From the IMG/VR virus record IMGVR_UViG_3300011113_000415: a DNA stretch of 64,000 nucleotides. One strand, written 5' to 3'. The notes beneath the pieces are model-generated. The model made no database searches and had not been told where the DNA came from. It saw nothing but the letters and a program-made list of their open reading frames with translations. This document shows positions 1 through 64,000 of the stretch, in pieces. Made by a program: the position numbers and the translations under genes. Positions within the stretch are counted from its first letter, which is position 1, and every line of letters starts with the position of its first letter. The stretch is from a virus (lineage: Duplodnaviria; Caudoviricetes).

Positions 1-213
1 GATGTGGAGGATCCAGACTTGTATGCGGCTGATCCTTTGTACAAATGGCAACAGAGTGAGGCGGGTGCTTGGGTAATGGCTCATGCTGTGGAGCCACCAT
101 TTTGGGTCAGGCAACCCGACCTCAGCAGTTACGGACATCGCTACTATATTGTAGCCAGACTTCGAGAACAAGATCAAACTTATTTTAGACTTAAATGGAG
201 TAATAACAAATGA
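1..213 (+). CDS. Hypothetical phage protein, probably 5'-truncated by the window edge
   Basis: Frame open from position 1 to TAA at 211-213; stop overlaps the next start; GGAG SD precedes the next gene. Confidence 0.6.
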   Translation, partial: DVEDPDLYAADPLYKWQQSEAGAWVMAHAVEPPFWVRQPDLSSYGHRYYIVARLREQDQTYFRLKWSNNK

Positions 214-1178
214 AATTTTTAGTAACAGGCGGCTTGGGCCTTATTGGTCACAATGTGGTTGAACGTTTACAAAAGCGTGGCGAAGAAGTTGTAATTGTAG
301 ACAATCGCACCACCTATGGTATCATACCACAGGCAGAACTAGACTATCTCATGGCCGAACGTTGGCAAAAAATTACACCAACAGATGTATACTACACTGA
401 CATTGCTGATGGTGATAAAGTTGATCAGATTGTGGCCACTCATCAGCCTCAAATAATCATACACATGGCGTCATTCCCAAGACAAAAAGTTGTCAATGCC
501 AACCCTGCCTGGGGTGCTAGGGTCATGATGGAAGGTTTGATGAACATCTGCGAGAGTGCCAAAAAACACCAAGTTGAGCGTGTGGTATATATAAGTTCAA
601 GCATGGTGTACGGTGACTTTGAAGACCAAGTGGAAGAAGAAGCCCAGTGTAATCCCATTGGCCAATACGGTATCATGAAACTGGCAGGAGAAGACATTGT
701 CAAAGACTATCATCGTCGTGGTTGTTTTGATTATGCTATTGTCCGTCCCAGTGCTGTATATGGGCCCTTGGATGTGGAGGATCGGGTGGTTGCAAAGTTT
801 ATGCTTCAGGCCATGCGTGGTGACATTCTCCGGGTCAACGGAGCAGGAGAAACACTTGACTTCACCTATGTTGATGATGCGGCAGATGGAATTGTGGCAG
901 CGGCCACAAGAGTTATGGCGGCAAATCGTACATATAATATCACCAAATCGCATTCAGTAAGTTTGCTAGAAGCCGCAGAAATGATTGTGAAGATTGTGGG
1001 TCGTGGAACAATTGAAGTTAGAGATCGTGATCAAGATTTTCCTAGTCGCGGCGCATTAAATATTGATCGCGCACGAGTGATCTTGGGTTTTGATCCCAAG
1101 GTAGATGTAGAACAAGGATTCAAAAATTACTACAACTGGCTTAACAATTCCCCATACTGGTCTCCGAAAACAGTATAA
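210..1178 (+). CDS. NAD-dependent epimerase/dehydratase (extended SDR, NDP-sugar modifying)
   Basis: Rossmann motif TGGLGLIG, SSSMVYG, catalytic YGIMK (YxxxK), DFTYVDD. Confidence 0.92.
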   Translation: MKFLVTGGLGLIGHNVVERLQKRGEEVVIVDNRTTYGIIPQAELDYLMAERWQKITPTDVYYTDIADGDKVDQIVATHQPQIIIHMASFPRQKVVNANPAWGARVMMEGLMNICESAKKHQVERVVYISSSMVYGDFEDQVEEEAQCNPIGQYGIMKLAGEDIVKDYHRRGCFDYAIVRPSAVYGPLDVEDRVVAKFMLQAMRGDILRVNGAGETLDFTYVDDAADGIVAAATRVMAANRTYNITKSHSVSLLEAAEMIVKIVGRGTIEVRDRDQDFPSRGALNIDRARVILGFDPKVDVEQGFKNYYNWLNNSPYWSPKTV

Positions 1179-2223
1179 CACGCTTCGCACAGAAATTCTG
1201 GATGTGACAGATGAAGTGTTGCGTTCAGGTGTTCTTATGAATGGCAACTACACCGCCGAATTTGAATCATGGTTAGCCAAGAAGAATAGTGTGAGTTATG
1301 CTGTGACCTGTCACTCAGGCACACAAGCACTTGAGATCTTGGCCAATTTTTATCGCGACCACGACCTGGCCTTTGTACATCCTCCCACAGTGATAGTGCC
1401 GGCCCTAACCTATCCTGCCACTGCCAATGCCTTCTTGCGATCAGGTTGGCAAGTAATCATTGGAGATACTGACCGTTATGGTCAGATTGACGTGAAAAAA
1501 ATGATCCAGGACCTAGACACACATTATCATGCTGTATGTGCTGTGGGCCTGTATGGGGCGGCCTTGCGTGACATGCCGCCAGTTGAAAATCGAGCCATCT
1601 TGATAGAAGATGCCGCACAACACTGGCTCAGCGATGGATGTAAGAGAACCGGCGTGGCCGCAGCCATCAGTTTTGATCCCACAAAGAACTTGGCCAATTA
1701 CGGCAATGGTGGTGCCATAGTGTCCAATGACAGAAATCTCTTAGACTATGCAAGAAACTGGATCAACAATGGCAAGCACACACGGCACGATCAGACTGGC
1801 ACCAACTCCCGAATGAGTGAAACAGATTGTGCTCAAATGATGATCAAAACACGACACATTGATGCCTGGCAAAAGCGGCGAGCAGACATTGCCCATTACT
1901 GGATTAGTCGACTCAAGAACACAGGCATACGTACCTTGATTGATGATTCTAACTTTTCAACTCACTGCTATCACAAATTTGTTATCGAACTAGACTCAAG
2001 AGATCGTGTGCAACGCAATCTGGCCATACGCAAGATTGAAACCCGGATACACTATGCTGAACCTTTGCACGAACTACCTGCGTATCAAAATCTTTCGGGT
2101 CCAGATCTACTGAGTCCGGCCAGTGCGCTGAGCCGCCGTTGTCTAAGCCTACCTATCTACCCGGAGTTGACAGATTTAGAGGTGGAATACATCATGGATC
2201 AACTGTTAGATTCCGCTTCATAA
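1126..2223 (+). CDS. DegT/DnrJ/EryC1/StrS-family PLP-dependent sugar aminotransferase; probable ATT start at 1126 (track start is GTG 1204)
   Basis: EDAAQ and SFDPTKNL (PLP lysine) motifs; family-like N-terminus IPHTGLRKQYNTLRTEIL lies upstream of the GTG. Confidence 0.88.
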   Translation: MTTTGLTIPHTGLRKQYNTLRTEILDVTDEVLRSGVLMNGNYTAEFESWLAKKNSVSYAVTCHSGTQALEILANFYRDHDLAFVHPPTVIVPALTYPATANAFLRSGWQVIIGDTDRYGQIDVKKMIQDLDTHYHAVCAVGLYGAALRDMPPVENRAILIEDAAQHWLSDGCKRTGVAAAISFDPTKNLANYGNGGAIVSNDRNLLDYARNWINNGKHTRHDQTGTNSRMSETDCAQMMIKTRHIDAWQKRRADIAHYWISRLKNTGIRTLIDDSNFSTHCYHKFVIELDSRDRVQRNLAIRKIETRIHYAEPLHELPAYQNLSGPDLLSPASALSRRCLSLPIYPELTDLEVEYIMDQLLDSAS

Positions 2224-4006
2224 ATGCATAGGTTGCCAACCAAGACCACTCATAACTTTTCTTGAGAGCCTCAAAGTCTCCACCAACCTGTTCATAGTAC
2301 TCTACAGCATCCTGCGCACCTTTGGAACTCCATTGTCCGGCTCCATGATCCACATCAAGCCAAACTTTCAATCTATATTCATTCTCCACATCAGGCAAAC
2401 TGGCTCGCAGTTTCAGTGCTTCACGGAACGCTGTGCGCCAAGCGATCCAGTTTGAAGTGTAATATATGGCTTCTCCTGACAAGATGGGCACAACTTCGTG
2501 TGGTTGATCCAAGGTGAAATCCAGTCCCTGTCCGGTATTTTCTAGCACCAACTTCCGATTATAGGCAATCATGCCTTGGTGACCGTATTCGAGATCGTTG
2601 ATGCTGTTTCTGGCATGAAAGATATAGTGCTTGGCCTGTTGCATGCGATCCGGCTGCCAACTCCAATCAAAGTCTTTGTTTACACGCAATTTGGCAAACA
2701 CAGCAAAGAACCAAGGTGTGGTACTCATTTCGGCCGCGGCATGATAGGCCGCCACACGCCCCGACACACCATCTGACCAGTGTATCCTATTGACAGCAGG
2801 CTGGGCCACAGTTGTTAACCAATTGAAGTTGGCTTCGGTATCCTTTTCACCATTAGAGATAAACACAATATCTAGGGGCTGATCTATATCATGTACACGA
2901 TGTGTTTTGTCTATATAGGGATAGTCATATAACTGTGTCTTGATATAAGGAACTGCTGTTTTGGGAACAATTACACTGCTGGCACCTAACGAAAGTGGTA
3001 CAACAGTTTTGGTTAGTTCTCTCCATAGCGGGATTGTTATCTTGGGCAACGATTCTGACTCACTTTTTGTAAACAGAGCCAATGGCCCTGCCCAGTCTAG
3101 GCTTCGAACAGCATCTGCTTGACTATCTAAATCATGTGTGATCACGGGTATAGGTCTACGTGGCACACTTATACTGATAAAGTTCACATCATACCATTCC
3201 AGCAAATCAACATGTTCTGCTCGAGCCGCAAATGTAGGCACATGCATAAAGAATGTGTCTCCAAATTTCTCTCCATTAGATGCAAACACATGCAACATTG
3301 TGGCTTGCCATTGCTCAGGGTGCCATGAAAAATCAAAGTTGGTGTAATCGCAAATTGAGGAACACACCCACACAAATTCATGTTCGGTGCCTATACTTCG
3401 AGCCAGTCGAATTAAAGTATCTCTATAGTTGTCAAAATATCGCACAGTGCGAGTGGTGTTGGCAATTTTCCCTGCGGCACCATCCATGTGATCAATTTCG
3501 TATATGGCTGTGGCCACTCGATTGGTGTGTACACGTATCTGATCCACAAACTTGATATCTGTGGCGCCAGGCACTCGATACTGTGGACCACCAGTGCGTT
3601 GGTGTTGTGTGCCAAATTGATATATGTAGGGAGGGTCTGTGAAGTCAGGATGCCAGGTCCAATCAAAACTTGCGGTGTCTATACCTTTAGGAACTTGCCA
3701 ACGACTTGGTTCTTTATGCACACGATTTACAACAGGTTCAGTATGATAATTAGTATCTGTGTATCCTTGTCTGGGCACAAGATACACACCAGCATCTTTT
3801 TGCCACTGGCTGGGCCAAGCATGTCTCTGATGACTTTGCCAGGGCGGGGGCTCCCAAAGAAAATCAAATGCCGAATAGTCCGCTAAGTATGTGATCCACC
3901 AAAAGTATCTAGTACGACTTTGCTTTTGTGCCTGTTCAACTGATTTTACCTGCCGTTCATGCGGAAATAAATTGGGTTTGGTGCCTGTATAAAATACATC
4001 AAACAT
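2192..4006 (-). CDS. Multidomain glycosyltransferase-like protein with four FD(W/F)xW(H/E/Q)P repeats and a C-terminal GT-A-like domain
   Basis: 604 aa; C-terminal DIVFISNGE...AYHAAA...HARN..N.L.YG block resembles ORF 18935..19861. Confidence 0.55.
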   Translation of the reverse strand: MFDVFYTGTKPNLFPHERQVKSVEQAQKQSRTRYFWWITYLADYSAFDFLWEPPPWQSHQRHAWPSQWQKDAGVYLVPRQGYTDTNYHTEPVVNRVHKEPSRWQVPKGIDTASFDWTWHPDFTDPPYIYQFGTQHQRTGGPQYRVPGATDIKFVDQIRVHTNRVATAIYEIDHMDGAAGKIANTTRTVRYFDNYRDTLIRLARSIGTEHEFVWVCSSICDYTNFDFSWHPEQWQATMLHVFASNGEKFGDTFFMHVPTFAARAEHVDLLEWYDVNFISISVPRRPIPVITHDLDSQADAVRSLDWAGPLALFTKSESESLPKITIPLWRELTKTVVPLSLGASSVIVPKTAVPYIKTQLYDYPYIDKTHRVHDIDQPLDIVFISNGEKDTEANFNWLTTVAQPAVNRIHWSDGVSGRVAAYHAAAEMSTTPWFFAVFAKLRVNKDFDWSWQPDRMQQAKHYIFHARNSINDLEYGHQGMIAYNRKLVLENTGQGLDFTLDQPHEVVPILSGEAIYYTSNWIAWRTAFREALKLRASLPDVENEYRLKVWLDVDHGAGQWSSKGAQDAVEYYEQVGGDFEALKKSYEWSWLATYAFMKRNLTVDP

Positions 4007-5135
4007 GATTAGAATAGACGAAATTTACGAAAATACATTTTTACCCTGGGTGCAAAAAAATTGTCCCAATACTTCACTATTTTATTGTGATCCTTTTGGT
4101 CGAAGCGATCCTGACAGTATTCTCTGCAGAGGACTTGCGGATGGTGGAGAGAAAAATAGCATATTCTTTTTTGATCAGGAACCTATACAATTAACTCAAC
4201 ACATTCCAACTTTTGACCGTTATTTTATGAACACTGGCTATGCCGCTCTTGATTGTAAATTTGTAGTATCTAGTGAAACCAACAGTGACAATCTTGATTA
4301 TATATGCAAACGTTTTCATTTGCGACCTTTTTATTATTTTTTCCACGGTTGGGCGGCATTGGATTGGTATAGAGGATACGACAAAACATTTTTGATCAAA
4401 CCACCGGATCAAAGACAAATAAAAAAAACTTTCTTTAGTCCTAATCGTATCATTGGAGGGGAGAGGAAACACAGAGTTTTAGGATTGTACCATATGGCAA
4501 GGCTCAATCTATTAGACAATCATATAAGTGTTCCTGAAGTTTGTCCTGTGGAAAACCAATCTATTCAACAAATTGCTTCTTATTTTGAAAATTATTGGCC
4601 CGCGCCCAATTGGGGTATAATGGATACAATATCAGCCATGTCTGTGCCTAGACTTTTTCCTGGAGAAGATACACAGAAAATGAGTAGTTGTTGGTTAGAT
4701 CAATTCGACCTAACAGCCGAATCTTTGGTATACTATGTTAGTGAAACTGTGTATTTTGGACGTAGACAACATTTAACAGAAAAAACATTTAAACCCATTG
4801 CTATGGGAATGCCATTCATTCTCAACGCACCTGCTGGTAGTCTTGCCTATCTTAAAAAATACGGATTCAAAACCTTTGACGGCATATGGAACGAAGGTTA
4901 TGACCAAAATACCAACGATTTAAATCGAGTTGAAGACTCGGTCAAAATATTGCACGGATTAGAGAGTCTTTCTCAGAAGGAAAAACAAAAAATATTTGAA
5001 AGATGCATTCCAATTATTGAACATAACTGGAATCATTTTTATAATGGTGGATTTGAAAAACTTTTGTGGGAGGAATTAACTTCCATGTTAGACAATCTCA
5101 AGGCAGCAGTGAATGGTGATTTATCTAGCCATTGA
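4005..5135 (+). CDS. Glycosyltransferase-like protein (GT10/fucosyltransferase-like TEK motif), paralog 1
   Basis: C-terminal YYVSETV...HLTEKTFKPIAMGMPF; AT-rich (18/60 GC at 4021-4080). Confidence 0.5.
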   Translation: MIRIDEIYENTFLPWVQKNCPNTSLFYCDPFGRSDPDSILCRGLADGGEKNSIFFFDQEPIQLTQHIPTFDRYFMNTGYAALDCKFVVSSETNSDNLDYICKRFHLRPFYYFFHGWAALDWYRGYDKTFLIKPPDQRQIKKTFFSPNRIIGGERKHRVLGLYHMARLNLLDNHISVPEVCPVENQSIQQIASYFENYWPAPNWGIMDTISAMSVPRLFPGEDTQKMSSCWLDQFDLTAESLVYYVSETVYFGRRQHLTEKTFKPIAMGMPFILNAPAGSLAYLKKYGFKTFDGIWNEGYDQNTNDLNRVEDSVKILHGLESLSQKEKQKIFERCIPIIEHNWNHFYNGGFEKLLWEELTSMLDNLKAAVNGDLSSH

Positions 5136-6303
5136 TCATAGAGACCATATATCTGGCAGGCCCATGCCCAATGGTATTCCTTTGGAACAACATCACATGA
5201 TCGAGCATATGGATAGTTATAGATTAGATTATCCAAGGATTATATATTATCTTCACCAATGTCGTATTCCAATGCAAATTGTTTCAACAGTTGATGCGCC
5301 TTTAGGTTCTTGGTATCCGGTAGTCTTGAGTTGGTTTGATTTTTCATTAGACTATTTTACAATGATTAGTGCAGTTGCTTTTGAACGCATACAGAAAAAA
5401 CAAATGCGTCTTGTGTTTACCTATCACGAAGGAGATAATCCTAAAAGAATAAGAGAAAGAATCAATCAGTTGTGCGCTGATCACTCAGTTGATCCTACCA
5501 TGACATGGCTCATAAGCGGTAACAGTTCAGCAGATTTAGTACCCGGTTGTATATACTGGCCAGAATTAGAATTTATGTATTGGCGTACAGTTGATAGATC
5601 AGCAGGTGCTCAGTATCATGAACACGCAAGATCGCGTGCGTTTACCGGATTGTGCAGGATAGACAAATTGTGGCGCAAGGTGTTCATGAGCGAACTATGG
5701 GCCGAGAATTTACACAATAATGGATACTTTAGTTATACCCAACACTTGCTAGGCGGCGAAGACAACTACTTTGAATGTGCATTGCGTAATGGTTATCTTC
5801 AAAAAAAACAAAGTCAAGTTGATAAATTTATCAAGGCAGGCCCTTTTTATGTTGATACCTTAGACTCACATGCTCACAACAATTATTCAGTGAATATGAC
5901 TGAACTGTATGAAGACAGTTATTTTAACATTGTATTGGAGACTATGATTGATGTAGACAACTCAGGTGGACAATTTTTAACAGAAAAAACATTCAAACCC
6001 ATATTCAATAATCAATTTTTTGTAGCGGTAAGCAGTCACAATCATATGGCACACCTGCGCGAACTAGGATACCAAACTTTTGGACGTGTGATAGATGAAC
6101 ACTATGACTCAATTGACAACAATCAACAAAGATTTGAGGCTGTGTTAGAAATCACTAAGAGTCTGTGTGCTCGGCAATTATCAGAGTTGCATGAGATCTA
6201 TCACGAATTACGGCCCGAGATCACGCACAACCATCAGGTGTTCATGGCAGGTATGAGGCATAGATTACAGGCCGTAGTTGATAGAATCAACTGCAAACAG
6301 TAA
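5113..6303 (+). CDS. Glycosyltransferase-like protein (TEK motif), paralog 2
   Basis: YFNIVLET...FLTEKTFKPIFNNQFF...LRELGYQTF...IDEHYD. Confidence 0.5.
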   Translation: MVIYLAIDHRDHISGRPMPNGIPLEQHHMIEHMDSYRLDYPRIIYYLHQCRIPMQIVSTVDAPLGSWYPVVLSWFDFSLDYFTMISAVAFERIQKKQMRLVFTYHEGDNPKRIRERINQLCADHSVDPTMTWLISGNSSADLVPGCIYWPELEFMYWRTVDRSAGAQYHEHARSRAFTGLCRIDKLWRKVFMSELWAENLHNNGYFSYTQHLLGGEDNYFECALRNGYLQKKQSQVDKFIKAGPFYVDTLDSHAHNNYSVNMTELYEDSYFNIVLETMIDVDNSGGQFLTEKTFKPIFNNQFFVAVSSHNHMAHLRELGYQTFGRVIDEHYDSIDNNQQRFEAVLEITKSLCARQLSELHEIYHELRPEITHNHQVFMAGMRHRLQAVVDRINCKQ

Positions 6304-7768
6304 CACCATACAACTGTTCAAATCTATCAGCGTCTGCCCGATCATTGACCATGGGCTCACCGCGTATGTTGAGACTGGTGTTCAACAACATCGGGCAGCC
6401 AGTCATCACATACCATTTCTCAAGCAGTTCTCGTATTCCTGATCCATCTTTCGGCACAGTTTGAACACGACTAGTGTTGTCAACGTGAACAATAGCAGGA
6501 AATAACTCAGGAACCCTACAGCGAGCGACTGACTGCATATACCTACTATGATGCCAACCACTAGGCATATCAAAGTAAGTATCACATAATTCCTCCAGTA
6601 TAACTGGCGCAAAGGGTCTAAATTGTTGTCTGCGTTTGATCTCATTTACTTTCTCCTTGATCTCGCTGCCTCTAGGGTCTGCAAGGAGGCTACGGTTTCC
6701 GAGTGCGCGGGGGCCGAACTCGGCTCTTCCTGATGCCACTCCGACAATTTTATCACTAAGAAGCCGGTCCAATAACTTGTTAACAGGATAAACACCTGGA
6801 ATGCAATGGCCCAAATAACTGTCGCGCCAGTTAATTCTACGCCCAAAAGCCAAAGCGGCAGCACCGAGACTGCTACCAGCGTCACCAGGGCAAGGCATAA
6901 TCCAGATTTTGTCAAAGTAATCTCCTAACATGCGGTTGGCTGTGCAATTTAAAGCCACCCCACCCATATATACCAAGTTTGCACTAAAATTCAAGTTTCT
7001 TGCACGAATCATGACTTCGCGAATCAAATCTTCGGTGACCAACTGCGCGGCAGCCGCAATGTTTTCTGGGCTTGAATGCTCCAAAAATTCAGGATCCATG
7101 CCAGTATGAAAGTTGCGTTTCATACGTATGTCACGCTGATCTGCAATCACATGTTTGCGCATGTCCTGATACCATGTGTTGCGGCCCCAGGCTGCCATGC
7201 CCATGGTGATATATTCTTCGTCCAGGGGGTGTAGACCAATGCGTTCGGTGACTGCACTGTAGAACAAACCAATTGAGTGTGGATACAGTTGACGCCACAA
7301 CCGACGGTACTGAGCCCGACCATTTCGATCATATTCTGCACCCCATATGCTGATGGTATCCCATTCGCCTATGGCATCTATTACCACCACTGTGGCACGT
7401 TCAAACGGTGATGTTTGAAATCCTGCGGCTGCATGACTCAGGTGATGATTGTAGTTTATAAATTTGCAATAATCGGTGGCCAAGCCGGGCAACTGCGATC
7501 TCAGTATTTGTCGAACAGTTATTTTGTCTCGATCTATGCCTTGACCTGCATATAATTGTCTCAGTTGTTTGGCCCAAGGCCTTTCATAATATGCAATAAC
7601 ATCTATGTCGCGTCCATATAGTTCACTTACCAATGCAGGTGCAATGTTGGCATCATTTTTTATTTTGCTGTAGCGTTCGCTATGACTAGCAAACAAGATT
7701 TCACCTTCAGGCGAAATTACAGTGGCGGCCGCATCATGGAAACCGGCCGAAATGCCCAGTATGTTCAT
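6287..7768 (-). CDS. O-carbamoyltransferase, NodU/CmcH/TobZ family
   Basis: ILGISAGFHDAAA, HHLSHAA, VIDAIGE, GRAEFGPRALGNRSLLADPR, RPFAP, HVDNTSRVQTV, LLNTSLN. Confidence 0.95.
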   Translation of the reverse strand: MNILGISAGFHDAAATVISPEGEILFASHSERYSKIKNDANIAPALVSELYGRDIDVIAYYERPWAKQLRQLYAGQGIDRDKITVRQILRSQLPGLATDYCKFINYNHHLSHAAAGFQTSPFERATVVVIDAIGEWDTISIWGAEYDRNGRAQYRRLWRQLYPHSIGLFYSAVTERIGLHPLDEEYITMGMAAWGRNTWYQDMRKHVIADQRDIRMKRNFHTGMDPEFLEHSSPENIAAAAQLVTEDLIREVMIRARNLNFSANLVYMGGVALNCTANRMLGDYFDKIWIMPCPGDAGSSLGAAALAFGRRINWRDSYLGHCIPGVYPVNKLLDRLLSDKIVGVASGRAEFGPRALGNRSLLADPRGSEIKEKVNEIKRRQQFRPFAPVILEELCDTYFDMPSGWHHSRYMQSVARCRVPELFPAIVHVDNTSRVQTVPKDGSGIRELLEKWYVMTGCPMLLNTSLNIRGEPMVNDRADADRFEQLYGVTVCS

Positions 7769-7866
7769 TTGTAGATAAATGGATCTCGCTTGCGCAATTC
7801 TTTTAGTTTTTTACGATATCTAATTTCCAATGTAATTCTTGCCCAAAGTCTGCGTATCCAATTCAT
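7765..7866 (-). CDS. 33-aa basic micropeptide MNWIRRLWARITLEIRYRKKLKELRKRDPFIYK (not in ORF track)
   Basis: Translated by hand; fills the gap exactly with ATGA start/stop overlaps at both ends. Confidence 0.8.
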   Translation of the reverse strand: MNWIRRLWARITLEIRYRKKLKELRKRDPFIYK

Positions 7867-8900
7867 TTCATGCTCCTGATTTGTTGTTCCATATAATCTG
7901 AGTCACTCCAGCGGTAATCATACGTGGCCTGGGCGGTACTGGTACGTATTGCGTACACATCTTGATGCTGTCTCAGTTGTGAATATATGGCTTCCCAGTT
8001 TTGCGTACCAAAGGACCTCAAGAGATCAACCTGTCCGATTTGAGGATGACCGATTGTGAGACTCGGGTCATCTGGGTCAAATCCATTCCGTTCAAGCCAT
8101 TTTCGAAATTCTGCCAACTGTTGCTTTTGCCAATGAAATGCACCGGTATCACGGGCCCATTCAATATCAAAATCACCAGTCGCTTGAGTCTGAGTACGTA
8201 ATCCTGTAGTAACCAGTTCACCGATGCGCGAATCTTTGCCTTCATCACAAAATACTTCCCAATGATGTTTGCCTACTGCTTTATTTACGCCCACATACAC
8301 CCCGCCTAATTTTCTGTTGATTGTTTCTATACCAAACATTTCAAAATCAGATTTTTCTAATTCAAAACGTGGAGCCTGCAACCAACACATGAGTTGACTA
8401 GGTCTGCGCCATTCGGGTGCCTGTATTGCTTTTCTCATGCTTAAAACTAGACTTTCCAATTCGTGACATAACAAGTTCAACTGACGTATGTGCCAGCGTG
8501 TGATATCATCTGCGGCATTATAAAGCGGACTCATTGCACCTGCTGTGCCTTGCAAATCTTCAAAATACCTATGCAATTGATTCATTTGATCATGATTGAT
8601 ATCTAGGTTTGATTGAATTACATTTGCGGGGCTAAAATAGTTTTCGATTCGATATTCCAACGTGCTGGAATTTATGGCGTTTATTGATCTATTGATTAAT
8701 GTACACAAATATTCAGCATTTCGTTCGCTCTCAGCCCAGCCCAACCAGCAGTAATTTTTTTCCAGGTGAAGATTACGATGAATAATATTGTTTAATGCAG
8801 TCAACCACTTGCGACTTAAACTATTGTCGGCCACATCTATATACACTGTCAATAATTGACTGTTGGTACTGCGTAGGTCTATTTCAATTGAATCAAGCAA
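7863..8900 (-). CDS. Hypothetical protein in the tailoring cluster
   Basis: 345-aa ORF coupled to both neighbours; no motif recognised. Confidence 0.75.
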   Translation of the reverse strand: MLDSIEIDLRSTNSQLLTVYIDVADNSLSRKWLTALNNIIHRNLHLEKNYCWLGWAESERNAEYLCTLINRSINAINSSTLEYRIENYFSPANVIQSNLDINHDQMNQLHRYFEDLQGTAGAMSPLYNAADDITRWHIRQLNLLCHELESLVLSMRKAIQAPEWRRPSQLMCWLQAPRFELEKSDFEMFGIETINRKLGGVYVGVNKAVGKHHWEVFCDEGKDSRIGELVTTGLRTQTQATGDFDIEWARDTGAFHWQKQQLAEFRKWLERNGFDPDDPSLTIGHPQIGQVDLLRSFGTQNWEAIYSQLRQHQDVYAIRTSTAQATYDYRWSDSDYMEQQIRSMK

Positions 8901-10191
8901 TTTTCATCCACCATTGTGCCACTTCTGGGCGCTGACTTAGTATGTCTGTCATTGTTACTTTTTGTGTTCTTATTCGTTCTAGTTGCAACACACGAGCCTT
9001 GCCCTTTGCTAGACCTGCGCGATACTGATCTGGCCACTGTTCCGCAAATGTAGGCCGGATCTTTAATTGTAGCAGTACATCACGCATGGCACCTGCGGAG
9101 CGGCCTGCTAGTTCGTCTATCCAAGGGTCCAATAACTCTCTAGGCAGAGCCAGTGGACTCATTATGATATCTGGTGAAAAACTGAATATGACCTTGGCCA
9201 GTAATTCTACTTCCAACTCTTTGGCTAAAGAATTCATAGCATCTACTTCAAACATGCCAGGCAACGTGAGAGTAAAATCCAGTCGCATGTGTCTAGGATC
9301 AGTGGCTATCTCTAAACCTTTGCGGAAATTCACAAGGAATGATTCAAAACATAGGCCTGTGCGAAGATATTCTCCAATGTATCCTGTTCCGTCAAGACTT
9401 GCACAGATTTGCCAATCACGTATGTTTTGAAGTATATCTTTGTAAAGATCAATCCCATTATGAGTAATCCTACTGAGATTAGTATTGTATCTTGCATATA
9501 GTCGGTCTCCATCTCCTAATTCAATGATTCTTTGCATGTAGCGCCAATGTTGTTCATACATCAGTGGCTCTCCACCAACCCAATATACTTCTTCAACACG
9601 GTGTTCCTCAACTGCGGCAGCAAACTCGGCTTCGACCTGATTTGCTTGAAAGTGTGCTATCTTTCCACGTATATCTGATCGCATCCAATTGTTTTTTGGA
9701 TCTGCCCAGTTGACCATGTCATGAGACTTTTCTTCGCTTTCCCAACTGGACGAAAGCATATCTCCGCAGGTTCTGCATCGGAAATTGCATAAGTTTGAAA
9801 ACCTATAATCCCACGACACAGGAGTCATGGTCGTTGATCCATCCGGCAGTGTGTTATTGTAAACTTCTTCGAGTTTGTGTTGAAATAAATGATCAAAGTA
9901 AGTTCTGTACACGTTTGTATTGAGTAACTTGTCATTGCATACTTCGCATTCTGGTAAAGTTTCTCCGGCCATCATTCTGCGCCGAACTGAGCGCATGTGA
10001 TCACTATTCCAATGCTGTTCTAGTGTGATAGGAATGTAATGACCTGTGCCCGAGTCTGTGTCTATATATTGTTCAAAGTTTTGCGCAGGCTCACGGCTGG
10101 CACAGCACATGCGCCGCTCGGTTTGTGGGCTTAGATATGTATGCACCCAAGGTGCCAGGCACATGGTATCAGGCTTTTGCATAAGGTTCAA
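8893..10191 (-). CDS. Radical SAM protein with N-terminal Twitch/SPASM-like domain (PW subtype)
   Basis: CNFRCRTC, GGEP; N-terminal CLAPW...MCC...CEVC. Confidence 0.9.
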   Translation of the reverse strand: MNLMQKPDTMCLAPWVHTYLSPQTERRMCCASREPAQNFEQYIDTDSGTGHYIPITLEQHWNSDHMRSVRRRMMAGETLPECEVCNDKLLNTNVYRTYFDHLFQHKLEEVYNNTLPDGSTTMTPVSWDYRFSNLCNFRCRTCGDMLSSSWESEEKSHDMVNWADPKNNWMRSDIRGKIAHFQANQVEAEFAAAVEEHRVEEVYWVGGEPLMYEQHWRYMQRIIELGDGDRLYARYNTNLSRITHNGIDLYKDILQNIRDWQICASLDGTGYIGEYLRTGLCFESFLVNFRKGLEIATDPRHMRLDFTLTLPGMFEVDAMNSLAKELEVELLAKVIFSFSPDIIMSPLALPRELLDPWIDELAGRSAGAMRDVLLQLKIRPTFAEQWPDQYRAGLAKGKARVLQLERIRTQKVTMTDILSQRPEVAQWWMKIA

Positions 10192-11302
10192 GTTCGGGGA
10201 ACACAGTCAACAAATTGTTACCTCTGTGTTGGTCATGATGTTGTAGCCATGCTAAAGCACTGGAAAAATCCCATCTGTTTTCAGCAAGACAACTAGTGAT
10301 ACAAGTGTCAATTGCAAATTCAATTCTTTCTGACACATGCCCAGCGTATTTGCTTTTTAGATTTTGATAAGCAGTCAACCGTTGATTTTTTATATCTTGT
10401 GGTAGATTTATGTAATGCATTTCTATAGGCTCATAAACCGGAGTTACAAATAAATCTGCTATAGAATTTTCTATTGCCCATTCAATCACTTGATAATAAC
10501 CCATGAGAGACAGATTGCTCAATGTCGTGGTCACCAACAAACTCATATTTGAATATTTTTGTGCAAGTAAAACACGTGACTCTAAATCTTGCCACACCGA
10601 TGGATAACGAAGATAATTATTTATTGGTCCTATTCCATCAATGCTGGCCTTGATATAAACATATTTAAAATTTTCACTTAAAAAGTCCAGTTTATCTTGA
10701 TCTATCAGTGTGGCATTTGTGTTGAGGTCCAGCGTGATATTTTTGGATTTGTTGTGTGTAACAAGATTTTCTAAACATTGAAAAGTCACTTTATCCCCAA
10801 AAGGTTCGCCTCCAAGAAATGTTATTTCTTCAAAATCAAAATTATGTACCTGGTCCAAAATTGAATTTTTTTTGAGATGTAGTATTGATCCTGATCGAAG
10901 CCCTAACTTTTTTAGTTCAATTTCTCTTACATAACTACTGTTGTTGACGCAAGACAAACACAGCAAATTGCAAGTATTACTGGTTATCACTTCTAAACTT
11001 GTCGGGGTTTGATTATAAAGCGGATTTGATAGAATCTCTTGTGTTCTTTCATCATGAAATTTATTATGAAGCAATCTAAAACTGTGTTTGTTTTCTTTTT
11101 CTTGATCCACGCAATTTTGGCATTGTACGGGGGCTTGTCCTGCCAGCAATTGAGACTTTACTTGCATTAACTCGTTAGAATCAAGATATTTTTCCAGGGT
11201 GGTCAATTGAGATTTATTTGTAGGCTTATACATGCAACAAGGAGCACAATTGGCTGGTCCTATATGCACAGCAGTCCAGGGCAAGTGACAGAAAAAACTC
11301 AC
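10169..11302 (-). CDS. Radical SAM protein with N-terminal Twitch/SPASM-like domain (PW subtype)
   Basis: CNLLCLSC, GGEP; CHLPW...PCC...CQNC. Confidence 0.9.
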   Translation of the reverse strand: MSFFCHLPWTAVHIGPANCAPCCMYKPTNKSQLTTLEKYLDSNELMQVKSQLLAGQAPVQCQNCVDQEKENKHSFRLLHNKFHDERTQEILSNPLYNQTPTSLEVITSNTCNLLCLSCVNNSSYVREIELKKLGLRSGSILHLKKNSILDQVHNFDFEEITFLGGEPFGDKVTFQCLENLVTHNKSKNITLDLNTNATLIDQDKLDFLSENFKYVYIKASIDGIGPINNYLRYPSVWQDLESRVLLAQKYSNMSLLVTTTLSNLSLMGYYQVIEWAIENSIADLFVTPVYEPIEMHYINLPQDIKNQRLTAYQNLKSKYAGHVSERIEFAIDTCITSCLAENRWDFSSALAWLQHHDQHRGNNLLTVFPELEPYAKA

Positions 11303-12507
11303 AATTGCTCCTTTGAATAATCAAGTAATTTGGCCAATTCAGGAGCAACCGTGGCCAAATTTTGATCACGGCGTTGATCCAGTTTTAATATTTGTTTTCG
11401 AATCTCAATACCATCAGTTGATTGACCACGCATCATAAAATCTACAATGTCTGCAAAATCTTTTTTGTATACAGTGAGTGCATTATTTAAATGGTCAGCA
11501 ATGGCTTGTTTGGCTGTGTCGGGCAAGGCAGCGATTGAAAAGTACCAAGCATCATGCATGATATTCCAATACACAAAGTCAAACCCTTGTACCGTAATCC
11601 AGTCAGCCAATTGGTCAATATAACGTACATTGAAAATGTTCACAGTACTACAACATTGCAATTGGATATTGCGGCATTGTTTTCTCAATTCGCGAAAACG
11701 TTGTATATTTTCTTGCACTTCTGTCCACCGAGCCCCTGTGCGTTGGTATTCAAATCTTTCGCACAAGTCATCAATTGAGAATGCAATCTCTACTGTTTTG
11801 AAATGTTTCCAAATGTGTTCTGCGTCGGGCCACTGAGTGCCGTTTGTGTTGTAGTGTATTTCAACTTGATGTGCAATACCACAATCCACGATGCCTTGTA
11901 GCATTTCAAAATGTTCTTGGATCATAAACGGCTCGCCACCAGTAAATTCTATATAGCGTATATGCTCAAGACACTGATCAATTTGTTTCCAAAATTTTTC
12001 ATTTTCACGTGGCCATCGGCCGGCTCGTAACATTTTATATGCAAAACTGGTCTTGCTGTGTGCCTCAACAGAATTGGCAATTTCTTCTACTGCAAAACTG
12101 CTGGAACTCCAGGATCCACATATACGGCATTTCAAGTTGCAGATGTTGCCCAACTTCAAATCCAAAAATATCAAAGGTTTGGCATCATGTGTCCACTGAT
12201 CACCTAGATCATTGTGCTTCAATCGATCCAATGTGTGTTGACGCTTTGATGTACCACCAGCATCCTCTACAGCCCAACATTTGCGACAGGTAACAGGTCG
12301 TTCACCTGCCAAAAATGCCTGTCGCAACTGATACATGTATTCTGAGTTTTGAATGTCTGCAAAATCGGCAGATTTCAAATTGAATTTGACACTGTTGCTG
12401 TCTACTATTTCATCGTCGGCCAAACAACAAGGACGTACAGTGCCAATGGGACTGGCCTCAAGGCTGATCCAGGGTAATACACAGAATTGATCGTGTGGTA
12501 GGTTCAT
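11299..12507 (-). CDS. Radical SAM protein with N-terminal Twitch/SPASM-like domain (PW subtype)
   Basis: CNLKCRIC, GGEP; CVLPW...PCC...CRKC. Confidence 0.9.
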   Translation of the reverse strand: MNLPHDQFCVLPWISLEASPIGTVRPCCLADDEIVDSNSVKFNLKSADFADIQNSEYMYQLRQAFLAGERPVTCRKCWAVEDAGGTSKRQHTLDRLKHNDLGDQWTHDAKPLIFLDLKLGNICNLKCRICGSWSSSSFAVEEIANSVEAHSKTSFAYKMLRAGRWPRENEKFWKQIDQCLEHIRYIEFTGGEPFMIQEHFEMLQGIVDCGIAHQVEIHYNTNGTQWPDAEHIWKHFKTVEIAFSIDDLCERFEYQRTGARWTEVQENIQRFRELRKQCRNIQLQCCSTVNIFNVRYIDQLADWITVQGFDFVYWNIMHDAWYFSIAALPDTAKQAIADHLNNALTVYKKDFADIVDFMMRGQSTDGIEIRKQILKLDQRRDQNLATVAPELAKLLDYSKEQL

Positions 12508-13889
12508 AATTTTAAATTGTATTGAGCAAATACATCAACCAACCAGGGGAATACATTGGGCCAATGTGTATTCCTTCTTTGGTCCATGGTATTTAAAAAT
12601 TCAAACAACTTGGCAATTTCTTTTGTGTTAGGAGGAAAGTGCTCTGACTGTTTGGCAATGCCTGCTAGATAGTTTTTACTAGATATCTCTTCGGGTGTGT
12701 TATTGGGTTTAAGTGCAAGTGCCGCATCAAAATCCTGCCGGAATATATCTCCAAATATATCAATAAACATGTAACTGGGGCTATTGACTGAATTTTGATA
12801 ATGGTACACTTTTCTAGTCTGATTCCAGATGTTTATTTTTTCCAGCATTGCTGGCAGCGTTTTAACAGTCAATGGAGTGATTGTTGAATTAATAATTAAA
12901 TTAATCCAGGGCTGAGCCAACAAGTATTCAAAATTCTTTTCCCATACGGTCAAGTTCAATGGAAATCGCACGTACTCTTGCGGTGCGCCCCAACAATCTA
13001 AACTGGCGGTTACTTCAAATTCTCTAATACAACCAAGATCTATCAATTGCTTTACTCTAGCAACAATTTTTTGCACATGACTTAATTTGGCATTTAGATT
13101 TGTAAAAATTTGTAGTTTTAATTCTGGTGCAGGGTAATGTTCAAACAAGTCAAGACACTGTTCTAATTCTGGTTGATATAAAGGTTCTCCACCTAGAATA
13201 TTGAATATTGAAAGTTCATGTGCATTTTGTTTGAGCCAATCAAACAGTTTGGCTTTGTTTGATTCAATGTTGGCGCTTTTTATAAATGCTGGATCGCCAT
13301 GACGAATGTTTTCTGCATCCCATAAACTGCTAAAGTGTGGTCCGCAGTACAGACACTTTAGATTACAGGTGTTGTCAAAATAAACTTCCAACATTCGGGG
13401 GGTTACACGTACAGCCCCAGGATTCTGATCCAGTTCAAGAGGTGCATGAACGCCCGGAAAGTCTAAGTTTGTGATTCTATCGCTGGCACCGCCTGCGGCC
13501 TCAATGTTACGACAGTAATTGCATCCTGACTCGGGCCATTCACCTGCCAACATGCGTCTACGATCATCTAATTTTGAAGGAGTGTTGTGAAAGTCAAAAG
13601 ATTTTGTGTCAAATCGGTGGTTGTTGGTTCTATGACAACTGGCTGTTGTTTCCATGGTCAAATAAACTGTGCTCCAGGTCCATTTCAGTTGGCAAGCAGT
13701 AGCAGTGTTAATGGCAAACCGTCGATTGGCCCTTTTGCTTTGTTTACGAAAACTCCCAGGAACATAACCAAATTGTTCTTGGCATTCTTTTTGAATTTCT
13801 TGCGGCAGTAGATAAAAATCTGCTTCTTGATCACAGTCGGGCCAAGCAGGATCACGTATCTGTGTGTAAAATTCTGCCCATGTGCTCAT
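12504..13889 (-). CDS. Radical SAM protein (KW subtype) with an extra N-terminal DPAWPDC module; start moved to ATG 13889
   Basis: CNLKCLYC, GGEP; CQLKW...SCH...CNYC; ATGA overlap with the upstream stop. Confidence 0.88.
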   Translation of the reverse strand: MSTWAEFYTQIRDPAWPDCDQEADFYLLPQEIQKECQEQFGYVPGSFRKQSKRANRRFAINTATACQLKWTWSTVYLTMETTASCHRTNNHRFDTKSFDFHNTPSKLDDRRRMLAGEWPESGCNYCRNIEAAGGASDRITNLDFPGVHAPLELDQNPGAVRVTPRMLEVYFDNTCNLKCLYCGPHFSSLWDAENIRHGDPAFIKSANIESNKAKLFDWLKQNAHELSIFNILGGEPLYQPELEQCLDLFEHYPAPELKLQIFTNLNAKLSHVQKIVARVKQLIDLGCIREFEVTASLDCWGAPQEYVRFPLNLTVWEKNFEYLLAQPWINLIINSTITPLTVKTLPAMLEKINIWNQTRKVYHYQNSVNSPSYMFIDIFGDIFRQDFDAALALKPNNTPEEISSKNYLAGIAKQSEHFPPNTKEIAKLFEFLNTMDQRRNTHWPNVFPWLVDVFAQYNLKL

Positions 13890-15148
13890 TTCAACGCCGC
13901 CAATTCTGGCAATGCATGATGCCATTTTTCGCCTCTAATCTCATCTAGTTCGTGTGTCTTACGCCAAAATGTATCAATCAATTGTGTGTTGTCTATGGCA
14001 TTCATAAACGTAATTGCGCTCCGAAAGCCTTGTGTGGCACGCCCTAATGGATCTCGATCACTCATCCAAGACAGATGCTTACAATATTTTTCTTCTAGAC
14101 GTTGTTTGTATTCTGTAGGAGCAATATCTATTCTATAGTATGTAGGGTCTTGCAATATGTTTACATTGAGATCTTGTGGTTGAATTAAGCCAGCCGCACA
14201 CCATTCCTGATGAAAATCGGGCAGATGCCAGGCATTTAATATGCTGAGTGTGGGCGAAATATAAAAGTCTACTTTGGGGCATACTGCAATCATGTCATGG
14301 CGATTTTTTACCACGTCATACCAACGGGTACCTTTTCGTATGTATTCTGCGGCGGTGCCCATGCCATCCAAACTAGCACCCACTGCCACTGATTCAAATT
14401 GTCGCCAATACTCAAATACACTTCGGCCTTTTAGGTCTGTATGCGTGAAGTTTGTGTTGTAAATCAAGCGCACATTAAATCTTTTTCTTTTTACAAGTTC
14501 TTCCAGGATGTTATAGTGTTCTTCCATTAGCAAGGGTTCGCCACCAGCAAAGTATATTTGCTCTACATAGTCCAAGTGTGGTTCCAATTGTGACCACATG
14601 TCTGTTTCTGTGCGGCCAGCATAATTTAAAACTGTATTGCGTTCTCGCCATTCTGGGCCTGCTAATTTTACTTGATCTTGATACCATTGGCTTGAAAAAA
14701 TATGTCCGCAACTACGGCATTTTAAATTGCAGAGATTGCTAAAGCGAATATCCCAATAGGTCATTTCAAAAGGATTTTTATCTAGTTTTTTTATATGATG
14801 TCCGTGATGCTTGTTGGCCGATCGGCGTCCTGAGAAGAATCCCGACGCTTCTTGTTCATAACAACGAGTACAGGCGGCATTGGGTGTTTCACTCAACATG
14901 TCTGCACGTAGTTTCTGCATGGCATTGCCTCGCCATATTTCTTCTAGGGTGTTGGTTCTACAGTTGCCCACAACACCCGGCTTCATTTCAGCATGGCAGC
15001 AGGGATATGCTTCGCCAGTGGGGTAAGCGTGTAGATGTATCCAAGGATAGATACAGAATGTTCGTGATTCCTCTAAGAGCCAACGCTCACGTTCAGTGAG
15101 TTCTGTAGGACGCACTAGATCTGTAGAGTTATACCGGTATTGAGTCAT
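13886..15148 (-). CDS. Radical SAM protein with N-terminal Twitch/SPASM-like domain (PW subtype)
   Basis: CNLKCRSC, GGEP; CIYPW...PCC...CTRC. Confidence 0.9.
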   Translation of the reverse strand: MTQYRYNSTDLVRPTELTERERWLLEESRTFCIYPWIHLHAYPTGEAYPCCHAEMKPGVVGNCRTNTLEEIWRGNAMQKLRADMLSETPNAACTRCYEQEASGFFSGRRSANKHHGHHIKKLDKNPFEMTYWDIRFSNLCNLKCRSCGHIFSSQWYQDQVKLAGPEWRERNTVLNYAGRTETDMWSQLEPHLDYVEQIYFAGGEPLLMEEHYNILEELVKRKRFNVRLIYNTNFTHTDLKGRSVFEYWRQFESVAVGASLDGMGTAAEYIRKGTRWYDVVKNRHDMIAVCPKVDFYISPTLSILNAWHLPDFHQEWCAAGLIQPQDLNVNILQDPTYYRIDIAPTEYKQRLEEKYCKHLSWMSDRDPLGRATQGFRSAITFMNAIDNTQLIDTFWRKTHELDEIRGEKWHHALPELAALK

Positions 15149-16466
15149 ACCATTCTTTTAGTTCAGGAAAGGCAGCACCAAAGTCTTTTGATCTGCGTTG
15201 ATCATATTGTGTGTAAAACTGCCGAAAATCATGTAATAATTTAGGACGATCAAATGCTTCTGAGTGCGGAGTTTTGACCACATCCAAATAATCAATCAAG
15301 CGTTGTGTGTGATTTACTTCGTGTTCGTGAATAAATTCTGAATTAGCCCAGTGCTCCAACCAGGTCTCTAAACGTTGTCTATAGACTGTTCGCAGATGGT
15401 TGGGCAGTACCAATGGTGATTGAAATGATGGAAAGCGTAGAATATTTAGTGTGAAACTGATAGCATCACGTCCGTATTCCAGTTTCCAATTCATTATACA
15501 TTCCAACAATTGATCCAAGGTGCTTAAACACAAGGCATTGATGGTTGACATCACATGTATGCCACGAAACTGCCCAGAGTCTAGAAGTCTTTCGACATTA
15601 TTAGCCCAGTCGTCCCATACTAGCCCATCACGGATATATTCTGCTTGAGTGGAGATTGCCTCATTTGACGTGTATAAGTCGATTGCCAGCCCGGCTGTAC
15701 TGTCAAGTAATCGGTCAATGTCAACGTCGGTGCCCAGGTTACTGTTGATAGCCAAGCGTGTAGTACTCTTGCCCTGATTATCTTTAAACCAATCAATGAG
15801 TCGCCAGGTGTGGGCGGACATGAGGGGCTCTCCTCCTGTGATTCTGAGTTCTGATAGTGTACGATGTAGATCCGTTTCCCACCAACTAAAAAATGCGTTA
15901 ACATAGGCATTATCCTCACCGTACGCAAACAGTTGAGAGTTGTCATGAGTGTGAGTAAAGTGGTTACGACCATCACTGACCAAGTTAGCGTAGGGTCCAT
16001 TATTTCTAATGTCCTTAACCCAAGTTGTGCTAAATGCAGGGTTGCAGTAACTACAAGCAAACTGACAAGTACGATCAAAAGCAATTTCCAAAGTACGGAG
16101 ATTGACGTCTTCTGTGGGTAGTAGATTTCTAGCCTCATGCAATGCCTCTATAGGATAAATTTTTGATTTATATACACGGTCTGACACAGCGTCGCGACCC
16201 ATGTCTTCAATCTTCCAGCAGTACTCACAGCCTGCGGGACGTTCTCCGGCCAGCATCTGGCGACGATCTTCTTTCTTTTGATCAGTATTGTGCAACAGCC
16301 TAGGGTTGGCCTGAACTCGATCAATGTCCACCAAATGGGCTGGAGGGTGGTGACAACTTGTGGTCATACCAGAGCCTAACCAAATGGTCGCATTGTACCA
16401 TTTTGCCGCACAAAAACTAGCCGAGAGTTTGTCTAATACTTGATGTTTGAATTCTAGATCGTTCAC
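15129..16466 (-). CDS. Radical SAM protein (KW subtype)
   Basis: CQFACSYC, GGEP; CAAKW...SCH...CEYC. Confidence 0.9.
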   Translation of the reverse strand: MNDLEFKHQVLDKLSASFCAAKWYNATIWLGSGMTTSCHHPPAHLVDIDRVQANPRLLHNTDQKKEDRRQMLAGERPAGCEYCWKIEDMGRDAVSDRVYKSKIYPIEALHEARNLLPTEDVNLRTLEIAFDRTCQFACSYCNPAFSTTWVKDIRNNGPYANLVSDGRNHFTHTHDNSQLFAYGEDNAYVNAFFSWWETDLHRTLSELRITGGEPLMSAHTWRLIDWFKDNQGKSTTRLAINSNLGTDVDIDRLLDSTAGLAIDLYTSNEAISTQAEYIRDGLVWDDWANNVERLLDSGQFRGIHVMSTINALCLSTLDQLLECIMNWKLEYGRDAISFTLNILRFPSFQSPLVLPNHLRTVYRQRLETWLEHWANSEFIHEHEVNHTQRLIDYLDVVKTPHSEAFDRPKLLHDFRQFYTQYDQRRSKDFGAAFPELKEWYDSIPV

Positions 16467-17572
16467 ACGTTGCTTTGGATAAAATTAACAAAGCGGTCAG
16501 GAAATTCGCTAAAGATTCTAGCACCTTCTGCCGCCAAGTGTTGTTGATTATACTTAGTTATAGCCATACTTGCAACCAGAAATTCCGCCATATCACTCCT
16601 ACACAGGTCTTGAACCACTTGGGCGATTCTATCCAATCGGTCTTGATTGTTGTCTATCAAGTCAAATGATTCGTCTATTAGATGACCAAATGTTTGATAT
16701 CCAGCACGATGCAGGTCTTGATAAAATCCGCGATTGGCCACTGCCACAAACGGATGTCCCATGGCAATGGGTTTGTAGATTTTTTCACTGCGTAGACTGT
16801 AAGGATAATCAAACACAGTTTCTGTGACCAAACTGAAATAGGTATCAATATAGGGTTCGGCACGAATGTACACGTCGCCCCATTTGTTATCAAACAGTTC
16901 ATGCTTGACAAAGGCATGTTGATATTGATTTTTCTGCCCTGAAACAAACTGTTCTACTTCGTAATTAGCGGGCAACAGTTGTATCTCACTGGGTCTTTCA
17001 AACAGATCAGTTGAGTAGGTATGATGATATACTGGAGTGGTATCTAGGTTGGTCCATAATGCATGAGTCAACAATCCTGTATCACGAATTTTTTCTATCA
17101 TGTATTTTCTGTGTGGTCTTGTGCGACCATTCAAGAACAAGAATTTATAGGGTTTGTGTAACTTGTTGTATATTTCATCTGCACGACCGCATTGTTCAGT
17201 GTTGCTTTCATAGCATGTTGCTCTGTAAGCATAATGATCGTAGACCATGCAGTTGAGTTCAGGCTCCATGTTGCCACACCCCACTAACAACAGTTTGTGA
17301 TTTTGAATTAAATCTAGCAATCCTAGCCGTTGACATTGAAGTTTGAGTGTTTGTGATCCTTCTGACGGATTGGCCAATATGGGCAAACAGGTCTCGGCCA
17401 GTTGTTTTACTCGATCGGCATAGCGATTTACAGTTTGTCTGGCTAGTATGACAATGTCACCGGGTTGAGATTCGTACTGCTCAAAATCCCAAAACGTGTC
17501 ATCCACCAGATGTTGTATTTCTGTATGTATCTCACAGGAAGTGTCACATACAAGTCTGCGATTACCTAGCAT
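16463..17572 (-). CDS. Glycosyltransferase-like protein (TEK/SEK motif), paralog 3; start moved to ATG 17572
   Basis: YFSLVTETV...RSEKIYKPIAMGHPF...GYQTF...IDESFD; KFLFLNGRTRPHR. Confidence 0.5.
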   Translation of the reverse strand: MLGNRRLVCDTSCEIHTEIQHLVDDTFWDFEQYESQPGDIVILARQTVNRYADRVKQLAETCLPILANPSEGSQTLKLQCQRLGLLDLIQNHKLLLVGCGNMEPELNCMVYDHYAYRATCYESNTEQCGRADEIYNKLHKPYKFLFLNGRTRPHRKYMIEKIRDTGLLTHALWTNLDTTPVYHHTYSTDLFERPSEIQLLPANYEVEQFVSGQKNQYQHAFVKHELFDNKWGDVYIRAEPYIDTYFSLVTETVFDYPYSLRSEKIYKPIAMGHPFVAVANRGFYQDLHRAGYQTFGHLIDESFDLIDNNQDRLDRIAQVVQDLCRSDMAEFLVASMAITKYNQQHLAAEGARIFSEFPDRFVNFIQSNV

Positions 17573-18935
17573 GATATTGACATTCTTTCCACCATGACCG
17601 CATTTCTGGAAATGTGGCCAAGAAATCTGTGCTACGTCGACGATCGTGTTCTGCAAAGAATCTATAAAAGTCTGCTCGTGCCTGGGAATGATCCTGATCT
17701 TGAGCACTACGCATCCAGGCGATGTCTCTGTCCAGTCGTGCCACTTCGTAGTCCTTGAATCCTTGATGTGGGTATCTTGGATCTTCCATGTGTTCCAGCA
17801 TAAATGCTTTGACTTCTTCTAATTTGACTACGTAACTTGGGGGCAAGATTTGTAGACTTTGCCAAGAGGGTGTGCGTAGCACAGGAGTATCAAACCATAT
17901 GCGTTGATAGTTGCGACTGTGCGTTCTTCTTAGGAACAGGATCCAGCCCAGTAATGATTTTAATCCTGTCACAGATAGATTGTTCATGGTAATGATAAAC
18001 GTGAGACTGTTGTAGGCGGGCACTTCGGTTAGATAGCGATCCACATTGTCAAACATTCGCATGTAGTCAAGACCGTGGCGTATGTATTCGGCCTGAGCAG
18101 GTATGCCCGAATCCACACTTACGTATTGCATGAAGTGTTCAATACGCCCGTCGCAGATTTTTTTCACTGAGTCAAGATACCGTTTGAACAATTCGGGTTC
18201 TACTGAGAAGTTGCTCGTGACATTTAGATGTAGTTTCTTAGAGGGATTCTCTAGCACATAATCAAACACTCGATAAGTGTTCCGGTCCATGAGTGGCTCG
18301 CCACCAGTCATTCTAAAATGTTCTAGTTCAGGGTATAGTGTGGGCCACCATGCCCAAAATGCATCAACATAGGGATTAGCATCCTTTACCGGAATAGGTC
18401 GATTACGCCCGGTAAAATGAGTAGGATCGTTATGAGTAGTGCTAGTTGGGTAGCCGCCCCACCGATCAACTTCTGCTTGCCATGTGGAACTAAATTGTGG
18501 ACTGCAATAACTACAAGCAAGATTGCAAGCATGGTTAAAATTAACTTCAACGTAACTAGGGATAACATCTTCTTCTCCTGAGGAATTTTTTATTTTGTCA
18601 AAATCTACGGCAGCCCAAGTCTCTCCTGAACGGTAGTGTCTGTCGCTGAGTTTGCCCTGATCTTCCATATTCCAGCAGTAACTGCATTCTGAGGGGCGCT
18701 CTTGACCCAACATAATTTTACGCTGTTGTTTTTTGTGTTCAGTATTGTGTAGTGCGGCAGGATTGATTGCTATTGCTTCAGGATCAATTGGGTGTAAGGG
18801 AGGATGATAACAACTGTTGTTGAGTCCTGTAGGCAAGTGTAGACTTACCTGTTTCCATTTGGCCAAACAAAGTGCTGGACCCAACTGATCTTTCATTTGT
18901 TCAGCAGAACTCATAAAAACACTTTTGTTTTCCAT
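17562..18935 (-). CDS. Radical SAM protein (KW subtype); start moved to ATG 18935
   Basis: CNLACSYC, GGEP; CLAKW...SCY...CSYC; TAATG overlap with the upstream gene. Confidence 0.9.
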   Translation of the reverse strand: MENKSVFMSSAEQMKDQLGPALCLAKWKQVSLHLPTGLNNSCYHPPLHPIDPEAIAINPAALHNTEHKKQQRKIMLGQERPSECSYCWNMEDQGKLSDRHYRSGETWAAVDFDKIKNSSGEEDVIPSYVEVNFNHACNLACSYCSPQFSSTWQAEVDRWGGYPTSTTHNDPTHFTGRNRPIPVKDANPYVDAFWAWWPTLYPELEHFRMTGGEPLMDRNTYRVFDYVLENPSKKLHLNVTSNFSVEPELFKRYLDSVKKICDGRIEHFMQYVSVDSGIPAQAEYIRHGLDYMRMFDNVDRYLTEVPAYNSLTFIITMNNLSVTGLKSLLGWILFLRRTHSRNYQRIWFDTPVLRTPSWQSLQILPPSYVVKLEEVKAFMLEHMEDPRYPHQGFKDYEVARLDRDIAWMRSAQDQDHSQARADFYRFFAEHDRRRSTDFLATFPEMRSWWKECQYHAR

Positions 18936-19861
18936 TACCAACCTTCTTGAGACCTAATAACATCAATCTCTCGGATCATGATTCCTCGATTGTGCCAATT
19001 TGATCTATAGTGATGCTTGAAGAATCTGCTGGCTTCGGCTGTGAGCATGTGCATGGGCAAGTCCAGTTGTGTAGCCAAGTCATCTGCCAGTCTGTTGGCT
19101 ATGATTTCTGGCTGATCGTTTTTAACTGTTTCAAAAAGTTCAGCAAGTGCCTCAAAGTTTTGTACCTGTAGGTAGTCCCAGTTTGTGAGCATGGTCATGT
19201 AAGTGCCCTGACGTGCGCCGGCAATTGACCAGTAGCCATAGTCCACATCCCCACCTACGTTGTGCCATATAGTCAAATGATCTAGATTGCGTTGGTGCAC
19301 ACGATCACGGAACTCTGCCACACTAGGTCTTGCTCCGCGATTCAAACACATCTTTACACCTTCACGGAAACCGGCACGCCAAGCGTGAAATGCTGACCCA
19401 TTGGGATAGGTAACTGAATAGCAGTCATGCATGGCCCAGTACATAGGGTCAAAACAAAATTCTATTTGTGTTTCTGTACGACCATCTGTGGCTTCGTGTG
19501 TGCGCATGTTGCGTACAAATTCACGTGTCCAGGAACTTAGGCCACCATTGCCGTACATGAGTCCGTTTACATGATTACGTGCTCTCCATCTAAACACAGC
19601 CTGCTCATAATCACCAGCAGGAAAATCCAATGTTTGATTAAAAAACGCCGGGTCGGGGAGATTGTCTCCATCAATGAGAATAAATCTTTCTGTATCACTT
19701 GCATCAGCGGCTGCCTTGTGTGCCGCGTCAGAGCCGAATACACCATCAATTCTTTGTGCCCATGGAACCATGTTTTTGATCTTGACCCAGAATTCTTCTT
19801 TTTGTGGTTCATCATATGATAGGTAAATGCAATCTAAATCTGCTATGTCAATCTTGCTCAT
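18935..19861 (-). CDS. GT-A-fold glycosyltransferase-like protein
   Basis: DCIYLSYDEP, DAAHKAAA, LIDGDN (DxD-like), WRARNHVNGLMYGNGG; resembles the C-terminus of 2192..4006. Confidence 0.55.
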   Translation of the reverse strand: MSKIDIADLDCIYLSYDEPQKEEFWVKIKNMVPWAQRIDGVFGSDAAHKAAADASDTERFILIDGDNLPDPAFFNQTLDFPAGDYEQAVFRWRARNHVNGLMYGNGGLSSWTREFVRNMRTHEATDGRTETQIEFCFDPMYWAMHDCYSVTYPNGSAFHAWRAGFREGVKMCLNRGARPSVAEFRDRVHQRNLDHLTIWHNVGGDVDYGYWSIAGARQGTYMTMLTNWDYLQVQNFEALAELFETVKNDQPEIIANRLADDLATQLDLPMHMLTAEASRFFKHHYRSNWHNRGIMIREIDVIRSQEGW

Positions 19862-20189
19862 ATTGTTTTAATTTCCATTGTTGATTGAATTTTTGCTTAC
19901 TCACAACAACAGCAACATCATCAGGGTGACAAGGTGTTCCTGTGCTACTGGGCACTAGTTTTGGTGGGAGTGGCCGCTTGCGTGGTGTTAACACCCCATT
20001 GACTACACGCACCTGCAGGTCTCTCAATGCAAACTGTTCTGGAGTAAGGTCAATGTACTTACCAGGTTGATCTTCGTGACTGTAAAACAATGGTAGTCCT
20101 GAATCATCATAGTAAAGTCTGTAGTAAACCTTTTTCTCTTCAGGCCATTGGAAATTTTTCCAAAAGTCTAGAAATTCTTGATCATTCAC
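19848..20189 (-). CDS. Hypothetical protein
   Basis: 113-aa ORF coupled to both neighbours. Confidence 0.7.
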   Translation of the reverse strand: MNDQEFLDFWKNFQWPEEKKVYYRLYYDDSGLPLFYSHEDQPGKYIDLTPEQFALRDLQVRVVNGVLTPRKRPLPPKLVPSSTGTPCHPDDVAVVVSKQKFNQQWKLKQYEQD

Positions 20190-20958
20190 TGCGCCAATCC
20201 TTTACGTGATAGTGTACCGCGCCCCATTGTGCAACTGTATTGAATCTAAGTGGGTTGTATTCCCAAACCAATTCTTGTGTCCAATTGTGTGACTGCGTGG
20301 GTATCATGTGGCGTTTCATATGCACGATTCGAGGATAACTGGCAAATGGCATAGTGACTTGTTCTGGTCCTACTATCTGTGCGGCCATAGCATACACTAG
20401 ATCTGTAGAAGGCACATCGTCTGGAAACTTTAACAAAGTGCGATATTCAGTCCAGTTTTCGAATATGTTGCGTACTAATTGAAAAAACTCTTGTGCTGTT
20501 TGACTCACTCGCCAGTAGGTGATAGCATTGTAAACATCGGGTAAATGGTTAGCGTCAAACACTTTTCTGTAATATCTACTCTCAGCCGGTTGATCATAAA
20601 AGTCTCTGGCGCCTGTGGATATCACAACATCTCTATGTTCCAGCATGGTCCACCAGTGATCAATTGCGCTGGCTATGACCATGTCTGCTTCCAACTTAAT
20701 GGTTTGTCTAAATGGGCTGGCGCGAAACACCTGCCAATCATTGGCATAAGGATTATCACTAAGTGGTTGTTCAAATGTTTTGTAATAATCTATCAAATGC
20801 GGCCAATTGGCATCTGTCCTATCAGTAAGCAAACACACCTTGGCCTCAGGATGATGCGTCTTGAGTGTTTTGATCAAGTTATAGGCACAGTCTATGTAAT
20901 TGATTTCGGCAGTATTTACTGCTGTAATCAAGTAACCACGTTCATCCACTATTGGCAA
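20182..20958 (-). CDS. Glycosyltransferase-like protein (GT8/nucleotide-diphospho-sugar transferase-like)
   Basis: GYLITAVN...YIDCA start; TIKLEADM (DxD-like); paralogous to the neighbouring gene. Confidence 0.55.
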   Translation of the reverse strand: MPIVDERGYLITAVNTAEINYIDCAYNLIKTLKTHHPEAKVCLLTDRTDANWPHLIDYYKTFEQPLSDNPYANDWQVFRASPFRQTIKLEADMVIASAIDHWWTMLEHRDVVISTGARDFYDQPAESRYYRKVFDANHLPDVYNAITYWRVSQTAQEFFQLVRNIFENWTEYRTLLKFPDDVPSTDLVYAMAAQIVGPEQVTMPFASYPRIVHMKRHMIPTQSHNWTQELVWEYNPLRFNTVAQWGAVHYHVKDWRSE

Positions 20959-21748
20959 CTATGTCTCCTAAATGCTTTTTGCCCATGGCATGGAAACTGG
21001 TACCAGCCCAGGCTATCTTTTTTAGACGTTTGTTATCCAAATATTCTATGGCAAAAAAGTCTTCATCCAATTGTGTAAGAGTGTGTTCAGGCATGACACT
21101 GGCCAGATCAAATGGTATGTTGTCTACTGTTAGTGTATGGCCGCTTATAATGCCCAGTGCAATACTGAGAGCGTAGTCGTTACGATAGGTAGAGCCTTGT
21201 ATGTGATAAAGATCTTTGTAGTGGCGCCAGTTTTCACGTATCATACTCATGCTGTCAAAAATGTATTGTGCGGTATTTGATCGGCGAAACATCATCACAG
21301 TAGCCCACCACATGGGCATGCGATTGTGTCCAAACCAGTTGAGACCTTCAAAATCATTCATGTTGGTCATGTCCCAGGCCAATCTGTGACACATAAAGTC
21401 TTGTGGACTGTTGAGCACTGTCGATAATTCGTTGCCGCACACCACATAGTCGGCATCTAGTACTAGAGTTTGATCCCAAGGAGTAAGTGAATATGCGTCA
21501 GTTCTACCTGCGTTATGCCAAGACACAGTCGCTTGATAATCCTCAAACCAACGTGTTCCTCCTGTGGCAGCATCTGCTGTAATGACTTGATCAAATCCGC
21601 TAACTCTTGGATCTCCTGGATCTGCGTCTGTGACGATGGCCACCGGAATGTTGAGGTGGCGACGAATTCTTCGAGCACTCCAGCCAGCCATAGCAACATA
21701 GTCGGTTTGTTCATTGTCAAACGCAAATATCAATGCGCCTGTGGTCAT
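20942..21748 (-). CDS. Glycosyltransferase-like protein (GT8-like)
   Basis: GALIFAFDN...DYVAMA; SLTPWDQTLVLDADY (DxD); YRND. Confidence 0.6.
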   Translation of the reverse strand: MTTGALIFAFDNEQTDYVAMAGWSARRIRRHLNIPVAIVTDADPGDPRVSGFDQVITADAATGGTRWFEDYQATVSWHNAGRTDAYSLTPWDQTLVLDADYVVCGNELSTVLNSPQDFMCHRLAWDMTNMNDFEGLNWFGHNRMPMWWATVMMFRRSNTAQYIFDSMSMIRENWRHYKDLYHIQGSTYRNDYALSIALGIISGHTLTVDNIPFDLASVMPEHTLTQLDEDFFAIEYLDNKRLKKIAWAGTSFHAMGKKHLGDIVANSG

Positions 21749-22053
21749 CGTTTTTGACTTTGCTCATTATATTCTACCAACCAAGCATTCATTTGCTCTT
21801 GCCAGTGTGCATGCGCCTGGGCAAATAACTCAGGTACATTCACACGCACAGGAGTTTCATACAAGTCTAATATCACCACATCCTTGTCTTGAGCACAACT
21901 CAACAACACACATTGTAGTTCGGGTCCTGCTCGCCACATGCCGCCGGCATGAGCAAACAACATTCGAGCCTCATATTTTTCTTTTAACACACGGCGTGCG
22001 GCCACGTGATCAAAACGTGCTCGTGCATGAGCAATCAAATTGTCAGTATTCAT
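21745..22053 (-). CDS. Hypothetical protein, first gene of the minus-strand tailoring operon
   Basis: 102-aa ORF downstream of a terminator/promoter. Confidence 0.7.
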   Translation of the reverse strand: MNTDNLIAHARARFDHVAARRVLKEKYEARMLFAHAGGMWRAGPELQCVLLSCAQDKDVVILDLYETPVRVNVPELFAQAHAHWQEQMNAWLVEYNEQSQKR

Positions 22054-22059
22054 TGAGAT

Positions 22060-22088
22060 AGTATAAAAGAAAAAAGGGCAAAAGTCTA
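22060..22088 (-). promoter_or_regulatory. Sigma70-like promoter TAGACT-N17-TATACT overlapping the terminator
   Basis: The -10 hexamer ends 6 nt before ATG 22053; no SD present. Confidence 0.5.
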
Positions 22089-22098
22089 CCTTTTGCCC
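22065..22098 (-). terminator. Rho-independent terminator ending the tail-module transcript
   Basis: Perfect 9-bp stem GGGCAAAAG/CTTTTGCCC (22076-22098), 5-nt loop, followed on the minus strand by TTTTTTCTTTT. Confidence 0.85.
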
Positions 22099-22114
22099 AG
22101 ATTGAGTTTGCCGA

Positions 22115-23116
22115 TTAGGCTACACTGGCAGCAATTGTAGGTGTTCCCCACGAACTGGTTAAGGTGGCCGAACTTGGTGGGAGATATGTGACCAAGGTGG
22201 TTGGTGCTGTGGCTACTCCAATCGAGGTGGCTGGACTAGTTACTGCTGTACCGCCTGAAATATTTGCAGTGGTGCCTGCGCCCGATGATCCATCACTGAC
22301 CCAGGTTGTGACCAAAGTCAATATTGTTGAGGTAGCATCAACTGCGGCTGTGGTCCGAATGTACTCACCCGAGTATGGTGCAGTGGCATTGGTCAACTGG
22401 AATATTGTAGTTGCCGCGGCACCAGCCACCAGTGTGTACCAACCTGTTGTGGTAGTCAACGTAGTTTGAGTGCCGCCTGTGCCGTTCAACCGTGTGGTTC
22501 CAGTGTAGGCTTGTCCTGCTATGGTCTGCGAATTGCTGTTGACTCGTCCAGAAAAATAAATTGATCCGCACTGTCCAGCAAAAGTATTCCAGTCTGGATC
22601 AGTGTCAGTGCCTGTAGAACTTTTGCCATATTGAAGGCGAACAATACCACCTGCATTCCAAAAATAACGTGCCTGAGCCGCACTTGGAAATGTCACAGTA
22701 TGTGTAAATGTAATAGTCCAAGCGGCTTGTCCTGAACCTGTAGCGGTGGTCTTGCTTGTGGTGCCTGTAAATGTTCCATATTCAGTGCCTGATGCTATTG
22801 CATTGCCACGATTGGTTGTTACACTAGTAATGTCAGCACTTACGTTGGCCAAAATACCAATCACATTTCCGGTTACAGGTGCTGTTCTTGATGTAAGAGT
22901 TGTGTTGGTTTGTGTGCCAGATGTGGCCAAATTGTTGACTAGTGTAGCCCATTGCGTGGCGGTTACGGTATTACCAGTGGTCTGTGCTACAAAAGCAGTT
23001 TGGCCCCAACCCTTATCACCCGATCCAGTGCCCCATATGTCATTCAAACCGCCTGCAGTAGTTGTAAAGGTATTGTAATCACTTGCTTGTATAATGTTAC
23101 CTGTTGAGTAAGTCAT
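22115..23116 (-). CDS. Thr/Gly-rich virion structural protein (tail fibre/baseplate associated)
   Basis: 333 aa, beta-rich low-charge composition, at the distal end of the tail module. Confidence 0.6.
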   Translation of the reverse strand: MTYSTGNIIQASDYNTFTTTAGGLNDIWGTGSGDKGWGQTAFVAQTTGNTVTATQWATLVNNLATSGTQTNTTLTSRTAPVTGNVIGILANVSADITSVTTNRGNAIASGTEYGTFTGTTSKTTATGSGQAAWTITFTHTVTFPSAAQARYFWNAGGIVRLQYGKSSTGTDTDPDWNTFAGQCGSIYFSGRVNSNSQTIAGQAYTGTTRLNGTGGTQTTLTTTTGWYTLVAGAAATTIFQLTNATAPYSGEYIRTTAAVDATSTILTLVTTWVSDGSSGAGTTANISGGTAVTSPATSIGVATAPTTLVTYLPPSSATLTSSWGTPTIAASVA

Positions 23117-23128
23117 TGCTGTTTCCTG

Positions 23129-24352
23129 TTATTTGATTGTGACTATGGCTTCTACTGTGCCAAGTCCTGCGTCTAATTTATCTGCCAACGCACGGCCAAT
23201 GACATTAAATGCAGTGGCTTCTTCGGGTTGGGCAGATCTAGCAATACCGTCGCCTGCCGAAATCAATCTGTCACCTTTGCGCACTATGCCTGTTACACGC
23301 ACAGGCACACGACCTGTCATGGCCACTGGAGGATGTGTGTCATTTTCGCCTGCACCACCATTCATGGTAAATGCTGGGCGTGTAGAAATCACACCAAATA
23401 CTGAGTCACTGGCATCTGATTTGACTCGAGTAATTTCAGCCAAGCCGCCCAGTTCAACCACGGTACCTGGCTCGTACACTTCATCTGCGGCAAAACGTTC
23501 TGCAACGTCAGCATACAAGGCTGTGGTTGCTGTGGCAAAAATTGTGTTGAAATAACTGCCTGATGATCCAATGTTACCAATGGCGTTTCCAGCACCGTTC
23601 ACAATGGCAGTGGCAGCACCACCTGTGTTTATTGTTACAGCACCAGTCACGCTTAATGTGCCACCAGTTACTAAGTTGCCGCCAGTTACAGTACCGGTCG
23701 CCGACACAGTTCCTGAGGCTGAGAGATTGGTTCCAACCACATTGCCATACACAGCATTGTTTGAAACACCTGTTGCAAGAGTCAAACCAGGACTTATATT
23801 TTGAACACCCCAACCTCCGCCAACACTACTACCGGGAGTAAAAGTTGAATCTTTGCTGATGATGCCAACTATGGTATTGGCGGCATAGAGTTCAATTACA
23901 CTGTGTGTTACTGCGGTATTGTCAGTGATGGTAGCAACAATAGCACCTGTGGTACCTGTGCCTGGTGTGTAAGCAGGTCCTACCACAATCCAAGCAGAAC
24001 CAGTCCAAACATTCAGTTGTTGGTTGACAGTATCGTACCACAAATCACCTGTTACATTGTTACTTGGAGCACTAGATGCCGAAGTAGCACCACCAAGAGT
24101 TTTGAATCCGGTGCCATTGTATACTTGCATTGTGCCAGTGGTTTTGTTGAACCAAAGTTGACCAGTAAGTGGTGCGCCGGGCGCTGTGGTATTGGCACCA
24201 CTTTCTAGCAATCGAATAAAGTTATCGTCTAGAAATTGTCCATAGCCGGCCCAGTTTTTGCCTACCAAAGTCATGCTGGACGCAGTGTTTACAGTTCCGT
24301 CCGCTATGGTAGCAAAAATTGCGCCATCAGTTAGTGTAATTGTATATGCCAT
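23129..24352 (-). CDS. Tail fibre/spike-like protein with C-terminal intramolecular-chaperone (Peptidase G2-like) domain
   Basis: YADVAERF...YEPGTVV...GVIS..PAFTMN...VAMTGRVPVRVTG.VRKGDRL...IGRAL. Confidence 0.65.
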   Translation of the reverse strand: MAYTITLTDGAIFATIADGTVNTASSMTLVGKNWAGYGQFLDDNFIRLLESGANTTAPGAPLTGQLWFNKTTGTMQVYNGTGFKTLGGATSASSAPSNNVTGDLWYDTVNQQLNVWTGSAWIVVGPAYTPGTGTTGAIVATITDNTAVTHSVIELYAANTIVGIISKDSTFTPGSSVGGGWGVQNISPGLTLATGVSNNAVYGNVVGTNLSASGTVSATGTVTGGNLVTGGTLSVTGAVTINTGGAATAIVNGAGNAIGNIGSSGSYFNTIFATATTALYADVAERFAADEVYEPGTVVELGGLAEITRVKSDASDSVFGVISTRPAFTMNGGAGENDTHPPVAMTGRVPVRVTGIVRKGDRLISAGDGIARSAQPEEATAFNVIGRALADKLDAGLGTVEAIVTIK

Positions 24353-24376
24353 TTGTTACTCCGAATACTCTATCTC

Positions 24377-24382
24377 TATTTA
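24377..24382 (-). promoter_or_regulatory. Late-type promoter (CA)TAAATA
   Basis: 24 nt upstream of ATG 24352; GGAG SD in the leader; overlaps the upstream stop codon. Confidence 0.55.
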
Positions 24383-24994
24383 TGCTACGCTCAAGTTGGT
24401 TAGAGTCTGTATACGCACAGTGTAATCAATTTGTATTTGGCGATTTAGACTCTTTTGCACAGGGTGAAAAATCACATGGGTCAGAAGTCGATCCGCTGTG
24501 GTTCCTGTCCATGCTTTCAACCCTAATTCATCAAACACATATTCACCATTAAAATTGGTAGAATTATCAAATGCTTGCTGTCCTGGAGGCTCTCCATAAT
24601 CCAGTAAACATGTGACCAAAATGTCAGTGTAAACCTTGCCAGACGTATGCAACACAGTCATTTTGTTGTTGGTAGGATCTGTATCGGCTGCTGAGTTGTC
24701 ATCAACAACTTTGGCATAGGTTTGATTGTAGAGATCTGCATTGATGCCAGTGGTATTTGGGGGCAAATATGTAATGATGCCAGTGGGATCTACACTGCTT
24801 CCACCATTGCCAAATGCCATTTCATAAATCCAGCCACCGCCCTGTGCGCTGGTTCTATTGCTGAGAGTTTCAGCCAGGCTAATGCTCATGTTTTCGTAAT
24901 GAATTGCATTCTTCTTGTCAACAAATACTTCTTTGGAATTTGGATCAAATATCTTTACAAATCCCTCGATTTTTACCATGCTAGGAGAAATCAT
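24380..24994 (-). CDS. Virion structural protein (possible tail-collar/fibre attachment protein)
   Basis: 204 aa; FDELGL...HPVQKSLNR; position within the tail module. Confidence 0.5.
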   Translation of the reverse strand: MISPSMVKIEGFVKIFDPNSKEVFVDKKNAIHYENMSISLAETLSNRTSAQGGGWIYEMAFGNGGSSVDPTGIITYLPPNTTGINADLYNQTYAKVVDDNSAADTDPTNNKMTVLHTSGKVYTDILVTCLLDYGEPPGQQAFDNSTNFNGEYVFDELGLKAWTGTTADRLLTHVIFHPVQKSLNRQIQIDYTVRIQTLTNLSVA

Positions 24995-25137
24995 GCTCTA
25001 GTCTCCACAAAAGTTTGTTTGGTTTTGGGATCAAAAATCTTCACAAATCCTGTAACCGAAACTGATCCCTGTTCATTAGGGCGTTTGGGCTGTGAGTCGG
25101 TTTTTTGTTTGACAGGTTGTTGATTATTTTGCATCAT
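24991..25137 (-). CDS. 48-aa ORF MMQNNQQPVKQKTDSQPKRPNEQGSVSVTGFVKIFDPKTKQTFVETRA (not in ORF track)
   Basis: Translated by hand; TAAATA 4 nt upstream; ATGA overlap with the next gene. Confidence 0.75.
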   Translation of the reverse strand: MMQNNQQPVKQKTDSQPKRPNEQGSVSVTGFVKIFDPKTKQTFVETRA

Positions 25138-25141
25138 GTTT

Positions 25142-25147
25142 TATTTA
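25142..25147 (-). promoter_or_regulatory. Late-type promoter (GG)TAAATA
   Basis: 4 nt before ATG 25137. Confidence 0.55.
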
Positions 25148-25156
25148 CCTTGTTCT

Positions 25157-28100
25157 TTAGCCTCTAAAAAACTCGGCGGCTTCAGTGTTGGTATATTCCA
25201 AACCTACACCATCGTAAGCAGTGGTCGAACCCGCACCGTACCAACTGAGTCCTTGACGTACTCGAATTGTGACCTGATAACCTGCTGTGGGTGCTGTGGT
25301 AAATTGTACTGTGACTGGGTTGTCTCCAGTGACTGAGTACCCACTGGTTTGCAGAAGTCCGCCTACATAAACCAAAACAGCCTGCTCGTCAAAAGTGGAA
25401 TCTTCTTGGCTTAGATCTACATCTGCTGTGAAGATAGTGGTAGTTCCGTCTGCCAAGGTGTTAGATCCCACGTAGTGATCTTGATATATCACTGGTGCCA
25501 AATTGTCTCTATTCAAGTTATAGACAAGTATTGGGGATATTGTACGGGCCCAGTACTCTGTATCAGAAATTGGTACTGCTTCGCTAGAAGGAACATTCTG
25601 GATGGCTGTATAAAAAACATCACTATCATTGACTATCTGACCTTTAGTATAAGAATTAGCAATATTCCATATTACCGGAATTAAATGATCAGTAGCGGCA
25701 GTACCAGCAGTACCTCTTAAGAGACTGCTTACTGTGTTTGTTATAAGATTGCGTTCACGATACATGATGCGCTCGCCATTGACTGTTAGCACCCCCCATA
25801 CATTATTGGCAAGATCAGGTTCCGCAAGTGCACCTGCATCGTTGACATATATTGTGTCCTGGTCAGGATACAATGTTTGAATCAATTCAGTGGTGGTTGC
25901 TGGTGTCATTCTATATGTGGCCTGAACGCCACGCATGTCTTGGAAAATACGCAATTCCAAACCAGTTATTGGATCACTTTCAAGCACCACGATGACAGAT
26001 CCATTGGCCGGCGCAGTATTGAAAGTTACTTCGGCCACTGTACTATCACTGCTGACTGTGTATTGATCTGGAGATATCACCACATTGTTCACTGCTACCT
26101 CAACGTCCAATGAAGCAGTGGGTGCATAGTAAGGCCCAGTTGTGGAGCCGTCCCCATAAGAAAGGTTGAATTGTCTAGAGTACACACGGAAGTCCAAGGT
26201 ATCAAAGACAGCACCAGGAACAAGTTCTTCTGGAGCATGACTTTCATATGGACCAACAAATTGGCCGCCATCAACATTGATATCTGTGGCTCTGGTTCCC
26301 AAGTAGGGATCTAAAAAACTGCTTTCGTAGATGGCATCAAGTATGGCCGGATCATATGTGGGACGCCCCTCAGGTCCATAACTGATGTTGTCAAAAGGAT
26401 TGATGTCAAAATTCCCCACATCAAATCCAGTGTTTTGTGAAAATGTGGGTGCCGAAACCTGCACCCCAGGATAGGCAATTCCATCAATCAACAACGGTAA
26501 ATCCAGTCCTGGTTCATTGGGTCCTGGCACATAGTAACCCATGGTGCGGTCAACGCCACTTAGAGCACTGGCTGGAATCAACAGCCAATTGTCAGGATCA
26601 AATTCAGCAGATTGCACAGGCGTACTGTCACCGCTGTTGGCTTGCCATACTCTGTTGTCATAGCGCACTTGAACGCCGTTGTCATAAGCCACGTTGGCTT
26701 GCCAAGTTTCAATTGTCGTGGTGTATTGATAACGATCGTACCGGATAGTGGTGTTGATGCTACGAACCAAATCGTTGCCCATGACAGCCACGATCCGTCC
26801 TCCTGTACCGTTACCACCCGAAACAGTTATGATGGCTGTTGAGGTATAACCTGACCCTGGGTCAGTTATAGTTACAGAACTGATCGCGCCTGCGCTGTTG
26901 ACAGTGGCTGTCATTGTGGCCTGAGACACACAGTCTCCTGTGACAGTAAGTTCAGGTGCAACTGTGTAGCCACTGCCGCCGTCGGCAATGACCACATCCT
27001 GAATGCTGAGAGTGTAGTTTTCAAACCAAAAACTGTAAGGTTGAGTTTGCCATAAAGCACTGTCAGGATCAACGTCACTGTAGGTACTGGGATGGCCTGT
27101 TCCTGTGGCTGTACTTAAAGTATAAGGAGTCAACACAGGACTCATGTACTGATTGGGCACTTGTGTGGTATTGTAAAATGCCGGCAAATCAAAATCGGCT
27201 AGGGTACCTTGATACACATCAAGACCGTTGTAGATCAAATTGAATTCACGTATTTGCACATGATAGGGTTTGACTTCTTGAATATAGTTCAACACAAAGT
27301 CTTGATTGTCTCTTTGATATGTTTGATAAGGAATCAACTGACGAATTTTGTGGTCAACGTCAATCAAACTGGTCTTGGTCAGCCACTCAGGTGCTTCAAA
27401 TTCGCTCAGCACAAAGTTGAACATAAGGATCAATGCACGGTTGCGTTCGATCAGTAGATCTCCAATCAACAACTGCTCGTTGATTGCCTGTATAATCTTC
27501 CTGGTTTCTGTCACAGGCTCTTGATCAAAGTGCTGTGCATCAAAAACCTCAACATCAAATCCATAACGACCCAAAGCATAATCCCACAGTTGTGCTAGGA
27601 ACTGTATGGTTCCGTCCTGTAAACCCACTCGATCCCATCCTGTGTTGGTTCTCAAGTATATTTCAAATTTGCCTTGACTGTTGGCAGTAACTTTGACACT
27701 ACTGCCCACAGGAGCCGCTGTCAAACTTAGAGTGTTGAGAGTGGTCACATTGGACACTTCAGCAATGATCTTGACACTTGAATTGTAGCCCGGCAAATAC
27801 CATGTGACATATTCCCAATAGTTCCTAGTGTCATAATTTTGCACACGACTCAAGAACAGAGTAGCAAAAGTCTTGGGAGTGGTTATTGTGTAAATGGTCC
27901 ACAAACCGTTTTGAGTGCTGTCGCTGACCACCAGATACTTGTAGCCTACTGGTACTTGAGCCAGGTCTTGATAACTGAGTTCTTCGATGTTGGCCACACG
28001 CTTGTTCCAGGCTCCAGTGCCTGCTTGAGGTTCTGGTTCACTGCTGTTCAACAAATTAAAACTGCGAATTTCTGATATAGGATACTGTAGCAACACTGCA

Positions 28101-31100
28101 TTCACGTACTGCAAATAATTTTGCAAAGCCAAAAATCTGTTGTCAAACATGCTTTGTCTAGGGCGGAACTGCACACCATAGCGTTGTGCAGGACTCAACC
28201 CAGGATCAGGCACAAGAGCCCCCAATGGATCTGCACCACATAAACTGTCCTGTAATTTTTGATAGAGATTGTCTGGTAAAAATCCATTAGCACGATCTTG
28301 TGGCAACAAATCATATTGCACATGAACATTGTCATCAGTATACTGTCTATCAAACTCAATGCTGAGCACAGTATCGTAGGCACTGAGTTGATCCATTCCG
28401 TTGTAGATGGCTGTGGCACTAGGGCTCACAAATGCCACATAAGGGATACCACTGCTACGAGGATCAGCAATGTATCTAGCAACGCCAGTAGGACTCAGAG
28501 TCTTTCCGGCTGTGGTATTGATTGTGACGATATTTTTTACCCAGAAATAGTATGTGGTTCCAAACACACCTGTGGTGTTTAATCCAGTGGTCACACAGTA
28601 GTTGGTTACGTTTCTAGGTATACCAGGACCTGTGTAGTTGGCAGGAGGTACTGTGCTCGAGACCCACTGATAAACGTCCACTGTACTTCCTGGGAATATT
28701 TGAGCCCAGCGTCGTGCGGCGTACACAATGTCGTCCTGGTTGGGGTCAATGAATCTCACTGAGTTAGTGTCCCACCACATTTGGCCTTCGTGTGTGGCTG
28801 CCCAAATTCTACCGTTGTTGTTTTTGGCGCCCACGTTGTAGGCAGCAGGATCAACTGCGCCGATGTAGTCAATGTTTTGACGTGCGGCACCCAATATCTT
28901 GCCTTGTAGCGGATCAACAAAATCAAAGAATGCAGTTTTGGCGCTGGTGATACGATCGTATGTGAATACTCCGTTGATTAGATCAATGTCTACCACTGGC
29001 TGTTGCACGTTGGTTACCGTCCAGGCAGGAGAAAGATCTGGATTGTTGAAGATAGAAACTGCTCCATAGTTGTGAGGATCTAACGTGCTATCGCCGAGGT
29101 CATCTCCAGGACTGCCTGCTAACAATATGCCATTAGTATAATCAACTGAGGTGCCGTATTGATCCAACTCACTTACTGTTTGATCGTAAACTTGTTGTCC
29201 AAATGCAAACTTGCCAGGGTTTGAGACAGAACTTTCTGCACTGGCAAAGTAATCGTATGTGTATACTGCACCGCTTTGAATTAATGGTCCATTGAATATT
29301 GTGGTCTTGCTGTCAAAATATGTATCGCCGGCATCAAAGGTTGTGGGGCGGTACAGATTACCACGTGGTGCTCCTACTGTGAGTGTGAGCGCCGTGGTGT
29401 CAATGTTCACGGCACTACCAAATCCTGCATAAGCCACTGGGTATGGACTGGTGATAGTCTGAGTGTATACAAAAGTCTCAAAGCCCAGGCTGCTAAAGAT
29501 GCTACCAACCAGGCCAGGAAGCACAGTCAACTTGTTGCCGGCCACTGCGGCATCTGTGTTCTTGACGCTGACTGTGAGTAGGCCAAACGTTTGTGTTCCT
29601 GAGGCGCCGGCACGAGCAATCACGTTGGGAACTGTGCTAGAGTTGATGTCTTGAGCAAGTTGTGCGGCCCAACTGCTGACCTGCCAATATGTGGTGTCAG
29701 TCAATGCTGTGCCTGTTGGTACTGCCTTGATAGCAACATAAAGATCAGCACCGTCAATAACAATAGTACCAACAGTATAGGTCAACCCAATCAACCAGGT
29801 AGTGGGTGCGCTTAACTCAACTTCCATATTGTTGATTCTAATGGTGTCGCCAACAGTCAATGTGGCGTTTGTTGTTGACGTTGTTATACCATAAACGCGA
29901 CTTTGATTCACTTGACGTTCTACAGAACCTGCGTATGGTAAAACACTACTGTCTTGTGGTGCACCAGCGTACAGACTACAATTGTAAAGGCAAAGATCCA
30001 CTGCCTGCCCAAAGTTTGCATTGTACAATGGACTTGCAGATCCAACTTTCTGAATCAGAGAAAATGTGTTGACGTCAATCTCTAGTATGTCTCCCACTGC
30101 GGCAGATGCGGCCAAGGTGATTTCATTGGCACCAGTTACTGTATACTGTCCTGTTGGATTGCCAGCACTGTTGGTCAAGAATTGATTGTTCAACATCACT
30201 GAAGTTGGTGACACCAAAGACGTATCTGTTTGATACACTGTTTGTGTAGCACTTGTAACAATAAATCTCTGTACTGATCGATCATACACGTAAACTGACC
30301 CTGCATCACCTACAGAATCATATGTGTCATTTGGACAACCAATCATTATTTGTCTGCCATCTGTGGAACAACTGATTGATTCACCAAATCTTGCATCGGC
30401 AGCAAGTCCTGTCGGGGCCAAGGTGGTGACATAATTGTAATAACTTTGTGTGCTAACATTGATAGAGCCAGTTGGTATATGGGCAGAATCAAATGTTATG
30501 TCTCTAGTGCTGTTGCTAAATGTGTAATCTATGTTGGGGCGTTGCACAATGCCGTTTACTTCAACTCTAAAACTGTAGATATTGGTAGCACTGTACAAGT
30601 ATTCATTCAATGAGAACACCTGTGTGACTCCATTGCCTGTGAACGTTTGGGCAATACGACGACCAATCTTCAACACAAGATCTTGTACCGGAGTCGAATT
30701 CAAAGAAACGCTGGTTCCGTTTACAGTATAGTCAGTTGTGTAAGTTAGCAGTTGATTGTTCAGCACCACAAACAACTGTTCGTACTCTCCAGAATCAATT
30801 ATTACATCATTGTTGTATTGGAAAACAGATTGTGTTCCATCTGTGACATATTCTACAAGTTGTGCCTCTATGTCTACTCGTCCATAGGCAAACACTTGAT
30901 TGATGCCAGGAGCACCAATATACATCCATTGTTCGTCTGGACTTACCACAACGCTGGTTCCAAATTTACTGCCCGAATCTATGTAACTGGGATTTGGAAC
31001 AGTCAGCAGATTTGATAACAAGAAAGTTGGACTGTTGGGAAATCTATAAATTATCGCGGCGTATCCAGAATTTGCACTGGAGTCAGATCCGATACTGTCG

Positions 31101-34100
31101 GGTGCTCCAACTGCTCCCCAGGTCTGATTACCAATGCTGACAACTGATCCAAACCCATATGTTCCTGGGTTGTTACACTCAATGATACTGTTTTGAGTAA
31201 ATGGGTTACCTGAAGTTCTTACATAGGTATACAGTGCGCCTGATTGTGTGTCTCCATAGCCTGGGGCGCCTACAAAAGCAAACACATTGTCATGAGCCTG
31301 GGCAACACTTGTGCCAAACTCACTACCTGCCACAGGAGAAGTTACCAGAATTTGTCCACTGGTATGGAATACTTCTTGTTTTTGTACCACTTCCCACAAA
31401 CCTGCACCGTTGTCATCGATCCAGGCGCGATCTCCTGGTATTAGATTGTTAACATATGGCAGTGTAATAATATCACTGCCTTGTGCTATCCGTTGACTCT
31501 GTAGTGTAAAGGGTGTGCCTGTTCCTGAGGCCACAATTTGGTCTGACTGCAAGAATGTGAAAGCAATAGTAACCTGGAAAATGTTAGGCACATTGATCAC
31601 TCGGTACACACCATCTACACCAGAGCCAAAATACTTGATCAACAAAATATTGTCTGCTACCAACCCGTGAGCCTGACTGAAAGTAACCACAGCAGTACCA
31701 TTGAGGTTTGAATTAACTTGCGTGACTTTGCCTGACACTTGCGCTGTTCTGTAAATGCCCCAGTCGTAGTCATTGATCTTGGCCACCCATACTATGGATC
31801 CCACATTTACATTGTTTAAATCTGCTGCCAACGAAGCAGTGTTATCAATGTTGAACACTGTGATGTCAACATCGTCAATGTTCACGTATCCAGCACTGGG
31901 CAACACAGTGTCAGTTTTTTTGACCAAAGTTGTGGTCAAAATATCAGGACTAGTTATTTTGTAACTTTGATTCCAGATATCGTTGACTAAAACTGTTTGT
32001 TCTGCCTGGCTGGTTTCTCCAGGCACGACCACTTGTACCAAACTTGGATTTGAAGTCAACAAGGCTTCATTCAGTCGTATTTCATAGAAACTTCTGTTGG
32101 CGTTGGCACCATATACACCACGTTGCACTGCCCAGTTTTCATAGATCTGATACTCGTTGACTCCACGACCGAGATCAGCAAATGTAAAAATTTCAGCGGC
32201 ACGCACAGTGCCTTTGGTGCCAAGAAATTGACGATACAGATTCACTTGACTGGTACTGTCAAGATTAAGGGCAACCATATACTCTCTAGGTTTGAATCCA
32301 ATCAAGTTATAGGCAAAAAGGTCTTGGTTGAGTTCAAGATTGGCTTGATACACATTGTATGTGTTGGCCAATTGGTCGCTCTTGTTGGGCAGGTTAGGCA
32401 ACAGACCCTGTTGAATCAGAGTGTAGTCACTGCGTGTCCAGTCGTTGAAATCAAACTTGGGTTTGGGCTGTACAATATCAACTGCACTGTAATAAAAGTT
32501 TTTGTACAACACAATTTCACCACGAGCATATTTGCGTAGTGGTTCCCATTCTTTTACATTGTCTTGATTTAATATAAAACCAGGTGCATTGAGTTGACCA
32601 TTCCAGTCTTGTGTAACTGATCCAATCAATCTTATTCTACTTTGTCTAGCACCAGTAGCAGGATAGTAAATTAAATCAGCAAATATGCTTTGATTGTCCA
32701 ATACAACCATGTTTTCATAAGATGTAAATTTAATGTGGAAATAGTTTATGGTATCAGCAGTGAGACTTCTCAGAGTAAATGTGTTGTCCAGCCTTTCAAC
32801 CACTAGATCTCGCGTGGCAAATGGAGTACGATCAGCATTGAGAACCATGTTTTCTGTTGTTTGTAATGCAATGCTGTCAACTATGGCCTCAGGTCTTTCC
32901 ACAATTATCTGTGTGGCGCCTGGATTCAAATTTATAATGCTTCCTTCGGCCCACCCTTGACCACTCCAGTACAGAAATTCGCTGACCATTTGATTCCAGT
33001 CAAGCACGTAGCCATTTTCCATTTGATTGAATACCAATCCCTGTTGTTGTAGTAGGGCTCCATAACTCAGTAAGAAATCTGCTACCAAGGTTCTGTTGGT
33101 GAATGTGTATCCATAAGGTACCTGGACCACTTGGTCGCTGTAACTCACTGGCACACGCACTTCAAACCCGCCAGCACTTATTGTACTCAACACCCCGTTT
33201 ACCTTGCTGACCAAGATGTCAAAGTAAGGTTGTATGGTGCTATAGCCGTATACTGCCCACCCATTTGCCGTTGACTGCACAATGATACTGCTGTAGGTCA
33301 ACTGATCAAAAGGTACGTTCTTGTAAAACAACAGGTTGTAACTTTCATCGGGCAACAGCAAACTTGAGTTTAGACTGTTGGGGCTGGATTTTTCAGTATA
33401 AATTTCTAGTAGATTTTTGCCTGTAAAAGCAGCCATTCTGTAGCACAAACGCACGTCAAGATTTTTTAGATCTGCTGTGAGTGCGTCGGTGGAATTGATT
33501 CCACTTACTCGATTGAAGTCCACAATCCAGTCAATGTAACTGGCCTTGCTGACGCCGTTGCCATAGACTTCAATGCCATTGGCATCCAGTCTGTAACGAC
33601 CGTTGTAGAGATATTGACCCAGTTCTGCATTATAGCGATAAAGATCACGATCTGCAAACAGGCTGAAGAATTCTGCTGGACGTGTGAGGGCCAACAGGCG
33701 CATGATGGCAAATGGATATGCACTACTGGTTCTCCAGGCGTTCTCTACAGGAGCATCGTCACCAACCGCCCAATTTCTCTGGAAGTTGTTGCTGTTGAAA
33801 TTGCCAACCACTGTTTCAATGGGCGGTAGTAACGCACCTTCGCTGCCGGATGGAATCACCTGTGTAAGTTGAGGTCTTGCATATTGAGGCAACACGTAAG
33901 GTGCCACAGGGTCTCGCACTAGACCTGCCGCCAAGTCATCCCACAACACCAAGTTGCCTGACGTGTAAGGTGCAGGACCGTATTCTGCTTCCCACCAAGA
34001 AGGCATTACACTGAAACCCAGCATTTCCCAAGGTCTTGTGTTGGGACTTATTGTGTCATAAAAATAGTTATAGATGCCGCGCCAGGCGCCTACGGCCAAT

Positions 34101-37100
34101 GGTTGATTGGCAGTCAACTTGTTGCTGGCTGTGCTATAATTCCAAGTGAAACCATTGTTGGGCAGGTAGTCCTGTGACTTGTAGTCCAATTTGTTCCAGC
34201 CAACCCAGGTCAAAAAGTCTTGACTTTCTATGCCGGTGATTTCCTCCAGGGTATAATCTGTTGTGCGGAACTGTCCGGGCACAACCTCTGTGGCCACAAG
34301 AGGCACAGGATTACCATCTAGTTTCAAATTGTTGTATATTCTAGTTTCAAATTCCAACAACACTTGATCACGCAAGTCACCAAAAGCCACAGTGATACTT
34401 CCATCATGGCCGCGTATGACTCTTCTGGGCGTGACATAAGTGGTATCAATGTAGGTCTCAGGCACAAAGGCAGGATACAAACCCAGTTTGGTTGGGGTAT
34501 TGGGTACAAATGTACCGTATGTGTCAGCATATTCTTGTATGACAACTGTGTCGCCTACTGTTAGTGGTATGGTAATGGTCAACGTGGGTGCATCTGTTGC
34601 TACAACATATTCAACACCTCTTGTGAGCAGTCGGTCATTCACATACACAGATAATCCCAAATAGTTGGCAGAAGTGTAGTTGTATACTTGTGCAAGGTCA
34701 AAAGTATCTGTGGTAATAAAACTGATCACTGTTGAAGATTGTGTGTACACATTGCTGGCAGGCAACATGTCACTCCAATAAAATGGATTTGCACTGGTAC
34801 GTCCAGCCACAAGATCAGTCACTACAGCAGTGAGTATTTCAGGCACAGTCATATTCACATAATCGCCAGACACAGCGGCATTCAACAATTGTGCTTTGTA
34901 CTTTTCGTATTCTCTTGAATTAAATTCAAGACTGGCAAATATATTGTAGTTGGCACTGCGCAAAAAATAACCTGCCAATGTCATTGGTGCGCTTTGTTGT
35001 AGTATGTTCAAGCCAAATGGTATGATATTGCCAAGGTCGCGTGAATTGTTGGCTCCATTTATTTTTCCTGTCAAGCCAATCAAGTTTTGTCCAATGGTAT
35101 CGTAGTGGGTCCGTATAGTGCCTAGTGTGAGATTGGCAGCATTCTCATTCAAGGGATTGTTTTCAAGGTTGACAGGAACTTGGTAAAAACCCACAGCACT
35201 GACTTGGTCACTCAAGACCAACACTTCAATTATTTGTCCTGGCACAATTAGGGTGGTAGTAGGAAATGTGATAGTGGTAGTATTAGTTGTTGTTGCATAG
35301 GTATAAGAGCCTGGATCCTGGAACTCACTGTCCACATAGATCTTGATAGACGGAACTGTGTCTACTGGCAAGGCTGCCACATCCAACAACAAAGGTGTGT
35401 TAGAGGCGTAAGTAAAACTAAACTGCTGATAGATCTTGCTCTTGACTGCGGCCGTTTGCCAACCTATTTCTTTGGTATAAACAGTGCGATTGGCATACTG
35501 TCTTACAAATCCAATGCTGATATTTTTGGTATAACTTATGTCATTTTGCACATAAAGAAATGTGTCAGCATAGAGGTTGTTGTCAAAAACAATATCACCT
35601 ATGTTGTTGAGACTGAGATACCGTAGAGGAAAACCCAACACAGTATCGTCTAGACCCGGCCCTAAAGCATAACTAAACAATTTGCTGCCTGCAAACGTAC
35701 TGCTAGGATAGGCCACAGGATTGCCAAGACTGTAGCCGTTGGTGTCAAATACATCAAACAACGGTGCTTGATTTACTCCAGTTTTTTGTTGTGCCCGAAT
35801 CCATTGCACACCATCATAATAAAAACTTATACCTTGCAAGGTGATGCCGCTGAGACAGACCACTGTTTGGTCAACCAGCACATCGGCATCTGAGGCAGGA
35901 ACCAGATTGATCACTGGATATGAGAATGAACTGCCATCGTCACTGAAAGTAACAAATTCTACCACATAAATTTTGTTTCTTACGTCTGGATCGGTGTCAC
36001 CAGCAAATATAACTCTAGTTCCCTCAACAAAAGTGTATCCATCTACACCATAACCCACTGTGCCATTTATGGTGCTGAGAGCATCTGTTGTGGCAAAATC
36101 AATGATATCCACAGGTTGTTTGCCTTGTGTGCCCATGTGCCATAATCTAGTTCCACCGCGGAATTCCAAAATAGGTCGCTTGGCCCTGTATGCATTGTCA
36201 AGCACAGGTATTGTGTTATTGTAAGTGGCTGCGGCTGAAATTACGTCAACATGAAACCAACGATTGCTACGGCTCCAGGCATTCAAGTCTGGTGAGTCCA
36301 ATGCCATGGTAAGGTAGTCAGGCACCAAAGGCTGATTCAAACTGGCATCAAAATTACCCTCGTCATAAGGTACAGAATCAAAAGGCACGGTGGCACTTTG
36401 AGTGTAGGTTTCAGGTGTGACATAATTGCTGACTGGCAATAATTGAATTGCTGTGCCAACTCCTGACACGTAGTATTCTTGATTGGTATAACTGCTGGGC
36501 ACAACCGGAGCAAGAAATTGCACTTTGAGATTGTTGGTAAACACCACACCATTGGGGCTGGTGTAATTTTTCTTGCCCAAGATATCTGTTGCAACATTGA
36601 TAGTGGAACTGTCTACTTGATCCACTAGTCTAATTTGTCCAAAGATGTCTGGATTGGTGCCATCTTGATACCATAACACATCTTTGATTGCAGTCAATAG
36701 CGGAACCTGAGAGATCACACTGCTGGCATCATTGTACCAAGTGGTACTGGCCCACTGTGTGCCAAACAACACGTCAAATTTTGTCAATGTGCTCAGTGTA
36801 GAAATAGGCAACAAGTTTACAATAGGCAAATTGTTGATGTCATAGGAGTATTGAATCTGCCAAACGTTGTTGGTTGGAAATGTTGGACTGGTTGTGAATA
36901 CCAATGTTTTGTTGTTGAGATTGGTTATGCCATCTATGCCACCATAGTCAGCAATGATGTCGCTGAGATACATGCCGTTCAACTGATCATAACTCAACTC
37001 ACTCAGCAGGTCTACATTACCTATGCTGACAAGATCATAATAGAACTGTTGTGCATTTTTGAATGGCACATAAAAAGTCACTGTGCCTAGATCTTCGCCA

Positions 37101-37771
37101 TTGGCAGACACTCCCATCACACTTCTACTGCTGATGTTGGGTGCATAAGGCAATTGACCATTGATGCCAGGATCAGTTTGAATCCAGAATGGATTTCCAG
37201 TCTGGCTCACTTCAAAAGTGTAATTGCCCCCACGTACCAGCGTTATGGTAGGATTATTGCCTATTGCTCCACTGAACGTGTATGAGTTGGTACCACGAAC
37301 AACTGAAAAATTGTCTGTCAAAGGTATTGCTGTGGCAAACACATCCACAGCATCAGGTCCTGCTGGTAACCAGTAGTATTGGCTGTAGTTTACAAACTTG
37401 TCAAAACTTACAAAAGGATCCCAAGTGTAATAATCACTGGTATACAGTCTGTCACTGTTGTTGGTCACTGCACCTTGTATTGCCAGGGAGTCTGTGATAC
37501 CTGGATAAGTGATGGCATCTTGTATCTCTTCAGTGTCGGGTTTGAGACTGATAACACCAGGCTCCAATTGATAGTTGGCTCGAGTGGCATTGGGTTCTAG
37601 CACATAGTAATCATTGGGGTTGACCCCAGGGCCAACCCTGCGTCCAACATAACCCTGTACTTTTTCAAATGCAGGTTCTTGAACCAACTGATCAAGCGTG
37701 GCATTTAAAAATTGTTTGTTAGGAACAGTCTGAAATATTTCAGGTAAAAAATCAACGGTGCGTATGGCCAT
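25157..37771 (-). CDS. Giant 4204-aa baseplate wedge/adhesin-like structural protein (position of T4 gp7)
   Basis: Follows gp6 with TAATG overlap; seven FG-GAP-like repeats, four CBM5/12-like motifs, repeated small beta-sandwich motifs. Confidence 0.75.
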   Translation of the reverse strand: MAIRTVDFLPEIFQTVPNKQFLNATLDQLVQEPAFEKVQGYVGRRVGPGVNPNDYYVLEPNATRANYQLEPGVISLKPDTEEIQDAITYPGITDSLAIQGAVTNNSDRLYTSDYYTWDPFVSFDKFVNYSQYYWLPAGPDAVDVFATAIPLTDNFSVVRGTNSYTFSGAIGNNPTITLVRGGNYTFEVSQTGNPFWIQTDPGINGQLPYAPNISSRSVMGVSANGEDLGTVTFYVPFKNAQQFYYDLVSIGNVDLLSELSYDQLNGMYLSDIIADYGGIDGITNLNNKTLVFTTSPTFPTNNVWQIQYSYDINNLPIVNLLPISTLSTLTKFDVLFGTQWASTTWYNDASSVISQVPLLTAIKDVLWYQDGTNPDIFGQIRLVDQVDSSTINVATDILGKKNYTSPNGVVFTNNLKVQFLAPVVPSSYTNQEYYVSGVGTAIQLLPVSNYVTPETYTQSATVPFDSVPYDEGNFDASLNQPLVPDYLTMALDSPDLNAWSRSNRWFHVDVISAAATYNNTIPVLDNAYRAKRPILEFRGGTRLWHMGTQGKQPVDIIDFATTDALSTINGTVGYGVDGYTFVEGTRVIFAGDTDPDVRNKIYVVEFVTFSDDGSSFSYPVINLVPASDADVLVDQTVVCLSGITLQGISFYYDGVQWIRAQQKTGVNQAPLFDVFDTNGYSLGNPVAYPSSTFAGSKLFSYALGPGLDDTVLGFPLRYLSLNNIGDIVFDNNLYADTFLYVQNDISYTKNISIGFVRQYANRTVYTKEIGWQTAAVKSKIYQQFSFTYASNTPLLLDVAALPVDTVPSIKIYVDSEFQDPGSYTYATTTNTTTITFPTTTLIVPGQIIEVLVLSDQVSAVGFYQVPVNLENNPLNENAANLTLGTIRTHYDTIGQNLIGLTGKINGANNSRDLGNIIPFGLNILQQSAPMTLAGYFLRSANYNIFASLEFNSREYEKYKAQLLNAAVSGDYVNMTVPEILTAVVTDLVAGRTSANPFYWSDMLPASNVYTQSSTVISFITTDTFDLAQVYNYTSANYLGLSVYVNDRLLTRGVEYVVATDAPTLTITIPLTVGDTVVIQEYADTYGTFVPNTPTKLGLYPAFVPETYIDTTYVTPRRVIRGHDGSITVAFGDLRDQVLLEFETRIYNNLKLDGNPVPLVATEVVPGQFRTTDYTLEEITGIESQDFLTWVGWNKLDYKSQDYLPNNGFTWNYSTASNKLTANQPLAVGAWRGIYNYFYDTISPNTRPWEMLGFSVMPSWWEAEYGPAPYTSGNLVLWDDLAAGLVRDPVAPYVLPQYARPQLTQVIPSGSEGALLPPIETVVGNFNSNNFQRNWAVGDDAPVENAWRTSSAYPFAIMRLLALTRPAEFFSLFADRDLYRYNAELGQYLYNGRYRLDANGIEVYGNGVSKASYIDWIVDFNRVSGINSTDALTADLKNLDVRLCYRMAAFTGKNLLEIYTEKSSPNSLNSSLLLPDESYNLLFYKNVPFDQLTYSSIIVQSTANGWAVYGYSTIQPYFDILVSKVNGVLSTISAGGFEVRVPVSYSDQVVQVPYGYTFTNRTLVADFLLSYGALLQQQGLVFNQMENGYVLDWNQMVSEFLYWSGQGWAEGSIINLNPGATQIIVERPEAIVDSIALQTTENMVLNADRTPFATRDLVVERLDNTFTLRSLTADTINYFHIKFTSYENMVVLDNQSIFADLIYYPATGARQSRIRLIGSVTQDWNGQLNAPGFILNQDNVKEWEPLRKYARGEIVLYKNFYYSAVDIVQPKPKFDFNDWTRSDYTLIQQGLLPNLPNKSDQLANTYNVYQANLELNQDLFAYNLIGFKPREYMVALNLDSTSQVNLYRQFLGTKGTVRAAEIFTFADLGRGVNEYQIYENWAVQRGVYGANANRSFYEIRLNEALLTSNPSLVQVVVPGETSQAEQTVLVNDIWNQSYKITSPDILTTTLVKKTDTVLPSAGYVNIDDVDITVFNIDNTASLAADLNNVNVGSIVWVAKINDYDWGIYRTAQVSGKVTQVNSNLNGTAVVTFSQAHGLVADNILLIKYFGSGVDGVYRVINVPNIFQVTIAFTFLQSDQIVASGTGTPFTLQSQRIAQGSDIITLPYVNNLIPGDRAWIDDNGAGLWEVVQKQEVFHTSGQILVTSPVAGSEFGTSVAQAHDNVFAFVGAPGYGDTQSGALYTYVRTSGNPFTQNSIIECNNPGTYGFGSVVSIGNQTWGAVGAPDSIGSDSSANSGYAAIIYRFPNSPTFLLSNLLTVPNPSYIDSGSKFGTSVVVSPDEQWMYIGAPGINQVFAYGRVDIEAQLVEYVTDGTQSVFQYNNDVIIDSGEYEQLFVVLNNQLLTYTTDYTVNGTSVSLNSTPVQDLVLKIGRRIAQTFTGNGVTQVFSLNEYLYSATNIYSFRVEVNGIVQRPNIDYTFSNSTRDITFDSAHIPTGSINVSTQSYYNYVTTLAPTGLAADARFGESISCSTDGRQIMIGCPNDTYDSVGDAGSVYVYDRSVQRFIVTSATQTVYQTDTSLVSPTSVMLNNQFLTNSAGNPTGQYTVTGANEITLAASAAVGDILEIDVNTFSLIQKVGSASPLYNANFGQAVDLCLYNCSLYAGAPQDSSVLPYAGSVERQVNQSRVYGITTSTTNATLTVGDTIRINNMEVELSAPTTWLIGLTYTVGTIVIDGADLYVAIKAVPTGTALTDTTYWQVSSWAAQLAQDINSSTVPNVIARAGASGTQTFGLLTVSVKNTDAAVAGNKLTVLPGLVGSIFSSLGFETFVYTQTITSPYPVAYAGFGSAVNIDTTALTLTVGAPRGNLYRPTTFDAGDTYFDSKTTIFNGPLIQSGAVYTYDYFASAESSVSNPGKFAFGQQVYDQTVSELDQYGTSVDYTNGILLAGSPGDDLGDSTLDPHNYGAVSIFNNPDLSPAWTVTNVQQPVVDIDLINGVFTYDRITSAKTAFFDFVDPLQGKILGAARQNIDYIGAVDPAAYNVGAKNNNGRIWAATHEGQMWWDTNSVRFIDPNQDDIVYAARRWAQIFPGSTVDVYQWVSSTVPPANYTGPGIPRNVTNYCVTTGLNTTGVFGTTYYFWVKNIVTINTTAGKTLSPTGVARYIADPRSSGIPYVAFVSPSATAIYNGMDQLSAYDTVLSIEFDRQYTDDNVHVQYDLLPQDRANGFLPDNLYQKLQDSLCGADPLGALVPDPGLSPAQRYGVQFRPRQSMFDNRFLALQNYLQYVNAVLLQYPISEIRSFNLLNSSEPEPQAGTGAWNKRVANIEELSYQDLAQVPVGYKYLVVSDSTQNGLWTIYTITTPKTFATLFLSRVQNYDTRNYWEYVTWYLPGYNSSVKIIAEVSNVTTLNTLSLTAAPVGSSVKVTANSQGKFEIYLRTNTGWDRVGLQDGTIQFLAQLWDYALGRYGFDVEVFDAQHFDQEPVTETRKIIQAINEQLLIGDLLIERNRALILMFNFVLSEFEAPEWLTKTSLIDVDHKIRQLIPYQTYQRDNQDFVLNYIQEVKPYHVQIREFNLIYNGLDVYQGTLADFDLPAFYNTTQVPNQYMSPVLTPYTLSTATGTGHPSTYSDVDPDSALWQTQPYSFWFENYTLSIQDVVIADGGSGYTVAPELTVTGDCVSQATMTATVNSAGAISSVTITDPGSGYTSTAIITVSGGNGTGGRIVAVMGNDLVRSINTTIRYDRYQYTTTIETWQANVAYDNGVQVRYDNRVWQANSGDSTPVQSAEFDPDNWLLIPASALSGVDRTMGYYVPGPNEPGLDLPLLIDGIAYPGVQVSAPTFSQNTGFDVGNFDINPFDNISYGPEGRPTYDPAILDAIYESSFLDPYLGTRATDINVDGGQFVGPYESHAPEELVPGAVFDTLDFRVYSRQFNLSYGDGSTTGPYYAPTASLDVEVAVNNVVISPDQYTVSSDSTVAEVTFNTAPANGSVIVVLESDPITGLELRIFQDMRGVQATYRMTPATTTELIQTLYPDQDTIYVNDAGALAEPDLANNVWGVLTVNGERIMYRERNLITNTVSSLLRGTAGTAATDHLIPVIWNIANSYTKGQIVNDSDVFYTAIQNVPSSEAVPISDTEYWARTISPILVYNLNRDNLAPVIYQDHYVGSNTLADGTTTIFTADVDLSQEDSTFDEQAVLVYVGGLLQTSGYSVTGDNPVTVQFTTAPTAGYQVTIRVRQGLSWYGAGSTTAYDGVGLEYTNTEAAEFFRG

Positions 37772-40700
37772 TAGATCACTCCACTGCCAGGAGCAGTTCT
37801 AATATTTGTGCTGGTCAATGCTGTAATTACTTCTACACTTGAAACTCCGGCACCATTCACAAATATTTCACTAGGCGCACTGCGTATTTCATACAAATCA
37901 CCAAAACTCTTTAAAGGGTCCAAAGGAACCAATACCACTGAACTGACCACTCCGCCCATGTTGGAATGAATATAGGCCGCCAGTTCTGAAAAATAAAACG
38001 TTTGTCCAAAATCCCATTTGTCAATGCTGAAATAAGTGTTGAGATTGGCTATCACTAGATTTTTTATTTCACTTTCGCTGGCTGTGCTGTCGGCAGCACG
38101 AATTACCTTGATTGTGGCTTGCAGTTCTTTGGCTGCTTTGGGACCAAACAAGGGTTTGAATACCACGCTGTTCACAATCACATTGTCGCTGATCATCTTG
38201 TAGTCATTGAGTCCCTGATAGGCCGTGCTGAGTTCGTCTATAGTAGGCACAGGAGGTTTAGGCACTGTGTTGGTGGTGTCCTTGATCCAGTTTTGATAGG
38301 CAAAATAATAGGCTTGATTGACCACATACAGATCAATTATGTTGGTTGTGCCTGGGTCAATTCTACTGGTCAGTGGCGCATTGTGTCTGTATTGATAGTA
38401 GAGACTTTGACGACCGGTTCTGGCCAGCCATTCGTTGCTGACTTCTAGCAAACTGCGCACACCTGTGCCGCTGATGATCAGTTGATAAAAAGCACCCACT
38501 TGACCGGCCAAGGGTCCAATGCCAATGGTTTGGTTGTAGGCATAGAAAATTTGTCCGGGCACAAACTGTGCCATGACCACTTCTATATCATCTTTGGTGG
38601 CATATTCTGAAACCACGCGACCTGGTTCAACCAACAAGTAACGTTGCAGATTGTCAAAGTCCACGGTCTTTTCAAAGAAAACAAGTTTGGTGGTGGGATT
38701 TACAGTGGGTGCCACTATTTCATCAAAGAAGTCAGGATCATCTGGAACGCCATCTGAATCTGAGTCTTGATAACTCACAAACACCTGATAGTCATCCACA
38801 AAACCGTCGCTCTCAACTGGTTGTCCCACAATAGCCAATTTGATATCTCCGGGCAAGGGCACATTGGTATCGGGTTGTGAATTGGTTTTGAGAACATTTA
38901 CAAAATCAGAGATCACAGTGCCGGTACGGCTATCATATATGCGTTGGTTGGTTTCAAAGAAAAATCTGGTTTGAATCACTGATCCAAACAAATAAAACAG
39001 CGCACGACTGGTTACTGAATAGGTGGTTCCGTTGCTGACAAATTGTATCAACCAAGAAGCATCTTGATTGGTACCAGATGTTGATTGTGCATTGGTCAAA
39101 CTGAATGTGGCATCCACTGCTAGATTTGTGCTTGTGATCACATACCACGTGGCAGTGGTATTGTTGTAGCCAAGACCAAAATTGCGATTCAACAATATCT
39201 GATTGGTTATATCAGTGATATTGGTTGTGGTGAAATCTGTCACGAACAACGGAATCACTGCTACAGGTATGGCACCAGTAGGCACAAAATTATTCAAAGT
39301 CACTGGGCCTGTGCCATCAGCAAAATTGCCTTGACCTTGATTGGTTCCGTCCAGCACTATGGCTGTGGGACTGGCCCACAGTATCAGTTTGTCATTGTCT
39401 TGACTGGGCGTGCCTAGTTTGAGTCTGTTGTTGCCGTCAAAATAGTAACCAGTGGGAGGTGCAAACTGTACCAAAGCACCAACTTGTATGTATTTGCTTG
39501 CTGTACTGCTGAATGTGCCAATGGCAGCAGGATTACCTAGAGAATTGACAAAATAACCAGTGGTCTCGTTGGCCAGTGTAGTACTCTGATTCCAGGTAAA
39601 ATTCAAAACTGTTAGATTGGGTCTTGGAAAATTTGCGTAGTAGAATTGATCCAGACCAGTGGACACCAACAGAGGTTGTACACTGTCAGTTATCACTGTG
39701 GCAATGTCATTGCGTGTTAGCCATGTGAAGTTAAATGTTGGCAGTTGATTTTCTTGCCACAAGGCACCGTCACTGCCAAAAGAATTGGTACTGGAATACT
39801 TGCCTGTGTTGTCTACTAGATCAAGATATCGTGAAGTGCCAATTGAGGCTCGGTTTAGAGCCTTGCTTTTGATAATTGAATTGTACAAGGTAAACGGAAA
39901 GTTGTTGTAGTCTTCACCGTTGACCATGCGGTTCTGTGTGTAGTATCTAGCCGGCGCACGTTGTTTGATTTCGTCTAGAGTCTCTCTAGGTTGTGCATTG
40001 CTCACAGGTTGTGTGATACCGCAAGTGAAAGTGATTGTTTCCAATTGCCCTGTACGACTCACATAACTGATGGGTATGACCACACTCTGCATTTCTTCTG
40101 GATTGATAATGTAGGCCAAACCGTTTGAGGCTCGAACATAGGCACGGAACGTGCCCACAGGAATAGTACTGAATACTCCATCTCCGAATGTCAATGTGAT
40201 TTGATCATTGGTTCTGCTGACCACTGAAAAAAGTTTTCTTTGATCAGGTGCCAGTTGTTCTGCGGCTGCCGCATACACACTCTGCACATACTGCCATTCA
40301 AATTGCACATTTCCCACTGTGTCCAGTTGATACAGCCAACGATCTTCGTTGTTGACACCTTCTATGTTGATGTTTACTGTGCGATTGGCAATGCGTTCGC
40401 CAAGATTGAAATCTTGATTTTGCAACACGCCCTGTTTGAAGTAAAAGAAGTATCCGGTGTTGGCACTGGCAAAGCCCAGTTGATCATTGCGGAACAAGAG
40501 GTTGAAAATGCCGTTGGGCAAGGGACTGGGTTCATACACATAGTCTCGACCCACAGAAGTGGAACTCACTGCCTCAAATGGCATGTTGATGCCGTCCACT
40601 GTGGCTGTGTAAGGAATTACTGGCAAGTAACCAGGCACCAGGTTGATGCTGTATTCAGATGTGTCAACTCCCACAATGGTTTGTTTGGCGCCAGGACGGC

Positions 40701-41211
40701 CCACACGTTGTGTGTCCACCAAGGCAGCATTCAAAATCGCAGTAAACTGTTCTACCCAGTTGAAGTTTGTGGGATCATTCCAGTTTATGGTTACATTGGC
40801 TAGATTAACACCGTTGAAGTCAGTGACATTTTCAGTGGTTTGCACCGAAAACACTTTGAGATAACCTTGTGCGGCTTGATTGCGCTTGGGAGTGTAACTG
40901 ACCAGTTCTGCCAGTTTGACCACTGAATCTCTGCGCTCGGCTGTGCCTAGATAGTTTTCTCTGGTGTTGAGGTCATTGCGGAAACTCATGGCTTGACCCA
41001 TGAACGCAATCACATCCAGCATGGCAATAAATTCTGAACTTTCAATGTAGTCATTGAAACTTTCAGGATAGTACTGACGTATGTAATCTACAAAACTCTT
41101 GCGCAGGGTTTCAAAGTCATAACTTTGAAAGTCTGCTTCGCGATAGGTTTGATAGATTCTTTTCCAATCTTCAACGCCAAATACAACTGTTTGTCTTGTG
41201 GTACGTGCCAT
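37771..41211 (-). CDS. gp6: Baseplate wedge subunit, T4 gp6-like
   Basis: SYTPKRNQAA; ETLDEIKQRAPARYYTQNRMVNGEDY resembles the gp6/baseplate-J motif; adjacent to gp25. Confidence 0.85.
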   Translation of the reverse strand: MARTTRQTVVFGVEDWKRIYQTYREADFQSYDFETLRKSFVDYIRQYYPESFNDYIESSEFIAMLDVIAFMGQAMSFRNDLNTRENYLGTAERRDSVVKLAELVSYTPKRNQAAQGYLKVFSVQTTENVTDFNGVNLANVTINWNDPTNFNWVEQFTAILNAALVDTQRVGRPGAKQTIVGVDTSEYSINLVPGYLPVIPYTATVDGINMPFEAVSSTSVGRDYVYEPSPLPNGIFNLLFRNDQLGFASANTGYFFYFKQGVLQNQDFNLGERIANRTVNINIEGVNNEDRWLYQLDTVGNVQFEWQYVQSVYAAAAEQLAPDQRKLFSVVSRTNDQITLTFGDGVFSTIPVGTFRAYVRASNGLAYIINPEEMQSVVIPISYVSRTGQLETITFTCGITQPVSNAQPRETLDEIKQRAPARYYTQNRMVNGEDYNNFPFTLYNSIIKSKALNRASIGTSRYLDLVDNTGKYSSTNSFGSDGALWQENQLPTFNFTWLTRNDIATVITDSVQPLLVSTGLDQFYYANFPRPNLTVLNFTWNQSTTLANETTGYFVNSLGNPAAIGTFSSTASKYIQVGALVQFAPPTGYYFDGNNRLKLGTPSQDNDKLILWASPTAIVLDGTNQGQGNFADGTGPVTLNNFVPTGAIPVAVIPLFVTDFTTTNITDITNQILLNRNFGLGYNNTTATWYVITSTNLAVDATFSLTNAQSTSGTNQDASWLIQFVSNGTTYSVTSRALFYLFGSVIQTRFFFETNQRIYDSRTGTVISDFVNVLKTNSQPDTNVPLPGDIKLAIVGQPVESDGFVDDYQVFVSYQDSDSDGVPDDPDFFDEIVAPTVNPTTKLVFFEKTVDFDNLQRYLLVEPGRVVSEYATKDDIEVVMAQFVPGQIFYAYNQTIGIGPLAGQVGAFYQLIISGTGVRSLLEVSNEWLARTGRQSLYYQYRHNAPLTSRIDPGTTNIIDLYVVNQAYYFAYQNWIKDTTNTVPKPPVPTIDELSTAYQGLNDYKMISDNVIVNSVVFKPLFGPKAAKELQATIKVIRAADSTASESEIKNLVIANLNTYFSIDKWDFGQTFYFSELAAYIHSNMGGVVSSVVLVPLDPLKSFGDLYEIRSAPSEIFVNGAGVSSVEVITALTSTNIRTAPGSGVI

Positions 41212-41227
41212 AATGTTCCGTTTCTTT

Positions 41228-41233
41228 TATTTA
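41228..41233 (-). promoter_or_regulatory. Late-type promoter (AA)TAAATA
   Basis: 16 nt upstream of the gp6 ATG, GGA in the leader. Confidence 0.55.
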
Positions 41234-41254
41234 TTGCAAAAATAAACGGCGTAG

Positions 41255-41629
41255 TTATACGTAACTGGCTCGTCTTGTTTCTTGATTAAAAAATATGCTG
41301 AGTTGTTCTGCTGTGGTGCCTGGCACTATTTGCACTTGCAATTCTATCAAGACTCCGTTTTGCTGGGGATAATAATTTATGTCGCTAAGGTATACTCTTG
41401 GGTCACCGCCGGCTATGCGCTGTATTTCAGCAATTGTGGCCTGTTCAGTTGTGATGTCTTGATTTTCAAACACATAGTCCAGCAGTGTTGATCCATAATC
41501 AGGTCGGCCAGGTAGTGTGCCTTGGCGGATGTTGAATGCATTAAGAAGATCACGCTTGACCAATTCCCCGTCGACAAGCGTGAATTTTTTGTATTGATTG
41601 ATGGTACTATACCCGATAAATGTGGCCAT
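41255..41629 (-). CDS. gp25: Baseplate wedge subunit/sheath initiator, gp25-like
   Basis: VKRDLLNAFNIRQGTLPGRPDYGSTLLDYVFE...DPRV matches the GPW/gp25 pattern. Confidence 0.85.
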   Translation of the reverse strand: MATFIGYSTINQYKKFTLVDGELVKRDLLNAFNIRQGTLPGRPDYGSTLLDYVFENQDITTEQATIAEIQRIAGGDPRVYLSDINYYPQQNGVLIELQVQIVPGTTAEQLSIFFNQETRRASYV

Positions 41630-41634
41630 ACAAG

Positions 41635-41640
41635 TATTTA
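41635..41640 (-). promoter_or_regulatory. Late-type promoter (CA)TAAATA
   Basis: 5 nt before the gp25 ATG; no SD. Confidence 0.6.
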
Positions 41641-41650
41641 TGTTACTAAA

Positions 41651-43096
41651 TTACCAGAAACTAGCAATAAACTCAAAGGCCTCTTCGGCCAATGGTGCGG
41701 CATCAGCAAGAACTGAGTCTGCTCCACCTAATAAATCTGCAGGCAATTCAAATGCTGAAATATCAAGTTCGGTCAAATCAAGTGGTATGTCAAGTGCGGC
41801 CGACGAGAAGTCAATATTTGACAATATGTCCGATGCTCCGGGTATGTTGCTCAACAGGTCGGCGGCTCCTGGAAGATTACTAACTTTGCTGAGCAATTGC
41901 GAGGCACCTTGTATTTGATTCACTAGACCTTGTCCTGATTTTATTAATGACAAAATGTTGTTTGCACCTGGCACCTGAGACAGTACTGCTAATCCTGCTG
42001 ATGATTGTGCCAATTGTGTTAACAGTATTGATGAAGACTGGTTAACAGCAGCCACCTGAGAACTTTGTGCTCTAGCATCAACTCCCAACACAGGATTGGC
42101 AAATATGTTACGAGGTATCTTGTTGTTGCCAATTATGCTGTTGAAAGCGGTATCTATCACTGATCGATTTACTGTGTTAGAATAGCCTCGAGGAGTTTGA
42201 ACGCCTGTTTGTAAAGGATTACCTCCGCCGCTTACAGACTGGTTCACTGTGCCAAAATTCTGACCAAATATTGAATTAATGGCTGATGTAGTCAACTGAC
42301 CAATATCGCTACCACCTACTGTATTGTTTAACCAAGAGGTGGTTGCACTTATTCCATAGTTGGCCGCATTGTTGACCACTGCACCTAGATCTGTATTGGA
42401 ACTCAGTAGATTATTTGTAGTGGTAGACACAACTCCTAAATTAGATAGATTGTCGTAACTGGTTGCCAATGTACTTTGTTGTGTTATACTTTGTAGGGTT
42501 GGGTTAGACAGTATTGAATCCAAACTGTCTGCACCGCCTACCCCAGTCCATACTGTAGGACTACTGAGAGTGCTGACTAAGTTTGCAGGATCTTGATTGA
42601 TCAATTCTGCTGTGCCTGGTTTGATCAGCCCTGCTTGTTGCAACTGATCTGGGGTGAGTCCGTAGGTGCCCAGACCTTTTTCGTTGGTAATTTCTGTGGC
42701 CGGCTGATTCACTGCCGCGGCAGTAGACGAAAGTAATCCTTGTATCTGTGTTGTTGATAGTGGACCTACTGTACTGCTTGCCAACACTGGAGTATTGACA
42801 AAAGTTGAAATGTTTACTGGATTTTGTGCAGGAAGATTTGGTATTTTGGTTATCGCACTGCCTATTTGAGATATAGTGCTTGGTGTAATAGATGAGGTAA
42901 CTTGAGCCAGTGCTGTGGCAAGACCACCTTTGGCCTGAACCAAACTGTTTAATATATCACCAGACCGTAGTCCTGTTAGGCTACCAGTGTTGTACTGTTG
43001 ATTAAAGATGGCCAAGGCTTGGTCATAGGTAGATCCTGCTGGCCCAGTAACTTCAATTGGTTGACCTGTAGGGGTAACAAACTTAAAAACGTTCAT
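41651..43096 (-). CDS. Tail-associated protein with a possibly degenerate lysozyme-like segment; start moved to ATG 43096
   Basis: GLGTYGLTPDQLQQAGLIKPG...WTGVGGADSLDSILSNPTLQ; ATGA overlap with the gp5 stop. Confidence 0.45.
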   Translation of the reverse strand: MNVFKFVTPTGQPIEVTGPAGSTYDQALAIFNQQYNTGSLTGLRSGDILNSLVQAKGGLATALAQVTSSITPSTISQIGSAITKIPNLPAQNPVNISTFVNTPVLASSTVGPLSTTQIQGLLSSTAAAVNQPATEITNEKGLGTYGLTPDQLQQAGLIKPGTAELINQDPANLVSTLSSPTVWTGVGGADSLDSILSNPTLQSITQQSTLATSYDNLSNLGVVSTTTNNLLSSNTDLGAVVNNAANYGISATTSWLNNTVGGSDIGQLTTSAINSIFGQNFGTVNQSVSGGGNPLQTGVQTPRGYSNTVNRSVIDTAFNSIIGNNKIPRNIFANPVLGVDARAQSSQVAAVNQSSSILLTQLAQSSAGLAVLSQVPGANNILSLIKSGQGLVNQIQGASQLLSKVSNLPGAADLLSNIPGASDILSNIDFSSAALDIPLDLTELDISAFELPADLLGGADSVLADAAPLAEEAFEFIASFW

Positions 43097-44601
43097 TTGA
43101 CTTGGAAATCCCATCCCGAGGGCACTGCCTCAGCAGTAGGAGGTGGTGTGGGCTGTCCATCAACAAAATCTACTACCACACTCACACCTTGGTTGTGATA
43201 TTTATAGGGCTCGTGTGTGGGTGCTCGAGTCACAATACTTTCTAGGGCACCTGTTTTGACTTGCCAACCTGTACTGTTGTTAAAAGTAGTATCATCAAGA
43301 GTGCGCTTGGGATACAGTTTAGGAGGTGTTACTGTTTTGGCCGACCCACCATTGAGATCAATACGTCCTGCCTTGAGTGCTAGTTTTGTTCCGCCTTGCC
43401 AGGAACTGGTTGCACCTTGCAGACTCAAACTGCCATCACTGCGAACTCCTAATGCGGCTGTGCTGTACAAGGTCATGCCTGCTTCGGCTGCCAGGTTCAT
43501 TGTGGTCACTGCACCAATGTTGGTGGCTGCACCGCTCTTCATACTGATATTGCCGCCAGCATACATGTTGATGTCCTTGTCAGCATGCAAGTTGATTGTG
43601 CCTTCTGTGCGCACGTTCACAGAGTTAGTAGAATACACATCCACGGTGCCTTCGACTCCCAGTTCAATCCAGGTTTGTCCATTGGCATGAGCAATGTAGA
43701 TAAAGTCGTTGGAGTCATTCATCATGATCTGATGACCTTTGGCTGACCTTAGGCGAAACAAGGCATTGTTGCTGTCAAGGTCTCCGTCGTCCATGACCAA
43801 AGTATGTCCACCGTAACGACCAATTACTTGCACATCTTGTGGGTTCACTGAGCCTGTGCTTAATTGTTTACGAATTGTGTTGGGATCTTGTCCTCCAGCA
43901 TAGATTGGTATTCCTGGAGTTGATATACCATACACAGTGCTGGGACTTTCTCTCTGTGCGCTTGATCCAATGGGACCACGTTCAGGATCATTGCTGAGTC
44001 CTTGTTGAAAATATATGGCAGCCTGTACCGAATGGACTGGTTTGGGTTGATCGTAGAACTTGGGATTTTTATCAATCTGTTCGTTTTCGTTATTGATTTC
44101 GGTCACTGGCAACTGTGGAGCCTTGGCAAAATATGCTGCCTGTGCTTTGTTACCAGACACATATTGACTCTTGGGCACAGCACCAATGGCTGGTATCATG
44201 CGATTCACGCCAGGATCGGGTATGCACCCAATGTAGTAGCCAAGGTTAGGATCACCATTCACAAACAAACACAAAACTCGTGTGCCTATGTCAGGTGGTG
44301 TGAACCACATGCCATAACTTTGTTGGTTGCCAGGATATGAACCCACTCCTGTACTGGCACTGTTTTTTTCTGTAACACCATAAAAAGGCGGCAGGTAGTT
44401 GACCAAGCGCCAGCCTGCAGGATTGTCTTCAGGATTGTCTCCACTGAACTGCTGGATGTAGACCCATAGCCTACCAGATCTAATGCTGTCTATGTTGTTT
44501 TTGACCACGCCCACAAAAGGGCCCACGTCGGCAATTTGCCCGCCGCGATCAAATTTGAAATTGTCTGCTCTTCCTGAACTGCGTTCTAGATTTTCTGCCA
44601 T
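43093..44601 (-). CDS. gp5: Baseplate central spike, gp5/VgrG-like (OB fold plus beta-helix, no internal lysozyme)
   Basis: GVVKNNIDSIRSGRLWVY, PPDIGTRVLCLF..GDPN.GYYIG, GHTLVMDD, beta-helix repeats, APTHEPY. Confidence 0.8.
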   Translation of the reverse strand: MAENLERSSGRADNFKFDRGGQIADVGPFVGVVKNNIDSIRSGRLWVYIQQFSGDNPEDNPAGWRLVNYLPPFYGVTEKNSASTGVGSYPGNQQSYGMWFTPPDIGTRVLCLFVNGDPNLGYYIGCIPDPGVNRMIPAIGAVPKSQYVSGNKAQAAYFAKAPQLPVTEINNENEQIDKNPKFYDQPKPVHSVQAAIYFQQGLSNDPERGPIGSSAQRESPSTVYGISTPGIPIYAGGQDPNTIRKQLSTGSVNPQDVQVIGRYGGHTLVMDDGDLDSNNALFRLRSAKGHQIMMNDSNDFIYIAHANGQTWIELGVEGTVDVYSTNSVNVRTEGTINLHADKDINMYAGGNISMKSGAATNIGAVTTMNLAAEAGMTLYSTAALGVRSDGSLSLQGATSSWQGGTKLALKAGRIDLNGGSAKTVTPPKLYPKRTLDDTTFNNSTGWQVKTGALESIVTRAPTHEPYKYHNQGVSVVVDFVDGQPTPPPTAEAVPSGWDFQVK

Positions 44602-44610
44602 TGTTTTTCC

Positions 44611-46281
44611 TTATCCTGGGTTGCCGTCTTTGACTATGGGCTGTGGTCCTGTGCGAATGCCAGGTAGTGCAGTGCCTTGATTATTGTTTGTTCCGGCTGC
44701 CGATGCGGCTCGTGCAATCTCCAAGGCCTGGACATCGTTCTTGCCGGCCTTGCGAGCCTCAATATAAGCAGGTGACCCACGCAGTTCTGCATTACTGGCC
44801 GTGGGCGGCACATCAACTGGATGCAGAATCTGTTGTACACCTTTGGCCAAACTGGATTGTTGGCTTGCCACTGCGCGATTTTGTGTTTCTTGCTGTTGTT
44901 GACGTTGTCTGGCTGCTCGGTCAACTGGCGCCTTGGTTTCTCTTGCCACTGATGAAGGTGCATTTACTTGAGCACTTGCATTGTAGGTGATCCATTGTCC
45001 TTCCAATTCCTGGGTGAACTTGCCCCCTTTAAACACATGAGTGGCCTTGCTGGCAACGTAAAGTGTTGAAACTGTGTTGCTTCCTCCAGGTTGGCTGGGT
45101 GCTGTGGAGGCATCTATCAATCCTGTTTGTAGATTGTAATCTGCAGGTGTGTTGAATGTGATTTCAAAATAAGATCCGCTGACCATGGAGTTGATAGAGC
45201 CATCAGCCAAAAAAGGTTTTGCGCTGAACATTTCAGGCGACACATACTGTGTGAGATGACTGGGTAGCCAGGCAGGATCCCCCACTATGGTTATTTTTGC
45301 TTTGGCAAGATCAGACGAGTACAAAAAGTCTGCGGCATTGGCCCCAGGTTCCATGGTATTTTGTTCGCCGCCTTGATTGCTCTGGCCGCTGGCAGGAAAC
45401 ACATTGGTTTTCCAGGTCTCTTGATAGTTAGGGTTGGTTTGAAAATTGGCCTTTTGTACTCGAACTTCTGGCACAGTGTTGCCAGTGATGGCCTGGGTCC
45501 ATTGATTGTTGAATGACTGTTCAAAACTCAGTACCGAACTATTTTCGCCTGTGAACCAGTATTTGTAGGATTTGTGAACACCTCGATATTTGCCTGAATT
45601 GAAATATGTGCTCAACACAGGAGTTTCAAAAGGCACTACATAAAACTTCATGCGATAGGCATGGTCTTTTCTTTTGAAATCATAGCCCAGCATGGTTATG
45701 TTGCATAGAACATGAAACCATGCAAACTGATCAGACAGTTTTGAAGTCCTTGGTTCCCAAATCTCTTTGGTTTGATTCCATATTATTTTAGACTGATCTT
45801 GGATGTAGTTGCTGCCTCTAATGACCTGATCAATAAATTGAACAATTTGCTGGCCTGCTGAACATGCGCGAGCACGAGATTTGGGATCCATGCTTTGCCG
45901 AGATGGGTCCAGTTGTTGTGCGGCAGTGCCGCCTTTGGATCCCACTGCCAGTGATTTGTCTAGGCCGCCTGGTGGCACAACCACAGCATCACTGATGATT
46001 TTGTCTGAAAATTCAATCTCATATATGTCCGCAATTTCAATCTGTCCATTTTTGACCAAATTCAATTGATAGGCATTCAAGGCTGCTATGAGCCCGGTGC
46101 CCACTGTGTCAGTTGAAGGCTTGGGTGCCGCACTGGCCTTGGGCGGTGCTTGAGTGGTGGGGTTGGAAAGACCCAAGAATGCAGGAGGCTGTGCTGTACT
46201 GCCTGGACCAAAAACTGTGTTGGCAGGTTTGATAGGAACAGTGTTGGGTATTATTCCTAATGATTGAAAAGGATTAGCCAT
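44611..46281 (-). CDS. Baseplate hub-like protein, C-terminal part (gp27-like position)
   Basis: 556 aa immediately upstream of gp5; ITIVGDPAWL...FNTPADY...HVFKGGKFTQELEG. Confidence 0.5.
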   Translation of the reverse strand: MANPFQSLGIIPNTVPIKPANTVFGPGSTAQPPAFLGLSNPTTQAPPKASAAPKPSTDTVGTGLIAALNAYQLNLVKNGQIEIADIYEIEFSDKIISDAVVVPPGGLDKSLAVGSKGGTAAQQLDPSRQSMDPKSRARACSAGQQIVQFIDQVIRGSNYIQDQSKIIWNQTKEIWEPRTSKLSDQFAWFHVLCNITMLGYDFKRKDHAYRMKFYVVPFETPVLSTYFNSGKYRGVHKSYKYWFTGENSSVLSFEQSFNNQWTQAITGNTVPEVRVQKANFQTNPNYQETWKTNVFPASGQSNQGGEQNTMEPGANAADFLYSSDLAKAKITIVGDPAWLPSHLTQYVSPEMFSAKPFLADGSINSMVSGSYFEITFNTPADYNLQTGLIDASTAPSQPGGSNTVSTLYVASKATHVFKGGKFTQELEGQWITYNASAQVNAPSSVARETKAPVDRAARQRQQQQETQNRAVASQQSSLAKGVQQILHPVDVPPTASNAELRGSPAYIEARKAGKNDVQALEIARAASAAGTNNNQGTALPGIRTGPQPIVKDGNPG

Positions 46282-47837
46282 TATAATCCTCCGCCACCAA
46301 AGGCCATGCCTTGATCATTTATTGTGTTTGGATCTGTTCCTGCTACAACAGGAGGAACAGAAGAAATTGGCACATCATTTCTGGTGTTATCACCTGCGGC
46401 TTGACTGGCTGTTTGTTGTTTGATTTGACCAACCAGGATATCTTTTACTGTGGTTCCTGTAAACTGCATGTTGAAAGGTATACTGCCTCGGTTGATACTG
46501 AATCCAATATTGGTACTGGGCACAGCACCAGTAATTCTATATTCTGTCAATTTGCTACTGACTGAATAATTCAAACTGGTCTGTTGATAAAATATGAATT
46601 TTTCCACAGCCGCATTGGGATCTGTGCTGCCAATGCTGTTGGTTATGGGTTGAACCAATTGTCCTGCTTCATTATACCCATAGAATCTTATGGCCAAACA
46701 ATACATCACTGATGAATAATTGATAAAACTGCCTGTTGCAGAATTTTTTGTATCGGTTTGGCTGTAAATTTCGTTTACGGCACGATAAAGATTGAGTGGC
46801 AGTGTGACTCCGTTGGGTTCGCTTATGGTAAATGACACATTCACGTAGGCCATTGGCCCACCAGAGTCAAGGCCGGCTGGATAAGCAGTCTCCATTGTGA
46901 GATTGTCAATGTAGTAATCCAAATTGAAATACTGATTACGTGAGGCTCCAACCACTGTGGTTCCTGGAACGGTGTCAAGATATGTTTTGTTGTATGCTGG
47001 AACAGTGACATCGATTGGAGTGCTGACTCTTGTGCCTGGTGCTGTGCCTGCTCCGCCACTTTGTGCCAAGAGGTAATAACCACTGAGTTCAGGATTTTTC
47101 ATTCTTATGATGTTTGAATTGTATGATGTTGGCGTGGCCAGGTACCAACTGATAGAGTAGGTGTAACTGGCATAATTATCCAATACATTTGCCTTTTCAA
47201 ATATAGGATTTTTTTCCGCAGAGTACAAGTCATTCAAAGTGTTGGCAACTACGTTGGGTGTCTGTGGTGTGTTGTCATCTCTAGGACCGCCGGCTCCTGG
47301 TCCACCTAGATCTGTACGTCTAGGATCACGAGAGGCAAAATCAGCGGTGCTTTGTCCTGCACCTGCGCCGGCTGTGGCACGATTGCTGGCATTGTTGATG
47401 GCTTGTGTTTGCGAAGTGGGTCGCAAATTGGCATTGGTTCCGTCGGTGGGTGTGTTTTCCGAGGTAGGAGTTGGGTTGGCATTGGTGCCTGATCTAGGTT
47501 CCACTTGTTCAATGCGTTTGTCTGGAGTCAGTATCTGTTGTCCTGTTATGGGACGAGAGGCATTGGCATTTTCATCTCTGGCCTGATTGGCATTGCCTAC
47601 GATAGCACCCGAACTGGCCACAGGTTGTTGGGCAAAGTTGTTGTACTCAATCAACACGATGTCAAGTCGTTGTTGCAATTCTGCCAAATAAGATCTTGCA
47701 CTTTCAATTTGTTGTTGCAATCTAGCGTTGCCAGGTGCTTGAGCCAAGATGGCTTCATCTCTGGCAATAATTGCTTGTTGTTGCTTGATTTCGGCTTGAA
47801 TTCTTGCTAGTTCGGCAGCCCAGGGATTTGTTGCCAT
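46281..47837 (-). CDS. Baseplate hub-like protein, N-terminal part, with coiled-coil N-terminus; start moved to ATG 47837
   Basis: NVLDNYASYTYSISW, YYIDNLTME, FTISEPNGVTL; follows the LysM-like gene. Confidence 0.5.
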   Translation of the reverse strand: MATNPWAAELARIQAEIKQQQAIIARDEAILAQAPGNARLQQQIESARSYLAELQQRLDIVLIEYNNFAQQPVASSGAIVGNANQARDENANASRPITGQQILTPDKRIEQVEPRSGTNANPTPTSENTPTDGTNANLRPTSQTQAINNASNRATAGAGAGQSTADFASRDPRRTDLGGPGAGGPRDDNTPQTPNVVANTLNDLYSAEKNPIFEKANVLDNYASYTYSISWYLATPTSYNSNIIRMKNPELSGYYLLAQSGGAGTAPGTRVSTPIDVTVPAYNKTYLDTVPGTTVVGASRNQYFNLDYYIDNLTMETAYPAGLDSGGPMAYVNVSFTISEPNGVTLPLNLYRAVNEIYSQTDTKNSATGSFINYSSVMYCLAIRFYGYNEAGQLVQPITNSIGSTDPNAAVEKFIFYQQTSLNYSVSSKLTEYRITGAVPSTNIGFSINRGSIPFNMQFTGTTVKDILVGQIKQQTASQAAGDNTRNDVPISSVPPVVAGTDPNTINDQGMAFGGGGL

Positions 47838-47839
47838 GT

Positions 47840-48139
47840 TTAGAATCCTAACACGTTGCGTAGTGTGCTGAGTTTGGGCAGATAGATTTGAGTACCTGCC
47901 CGGAAGTCTAGTGGTGGTGCTTGTAGTGTGTTGGGGTTGCGTTGATAAAACACCCACCACAAGGCCGCAGTTGAATACAAGTCATAGGCCAACAAATCAG
48001 GTCTGTACTGATAGGTTTGATTGATCAACATTATGGTATCATCTGTTTCTTTGGGTATGGGCCGATTGGTCATGGTATCCAAAAAGAACTGACTGTATCC
48101 AGTGGCAAAATAAGGACTGGTTGCGTTGTAGGTGGCCAT
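47840..48139 (-). CDS. Baseplate wedge gp53/LysM-like protein
   Basis: YQYRPDLLAYDLY...LWWVF..RNPNTL...F..G..IYLP. Confidence 0.75.
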   Translation of the reverse strand: MATYNATSPYFATGYSQFFLDTMTNRPIPKETDDTIMLINQTYQYRPDLLAYDLYSTAALWWVFYQRNPNTLQAPPLDFRAGTQIYLPKLSTLRNVLGF

Positions 48140-57565: not shown

Positions 57566-57626
57566 CAATCAGTTGTTGAGCGATAGCGAAACAACAGACT
57601 TGCGTAGCAAGTCTTGAAACTGATTG
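57566..57626. repeat. Nested inverted repeats (three-way junction/cruciform), possibly also a terminator for the minus strand
   Basis: Outer CAATCAGTT/AACTGATTG (9 bp), arm AGACTTGC-GTA-GCAAGTCT (8 bp), arm GTTG...CAAC containing GC-GATA-GC; T-tract on the minus strand. Confidence 0.8.
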
Positions 57627-57633
57627 AACAATC

Positions 57634-57870
57634 TTAGAAAAATGGTAAGCCCGATTTTTTTGTTGTCTCTAAATTCTCTTTGATTAAACTGCCAATTGCT
57701 TCTCGATCGCTGGAACTCAAGGCCATGGCTTGGTCATAGGTTAATCCTCCCCGCATGTACCAACTGAATTTTATTGCCTCTTGTTTGATCTGTTGACATT
57801 CCTTGTCCATGGTCTCTATCAACTGATTGATTTCCTGGGGATCTGAGATCAGGAGGCGTCCCCGAAAAAA
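57634..57870 (-). CDS. gp51-like baseplate hub assembly chaperone segment, probably reached by -1 frameshift (or an internal ATG at 57810)
   Basis: WYMRGGLTYDQAMALS..DRE.I..LIKENLE resembles the gp51 pattern; in the -1 frame of the upstream gene. Confidence 0.65.
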   Translation of the reverse strand, partial: FFRGRLLISDPQEINQLIETMDKECQQIKQEAIKFSWYMRGGLTYDQAMALSSSDREAIGSLIKENLETTKKSGLPFF

Positions 57871-58688
57871 CTTGCCATGTCCAAGGTAAAGGGTTGTGCG
57901 TACTGGTGACTGCATTCTGTGCAGGTCAACTCAACTGGTTTGATCTCACTGGCTTGTTTGAGACTGATGGCATGATCTCTCAGTTGAGCAAATGTTCTGC
58001 TGTCACAGTTGCGTAAGAATTCCAAAATGTGATCAACTTCAGTCACCAGTGCATCTGGTGTCTTGATGGCGCCAATGCTTTGAGCAATGGTTTTGAGCGT
58101 GAGTTCATTGATGATCTTCATACTCCGGTTCAACTGCTCCAGTTTAGCAGTTTCTTCGATTTGATCACTGTCAATGCTTCTCAAGGCCTGTTGCTGTTCA
58201 AACTGTGTTTGATTGTTTTGATTGACGTCTCGGTAGTTGATGGGTCGGAAATAAAATTCAAGATTACCCAAGGCCAGGCTCTTGTCATAGTCTCCAGGAC
58301 GTATTTGATCATTGATGGCTCGTAGATCTAGTGTGAGATCTTCGTTGTGATTGCAACTGGGGCAGGTGCTGGCAATGTCCATGCCATGGCCAAAACTGGC
58401 AATTCTTATGGCCACCAACACAGCGTCAATGTCAGTGCTGGGCATGGCCCAAGGGTCTCTAATGCTGGGCACACAACTCTGGATCACACTCACAATGGCT
58501 GATCCGTTGAACAAGGCATCAGGTGTGCGATAGGTTATTTCATCTACTGCTGTCATGGGCAATACAGGCAATTCGCCATTGGGCGGCATGTTTAAACTGC
58601 CTGTAGGGTAGAATTTGCCTCCTGAAGGCAGTCTAATGTGTATTGCAGGTTGTCTAAAGTACTGACTGAGGGGGTTTGGTTGTTGCAT
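57849..58688 (-). CDS. gp26: Baseplate hub assembly protein, T4 gp26-like
   Basis: LPSGGKFY, PMTAVDE, D.DAVLVAIRIASFG, CPSC and CTEC zinc-binding pairs. Confidence 0.75.
   Translation of the reverse strand: MQQPNPLSQYFRQPAIHIRLPSGGKFYPTGSLNMPPNGELPVLPMTAVDEITYRTPDALFNGSAIVSVIQSCVPSIRDPWAMPSTDIDAVLVAIRIASFGHGMDIASTCPSCNHNEDLTLDLRAINDQIRPGDYDKSLALGNLEFYFRPINYRDVNQNNQTQFEQQQALRSIDSDQIEETAKLEQLNRSMKIINELTLKTIAQSIGAIKTPDALVTEVDHILEFLRNCDSRTFAQLRDHAISLKQASEIKPVELTCTECSHQYAQPFTLDMASFFGDAS
57864..57870 (-). promoter_or_regulatory. Putative -1 ribosomal frameshift heptamer T TTT TTC
   Basis: agT TTT TTC four codons before the stop of the gp26-like gene, correctly phased X XXY YYZ. Confidence 0.65.
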
Positions 58689-58700
58689 ATTTTTCTCCGG

Positions 58701-58712
58701 TAAATATAATTA
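58701..58712. promoter_or_regulatory. Back-to-back late-type elements: TAAATA (+, 58701-58706) and palindromic TAATTA (58707-58712)
   Basis: Only 23 nt separate divergent starts 58688 and 58712; GGAG SD for the minus-strand gene. Confidence 0.5.
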
Positions 58713-60853
58713 TGGCCACATCCTTAACCCCAGAAGAAATTCAAGCCGCATTTGATCAATTCAATACAGAATTCAATCGAACTGGCAAAGTCAGTAAAGA
58801 AACAGCAGAAGCCTTTGCTGATGCCAAAGCCGGCATCAAAAACTATACCTATCAACTGAATCTCAGCCTAAAACAACTGGGCACTTCCATGTTGAACTTT
58901 GGCGAGTCCCTGAAAGACGGCAAACAAGGTGCATCGGTCTACAACGACAGTATCCAAGCAGGTGCCGACGCAATTGATGCATTTGCTGCCAAATTTGGTA
59001 TCTTGGGCAGGATCATTGGTGGCTTGGCCACAGCCGGTGCTAGATATGTGGTAGAAGTCAACAAGCAGAGTGACAAACTGTTCGAAAGTTATCAGTCACT
59101 CAGCAAGTTTGGTGCTGCCAGTGCTTCGGGCATGAGTGGTGTGTTCCAAAGCATGCAGGACTTTGGCTACAATATTGAACAACTGGGCGACTTTGGTAAT
59201 CTTATCAAACAAAATGCCGAATCATTGGCCTTGATGAGTGGCACGGTAAATCAAGGCACTCGAGTGTTCACTGACGTGGCCAAAGGAATTCAGAGAAGCG
59301 GCCTGCAAACAGAATTCCTGCGCATGGGCATGACCGTGAATGATATCAATTCGGGCATGGGCGGTTATTTGAGAATACAAACATTAACAGGAGCCGCACA
59401 GCGCAAGACCACAGGCGAACTCACACAAGGTGCCGCAGAGTATATCAAAAATCTGGATCTGTTGTCTAAACTCACAGGCAAAAACGCAGAAACAATTCAA
59501 CAAGAACGCGAAGCCAGAATGATGGAACAGCGATTTGTTGCTGTGCAAATGGAACTAGAAGACAAAGCCGCACAGGCCAGACTTGCTGGTAATGAGGCAC
59601 AGGCCAAGGCATTTGAAACACAAAAAGCATTAAATGATGAACTTATAGACAGGGCACCAACACAAGAACTGAAAACAGCAATTATAGGTGCTATGACCGG
59701 ATTTGCAGGCACCAACAAAGAAGCAGAAAAACTTTTGAGAACTGCACCAGTGGCATTTCAAGCAATAGCCAGACAAAGTGGCGAGGCTCCGGGTGCAATA
59801 CTTGACATGATTGGTACAGAAGGACAACAAAGAAGGCGCGAATTTACGGGATTGGGTAAAGTTGGTGGATTTGACGATGTGTTTATTCAATTGGGATCAA
59901 TTAACAAACTTCGCAAAGACAATCTTGAGCAAGAAAAGATAGCCGCAGAAGAGGCAAAAGATCAAAGGAAAAATTTAGACAAGGCCACAGAAGCACAGGT
60001 AGGATTGCGTCAGGAACAGATGGAAGCAACTCGTGCGCTTCAGACCTTTATCAATCAAGGTGTAAATCGTACCACCAGGGCTATGTCAAATCTCAGTGGT
60101 GCTATTGAAACTGTAACTAGCAAAATACCCGGCACAGGTACTACCACAGGCACCACGGGCACTGGACGGGGTAACGAAGCAGTGGGTGGCACAGCCAGCA
60201 TGGTCAATCAGACCACTACCATACTGAATCAGGCTGGTCAAGTGGTGGAACAGCGTCAAGGTGGCAACCGCAACTGGCGCAACAACAATCCAGGCAATAT
60301 TGAATACGGACCTTTTGCGATCAGCATGGGTGCCACTGGCAGTGATGGCAGATTTGCTATATTCCCTACCATGGACATGGGATACAAAGCCGCTGATGCA
60401 CTCATGAAAGGCAAGAACTATCAAAATCTCAGCATTGCTGATGCAATCAAACGCTGGGCTCCTCCTAATGAAAATGATACCAGAGCCTATCAACAGAGAT
60501 TCCAGGCAGCAGGATTTGATCTAAACAAACGCTACAGTGACCTTTCTCCAGTAGAACAACGCAGGTATTTAGAAACCAAGATGATGGTAGAAGGGGGCAA
60601 AGCAGGCACAGTCACAGCAGGCCCTGGAGGCACAATGTCGGGACCTGTTGACCGTTATGCATCTTCGTTGAGAAACGTGGACACCAATATAGCCAGTGCC
60701 CAGGCCTCAACTGAAACTTCATCTGCAATCAACAATGCTAGAAATCAAAATGATCTAATTGTGATACAAATAGCCAAAATGGATGAACTGATTGGGCTTA
60801 TGAAAGCCAATAATTCTATCAACAGCAAGATACTGCAACGAGCCCGGAACTAA
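58712..60853 (+). CDS. Tape measure protein with C-terminal NNPGNI lysozyme-like domain; start moved to ATG 58712
   Basis: Long Ala/Gln/Gly-rich helical region; RNNNPGNIEY...GRFAIF...G.KA...Y...IADAIKRWAPPNENDT..Y. Confidence 0.7.
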   Translation: MATSLTPEEIQAAFDQFNTEFNRTGKVSKETAEAFADAKAGIKNYTYQLNLSLKQLGTSMLNFGESLKDGKQGASVYNDSIQAGADAIDAFAAKFGILGRIIGGLATAGARYVVEVNKQSDKLFESYQSLSKFGAASASGMSGVFQSMQDFGYNIEQLGDFGNLIKQNAESLALMSGTVNQGTRVFTDVAKGIQRSGLQTEFLRMGMTVNDINSGMGGYLRIQTLTGAAQRKTTGELTQGAAEYIKNLDLLSKLTGKNAETIQQEREARMMEQRFVAVQMELEDKAAQARLAGNEAQAKAFETQKALNDELIDRAPTQELKTAIIGAMTGFAGTNKEAEKLLRTAPVAFQAIARQSGEAPGAILDMIGTEGQQRRREFTGLGKVGGFDDVFIQLGSINKLRKDNLEQEKIAAEEAKDQRKNLDKATEAQVGLRQEQMEATRALQTFINQGVNRTTRAMSNLSGAIETVTSKIPGTGTTTGTTGTGRGNEAVGGTASMVNQTTTILNQAGQVVEQRQGGNRNWRNNNPGNIEYGPFAISMGATGSDGRFAIFPTMDMGYKAADALMKGKNYQNLSIADAIKRWAPPNENDTRAYQQRFQAAGFDLNKRYSDLSPVEQRRYLETKMMVEGGKAGTVTAGPGGTMSGPVDRYASSLRNVDTNIASAQASTETSSAINNARNQNDLIVIQIAKMDELIGLMKANNSINSKILQRARN

Positions 60854-60856
60854 CAC

Positions 60857-60862
60857 TAAATA
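60857..60862 (+). promoter_or_regulatory. Late-type promoter (C)TAAATA for the portal gene
   Basis: 7 nt before ATG 60870; no SD. Confidence 0.6.
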
Positions 60863-60869
60863 ACACACT

Positions 60870-62648
60870 ATGGCTGGATGGCGAAAATATTTCAAAGTGG
60901 CTGACCTCTCAGGTCAGATGAGCCCAATTTCGGGCGGCAGAGATTCAGGACTGCCGGGTTATCCCCGCAACGATGGCCGCGGAACCAATCTGGCACAGAC
61001 AGATTTTGCGTTTCGCAACTATGCATCACGACTGCCAGAAGTGTACTCAGGACACCCAAATCGTATCGAACGCTACAATCAGTATGAAAACATGGATGCT
61101 GACTCCGAAGTCAATGCCTGTTTGGACATTATTGCTGAGTTCTCTACACAACTCAGCGAAGACAACAACACGCCTTTTGAAATCAACTACAACGACGAGC
61201 CCACTGATCATGAAATAGAGATTATTCGCAAGCAGATGCAACAGTGGACCAAACTCAATAAACTGGATCAGCGCATCTTCAAACTGTTCCGCAATACCAT
61301 CAAGTACGGTGATCAAGTGTTTGTGCGTGACCCCGAAACATTTGAAATGTACTGGGTGGATATGAGCAAGGTCAGCCGAGTGATTGTGAACGAATCCGAA
61401 GGCAAACGTCCAGAGCAGTACATCATTCGTGACATCAATCCCAACTTCCAGAATCTAACTGTGGCAGCCAAGACCACCACAGACTTCATGGTCAACCCAC
61501 CCACAGGCGGTGGCTACAATCAAGGCTCGGGCTATACCATGCCCAATACTGCCATGACAGGCACCAGCAGATTCAGCCGTGCTGTGAACGAAACCTGTAT
61601 TGATGCCAAACACGTGGTGCATCTAAGTCTTAACGAAGGCTTGGACACATTCTGGCCCTTTGGCAAATCCATACTTGAAAACATTTTCAAAGTATTCAAA
61701 CAAAAAGAACTGTTGGAAGATGCCTTGTTGATCTATCGTGTACAACGTGCTCCTGAGCGCAGAGTGTTCAAGATTGATGTGGGCAACATGCCATCACACT
61801 TGGCTATGGCCTTTGTGGAACGTGTGAAAAACGAAATGCACCAGCGCAGAATTCCCACATTTGGTGGCGGTGGTGGCAATATCATGGATAGTAGTTACAA
61901 TCCGCTATCAATCAATGAAGACTTCTTTTTCCCAACAGGTGCAGACGGACGTGGCTCATCAGTAGATGTGTTGCCCGGCGGTCAAAATCTAGGCGAAATC
62001 GACGATTTAAAGTATTTCAACAATAAAATGGCCCGTGGTTTGCGTGTGCCTAGCAGTTATTTGCCCACTGCTCCCGATGATTCTGAGCGCACCATGCAGG
62101 ACGGCAAAGTGGGCACAGCATTGATTCAAGAGTACAGATTCAACCAGTATTGTGAGCGATTACAAGCACTAATCATGCAGAAACTGGATGACGAATTCAA
62201 GATGTTCCTGCGCTGGAGAGGCTTCAACATTGACGCTGGCCTGTTCCAACTGCGATTCAATCCGCCACAAAATTTTGCCAGTTACCGTCAAGCCGAGATG
62301 GACACAGCACGTATCTCTAGTTTTACCAGCCTAGAGCCCTTGCCCTACATGTCAAAACGCTTTATGCTAGAGCGTTTCTTGGGTCTCAGCAAGGACGAAA
62401 TTGAACGCAACGAAACCATGTGGCGTGAAGAACGTGATCAGCCTGAACTGCAAACCACACAGGGACAGGATCTACGTTCAATTGGCATCACCCCAGCCGG
62501 CATGGAAACTGATATTGCCACTGGTGAAGAAATGGCCAACTTACAGGCACCTGGAGCAGAGGGTGCTGTATCAGCCGCCCCTGCTGGCGCTGTAGGAGGA
62601 ACTATTCCCGGTGTTCAAGCACCGGCTGCCACACCCGCAGGATTATAA
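60870..62648 (+). CDS. gp20: Portal vertex protein, T4 gp20-like
   Basis: LEDALLIYRVQRAPERRVFKIDVGNMP, EDFFFP, LPGGQNLGEIDDLKYF, RVPSSYL. Confidence 0.95.
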   Translation: MAGWRKYFKVADLSGQMSPISGGRDSGLPGYPRNDGRGTNLAQTDFAFRNYASRLPEVYSGHPNRIERYNQYENMDADSEVNACLDIIAEFSTQLSEDNNTPFEINYNDEPTDHEIEIIRKQMQQWTKLNKLDQRIFKLFRNTIKYGDQVFVRDPETFEMYWVDMSKVSRVIVNESEGKRPEQYIIRDINPNFQNLTVAAKTTTDFMVNPPTGGGYNQGSGYTMPNTAMTGTSRFSRAVNETCIDAKHVVHLSLNEGLDTFWPFGKSILENIFKVFKQKELLEDALLIYRVQRAPERRVFKIDVGNMPSHLAMAFVERVKNEMHQRRIPTFGGGGGNIMDSSYNPLSINEDFFFPTGADGRGSSVDVLPGGQNLGEIDDLKYFNNKMARGLRVPSSYLPTAPDDSERTMQDGKVGTALIQEYRFNQYCERLQALIMQKLDDEFKMFLRWRGFNIDAGLFQLRFNPPQNFASYRQAEMDTARISSFTSLEPLPYMSKRFMLERFLGLSKDEIERNETMWREERDQPELQTTQGQDLRSIGITPAGMETDIATGEEMANLQAPGAEGAVSAAPAGAVGGTIPGVQAPAATPAGL

Positions 62649-62651
62649 ATA
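62644..62651 (+). promoter_or_regulatory. Perfect T4 late promoter TATAAATA
   Basis: Exact T4 consensus, 4 nt before ATG 62656. Confidence 0.7.
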
Positions 62652-62655
62652 CAAC

Positions 62656-62874
62656 ATGATCCTGAATGAAATTTACGAGCGTGCGCCCAAAGGCTATCAA
62701 GATGTTGCGGCAGACAACACACAGCCCCACCTGGGTCAACTGCGTAAAACCAAACTCACACTCAAGCAGTTGAACAAACTGCGCCGTATGCAAGATACTC
62801 GCACCTATGAGTATGCGGAAAAACTCAAACTGATCCGCAAACAGTATGCACCGCCAGCACAGCCTGCGATGTAA
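62656..62874 (+). CDS. Small basic head-module protein (72 aa); start moved to ATG 62656
   Basis: MILNEIY...RKTKLTLKQLNKLRRM; lies between portal and scaffold. Confidence 0.7.
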   Translation: MILNEIYERAPKGYQDVAADNTQPHLGQLRKTKLTLKQLNKLRRMQDTRTYEYAEKLKLIRKQYAPPAQPAM

Positions 62875-62924
62875 AAAAACTGTCATTTATTGCAAAAAAC
62901 CCACCATAAACCGCATAGTTTTTG

Positions 62925-62965
62925 CCTATAGTGTAAATATAGGTATAGATCTGCCATGAGGGCAG
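62925..62965 (+). promoter_or_regulatory. Late promoter TAAATA (62934-62939) inside inverted repeat CCTATA/TATAGG, followed by a CTGCC/GGCAG leader hairpin
   Basis: Read directly; AGGAG SD before ATG 62997. Confidence 0.5.
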
Positions 62966-62996
62966 GACTACCCAACACACCCTTTAGGAGACATGA

Positions 62997-63821
62997 ATGA
63001 GCAAGAACCAGTTTGAACAATTGATCGAATACGTGATCAATGACGAAGAAGCCAAGGCCAAAGAACTTTTCCACCAAATTGTTGTGGCCAAGAGTCGTGC
63101 TATCTATGAAGACCTCATGGATGAAGAAGCCGAAGAACAAGAAGAAAGCATTGAAGAAGACAATGCCATGGGTGAAGAGCCTGTTGAAGTTGACACAGAC
63201 ATGAGCGAAAGCCTTGGTGGAAGCCAAGCCCAAGACATGATCGACGACGTGGAAATGGAAGAACAAGGCATGAGCGAAGATGACAGCGAATTCGACGATG
63301 AAGCAGAAACTGCCGGCAAAGATCTAACACACGACATCGAAGATGCACATGACGAAGGTGATCTTGAAAATCGCGTGGTTGATTTGGAAGACAAACTAGA
63401 CGAACTCATGGCAGAATTTGAAGCCATGATGGACGGTGGTGACGCCAAAGACATGGACGACACACCCGACATGACCGATCTTGAAGTGCAAGACGACGAG
63501 TTTGAAACTGAAGGCGCCATGCCCATGGAAGAAGCCATCAATCTCAAGCAAGTACACCCAAAGACTACAACAGCCGAAGAAGGTGGTACCAACACCAAGT
63601 CAACAGTGGCATTCAACAGCGGCAAGACAGGCATGGCAGGCGCACCAGTCAAAATGACCGGTGACACAGCACAAGGTCGTCCTGCTCCAACTACCAAGGA
63701 CTTGATTGGCAAAGTGGGCAACACACCTGCTCAAGGCACACAAGATCCCAAGGCCGCACCCAAGCCAGTGACATCACAAGCCGCAGGCGTGAACACACGT
63801 TCACCATTGCCAAAGGCCTAA
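62997..63821 (+). CDS. Acidic prohead core/scaffolding-like protein
   Basis: Very Glu/Asp-rich N-terminal two thirds; located between portal and prohead protease. Confidence 0.65.
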   Translation: MSKNQFEQLIEYVINDEEAKAKELFHQIVVAKSRAIYEDLMDEEAEEQEESIEEDNAMGEEPVEVDTDMSESLGGSQAQDMIDDVEMEEQGMSEDDSEFDDEAETAGKDLTHDIEDAHDEGDLENRVVDLEDKLDELMAEFEAMMDGGDAKDMDDTPDMTDLEVQDDEFETEGAMPMEEAINLKQVHPKTTTAEEGGTNTKSTVAFNSGKTGMAGAPVKMTGDTAQGRPAPTTKDLIGKVGNTPAQGTQDPKAAPKPVTSQAAGVNTRSPLPKA

Positions 63822-63826
63822 TCTAA

Positions 63827-64000
63827 ATGAGATATCTACAAGAGCATTTGAACTTCAATCAGGCCAAGATTCGCGTCTTGGTCGAAGATGCTCCTGACGG
63901 CAAAGGCCCATTCAATGGCAAGAACTTGTACATGGAAGGCATCTGTATCGAAGGCGGAGTAAAGAACGCCAACGAACGTGTGTACCCTGTGCATGAAATT
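63827..64000 (+). CDS. gp21: Prohead core protease, T4 gp21-like (3'-truncated by the window edge)
   Basis: Translated by hand: ...LYMEGICIEGGVKNANERVYP, matching the gp21 N-terminal motif. Confidence 0.85.
   Translation, partial: MRYLQEHLNFNQAKIRVLVEDAPDGKGPFNGKNLYMEGICIEGGVKNANERVYPVHEI

What the first reader, a model, noticed from the sequence alone, without database searches (positions are those of the whole stretch)
210..21748. ~21-kb phage-encoded sugar-tailoring cluster built around seven radical SAM enzymes
Seen: 7 CxxxCxxC/GGEP radical SAM ORFs in 8893-18935, an O-carbamoyltransferase, a DegT aminotransferase, an NDP-sugar epimerase and ~7 glycosyltransferase-like ORFs, nearly all coupled by overlapping start/stop codons and sitting next to the tail module. 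Established: Twitch-type radical SAM enzymes such as BtrN and NeoN oxidise or epimerise sugars, and TobZ/NodU carbamoylate sugars. Inference: this is a secondary-metabolism-like pathway that builds a heavily modified glycan or hypermodified base for the virion surface, phage DNA or host envelope. I do not know of a characterised phage system with this many radical SAM paralogs.
Basis: partly seen in the sequence, partly recalled or inferred. Interest (0 to 1): 0.88.

Follow-up and report, generated by a model that had tools for sequence, protein, structure and literature searches.

The report
Phage glycan cluster with seven radical enzymes
An uncultured freshwater jumbo phage carries, directly behind its baseplate and fibre genes, a deeply conserved operon of about seven sugar-transferring enzymes, a carbamoyl-adding enzyme and seven diverged copies of an uncharacterised iron-sulfur "radical SAM" enzyme, which most likely builds and chemically edits a sugar coat by chemistry nobody has yet described.

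Summary
Seven ORFs (8893-18941, minus strand) all exceed the curated cut-off of NCBIfam NF033640 (N_Twi_rSAM: twitch-like 4-Cys domain placed before the CX3CX2C core). They sit with a NodU/TobZ-type carbamoyltransferase, a DegT aminotransferase, an extended-SDR sugar enzyme and seven Pfam-silent ORFs. Fold, fusion and motif evidence marks those seven as glycosyltransferases: three firmly, four weakly. Fourteen genes (u102 to u345) overlap end to start.

The module is a core feature of a very abundant clade of about 335-353-kb T4-like jumbo phages. Five radical SAM orthogroups, the carbamoyltransferase and the transferases keep their order in 80 of 80 related loci. Two radical SAM genes (rS2, rS4) and the SDR/DegT pair vary. 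A Thr-rich roughly 330-aa protein always precedes the block.

No cluster protein has a membrane segment. Relatives lack a ThyA-type hydroxymethylase. This favours cytoplasmic glycosylation of a phage protein over DNA or envelope modification, but the target and the radical chemistry remain inferred. No similarity specific to BtrN was found, and no paper describes the family's function.

This scan had already flagged the same module in a relative (e1-5338232). It also flagged five more paralogues elsewhere in this genome (e1-5373898).

The parts
210..1178 (+). Extended-SDR NDP-sugar epimerase/oxidoreductase. It is variable among relatives.
   Evidence: Pfam Epimerase 8e-46. The best NCBIfam hit is dTDP-glucose 4,6-dehydratase at 7e-37, below its cut-off. 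The motif reads ISSSMVYGD and YGIMK, without the Asp-Glu dyad of RmlB-type dehydratases. Orthologues occur only in L042 and L064-66 among close relatives, but again in distant L082 and L084.
1204..2223 (+). DegT/DnrJ/EryC1 PLP sugar aminotransferase. It is variable among relatives.
   Evidence: Pfam 8.8e-59. The nearest NCBIfam models are PseC and WecE-type 4-aminotransferases, all below their cut-offs.
2192..4006 (-). 604-aa protein. The N-terminal half is unknown; the C-terminal half is a paralogue of the 18935-19861 transferase-like family.
   Evidence: BLASTP 27% over 245 aa, E 1e-8. The family HMM hits the equivalent genes in L082 and L084.
4005..5135 (+). GT-B 'TEK-motif' glycosyltransferase paralogue (GC 0.36, variable among relatives).
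   Evidence: Shares the C-terminal domain with 16463-17572 and 5113-6303. GC.
5113..6303 (+). GT-B 'TEK-motif' glycosyltransferase paralogue (GC 0.39, variable among relatives).
   Evidence: 40% identity to the C-terminal domain of 16463-17572, E 6e-18. Alignment A5.
6287..7768 (-). NodU/CmcH/TobZ-family carbamoyltransferase, the last gene of the long minus-strand operon.
   Evidence: Pfam Carbam_trans_C 1.4e-47 and Carbam_trans_N 1e-34. Single copy, inside the module, in three complete relatives. Orthologues at 61-83% identity in 68 loci.
7863..8900 (-). Conserved 345-aa protein of unknown function. The model shows a cyclophilin-like barrel with an inserted helical bundle.
   Evidence: AF2 model with pLDDT 86.5. 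No Foldseek match in the PDB. VIA Z 8-9 to cyclophilins, within the noise range. TM 0.77-0.82 to uncharacterised cellular proteins in AFDB. Always lies between the carbamoyltransferase and rS1.
8893..10191 (-). rS1: N_Twi_rSAM, subtype PW..CC, core orthogroup.
   Evidence: NF033640 273 bits. Orthologues at 69-83% identity. Starred clade.
10169..11302 (-). rS2: N_Twi_rSAM, subtype PW..CC, variable, GC 0.36.
   Evidence: NF033640 241 bits. No orthologue in the 80 IMG/VR loci. Rarer orthologues at 60-74% identity, and 31-42% relatives at the same position in L082 and L084.
11299..12507 (-). rS3: N_Twi_rSAM, subtype PW..CC, core orthogroup.
   Evidence: NF033640 344 bits..
12504..13925 (-). rS4: N_Twi_rSAM, subtype KW..SCH, variable.
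   Evidence: NF033640 227 bits. Orthologues at 73-75% identity only in L016, L044, L048 and L073. Its clade includes a dispersed copy from relative G002.
13886..15148 (-). rS5: N_Twi_rSAM, subtype PW..CC, core orthogroup and the most conserved.
   Evidence: NF033640 392 bits. Orthologues at 74-90% identity in 80 listed loci, out of 220 found. More than 7600 database clusters.
15129..16466 (-). rS6: N_Twi_rSAM, subtype KW..SCH, core orthogroup.
   Evidence: NF033640 290 bits..
16463..17572 (-). GT-B glycosyltransferase (GT10-like TEK motif) lying between rS6 and rS7. The true start is 17572, not 17707.
   Evidence: The Atlas record starts at residue 46. AF2 model with pLDDT 80.7. Foldseek top hit 2NZW at 5e-4, with all other hits GT-B. 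VIA Z 11-13.7.
17562..18941 (-). rS7: N_Twi_rSAM, subtype KW..SCY, core orthogroup. It always follows the 18935-19861 gene.
   Evidence: NF033640 307 bits..
18935..19861 (-). Probable GT-A-type transferase with a DGD motif. It is the most conserved gene of the module.
   Evidence: Mean column identity 82%. 1335 representative clusters; fused behind GT-B domains in proteins of about 740 aa. Weak GT2-clan hits in 9 of 50 members. Linked to a GT1 gene in Roseibium album and to N_Twi_rSAM genes in Bdellovibrionia.
19848..20189 (-). Conserved 113-aa protein of unknown function.
   Evidence: Orthologues in 70 loci at 34-83% identity.
20182..20958 (-). GT8-like GT-A transferase candidate (motif LEADM).
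   Evidence: Paralogue of 20942-21748. The top profile hits in the PDB are glycogenins and NleB, but at E 0.3-0.7. phrog_1903.
20942..21748 (-). GT8-like GT-A transferase candidate (motif LDADY).
   Evidence: Atlas clusters named nucleotide-diphospho-sugar transferase score 0.99, and Mannosyl_trans3 scores 0.96..
21745..22053 (-). Conserved 102-aa protein, the first gene after the terminator. Function unknown; a fibre chaperone is possible.
   Evidence: Orthologues in 58 loci at 56-92% identity. Homologue at the same place in L092.
22066..22098 (-). Intrinsic-terminator-like hairpin plus T-run that separates the structural genes from the enzyme operon.
   Evidence: 9-bp stem with 5 G-C pairs, followed by TTTTTTCTTT.
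22115..23116 (-). Thr-rich 333-aa protein (23.7% Thr; 45% Thr+Ser+Gly). It is the last gene of the baseplate/fibre block and the candidate glycan acceptor.
   Evidence: Composition. A homologue always lies directly upstream of GT8-like x2 plus the 18935-type gene, in close and distant relatives and in mis-binned phage contigs.

Best explanation
The block is a soluble, cytoplasmic glycan-building and glycan-editing pathway of a T4-like jumbo phage. It is co-directional with, and lies immediately downstream of, the baseplate/fibre genes.

Shown:
- Gene content.
- Membership of the seven radical SAM enzymes in NF033640.
- A GT-B fold for one transferase family.
- Deep conservation of gene order.
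- Absence of membrane proteins in the cluster.

Inferred mechanism:
- The two GT8-like GT-A enzymes and the DGD-motif enzyme start a glycan on Ser/Thr of a phage structural protein. The likeliest acceptor is the Thr-rich 333-aa protein encoded just upstream.
- The GT10-like GT-B paralogues extend the glycan.
- The SDR/DegT pair, where present, supplies an amino-sugar donor.
- Each N_Twi_rSAM orthogroup uses a 5'-deoxyadenosyl radical to abstract one particular sugar C-H. The N-terminal four-Cys cluster handles the electron, giving epimerised, oxidised, deoxygenated or C-C-linked sugars.
- The carbamoyltransferase caps a hydroxyl or amine.

The five fixed orthogroups would perform fixed edits. 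The variable ones (rS2, rS4), together with the low-GC transferases, would diversify the coat.
For: - All seven enzymes are N_Twi_rSAM above the curated cut-off, with invariant cluster Cys and GGEP.
- Glycosyltransferase-type genes are interleaved with them.
- Synteny of the carbamoyltransferase, u345, five radical SAM orthogroups and the transferases holds in 80 loci.
- The same order holds in relatives whose rS2-type enzyme is only 31-42% identical, and these also carry DegT and the SDR.
- The tree shows ancient orthogroups with long branches between paralogues and short branches within groups.
- A kernel of Thr-rich protein, GT8-like x2, DGD enzyme and a radical SAM gene recurs in divergent phage contigs. 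The order giant protein, p204, s407, Thr-rich protein, module is kept in L092.
- No hydrophobic 19-mer exceeds 1.43 in any cluster protein.
- The DGD family is linked to N_Twi_rSAM genes in Bdellovibrionia chromosomes and to GT1 in Roseibium album.
- No ThyA-family gene is found in three 95-100% complete relatives.
Against: - No glycan, acceptor or reaction has been observed.
- Four of the seven 'transferases' rest on weak evidence (E 0.03-0.7, or language-model similarity).
- The GT-B model matches T4 DNA beta-glucosyltransferase as well as it matches FucT (Z 13.0 against 12.1), so the fold does not exclude DNA as acceptor.
- A terminator separates the Thr-rich gene from the enzymes.
- In Bdellovibrionia, and at dispersed loci in relatives, N_Twi_rSAM genes occur without fibre genes or the other transferase families. 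The enzymes are therefore not tied to virions as such.
- Fibre proteins are often Thr/Ser/Gly-rich without being glycosylated.
- The co-folding test of 20942-21748 with the Thr-rich protein gave no answer.
Confidence: 0.45

Rival explanations
1. The cluster makes a free or carrier-linked, heavily tailored pseudo-oligosaccharide, such as an aminoglycoside-like or nucleoside-sugar metabolite. This product would act in the infected cell or on competitors and would not be attached to the virion.
For: - The enzyme set (DegT aminotransferase, SDR, TobZ/NodU-type carbamoyltransferase, twitch-type radical SAM, soluble transferases) mirrors aminoglycoside and nucleoside-antibiotic pathways.
- All the proteins are soluble.
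- Bdellovibrionia carry a mini-cluster of the DGD family plus radical SAM genes with no structural genes nearby.
- A cyanophage paper annotates a DegT-like, amidinotransferase and radical SAM trio as 'antibiotic synthesis genes' (PMC12801897).
Against: - No cyclitol synthase, resistance gene or exporter was found in the window.
- The module is fixed next to the baseplate/fibre genes and the Thr-rich protein across distant phages.
- The SDR/DegT pair is dispensable in most relatives.
Confidence: 0.2
2. The radical SAM paralogues modify protein rather than sugar. They would install cross-links, epimerisations or other radical edits in the fibre/baseplate proteins, as RiPP SPASM/twitch maturases do. 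The transferases would glycosylate the same protein independently.
For: - The best PDB sequence match to the family profile is a RiPP cyclopropyl synthase (8VPO, 7.6e-9), followed by SkfB and anSME.
- rS2 hits PapB, CcpM and SCIFF maturase models at 1e-8 to 1e-12, all far below their cut-offs.
- The structural genes are adjacent.
Against: - These matches cover only the generic radical SAM core.
- Pfam found no RRE/PqqD-type domain in any paralogue.
- There is no short Cys-, Gly- or repeat-rich precursor ORF. The only intergenic gap inside the operon is 94 nt.
- In Bdellovibrionia and Vibrio phage K566 the partners are again transferase-like or unknown enzymes, not peptides.
Confidence: 0.12
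3. The cluster hypermodifies phage DNA, for example by glycosylating, carbamoylating or radical-editing bases, to evade restriction as T4 glucosylation does.
For: - The phage is T4-like.
- The GT-B model superposes on T4 beta- and alpha-glucosyltransferases at Z 13.0 and 11.4.
- A dCMP deaminase gene lies inside the module in L084.
- From my own knowledge of Lee et al. 2018 (not checked here), radical SAM and PLP enzymes occur in thymidine hypermodification pathways.
Against: - No ThyA-family hydroxymethylase is present in three 95-100% complete relatives, whereas the control genomes were detected.
- There was no Tet/JBP hit, but that search rang in no control genome, so it is uninformative.
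- The Z scores are tied with many non-DNA GT-B enzymes.
- The constant linkage to a Thr-rich structural protein is unexplained by this reading.
Confidence: 0.08
4. The cluster remodels the host cell envelope (O-antigen, capsule or S-layer glycan) during infection, to block superinfection or to aid release.
For: From my own knowledge, cyanomyoviruses and other large phages often carry carbamoyltransferase and sugar-nucleotide genes that have been proposed to alter host surfaces. The SDR/DegT pair is typical of O-antigen loci.
Against: - No polyprenyl-phosphate transferase, flippase, polymerase, ligase or ABC exporter is present, and no cluster protein has a membrane segment.
- The phage looks strictly lytic and T4-like.
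- The module is co-oriented with the late structural genes.
Confidence: 0.07

Closest known systems
NCBIfam NF033640, N_Twi_rSAM ('twitch domain-containing radical SAM protein')
   Same: All seven paralogues match the model end to end, above its curated cut-off. They have the N-terminal four-Cys domain, CX3CX2C and GGEP.
   Different: The family has no characterised member or known substrate; no paper was found. Here it is expanded to seven linked copies, with more elsewhere in the genome, in two subtypes (PW..CC and KW..SC[HY]). It is embedded in a phage transferase operon.
BtrN / NeoN-type twitch radical SAM sugar dehydrogenases and epimerases (aminoglycoside biosynthesis)
   Same: One auxiliary [4Fe-4S]-type Cys motif in addition to the SAM cluster. 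The context includes aminotransferase, carbamoyltransferase and glycosyltransferase genes.
   Different: The auxiliary domain is N-terminal, not C-terminal. BtrN (4M7T) is absent from the profile hits against PDB sequences at E <= 0.01. No 2-deoxystreptamine genes are present.
Virus-encoded virion glycosylation systems: Mimivirus fibril clusters, chlorovirus PBCV-1 capsid glycans and mycobacteriophage capsid/tail glycosylation (the Freeman et al. 2023 paper is cited in PMC12801897)
   Same: Virus-encoded soluble glycosyltransferases and sugar-nucleotide enzymes (a dehydratase/epimerase plus a DegT-type aminotransferase) are encoded beside structural genes.
   Different: None of those systems is known to include radical SAM enzymes or a carbamoyltransferase. 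Glycosylation has not been demonstrated here.
H. pylori alpha1,3-fucosyltransferase (GT10, PDB 2NZW)
   Same: It is the best Foldseek match of the 16463-17572 model (E 5e-4, probability 1.0). Both share the C-terminal [ST]-E-K...K-P motif.
   Different: There is no Pfam PF00852 hit and sequence identity is 7-10%. By VIA it is tied with many other GT-B enzymes, including T4 beta-glucosyltransferase.
TobZ / NodU / CmcH O-carbamoyltransferases
   Same: Both Pfam domains are present above their cut-offs.
   Different: It scores far below the NodU equivalog cut-off (137 against 1000 bits). It is about 80 residues shorter than TobZ (from my own knowledge). The substrate is unknown.
Radical SAM plus transferase cassette of Vibrio phages K566/K567 (OZ196521)
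   Same: Four N-twitch radical SAM paralogues are clustered in a large T4-like phage.
   Different: Identity is only 21-27%. None of the transferase families of this module was detected there with my HMMs. The cassette is not adjacent to annotated fibre genes in the record.

Membership tests
NCBIfam NF033640 N_Twi_rSAM | Whole-protein score above the curated cut-off of 170 bits, with end-to-end model coverage | tested here: met
   Scores of 273, 241, 344, 227, 392, 290 and 307 bits. Model positions about 1-398 are covered in all seven.
NCBIfam NF033640 N_Twi_rSAM | Twitch/SPASM-like Cys domain placed N-terminal to the CX3CX2C radical SAM core | tested here: met
   Invariant C32, C51, C93 and C96 precede C140, C144 and C147. 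The Pfam SPASM hits lie at residues 9-97, ahead of the Radical_SAM hits.
NCBIfam NF033640 N_Twi_rSAM | Binds two [4Fe-4S] clusters and cleaves SAM reductively | not testable with these tools
   This needs anaerobic reconstitution, EPR or Mossbauer spectroscopy and a 5'-deoxyadenosine assay.
BtrN-type twitch radical SAM dehydrogenase | C-terminal twitch domain and detectable sequence similarity to BtrN | tested here: not met
   The auxiliary domain is N-terminal. BtrN is not among the 15 PDB sequences hit by the paralogue profile at E <= 0.01.
RiPP radical SAM/SPASM maturase system | RRE/PqqD-like recognition domain and an adjacent short precursor-peptide gene | tested here: not met
   Pfam found no RRE-type domain in any paralogue. 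The operon junctions overlap, leaving one 94-nt gap and no short Cys-rich or repeat ORF. The 102- and 113-aa proteins are ordinary in composition.
NodU/CmcH/TobZ carbamoyltransferase | Carbam_trans_N plus Carbam_trans_C domains above the Pfam gathering scores | tested here: met
   120.9 bits (cut-off 24) and 161.9 bits (cut-off 27).
NodU/CmcH/TobZ carbamoyltransferase | Equivalog-level identity to NodU | tested here: not met
   NF041651 scores 137 bits against a cut-off of 1000.
DegT/DnrJ/EryC1 sugar aminotransferase | Pfam PF01041 above the gathering score over the full length | tested here: met
   200 bits (cut-off 19.8), covering residues 3-334. No NCBIfam equivalog cut-off is reached.
RmlB-type NDP-hexose 4,6-dehydratase | Catalytic Asp-Glu dyad in the TDEVYG motif, plus YxxxK | tested here: not met
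   The sequence reads ISSSMVYGD, with YGIMK present. TIGR01181 scores 127 bits against a cut-off of 365. It is therefore filed only as an extended-SDR sugar epimerase/oxidoreductase.
GT10 fucosyltransferase (CAZy GT10 / Pfam PF00852) | Pfam PF00852 match | tested here: not met
   No Pfam hit even at E 5. The Atlas feature similarity is only 0.80.
GT10 fucosyltransferase (CAZy GT10 / Pfam PF00852) | GT-B two-Rossmann fold with the C-terminal E-K nucleotide-sugar motif | tested here: met
   Foldseek hit 2NZW at E 5e-4, and VIA Z 12.1 over 261 residues. E251, E263, K264 and K267 are invariant across three paralogue families.
GT-A (GT8/GT2-like) glycosyltransferases, for 18935-19861, 20182-20958 and 20942-21748 | Rossmann-like GT-A fold with a DxD motif and a significant family match | tested here: inconclusive
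   DGD, EADM and DADY motifs are conserved. Only weak hits were found: GT8 at E 0.3-0.7 and GT2 clan at 0.03-1 in 9 of 50 members. Atlas labels score 0.96-0.99. Fusions to GT-B domains exist.
T4-type DNA hydroxymethyl-pyrimidine glycosylation | ThyA-family dCMP/dUMP hydroxymethylase encoded by the phage | tested here: not met
   No PF00303 match in G001-G003 (95-100% complete relatives), while 10 control genomes were detected. The window's own genome could not be searched.

The most novel reading that the evidence does not exclude
N_Twi_rSAM enzymes are a new class of glycan-editing radical enzymes. They would act on sugars already attached to a phage baseplate/fibre protein, with each orthogroup making one position-specific edit. 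The phage coat would then carry sugars (epimerised, deoxygenated, C-branched, carbamoylated) that no host pathway can make. The variable paralogues would diversify this coat in an arms race with host or grazer recognition.
Probability: 0.25. Interest if true: 0.9.

Novelty: new variant of a known kind. Interest (0 to 1): 0.72.

Why it matters
Virus-encoded glycosylation is known from giant viruses and mycobacteriophages, and radical SAM sugar tailoring is known from antibiotic pathways. The two have not been seen combined.

Here an uncharacterised radical SAM family is expanded to seven linked copies, with at least 6-9 per genome in relatives. It is fixed in one of the most abundant jumbo-phage lineages in freshwater metagenomes: more than 8000 distinct 90%-identity clusters exist for a single module gene.

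The finding gives enzymologists a defined and conserved set of partner genes and a candidate acceptor with which to assign a first function to NF033640. If virion glycans are confirmed, it would show that phages use oxygen-sensitive radical chemistry to build their surface. That bears on host recognition, on immune and grazer evasion, and on the discovery of new sugar chemistry.

Tried and rejected
- **Pfam, PHROG and NCBIfam** found nothing for the seven transferase-like ORFs or for u345, u113, u102 and the Thr-rich protein.
- **Profile searches of PDB sequences** with alignments A3, A4, A5, A7 and A8 gave nothing usable.
- **hhalign** of the DGD family against the GT8-like family showed no relation.
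- **The search for related loci** with the seven-paralogue alignment failed for lack of a conserved stretch.
- **The search for homologous proteins** with the DGD-family alignment was saturated by close orthologues.
- **Megablast** of 8000-20000 against cultured phages found no match. Only three cultured phages have any tblastn hit to rS5.
- **u345**: Foldseek PDB found no match. VIA Z 8-9 to cyclophilins lies within the tool's stated noise range, and the ESM Atlas gave TM <= 0.35. Its function is left unknown.
- **Whole-genome search** of the window's own genome was not possible.
- **Tet/JBP search** was uninformative, because it rang in no control genome.
- **RNA evidence**: three RNA-labelled runs hold only contigs of relatives or small shares and cannot show transcription.
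- **Co-folding** of 20942-21748 with the Thr-rich protein gave no answer, which is no evidence either way.
- **T4 late promoter** TATAAATA is not enriched: 2 matches against 1.7 expected.
- **4,6-dehydratase assignment** of 210-1178 was considered and rejected on the missing Asp-Glu dyad.
- **16463-17707 as an eighth radical SAM** was considered and rejected. It has no CX3CX2C and is a GT-B enzyme.

Full report
**What the window is.** Portal gp20 (60870-62648; Pfam Portal_T4, 8e-102) is about 50% identical to those of Agrobacterium phage Atu_ph07, Pseudomonas phage PA5oct and Cronobacter phage GAP32. The window also holds a baseplate wedge (37771-41211), hub/lysozyme-like genes and an SbcCD-like pair. 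Together these mark it as part of a T4-like jumbo myophage. No whole genome is held for it. The database copy of one of its proteins lies on a 334,901-bp contig. Close relatives are complete at 342-353 kb, one of them with terminal repeats.

**The observation.**
- ORF listing and family scans confirm seven radical SAM genes between 8893 and 18941 on the minus strand.
- All seven match NCBIfam NF033640 (N_Twi_rSAM) end to end at 227-392 bits, against a cut-off of 170.
- In their alignment, four Cys (C32, C51, C93, C96 in rS5 numbering) precede the CX3CX2C motif (C140, C144, C147). GGEP is invariant.
- Two subtypes are visible. rS1, rS2, rS3 and rS5 have C-x2-PW...CC. rS4, rS6 and rS7 have C-x2-KW...SC[HY]. 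The second subtype forms a 100/100 clade.
- The ORF at 16463-17707, which the array encloses, is not a radical SAM enzyme.
- The carbamoyltransferase (6287-7768), the DegT aminotransferase (1204-2223) and the extended SDR (210-1178) are confirmed by Pfam.
- The SDR's best NCBIfam model is dTDP-glucose 4,6-dehydratase, but below the cut-off. It reads ISSSMVYGD where RmlB-type enzymes have the Asp-Glu dyad. I therefore file it only as an epimerase/oxidoreductase-type SDR.
- With the longest ORFs, the fourteen genes from 22053 down to 7863 overlap at all thirteen junctions, by 4-40 nt.

**The Pfam-silent ORFs.** All-against-all BLASTP groups them into three paralogue sets.
- *Set 1: 4005-5135, 5113-6303 and 16463-17572.*
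  - They share a C-terminal domain with invariant E251, E263-K264 and K267.
  - An AlphaFold model of 16463-17572 (pLDDT 80.7) finds H. pylori alpha1,3-fucosyltransferase first (E 5e-4). After that it finds only GT-B glycosyltransferases.
  - The second-look aligner gives Z 11-13.7 over about 270 residues. FucT, T4 beta-glucosyltransferase and protein O-glycosyltransferases are tied.
  - These three are GT-B glycosyltransferases that work like GT10 enzymes, but they fail the Pfam GT10 test.
  - The Atlas record shows that the true start of the middle gene is 17572.
- *Set 2: 18935-19861 and the C-terminal half of 2192-4006.*
  - This is the most conserved gene of the module (82% mean column identity) and has an invariant DGD motif.
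  - The family has 1335 representative clusters.
  - In proteins of about 740 aa it follows a GT28/EryCIII/UDPGT-type GT-B domain.
  - The only recurrent Pfam signal among 50 diverse members is the GT2 clan, in 9 members at E 0.03-1.
  - In Roseibium album it lies in an operon with a GT1 gene.
  - I call it a probable GT-A transferase.
- *Set 3: 20182-20958 and 20942-21748.*
  - They have EADM and DADY motifs.
  - Thirteen of fifteen PDB profile hits are glycogenins or NleB, but at E 0.3-0.7.
  - Atlas neighbours are named nucleotide-diphospho-sugar transferases.
  - The evidence is weak but consistent.
- *7863-8900.* It folds confidently (pLDDT 86.5) into a barrel with a helical insert. It matches only uncharacterised cellular proteins. 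Its function is unknown.

**Conservation.**
- rS5 has orthologues at 74-90% identity in 220 IMG/VR contigs and in more than 7600 database clusters. The DGD gene saturates the search at 8000 clusters. This is one of the commonest uncultured jumbo-phage lineages.
- In 80 loci, the carbamoyltransferase, u345, rS1, rS3, rS5, rS6, the GT-B gene, rS7, the DGD gene, u113, both GT8-like genes, u102 and the Thr-rich protein are present in the same order. The only exceptions are loci cut short at their ends.
- rS2 has no orthologue in these loci. rS4 has one in only four. The SDR/DegT pair appears in four.
- The variable genes rS2, 4005-5135 and 5113-6303 have GC 0.36-0.39, against 0.44 for the window.
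- Rarer contigs hold rS2 orthologues at 60-74% identity. Contigs whose rS2-type protein is only 31-42% identical still hold the whole module, with DegT and the SDR.
- A maximum-likelihood tree recovers each of the seven as a supported orthogroup. Branches within groups are short and branches between groups are long. These are old paralogues that have been kept separately.
- Relatives carry 5-7 copies in the module and 6-9 above the cut-off genome-wide.

**What it acts on.** Four lines of evidence bear on this.
1. *No membrane machinery.* No cluster protein has a hydrophobic 19-mer above 1.43. No polyprenyl-phosphate transferase, flippase, polymerase or exporter was found. This argues against envelope polysaccharide assembly.
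2. *DNA glycosylation.* Three 95-100% complete relatives lack any ThyA-family gene. This removes the usual route to glycosylatable hydroxymethyl-pyrimidines. The window's own genome could not be checked, and the Tet/JBP search was uninformative.
3. *Position.* The module is co-oriented with the baseplate genes and lies immediately downstream of them, after the 4204-aa protein, p204, s407 and a 333-aa protein that is 23.7% Thr. That order survives in a distant relative. The kernel of Thr-rich protein, GT8-like x2, DGD enzyme and a radical SAM gene recurs in divergent phage contigs, many of them mis-binned into MAGs.
4. *Cellular genomes.* The DGD family and N_Twi_rSAM genes are also neighbours in Bdellovibrionia chromosomes, without any fibre gene. 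The enzymatic partnership is therefore more general than virions.

A strong terminator-like hairpin (22098-22066) separates the Thr-rich gene from the enzymes.

**Mechanism.**
- I commit to a soluble pathway that glycosylates a phage structural protein, most likely the Thr-rich one, and then edits the sugars. Each radical SAM orthogroup would abstract a specific sugar hydrogen, the N-terminal cluster would relay the electron, and the carbamoyltransferase would cap the product.
- Gene content, family membership, one fold, synteny and solubility are shown. The acceptor, the order of steps and the chemistry are inferred.
- I put about 0.75 on 'sugar/glycan pathway' and 0.45 on the full statement.
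- The rivals are a free tailored oligosaccharide (0.2), protein-directed radical chemistry (0.12), DNA hypermodification (0.08) and host-envelope remodelling (0.07).

**Comparison with the known.**
- The enzymes are members of NF033640, a catalogued but uncharacterised family. No paper on it was found.
- They are not BtrN-like in architecture or sequence. The best PDB match is a RiPP cyclopropyl synthase, and only over the generic core.
- Virus-encoded glycosylation clusters are the nearest systems in concept, but none is known to include radical SAM enzymes.
- A cyanophage paper merely annotates a DegT-like, amidinotransferase and radical SAM trio as 'antibiotic synthesis genes'.
- The same module was already followed up in a relative by this scan (e1-5338232). 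My independent tests agree with that note. They add the orthogroup tree, the GT-B fold, the Thr-rich kernel and the cellular contexts, and they show that relatives lack a hydroxymethylase and that the cluster proteins lack membrane segments.

**Verdict.** This is a real, conserved and unusual module. It is a new variant of virus-encoded glycosylation, in which an uncharacterised radical SAM family has been recruited and multiplied. Interest 0.72.

Noticed in passing
window 25157-37771 (-): One 4204-aa ORF lies between the baseplate wedge gene and the fibre-region genes. It has only faint FG-GAP and CBM5/12 signals. A 4157-aa counterpart holds the same place in a distant relative (L092).
   Followed up: partly
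window 55784-56710 (+): An eighth radical SAM gene of a different type, without an N-terminal twitch. Its best NCBIfam hit is the tungsten-cofactor maturase model at 3e-13, far below the cut-off. It overlaps the 3' end of the SbcC-like ATPase gene at 54109-55872.
   Followed up: no
window 10169-11302 (-): The database copy of rS2 (P0391, 354 aa) starts 23 residues downstream of the GTG start. That cuts off the first Cys motif (FC..PW..CC) of the auxiliary domain, so the longer ORF is the plausible gene.
   Followed up: partly
window 4004-4007: The longest ORFs of 2192-4006 (-) and 4005-5135 (+) have divergent start codons that overlap. This leaves no room for promoters, so at least one start is probably further inside its ORF.
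   Followed up: no
window 52001-54000: A low-GC island (0.33 against 0.44) covers small ORFs of unknown function between the metallophosphoesterase and the SbcC-like gene.
   Followed up: no
L093 and L094 (NZ_JBBAKG010000001.1 and ...003.1): Two contigs of 183 kb and 148 kb in one Haliscomenobacter MAG each carry the whole module, with the DGD gene 81% and 75% identical. They are probably phage contigs mis-binned into the MAG, and at best a weak hint of the host. Similar phage-like contigs sit in MAGs labelled Legionellales, Polynucleobacter, Fischerella, Neomarinimicrobiota, Rickettsiales and Pacearchaeota.
   Followed up: partly
L017 4547-7569: In the complete relative G001, an extra short N-SPASM radical SAM gene (358 aa) lies between the DGD gene and rS7. 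The rS7 orthologue there carries an unexplained N-terminal extension of about 190 aa (649 aa in total).
   Followed up: partly
L084 17013-17534: In a distant relative, a dCMP deaminase gene lies inside the module, between the carbamoyltransferase and a u604-like gene.
   Followed up: no
L173 (Bdellovibrionia, JAUICP010000004.1) 10001-16602: A chromosomal mini-cluster in a predatory bacterium holds two DGD-family genes and three N-twitch radical SAM genes. It is flanked by housekeeping genes (MoxR ATPase, SppA peptidase). The partnership therefore exists outside phages.
   Followed up: partly

What the first reader, a model, noticed from the sequence alone, without database searches (positions are those of the whole stretch)
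57634..58688. Predicted -1 frameshift fusing gp26-like and gp51-like chaperones, a lambda G/GT-type arrangement in a T4-like phage
Seen: agT TTT TTC (57870-57864) lies four codons before the stop and is correctly phased. The -1 frame continues RGRLLISDPQEINQ... for 76 codons into the gp51-like sequence, giving a ~351-aa fusion versus 279 aa. A hairpin TCCTG-ATC-tca-GAT-ccc-CAGGA starts 9 nt downstream, with an alternative GGGGA/TCCCC pairing. The downstream ORF has no convincing SD. Established: many long-tailed phages make tail assembly chaperones by such a frameshift next to the tape measure gene, whereas T4 encodes 26 and 51 separately. Inference: gp26/gp51 are the T4-type counterparts of G/T and retain the frameshift in this lineage.
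Basis: partly seen in the sequence, partly recalled or inferred. Interest (0 to 1): 0.75.

Follow-up and report, generated by a model that had tools for sequence, protein, structure and literature searches.

The report
Frameshift makes two baseplate-hub chaperone forms
One tail-baseplate assembly gene of this uncultured giant phage very probably makes a short and a long protein, because some ribosomes slip back one base at a conserved TTTTTTC run. Phage T4 encodes the matching pair as two separate genes (26 and 51).

Summary
On the minus strand, the gp26-like gene (58688-57849, 279 aa, PF12322) carries an in-phase T TTT TTC at 57870-57864, four codons before its stop. The -1 frame then stays open for 76 codons, giving a 351-aa long form.

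- **Heptamer conservation:** it is kept in 31/31 metagenomic relatives (37-100% identity) and 9/9 cultured jumbo phages, with no synonymous change there.
- **Frame switch:** coding periodicity moves from frame 0 to frame -1 exactly at the heptamer. The first -1 codon is Arg in 27/27 sequences, using all four CGN codons.
- **Natural long forms:** other phages encode the same long form as one uninterrupted ORF (20 clusters), sometimes next to a separate short-form gene.
- **Copy number:** four complete jumbo-phage genomes with the heptamer have one PF12322 gene; T4 has two and no heptamer.
- **Link to gp51:** the tail resembles the C-terminal tail of T4 gp51 (profile-profile E 4e-4; 0/200 shuffles).

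The proposed hairpin is neither conserved nor better than chance. The lambda G/GT comparison is an analogy, not membership. No paper reporting this slip was found. This scan has noted the same arrangement before on other DNA (64 notes, at least 57 genomes). No protein-level evidence exists yet.

The parts
57849..58688 (-). Frame-0 ORF: short form, 279 aa, gp26-like baseplate-hub assembly protein with two CxxC pairs
   Evidence: PF12322 T4_baseplate 56.8 bits against a cut-off of 24.5; phrog_150 baseplate hub 1.3e-16. GGAG lies 8-11 nt upstream of the ATG.
57864..57870 (-). Slippery heptamer T TTT TTC in X XXY YYZ phase; both codons are read by tRNA-Phe
   Evidence: Conserved in 31/31 IMG/VR loci and 9/9 cultured jumbo phages (XacN1 has T TTT TTT). 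No synonymous variation in 28/28 unique sequences.
57634..57864 (-). -1 frame tail: 76 codons plus TAA. It encodes the helical C-terminal tail of the long form (motifs RxRLL, PEEI, W-[YF]-MRGG, ER..I..LIK.N.ETTKK)
   Evidence: Alignment A2 has 74% mean column identity. Codon-position variability fits the -1 frame from the first codon. A profile of the tail finds 473 proteins, including 20 clusters in which it is the in-frame C-terminus of a PF12322 protein. Similar to the gp51 tail.
57634..58688 (-). Whole recoded gene: predicted 351-aa long form (residues 1-275 in frame 0, 276-351 in frame -1), the counterpart of T4 gp51
57833..57854 (-).
   Evidence: RNAalifold on 14 relatives predicts 0 pairs. 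The window's own fold has z = -0.01 against shuffles. L008 and L009 break the stem.
57808..57810 (-). In-frame ATG inside the tail (tail residue 19): the rival independent start
   Evidence: ATG in 25/27 close relatives but CTG/CTT in L038/L039, and absent in Phosso, PA5oct and Ecwhy_1. The 18 codons upstream are conserved as protein.
58709..60853 (+). Divergently transcribed neighbour, 714 aa from the ATG: candidate tape measure protein with a C-terminal lysozyme-like domain (context only, not shown to interact)
   Evidence: phrog_873 endolysin-like match at 525-701. PDB 9vvp_L 'Gp29' 5.8e-10 and endolysin 7q47 over query residues 521-601. Nearest named Atlas cluster is 'tail tape measure', 0.93, a lead only. 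Syntenic between portal and hub gene in Phosso, PA5oct, 7t3 and Ecwhy_1; the PA5oct homologue is a virion protein by MS as annotated.

Best explanation
The gene at 58688-57634 (minus strand) is a single recoded gene for two baseplate-hub assembly proteins.

Most ribosomes read frame 0 and stop at 57849, making a 279-aa gp26-like short form. A minority slip back one base when the two tRNA-Phe sit on UUU UUC of U UUU UUC (57870-57864). They re-pair on UUU UUU and continue in the -1 frame for 76 codons. The result is a 351-aa long form with a four-helix C-terminal tail, the counterpart of T4 gp51.

- **Shown here:** the signal, its conservation, the frame switch of purifying selection at the heptamer, the existence of the same long form as one ORF in other phages, and one gene copy in phages with the signal against two in T4.
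- **Inferred:** that slipping really occurs and at a low rate, since no stimulator was found (as at lambda G/GT). Also inferred is that the two forms act, like T4 gp26 and gp51, as non-structural chaperones of central-hub and tape-measure assembly, with the long form needed in small amounts.
For: 1. The heptamer is in phase, four codons before the stop, with 76 open -1 codons.
2. The same in-phase T TTT TT[C/T] lies 1-13 codons before the frame-0 stop, followed by a 69-79-codon -1 tail. This holds in 31/31 IMG/VR loci at 37-100% identity and in 9/9 cultured jumbo phages: Atu_ph07, Phosso, PA5oct, XacN1, 7t3, Ecwhy_1, EJP2, Kaldavass, XaC1.
3. Synonymous change is suppressed at the site: 28/28 unique sequences read [AGT|AAT] TTT TTC. 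Elsewhere in the gene TTT:TTC is 130:96, and AGT is 37% of Ser codons.
4. Codon-position variability is frame-0-like upstream (0.81/0.52/1.22). It becomes -1-like from the heptamer on (overlap 0.46/0.41/0.89; next 13 codons 0.86/0.72/1.33). The first -1 codon is Arg in 27/27, using CGG/CGA/CGC/CGT, which frame 0 would read as G/E/A/V/D.
5. There is no conserved start. The -1 frame is closed 0-6 codons upstream of the heptamer in most of the cultured lineages. ATG 57810 is not conserved. Gene callers picked at least five different starts.
6. Twenty clusters of 319-351-aa single-ORF proteins carry this tail in frame after a PF12322 domain, with a collinear junction (..LD.S..FR.KLI..EEEI) and no slippery heptamer in the two whose junction DNA was read (L054, L055). 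In L055 such a long form follows a separate 294-aa short form.
7. Complete genomes with the heptamer have one PF12322 gene (Atu_ph07, PA5oct, 7t3, Ecwhy_1). T4 has two and no heptamer.
8. T4 gp51 is a PF12322 domain (1-201) plus a tail; gp26 lacks the tail. The long-form profile aligns end to end with a 17-sequence gp51 profile (E 1.7e-5). The tail alone gives E 4.1e-4, and 0/200 column shuffles reach that score. The phrog_150 match extends across the junction.
9. In E. coli, U_UU.Y is the second-best class of -1 shift motif (PMC4066793).
Against: - There is no protein, ribosome-profiling or reporter evidence, so the case is comparative only.
- No conserved downstream structure was detected, and direct reading of the sequence shows no obvious upstream SD-like stimulator. 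Efficiency is therefore unknown and could be very low.
- In Atu_ph07, Phosso and Ecwhy_1 an ATG overlaps the frame-0 stop (ATGA, TAATG), and some close relatives have TTG there. Termination-reinitiation could make a separate tail peptide in those lineages.
- In L055 the separate short-form gene still carries an in-phase T TTT TTC although its -1 frame closes after one codon. Part of the heptamer's conservation may therefore reflect the conserved Phe-Phe motif.
- The sequences are phylogenetically related, so the counts are not independent events.
- The tail-to-gp51 similarity is moderate (about 30 aligned columns).
Confidence: 0.85

Rival explanations
1. Two separate proteins. The tail ORF is translated on its own, by initiation at an internal start (ATG 57810 or ATG 57915) or by termination-reinitiation at the frame-0 stop. 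This would give a free peptide of about 58-93 aa and no fusion.
For: ATG 57810 is present in 25/27 close relatives. ATGA or TAATG overlaps occur in Atu_ph07, Phosso and Ecwhy_1, and some relatives have TTG at the stop. Annotators call short separate ORFs.
Against: In the window the codon overlapping the stop is CTG, and it is TTA in three relatives. The codons between the heptamer and any candidate start are conserved as protein, with Arg in 27/27 through four synonymous codons. ATG 57810 is lost in L038, L039, Phosso, PA5oct and Ecwhy_1. No SD is visible. This rival does not explain the invariant synonymous positions of the heptamer, nor the natural in-frame long forms with a collinear junction.
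Confidence: 0.08
2. Transcriptional slippage. RNA polymerase adds one U at the T6 run, so a fraction of mRNAs encode the long form in one frame.
For: A homopolymeric run lies at the site, and the outcome (short plus long form) would be the same. The data here do not exclude it.
Against: From general knowledge, productive slippage by bacterial RNA polymerase usually needs runs of about 9 or more A/T; here the run is only six. The conserved feature is the phased heptamer including the 3' C/T and the preceding T in the X XXY YYZ register. That register matters for tRNA re-pairing, not for polymerase slippage.
Confidence: 0.04
3. An artefact or a decaying gene: a sequencing indel in the homopolymer, or a pseudogenised long-form gene.
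For: Homopolymer runs are error-prone in some sequencing chemistries.
Against: The same T6-C, the same frame-0 stop and the same -1 tail occur in 31 independent metagenome contigs and 9 independently sequenced cultured phages. All 120 best database relatives end at the same place at 267-288 aa. Both frames show purifying selection.
Confidence: 0.01

Closest known systems
Phage T4 gp26 and gp51 (baseplate hub assembly chaperones; Pfam PF12322 T4_baseplate, phrog_150)
   Same: Same protein family for the N-terminal ~275 residues, above Pfam's cut-off, with two CxxC pairs. There is a short form without a tail (gp26, ending ..EFFELL) and a long form with a helical C-terminal tail (gp51). The tails are similar by profile-profile comparison. 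Both T4 proteins are listed as hub assembly chaperones, and gp51 is absent from the particle (PMC3004832).
   Different: T4 uses two paralogous genes, divergently transcribed, with no slippery heptamer (GAG TTC TTT). RB43-like phages have 51 and 26 in tandem. Here, and in the jumbo phages, one gene plus a -1 slip supplies both forms. The tail is about 76 aa against about 48 aa in gp51, and the middle helix has no counterpart.
Lambda gpG/gpGT and the conserved -1 frameshift of tail assembly chaperone genes (Xu, Hendrix and Duda 2004; also P2 E/E+E')
   Same: Same logic: a -1 slip at a heptamer near the 3' end of the first frame gives a short and a C-terminally extended form of an assembly chaperone that is not part of the virion. 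No strong stimulatory structure is present. The gene sits beside the likely tape measure gene.
   Different: No sequence match to tail-assembly-chaperone families; the only family hit is PF12322. The heptamer is U UUU UUC, not G GGA AAG. The gene is divergent from the candidate tape measure rather than upstream on the same strand. Binding to the tape measure or tube is untested.
E. coli dnaX tau/gamma -1 frameshift
   Same: A bacterial-type -1 slip on an X XXY YYZ heptamer gives two isoforms that share their N-terminus.
   Different: dnaX uses A AAA AAG with an upstream SD and a downstream hairpin, shifts at about 50% and yields a shorter product. Here no stimulator is conserved and the shifted product is longer.

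Membership tests
T4 gp26/gp51 family (PF12322 T4_baseplate; phrog_150) | Match to the family profile above the curated cut-off | tested here: met
   PF12322 56.8 bits against a cut-off of 24.5, residues 62-275; phrog_150 1.3e-16.
T4 gp26/gp51 family (PF12322 T4_baseplate; phrog_150) | Two conserved cysteine pairs (zinc-ribbon-like) | tested here: met
   CPSC at residues 109-112 and CTEC at residues 255-258 of the ORF. The four Cys are invariant in 20 long forms, and CPKC and CPEC are present in T4 gp51 and gp26.
T4 gp26/gp51 family (PF12322 T4_baseplate; phrog_150) | Long form carries a gp51-type C-terminal tail; short form ends just after the Phe-Phe motif | tested here: met
   hhalign long forms against 17 gp51s: E 1.7e-5, end to end. 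Tail only: E 4.1e-4, 0/200 shuffles. The phrog_150 alignment extends to profile position 255 when the tail is fused. Strength is moderate.
T4 gp26/gp51 family (PF12322 T4_baseplate; phrog_150) | Required for central hub assembly, absent from the virion | not testable with these tools
   Needs genetics and proteomics in a cultured relative.
Programmed -1 ribosomal frameshift site | X XXY YYZ heptamer in the frame-0 phase | tested here: met
   T TTT TTC at 57870-57864.
Programmed -1 ribosomal frameshift site | Heptamer conserved among homologues, including synonymous positions | tested here: met
   31/31 loci and 9/9 cultured phages; 28/28 unique sequences without synonymous change.
Programmed -1 ribosomal frameshift site | -1 frame under protein-coding selection from the slip site, without its own conserved start | tested here: met
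Programmed -1 ribosomal frameshift site | Stimulatory element (downstream structure or upstream SD); common but not obligatory | tested here: not met
   0 consensus pairs; z = -0.01; no SD-like sequence read upstream.
Programmed -1 ribosomal frameshift site | Trans-frame protein observed | not testable with these tools
   No proteomic data available here.
Lambda G/GT-type tail assembly chaperones | Sequence or profile membership in a known tail-assembly-chaperone family | tested here: not met
   Pfam and PHROGs scans give only PF12322/phrog_150.
Lambda G/GT-type tail assembly chaperones | Located directly upstream of the tape measure gene on the same strand | tested here: not met
   The adjacent 714-aa candidate tape measure is on the opposite strand, divergent. 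Its identity is only a lead.
Lambda G/GT-type tail assembly chaperones | Short and long forms bind the tape measure; the long form's tail binds the tube protein | not testable with these tools
   Needs pull-downs or structures.

The most novel reading that the evidence does not exclude
The gp26/gp51 family is the working equivalent, in T4-like and jumbo myoviruses, of the lambda G/GT tail assembly chaperones. The short form would coat the tape measure, and the rare long form would use its helical tail to dock it on the nascent hub or tube. The one-gene-plus-frameshift layout is a widespread and possibly ancestral state, which T4 and others resolved into two genes by duplication. This would explain why T4 gp51 acts 'catalytically' in small amounts.
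Probability: 0.35. Interest if true: 0.8.

Novelty: new variant of a known kind. Interest (0 to 1): 0.65.

Why it matters
- **Annotation:** the long form is unannotated in every cultured jumbo phage checked (PA5oct, Atu_ph07, XacN1, and the E. coli Asteriusviruses Ecwhy_1 and EJP2). The tail is instead called as assorted 'hypothetical' mini-ORFs. A 351-aa assembly protein is therefore missing from these proteomes.
- **T4 biology:** it links two long-puzzling T4 proteins as short and long versions of one chaperone. [quoted passage not shown] It also suggests that their ratio matters.
- **Recoding:** it extends the conserved tail-gene frameshift rule, known for lambda-like and P2-like tails, to a different protein family in T4-like giant phages.
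- **Testability:** E. coli and Pseudomonas hosts are available, so the prediction can be tested directly.

Tried and rejected
- Pairwise BLASTP of the ORF and of the tail against T4 gp26, gp51 and gp29 gave nothing significant; it is too insensitive.
- Pfam and PHROGs scans of the tail alone found no family.
- The first hhalign runs, with only 13 close gp51s, gave weak tail matches (E 0.014-0.26). The test became informative only after four divergent gp51s were added.
- The look-up of sequencing runs: no RNA holder listed, only small-share contig runs. Read laying was not run, so nothing can be said on expression or transcript slippage.
- Complex prediction of the short form with the 714-aa neighbour returned 'no answer'; it is not evidence either way.
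- The genome search 'own': no whole genome is held, so contigs behind the loci were used instead.
- NCBIfam: nothing.
- The BFVD fold search confirmed the family of an in-frame long form, but it gives no aligned ranges and so could not settle the tail question.
- Literature: ten full-text searches found no report of a frameshift in gp26/gp51-type genes. The library lacks most subscription journals, so this is not proof of absence.
- The fused protein used for the PHROGs and NCBIfam scans and the homologue search (P0001) lacks one Arg at the junction, because a -1 shift had to be imitated by two four-letter steps.

Full report
**What is there**

On the minus strand a 279-aa ORF runs from 58688 to 57849, preceded by GGAG. 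It matches PF12322 T4_baseplate (56.8 bits, cut-off 24.5) and phrog_150 'baseplate hub'. Its last codons are AGT TTT TTC GGG GAC GCC TCC TGA. T TTT TTC at 57870-57864 is therefore an X XXY YYZ heptamer in the correct phase, four codons before the stop.

After a -1 slip the frame reads FF-RGRLLISDPQEI... for 76 codons, to the TAA at 57636-57634. The result is a 351-aa product.

The neighbours are as follows:
- A divergent 714-aa gene (58709-60853), followed by the T4-type portal gene (60870-62648).
- A GIY-YIG SegE-like gene (56771-57199), a radical SAM gene, and a gp46-type SbcC-like gene.

The window belongs to a very abundant group of uncultured giant phages. The best runs listed are labelled freshwater or aquatic, but only at small word shares. 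Contigs of up to 349 kb carry close relatives.

**Is the signal more than chance?**

All 31 related IMG/VR loci (37-100% protein identity) keep T TTT TTC in phase. All keep a 76-codon -1 tail, apart from one locus cut by its contig end.

Nine cultured jumbo phages, only 27-33% identical in the hub protein, keep the same arrangement:
- They are Atu_ph07, Phosso, PA5oct, XacN1 (which has T TTT TTT), Salmonella 7t3, Ecwhy_1, EJP2, Kaldavass and XaC1.
- The heptamer lies 1-13 codons before a frame-0 stop.
- The -1 frame is closed 0-6 codons upstream in most of them and open for 69-79 codons downstream.

Among 28 unique close relatives the site always reads [AGT or AAT] TTT TTC. Elsewhere in the same gene, Phe codons are TTT 130: TTC 96, and AGT is only 37% of Ser codons.

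**Which frame is read after the heptamer?**

Per-column variability by codon position is typical of coding in frame 0 upstream (0.81/0.52/1.22). From the heptamer on it is typical of coding in frame -1:
- In the four-codon overlap it is 0.46/0.41/0.89; read in frame 0 the same columns give 0.52/0.99/0.58.
- In the next 13 codons, which precede any ATG, it is 0.86/0.72/1.33.
- After the tail's stop it is flat.

The first codon after the slip is Arg in 27/27 sequences and uses CGG, CGA, CGC and CGT. Frame 0 would read these as Gly, Glu, Ala, Val or Asp. Selection therefore acts on the -1 frame from the very first codon. This is what a frameshift predicts and what an internal start does not.

**No independent start**

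- The ATG at 57810 is common in the close family (25/27). It is CTG or CTT in L038 and L039, and absent in Phosso, PA5oct and Ecwhy_1.
- The ATG at 57915 lies inside the hub gene. The -1 frame upstream of the heptamer is open for only 0-36 codons in relatives.
- In the protein database, gene callers begin the tail ORF at five or more different places.
- Some lineages do have ATGA or TAATG overlaps, or a TTG at the stop. Reinitiation there cannot be excluded. The window has CTG and three relatives have TTA.

**The long form exists elsewhere as one ORF**

A profile of the tail (A2) was searched against 1.84 billion representative proteins and found 473 matches. Among them are 20 clusters of 319-351-aa proteins whose C-terminus is this tail.
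- Two that were looked up carry PF12322 in the N-terminal part.
- The junction is collinear with the predicted trans-frame junction: CxxC, about 10 residues, LD, F-R-x-K/R-L/I, then EEI.
- The two whose junction DNA was read (L054, L055) have no slippery heptamer there.
- In L055 a 294-aa short form and a 346-aa long form lie in tandem.
- An AlphaFold model of one long form is confident (pLDDT 87.9, pTM 0.83). It shows the tail as four helices packed after the second zinc ribbon. Its best structural matches are T4-like 'baseplate hub assembly' proteins.
- Among the 120 best relatives of the window's protein, none is longer than 288 aa. In this lineage the split arrangement is therefore strictly kept.

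**Relation to T4**

- T4 genes 26 (208 aa) and 51 (249 aa) are divergently transcribed, and both match PF12322.
- phrog_150 covers gp26 to profile position 235 and gp51 to position 280. gp51 is thus a gp26-like domain plus a tail.
- T4 gp26 ends ..EFFELL, encoded GAG TTC TTT, which is not slippery. It is followed by gene 25.
- RB43-like phages have 51 and 26 in tandem.
- A profile of 39 long forms aligns end to end with a profile of 17 gp51s (E 1.7e-5), running through the frameshift junction. The tail alone scores E 4.1e-4, and none of 200 column-shuffled controls reached that score (24.3 against 10.2 +/- 2.0).
- Fusing the tail lets the phrog_150 match run on across the junction.
- Complete genomes with the heptamer have a single PF12322 gene (Atu_ph07, PA5oct, 7t3, Ecwhy_1). 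T4 has two.

The 351-aa product as a whole, not the downstream ORF alone, is the gp51 counterpart.

**Mechanism**

Both heptamer codons are read by tRNA-Phe, which can re-pair on UUU UUU. In E. coli, U_UU.Y is the second most shift-prone class of A-site motif (PMC4066793). No conserved downstream structure or upstream SD was found. From general knowledge of such unstimulated sites, including lambda G/GT, I infer a low shift rate, so the long form would be the minor product.

T4 gp26 and gp51 are listed as hub assembly chaperones. gp51 is required but absent from the particle (PMC3004832). One GenBank record even labels a gp51 homologue 'tape measure protein assembly chaperone'. The function of the two forms here is inferred from that homology.

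The neighbouring 714-aa gene is a plausible tape measure with a lysozyme-like end. This rests on leads only.

**Comparison and novelty**

The logic is that of lambda G/GT and P2 E/E+E', but the protein family is different and the gene layout is not the canonical one. It therefore works like that system without being a member.

I found no paper reporting the slip. The searches cover open-access text only.

This scan has already recorded the same arrangement in other DNA: 64 notes in at least 57 genomes, whose follow-ups reached the same reading. I formed and tested my reading independently before looking.

**Caveats**

- The evidence is comparative, and the sequences are related to one another.
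- The short-form gene of L055 still carries the heptamer without a usable -1 frame. The Phe-Phe motif itself may therefore contribute to conservation.
- The tail-to-gp51 similarity is moderate.

Noticed in passing
L055:820-2744: A relative has the two forms as tandem genes: a 294-aa short form, then a 346-aa long form. The short-form gene still ends with an in-phase T TTT TTC, although its -1 frame closes after one codon. This may be a relic of a frameshifting ancestor, or a sign that the Phe-Phe motif alone favours this sequence.
   Followed up: partly
L058:1201-2494 and L059:1201-2495: In RB43-like T4 relatives (GAP161, KLB25), genes 51 and 26 lie in tandem on one strand, after genes 48 and 54. 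In T4 itself they are divergent. The paralogue pair has therefore been rearranged within Straboviridae.
   Followed up: no
window 58709-60853 (+): This is a 714-aa protein with an Ala/Gln/Gly-rich N-terminal two-thirds and a C-terminal lysozyme-like domain. The domain matches PDB 9vvp chain L 'Gp29' and endolysin 7q47 over query residues 521-601. It is a likely tape measure with a lytic domain. Its start lies only 20 nt from the divergent hub gene's start, so each promoter must lie inside the other gene.
   Followed up: partly
window 55784-56710 (+): A 308-aa radical SAM protein (PF04055, 35 bits, CxxxCxxC near the N-terminus). Its ORF overlaps the 3' end of the gp46-type SbcC-like gene by about 90 nt. 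Function unknown.
   Followed up: no
window 57200-57630: The gap between the GIY-YIG SegE-like gene and the end of the tail ORF has no long ORF. Other notes of this scan describe a conserved structured RNA there. I did not examine it.
   Followed up: no
phage record MN709128.1 (hit H74): The gp51 homologue of Acinetobacter phage Berthold is annotated 'tape measure protein assembly chaperone'. At least one annotator already treats gp51 as a tape-measure chaperone. I found no paper giving the basis.
   Followed up: no
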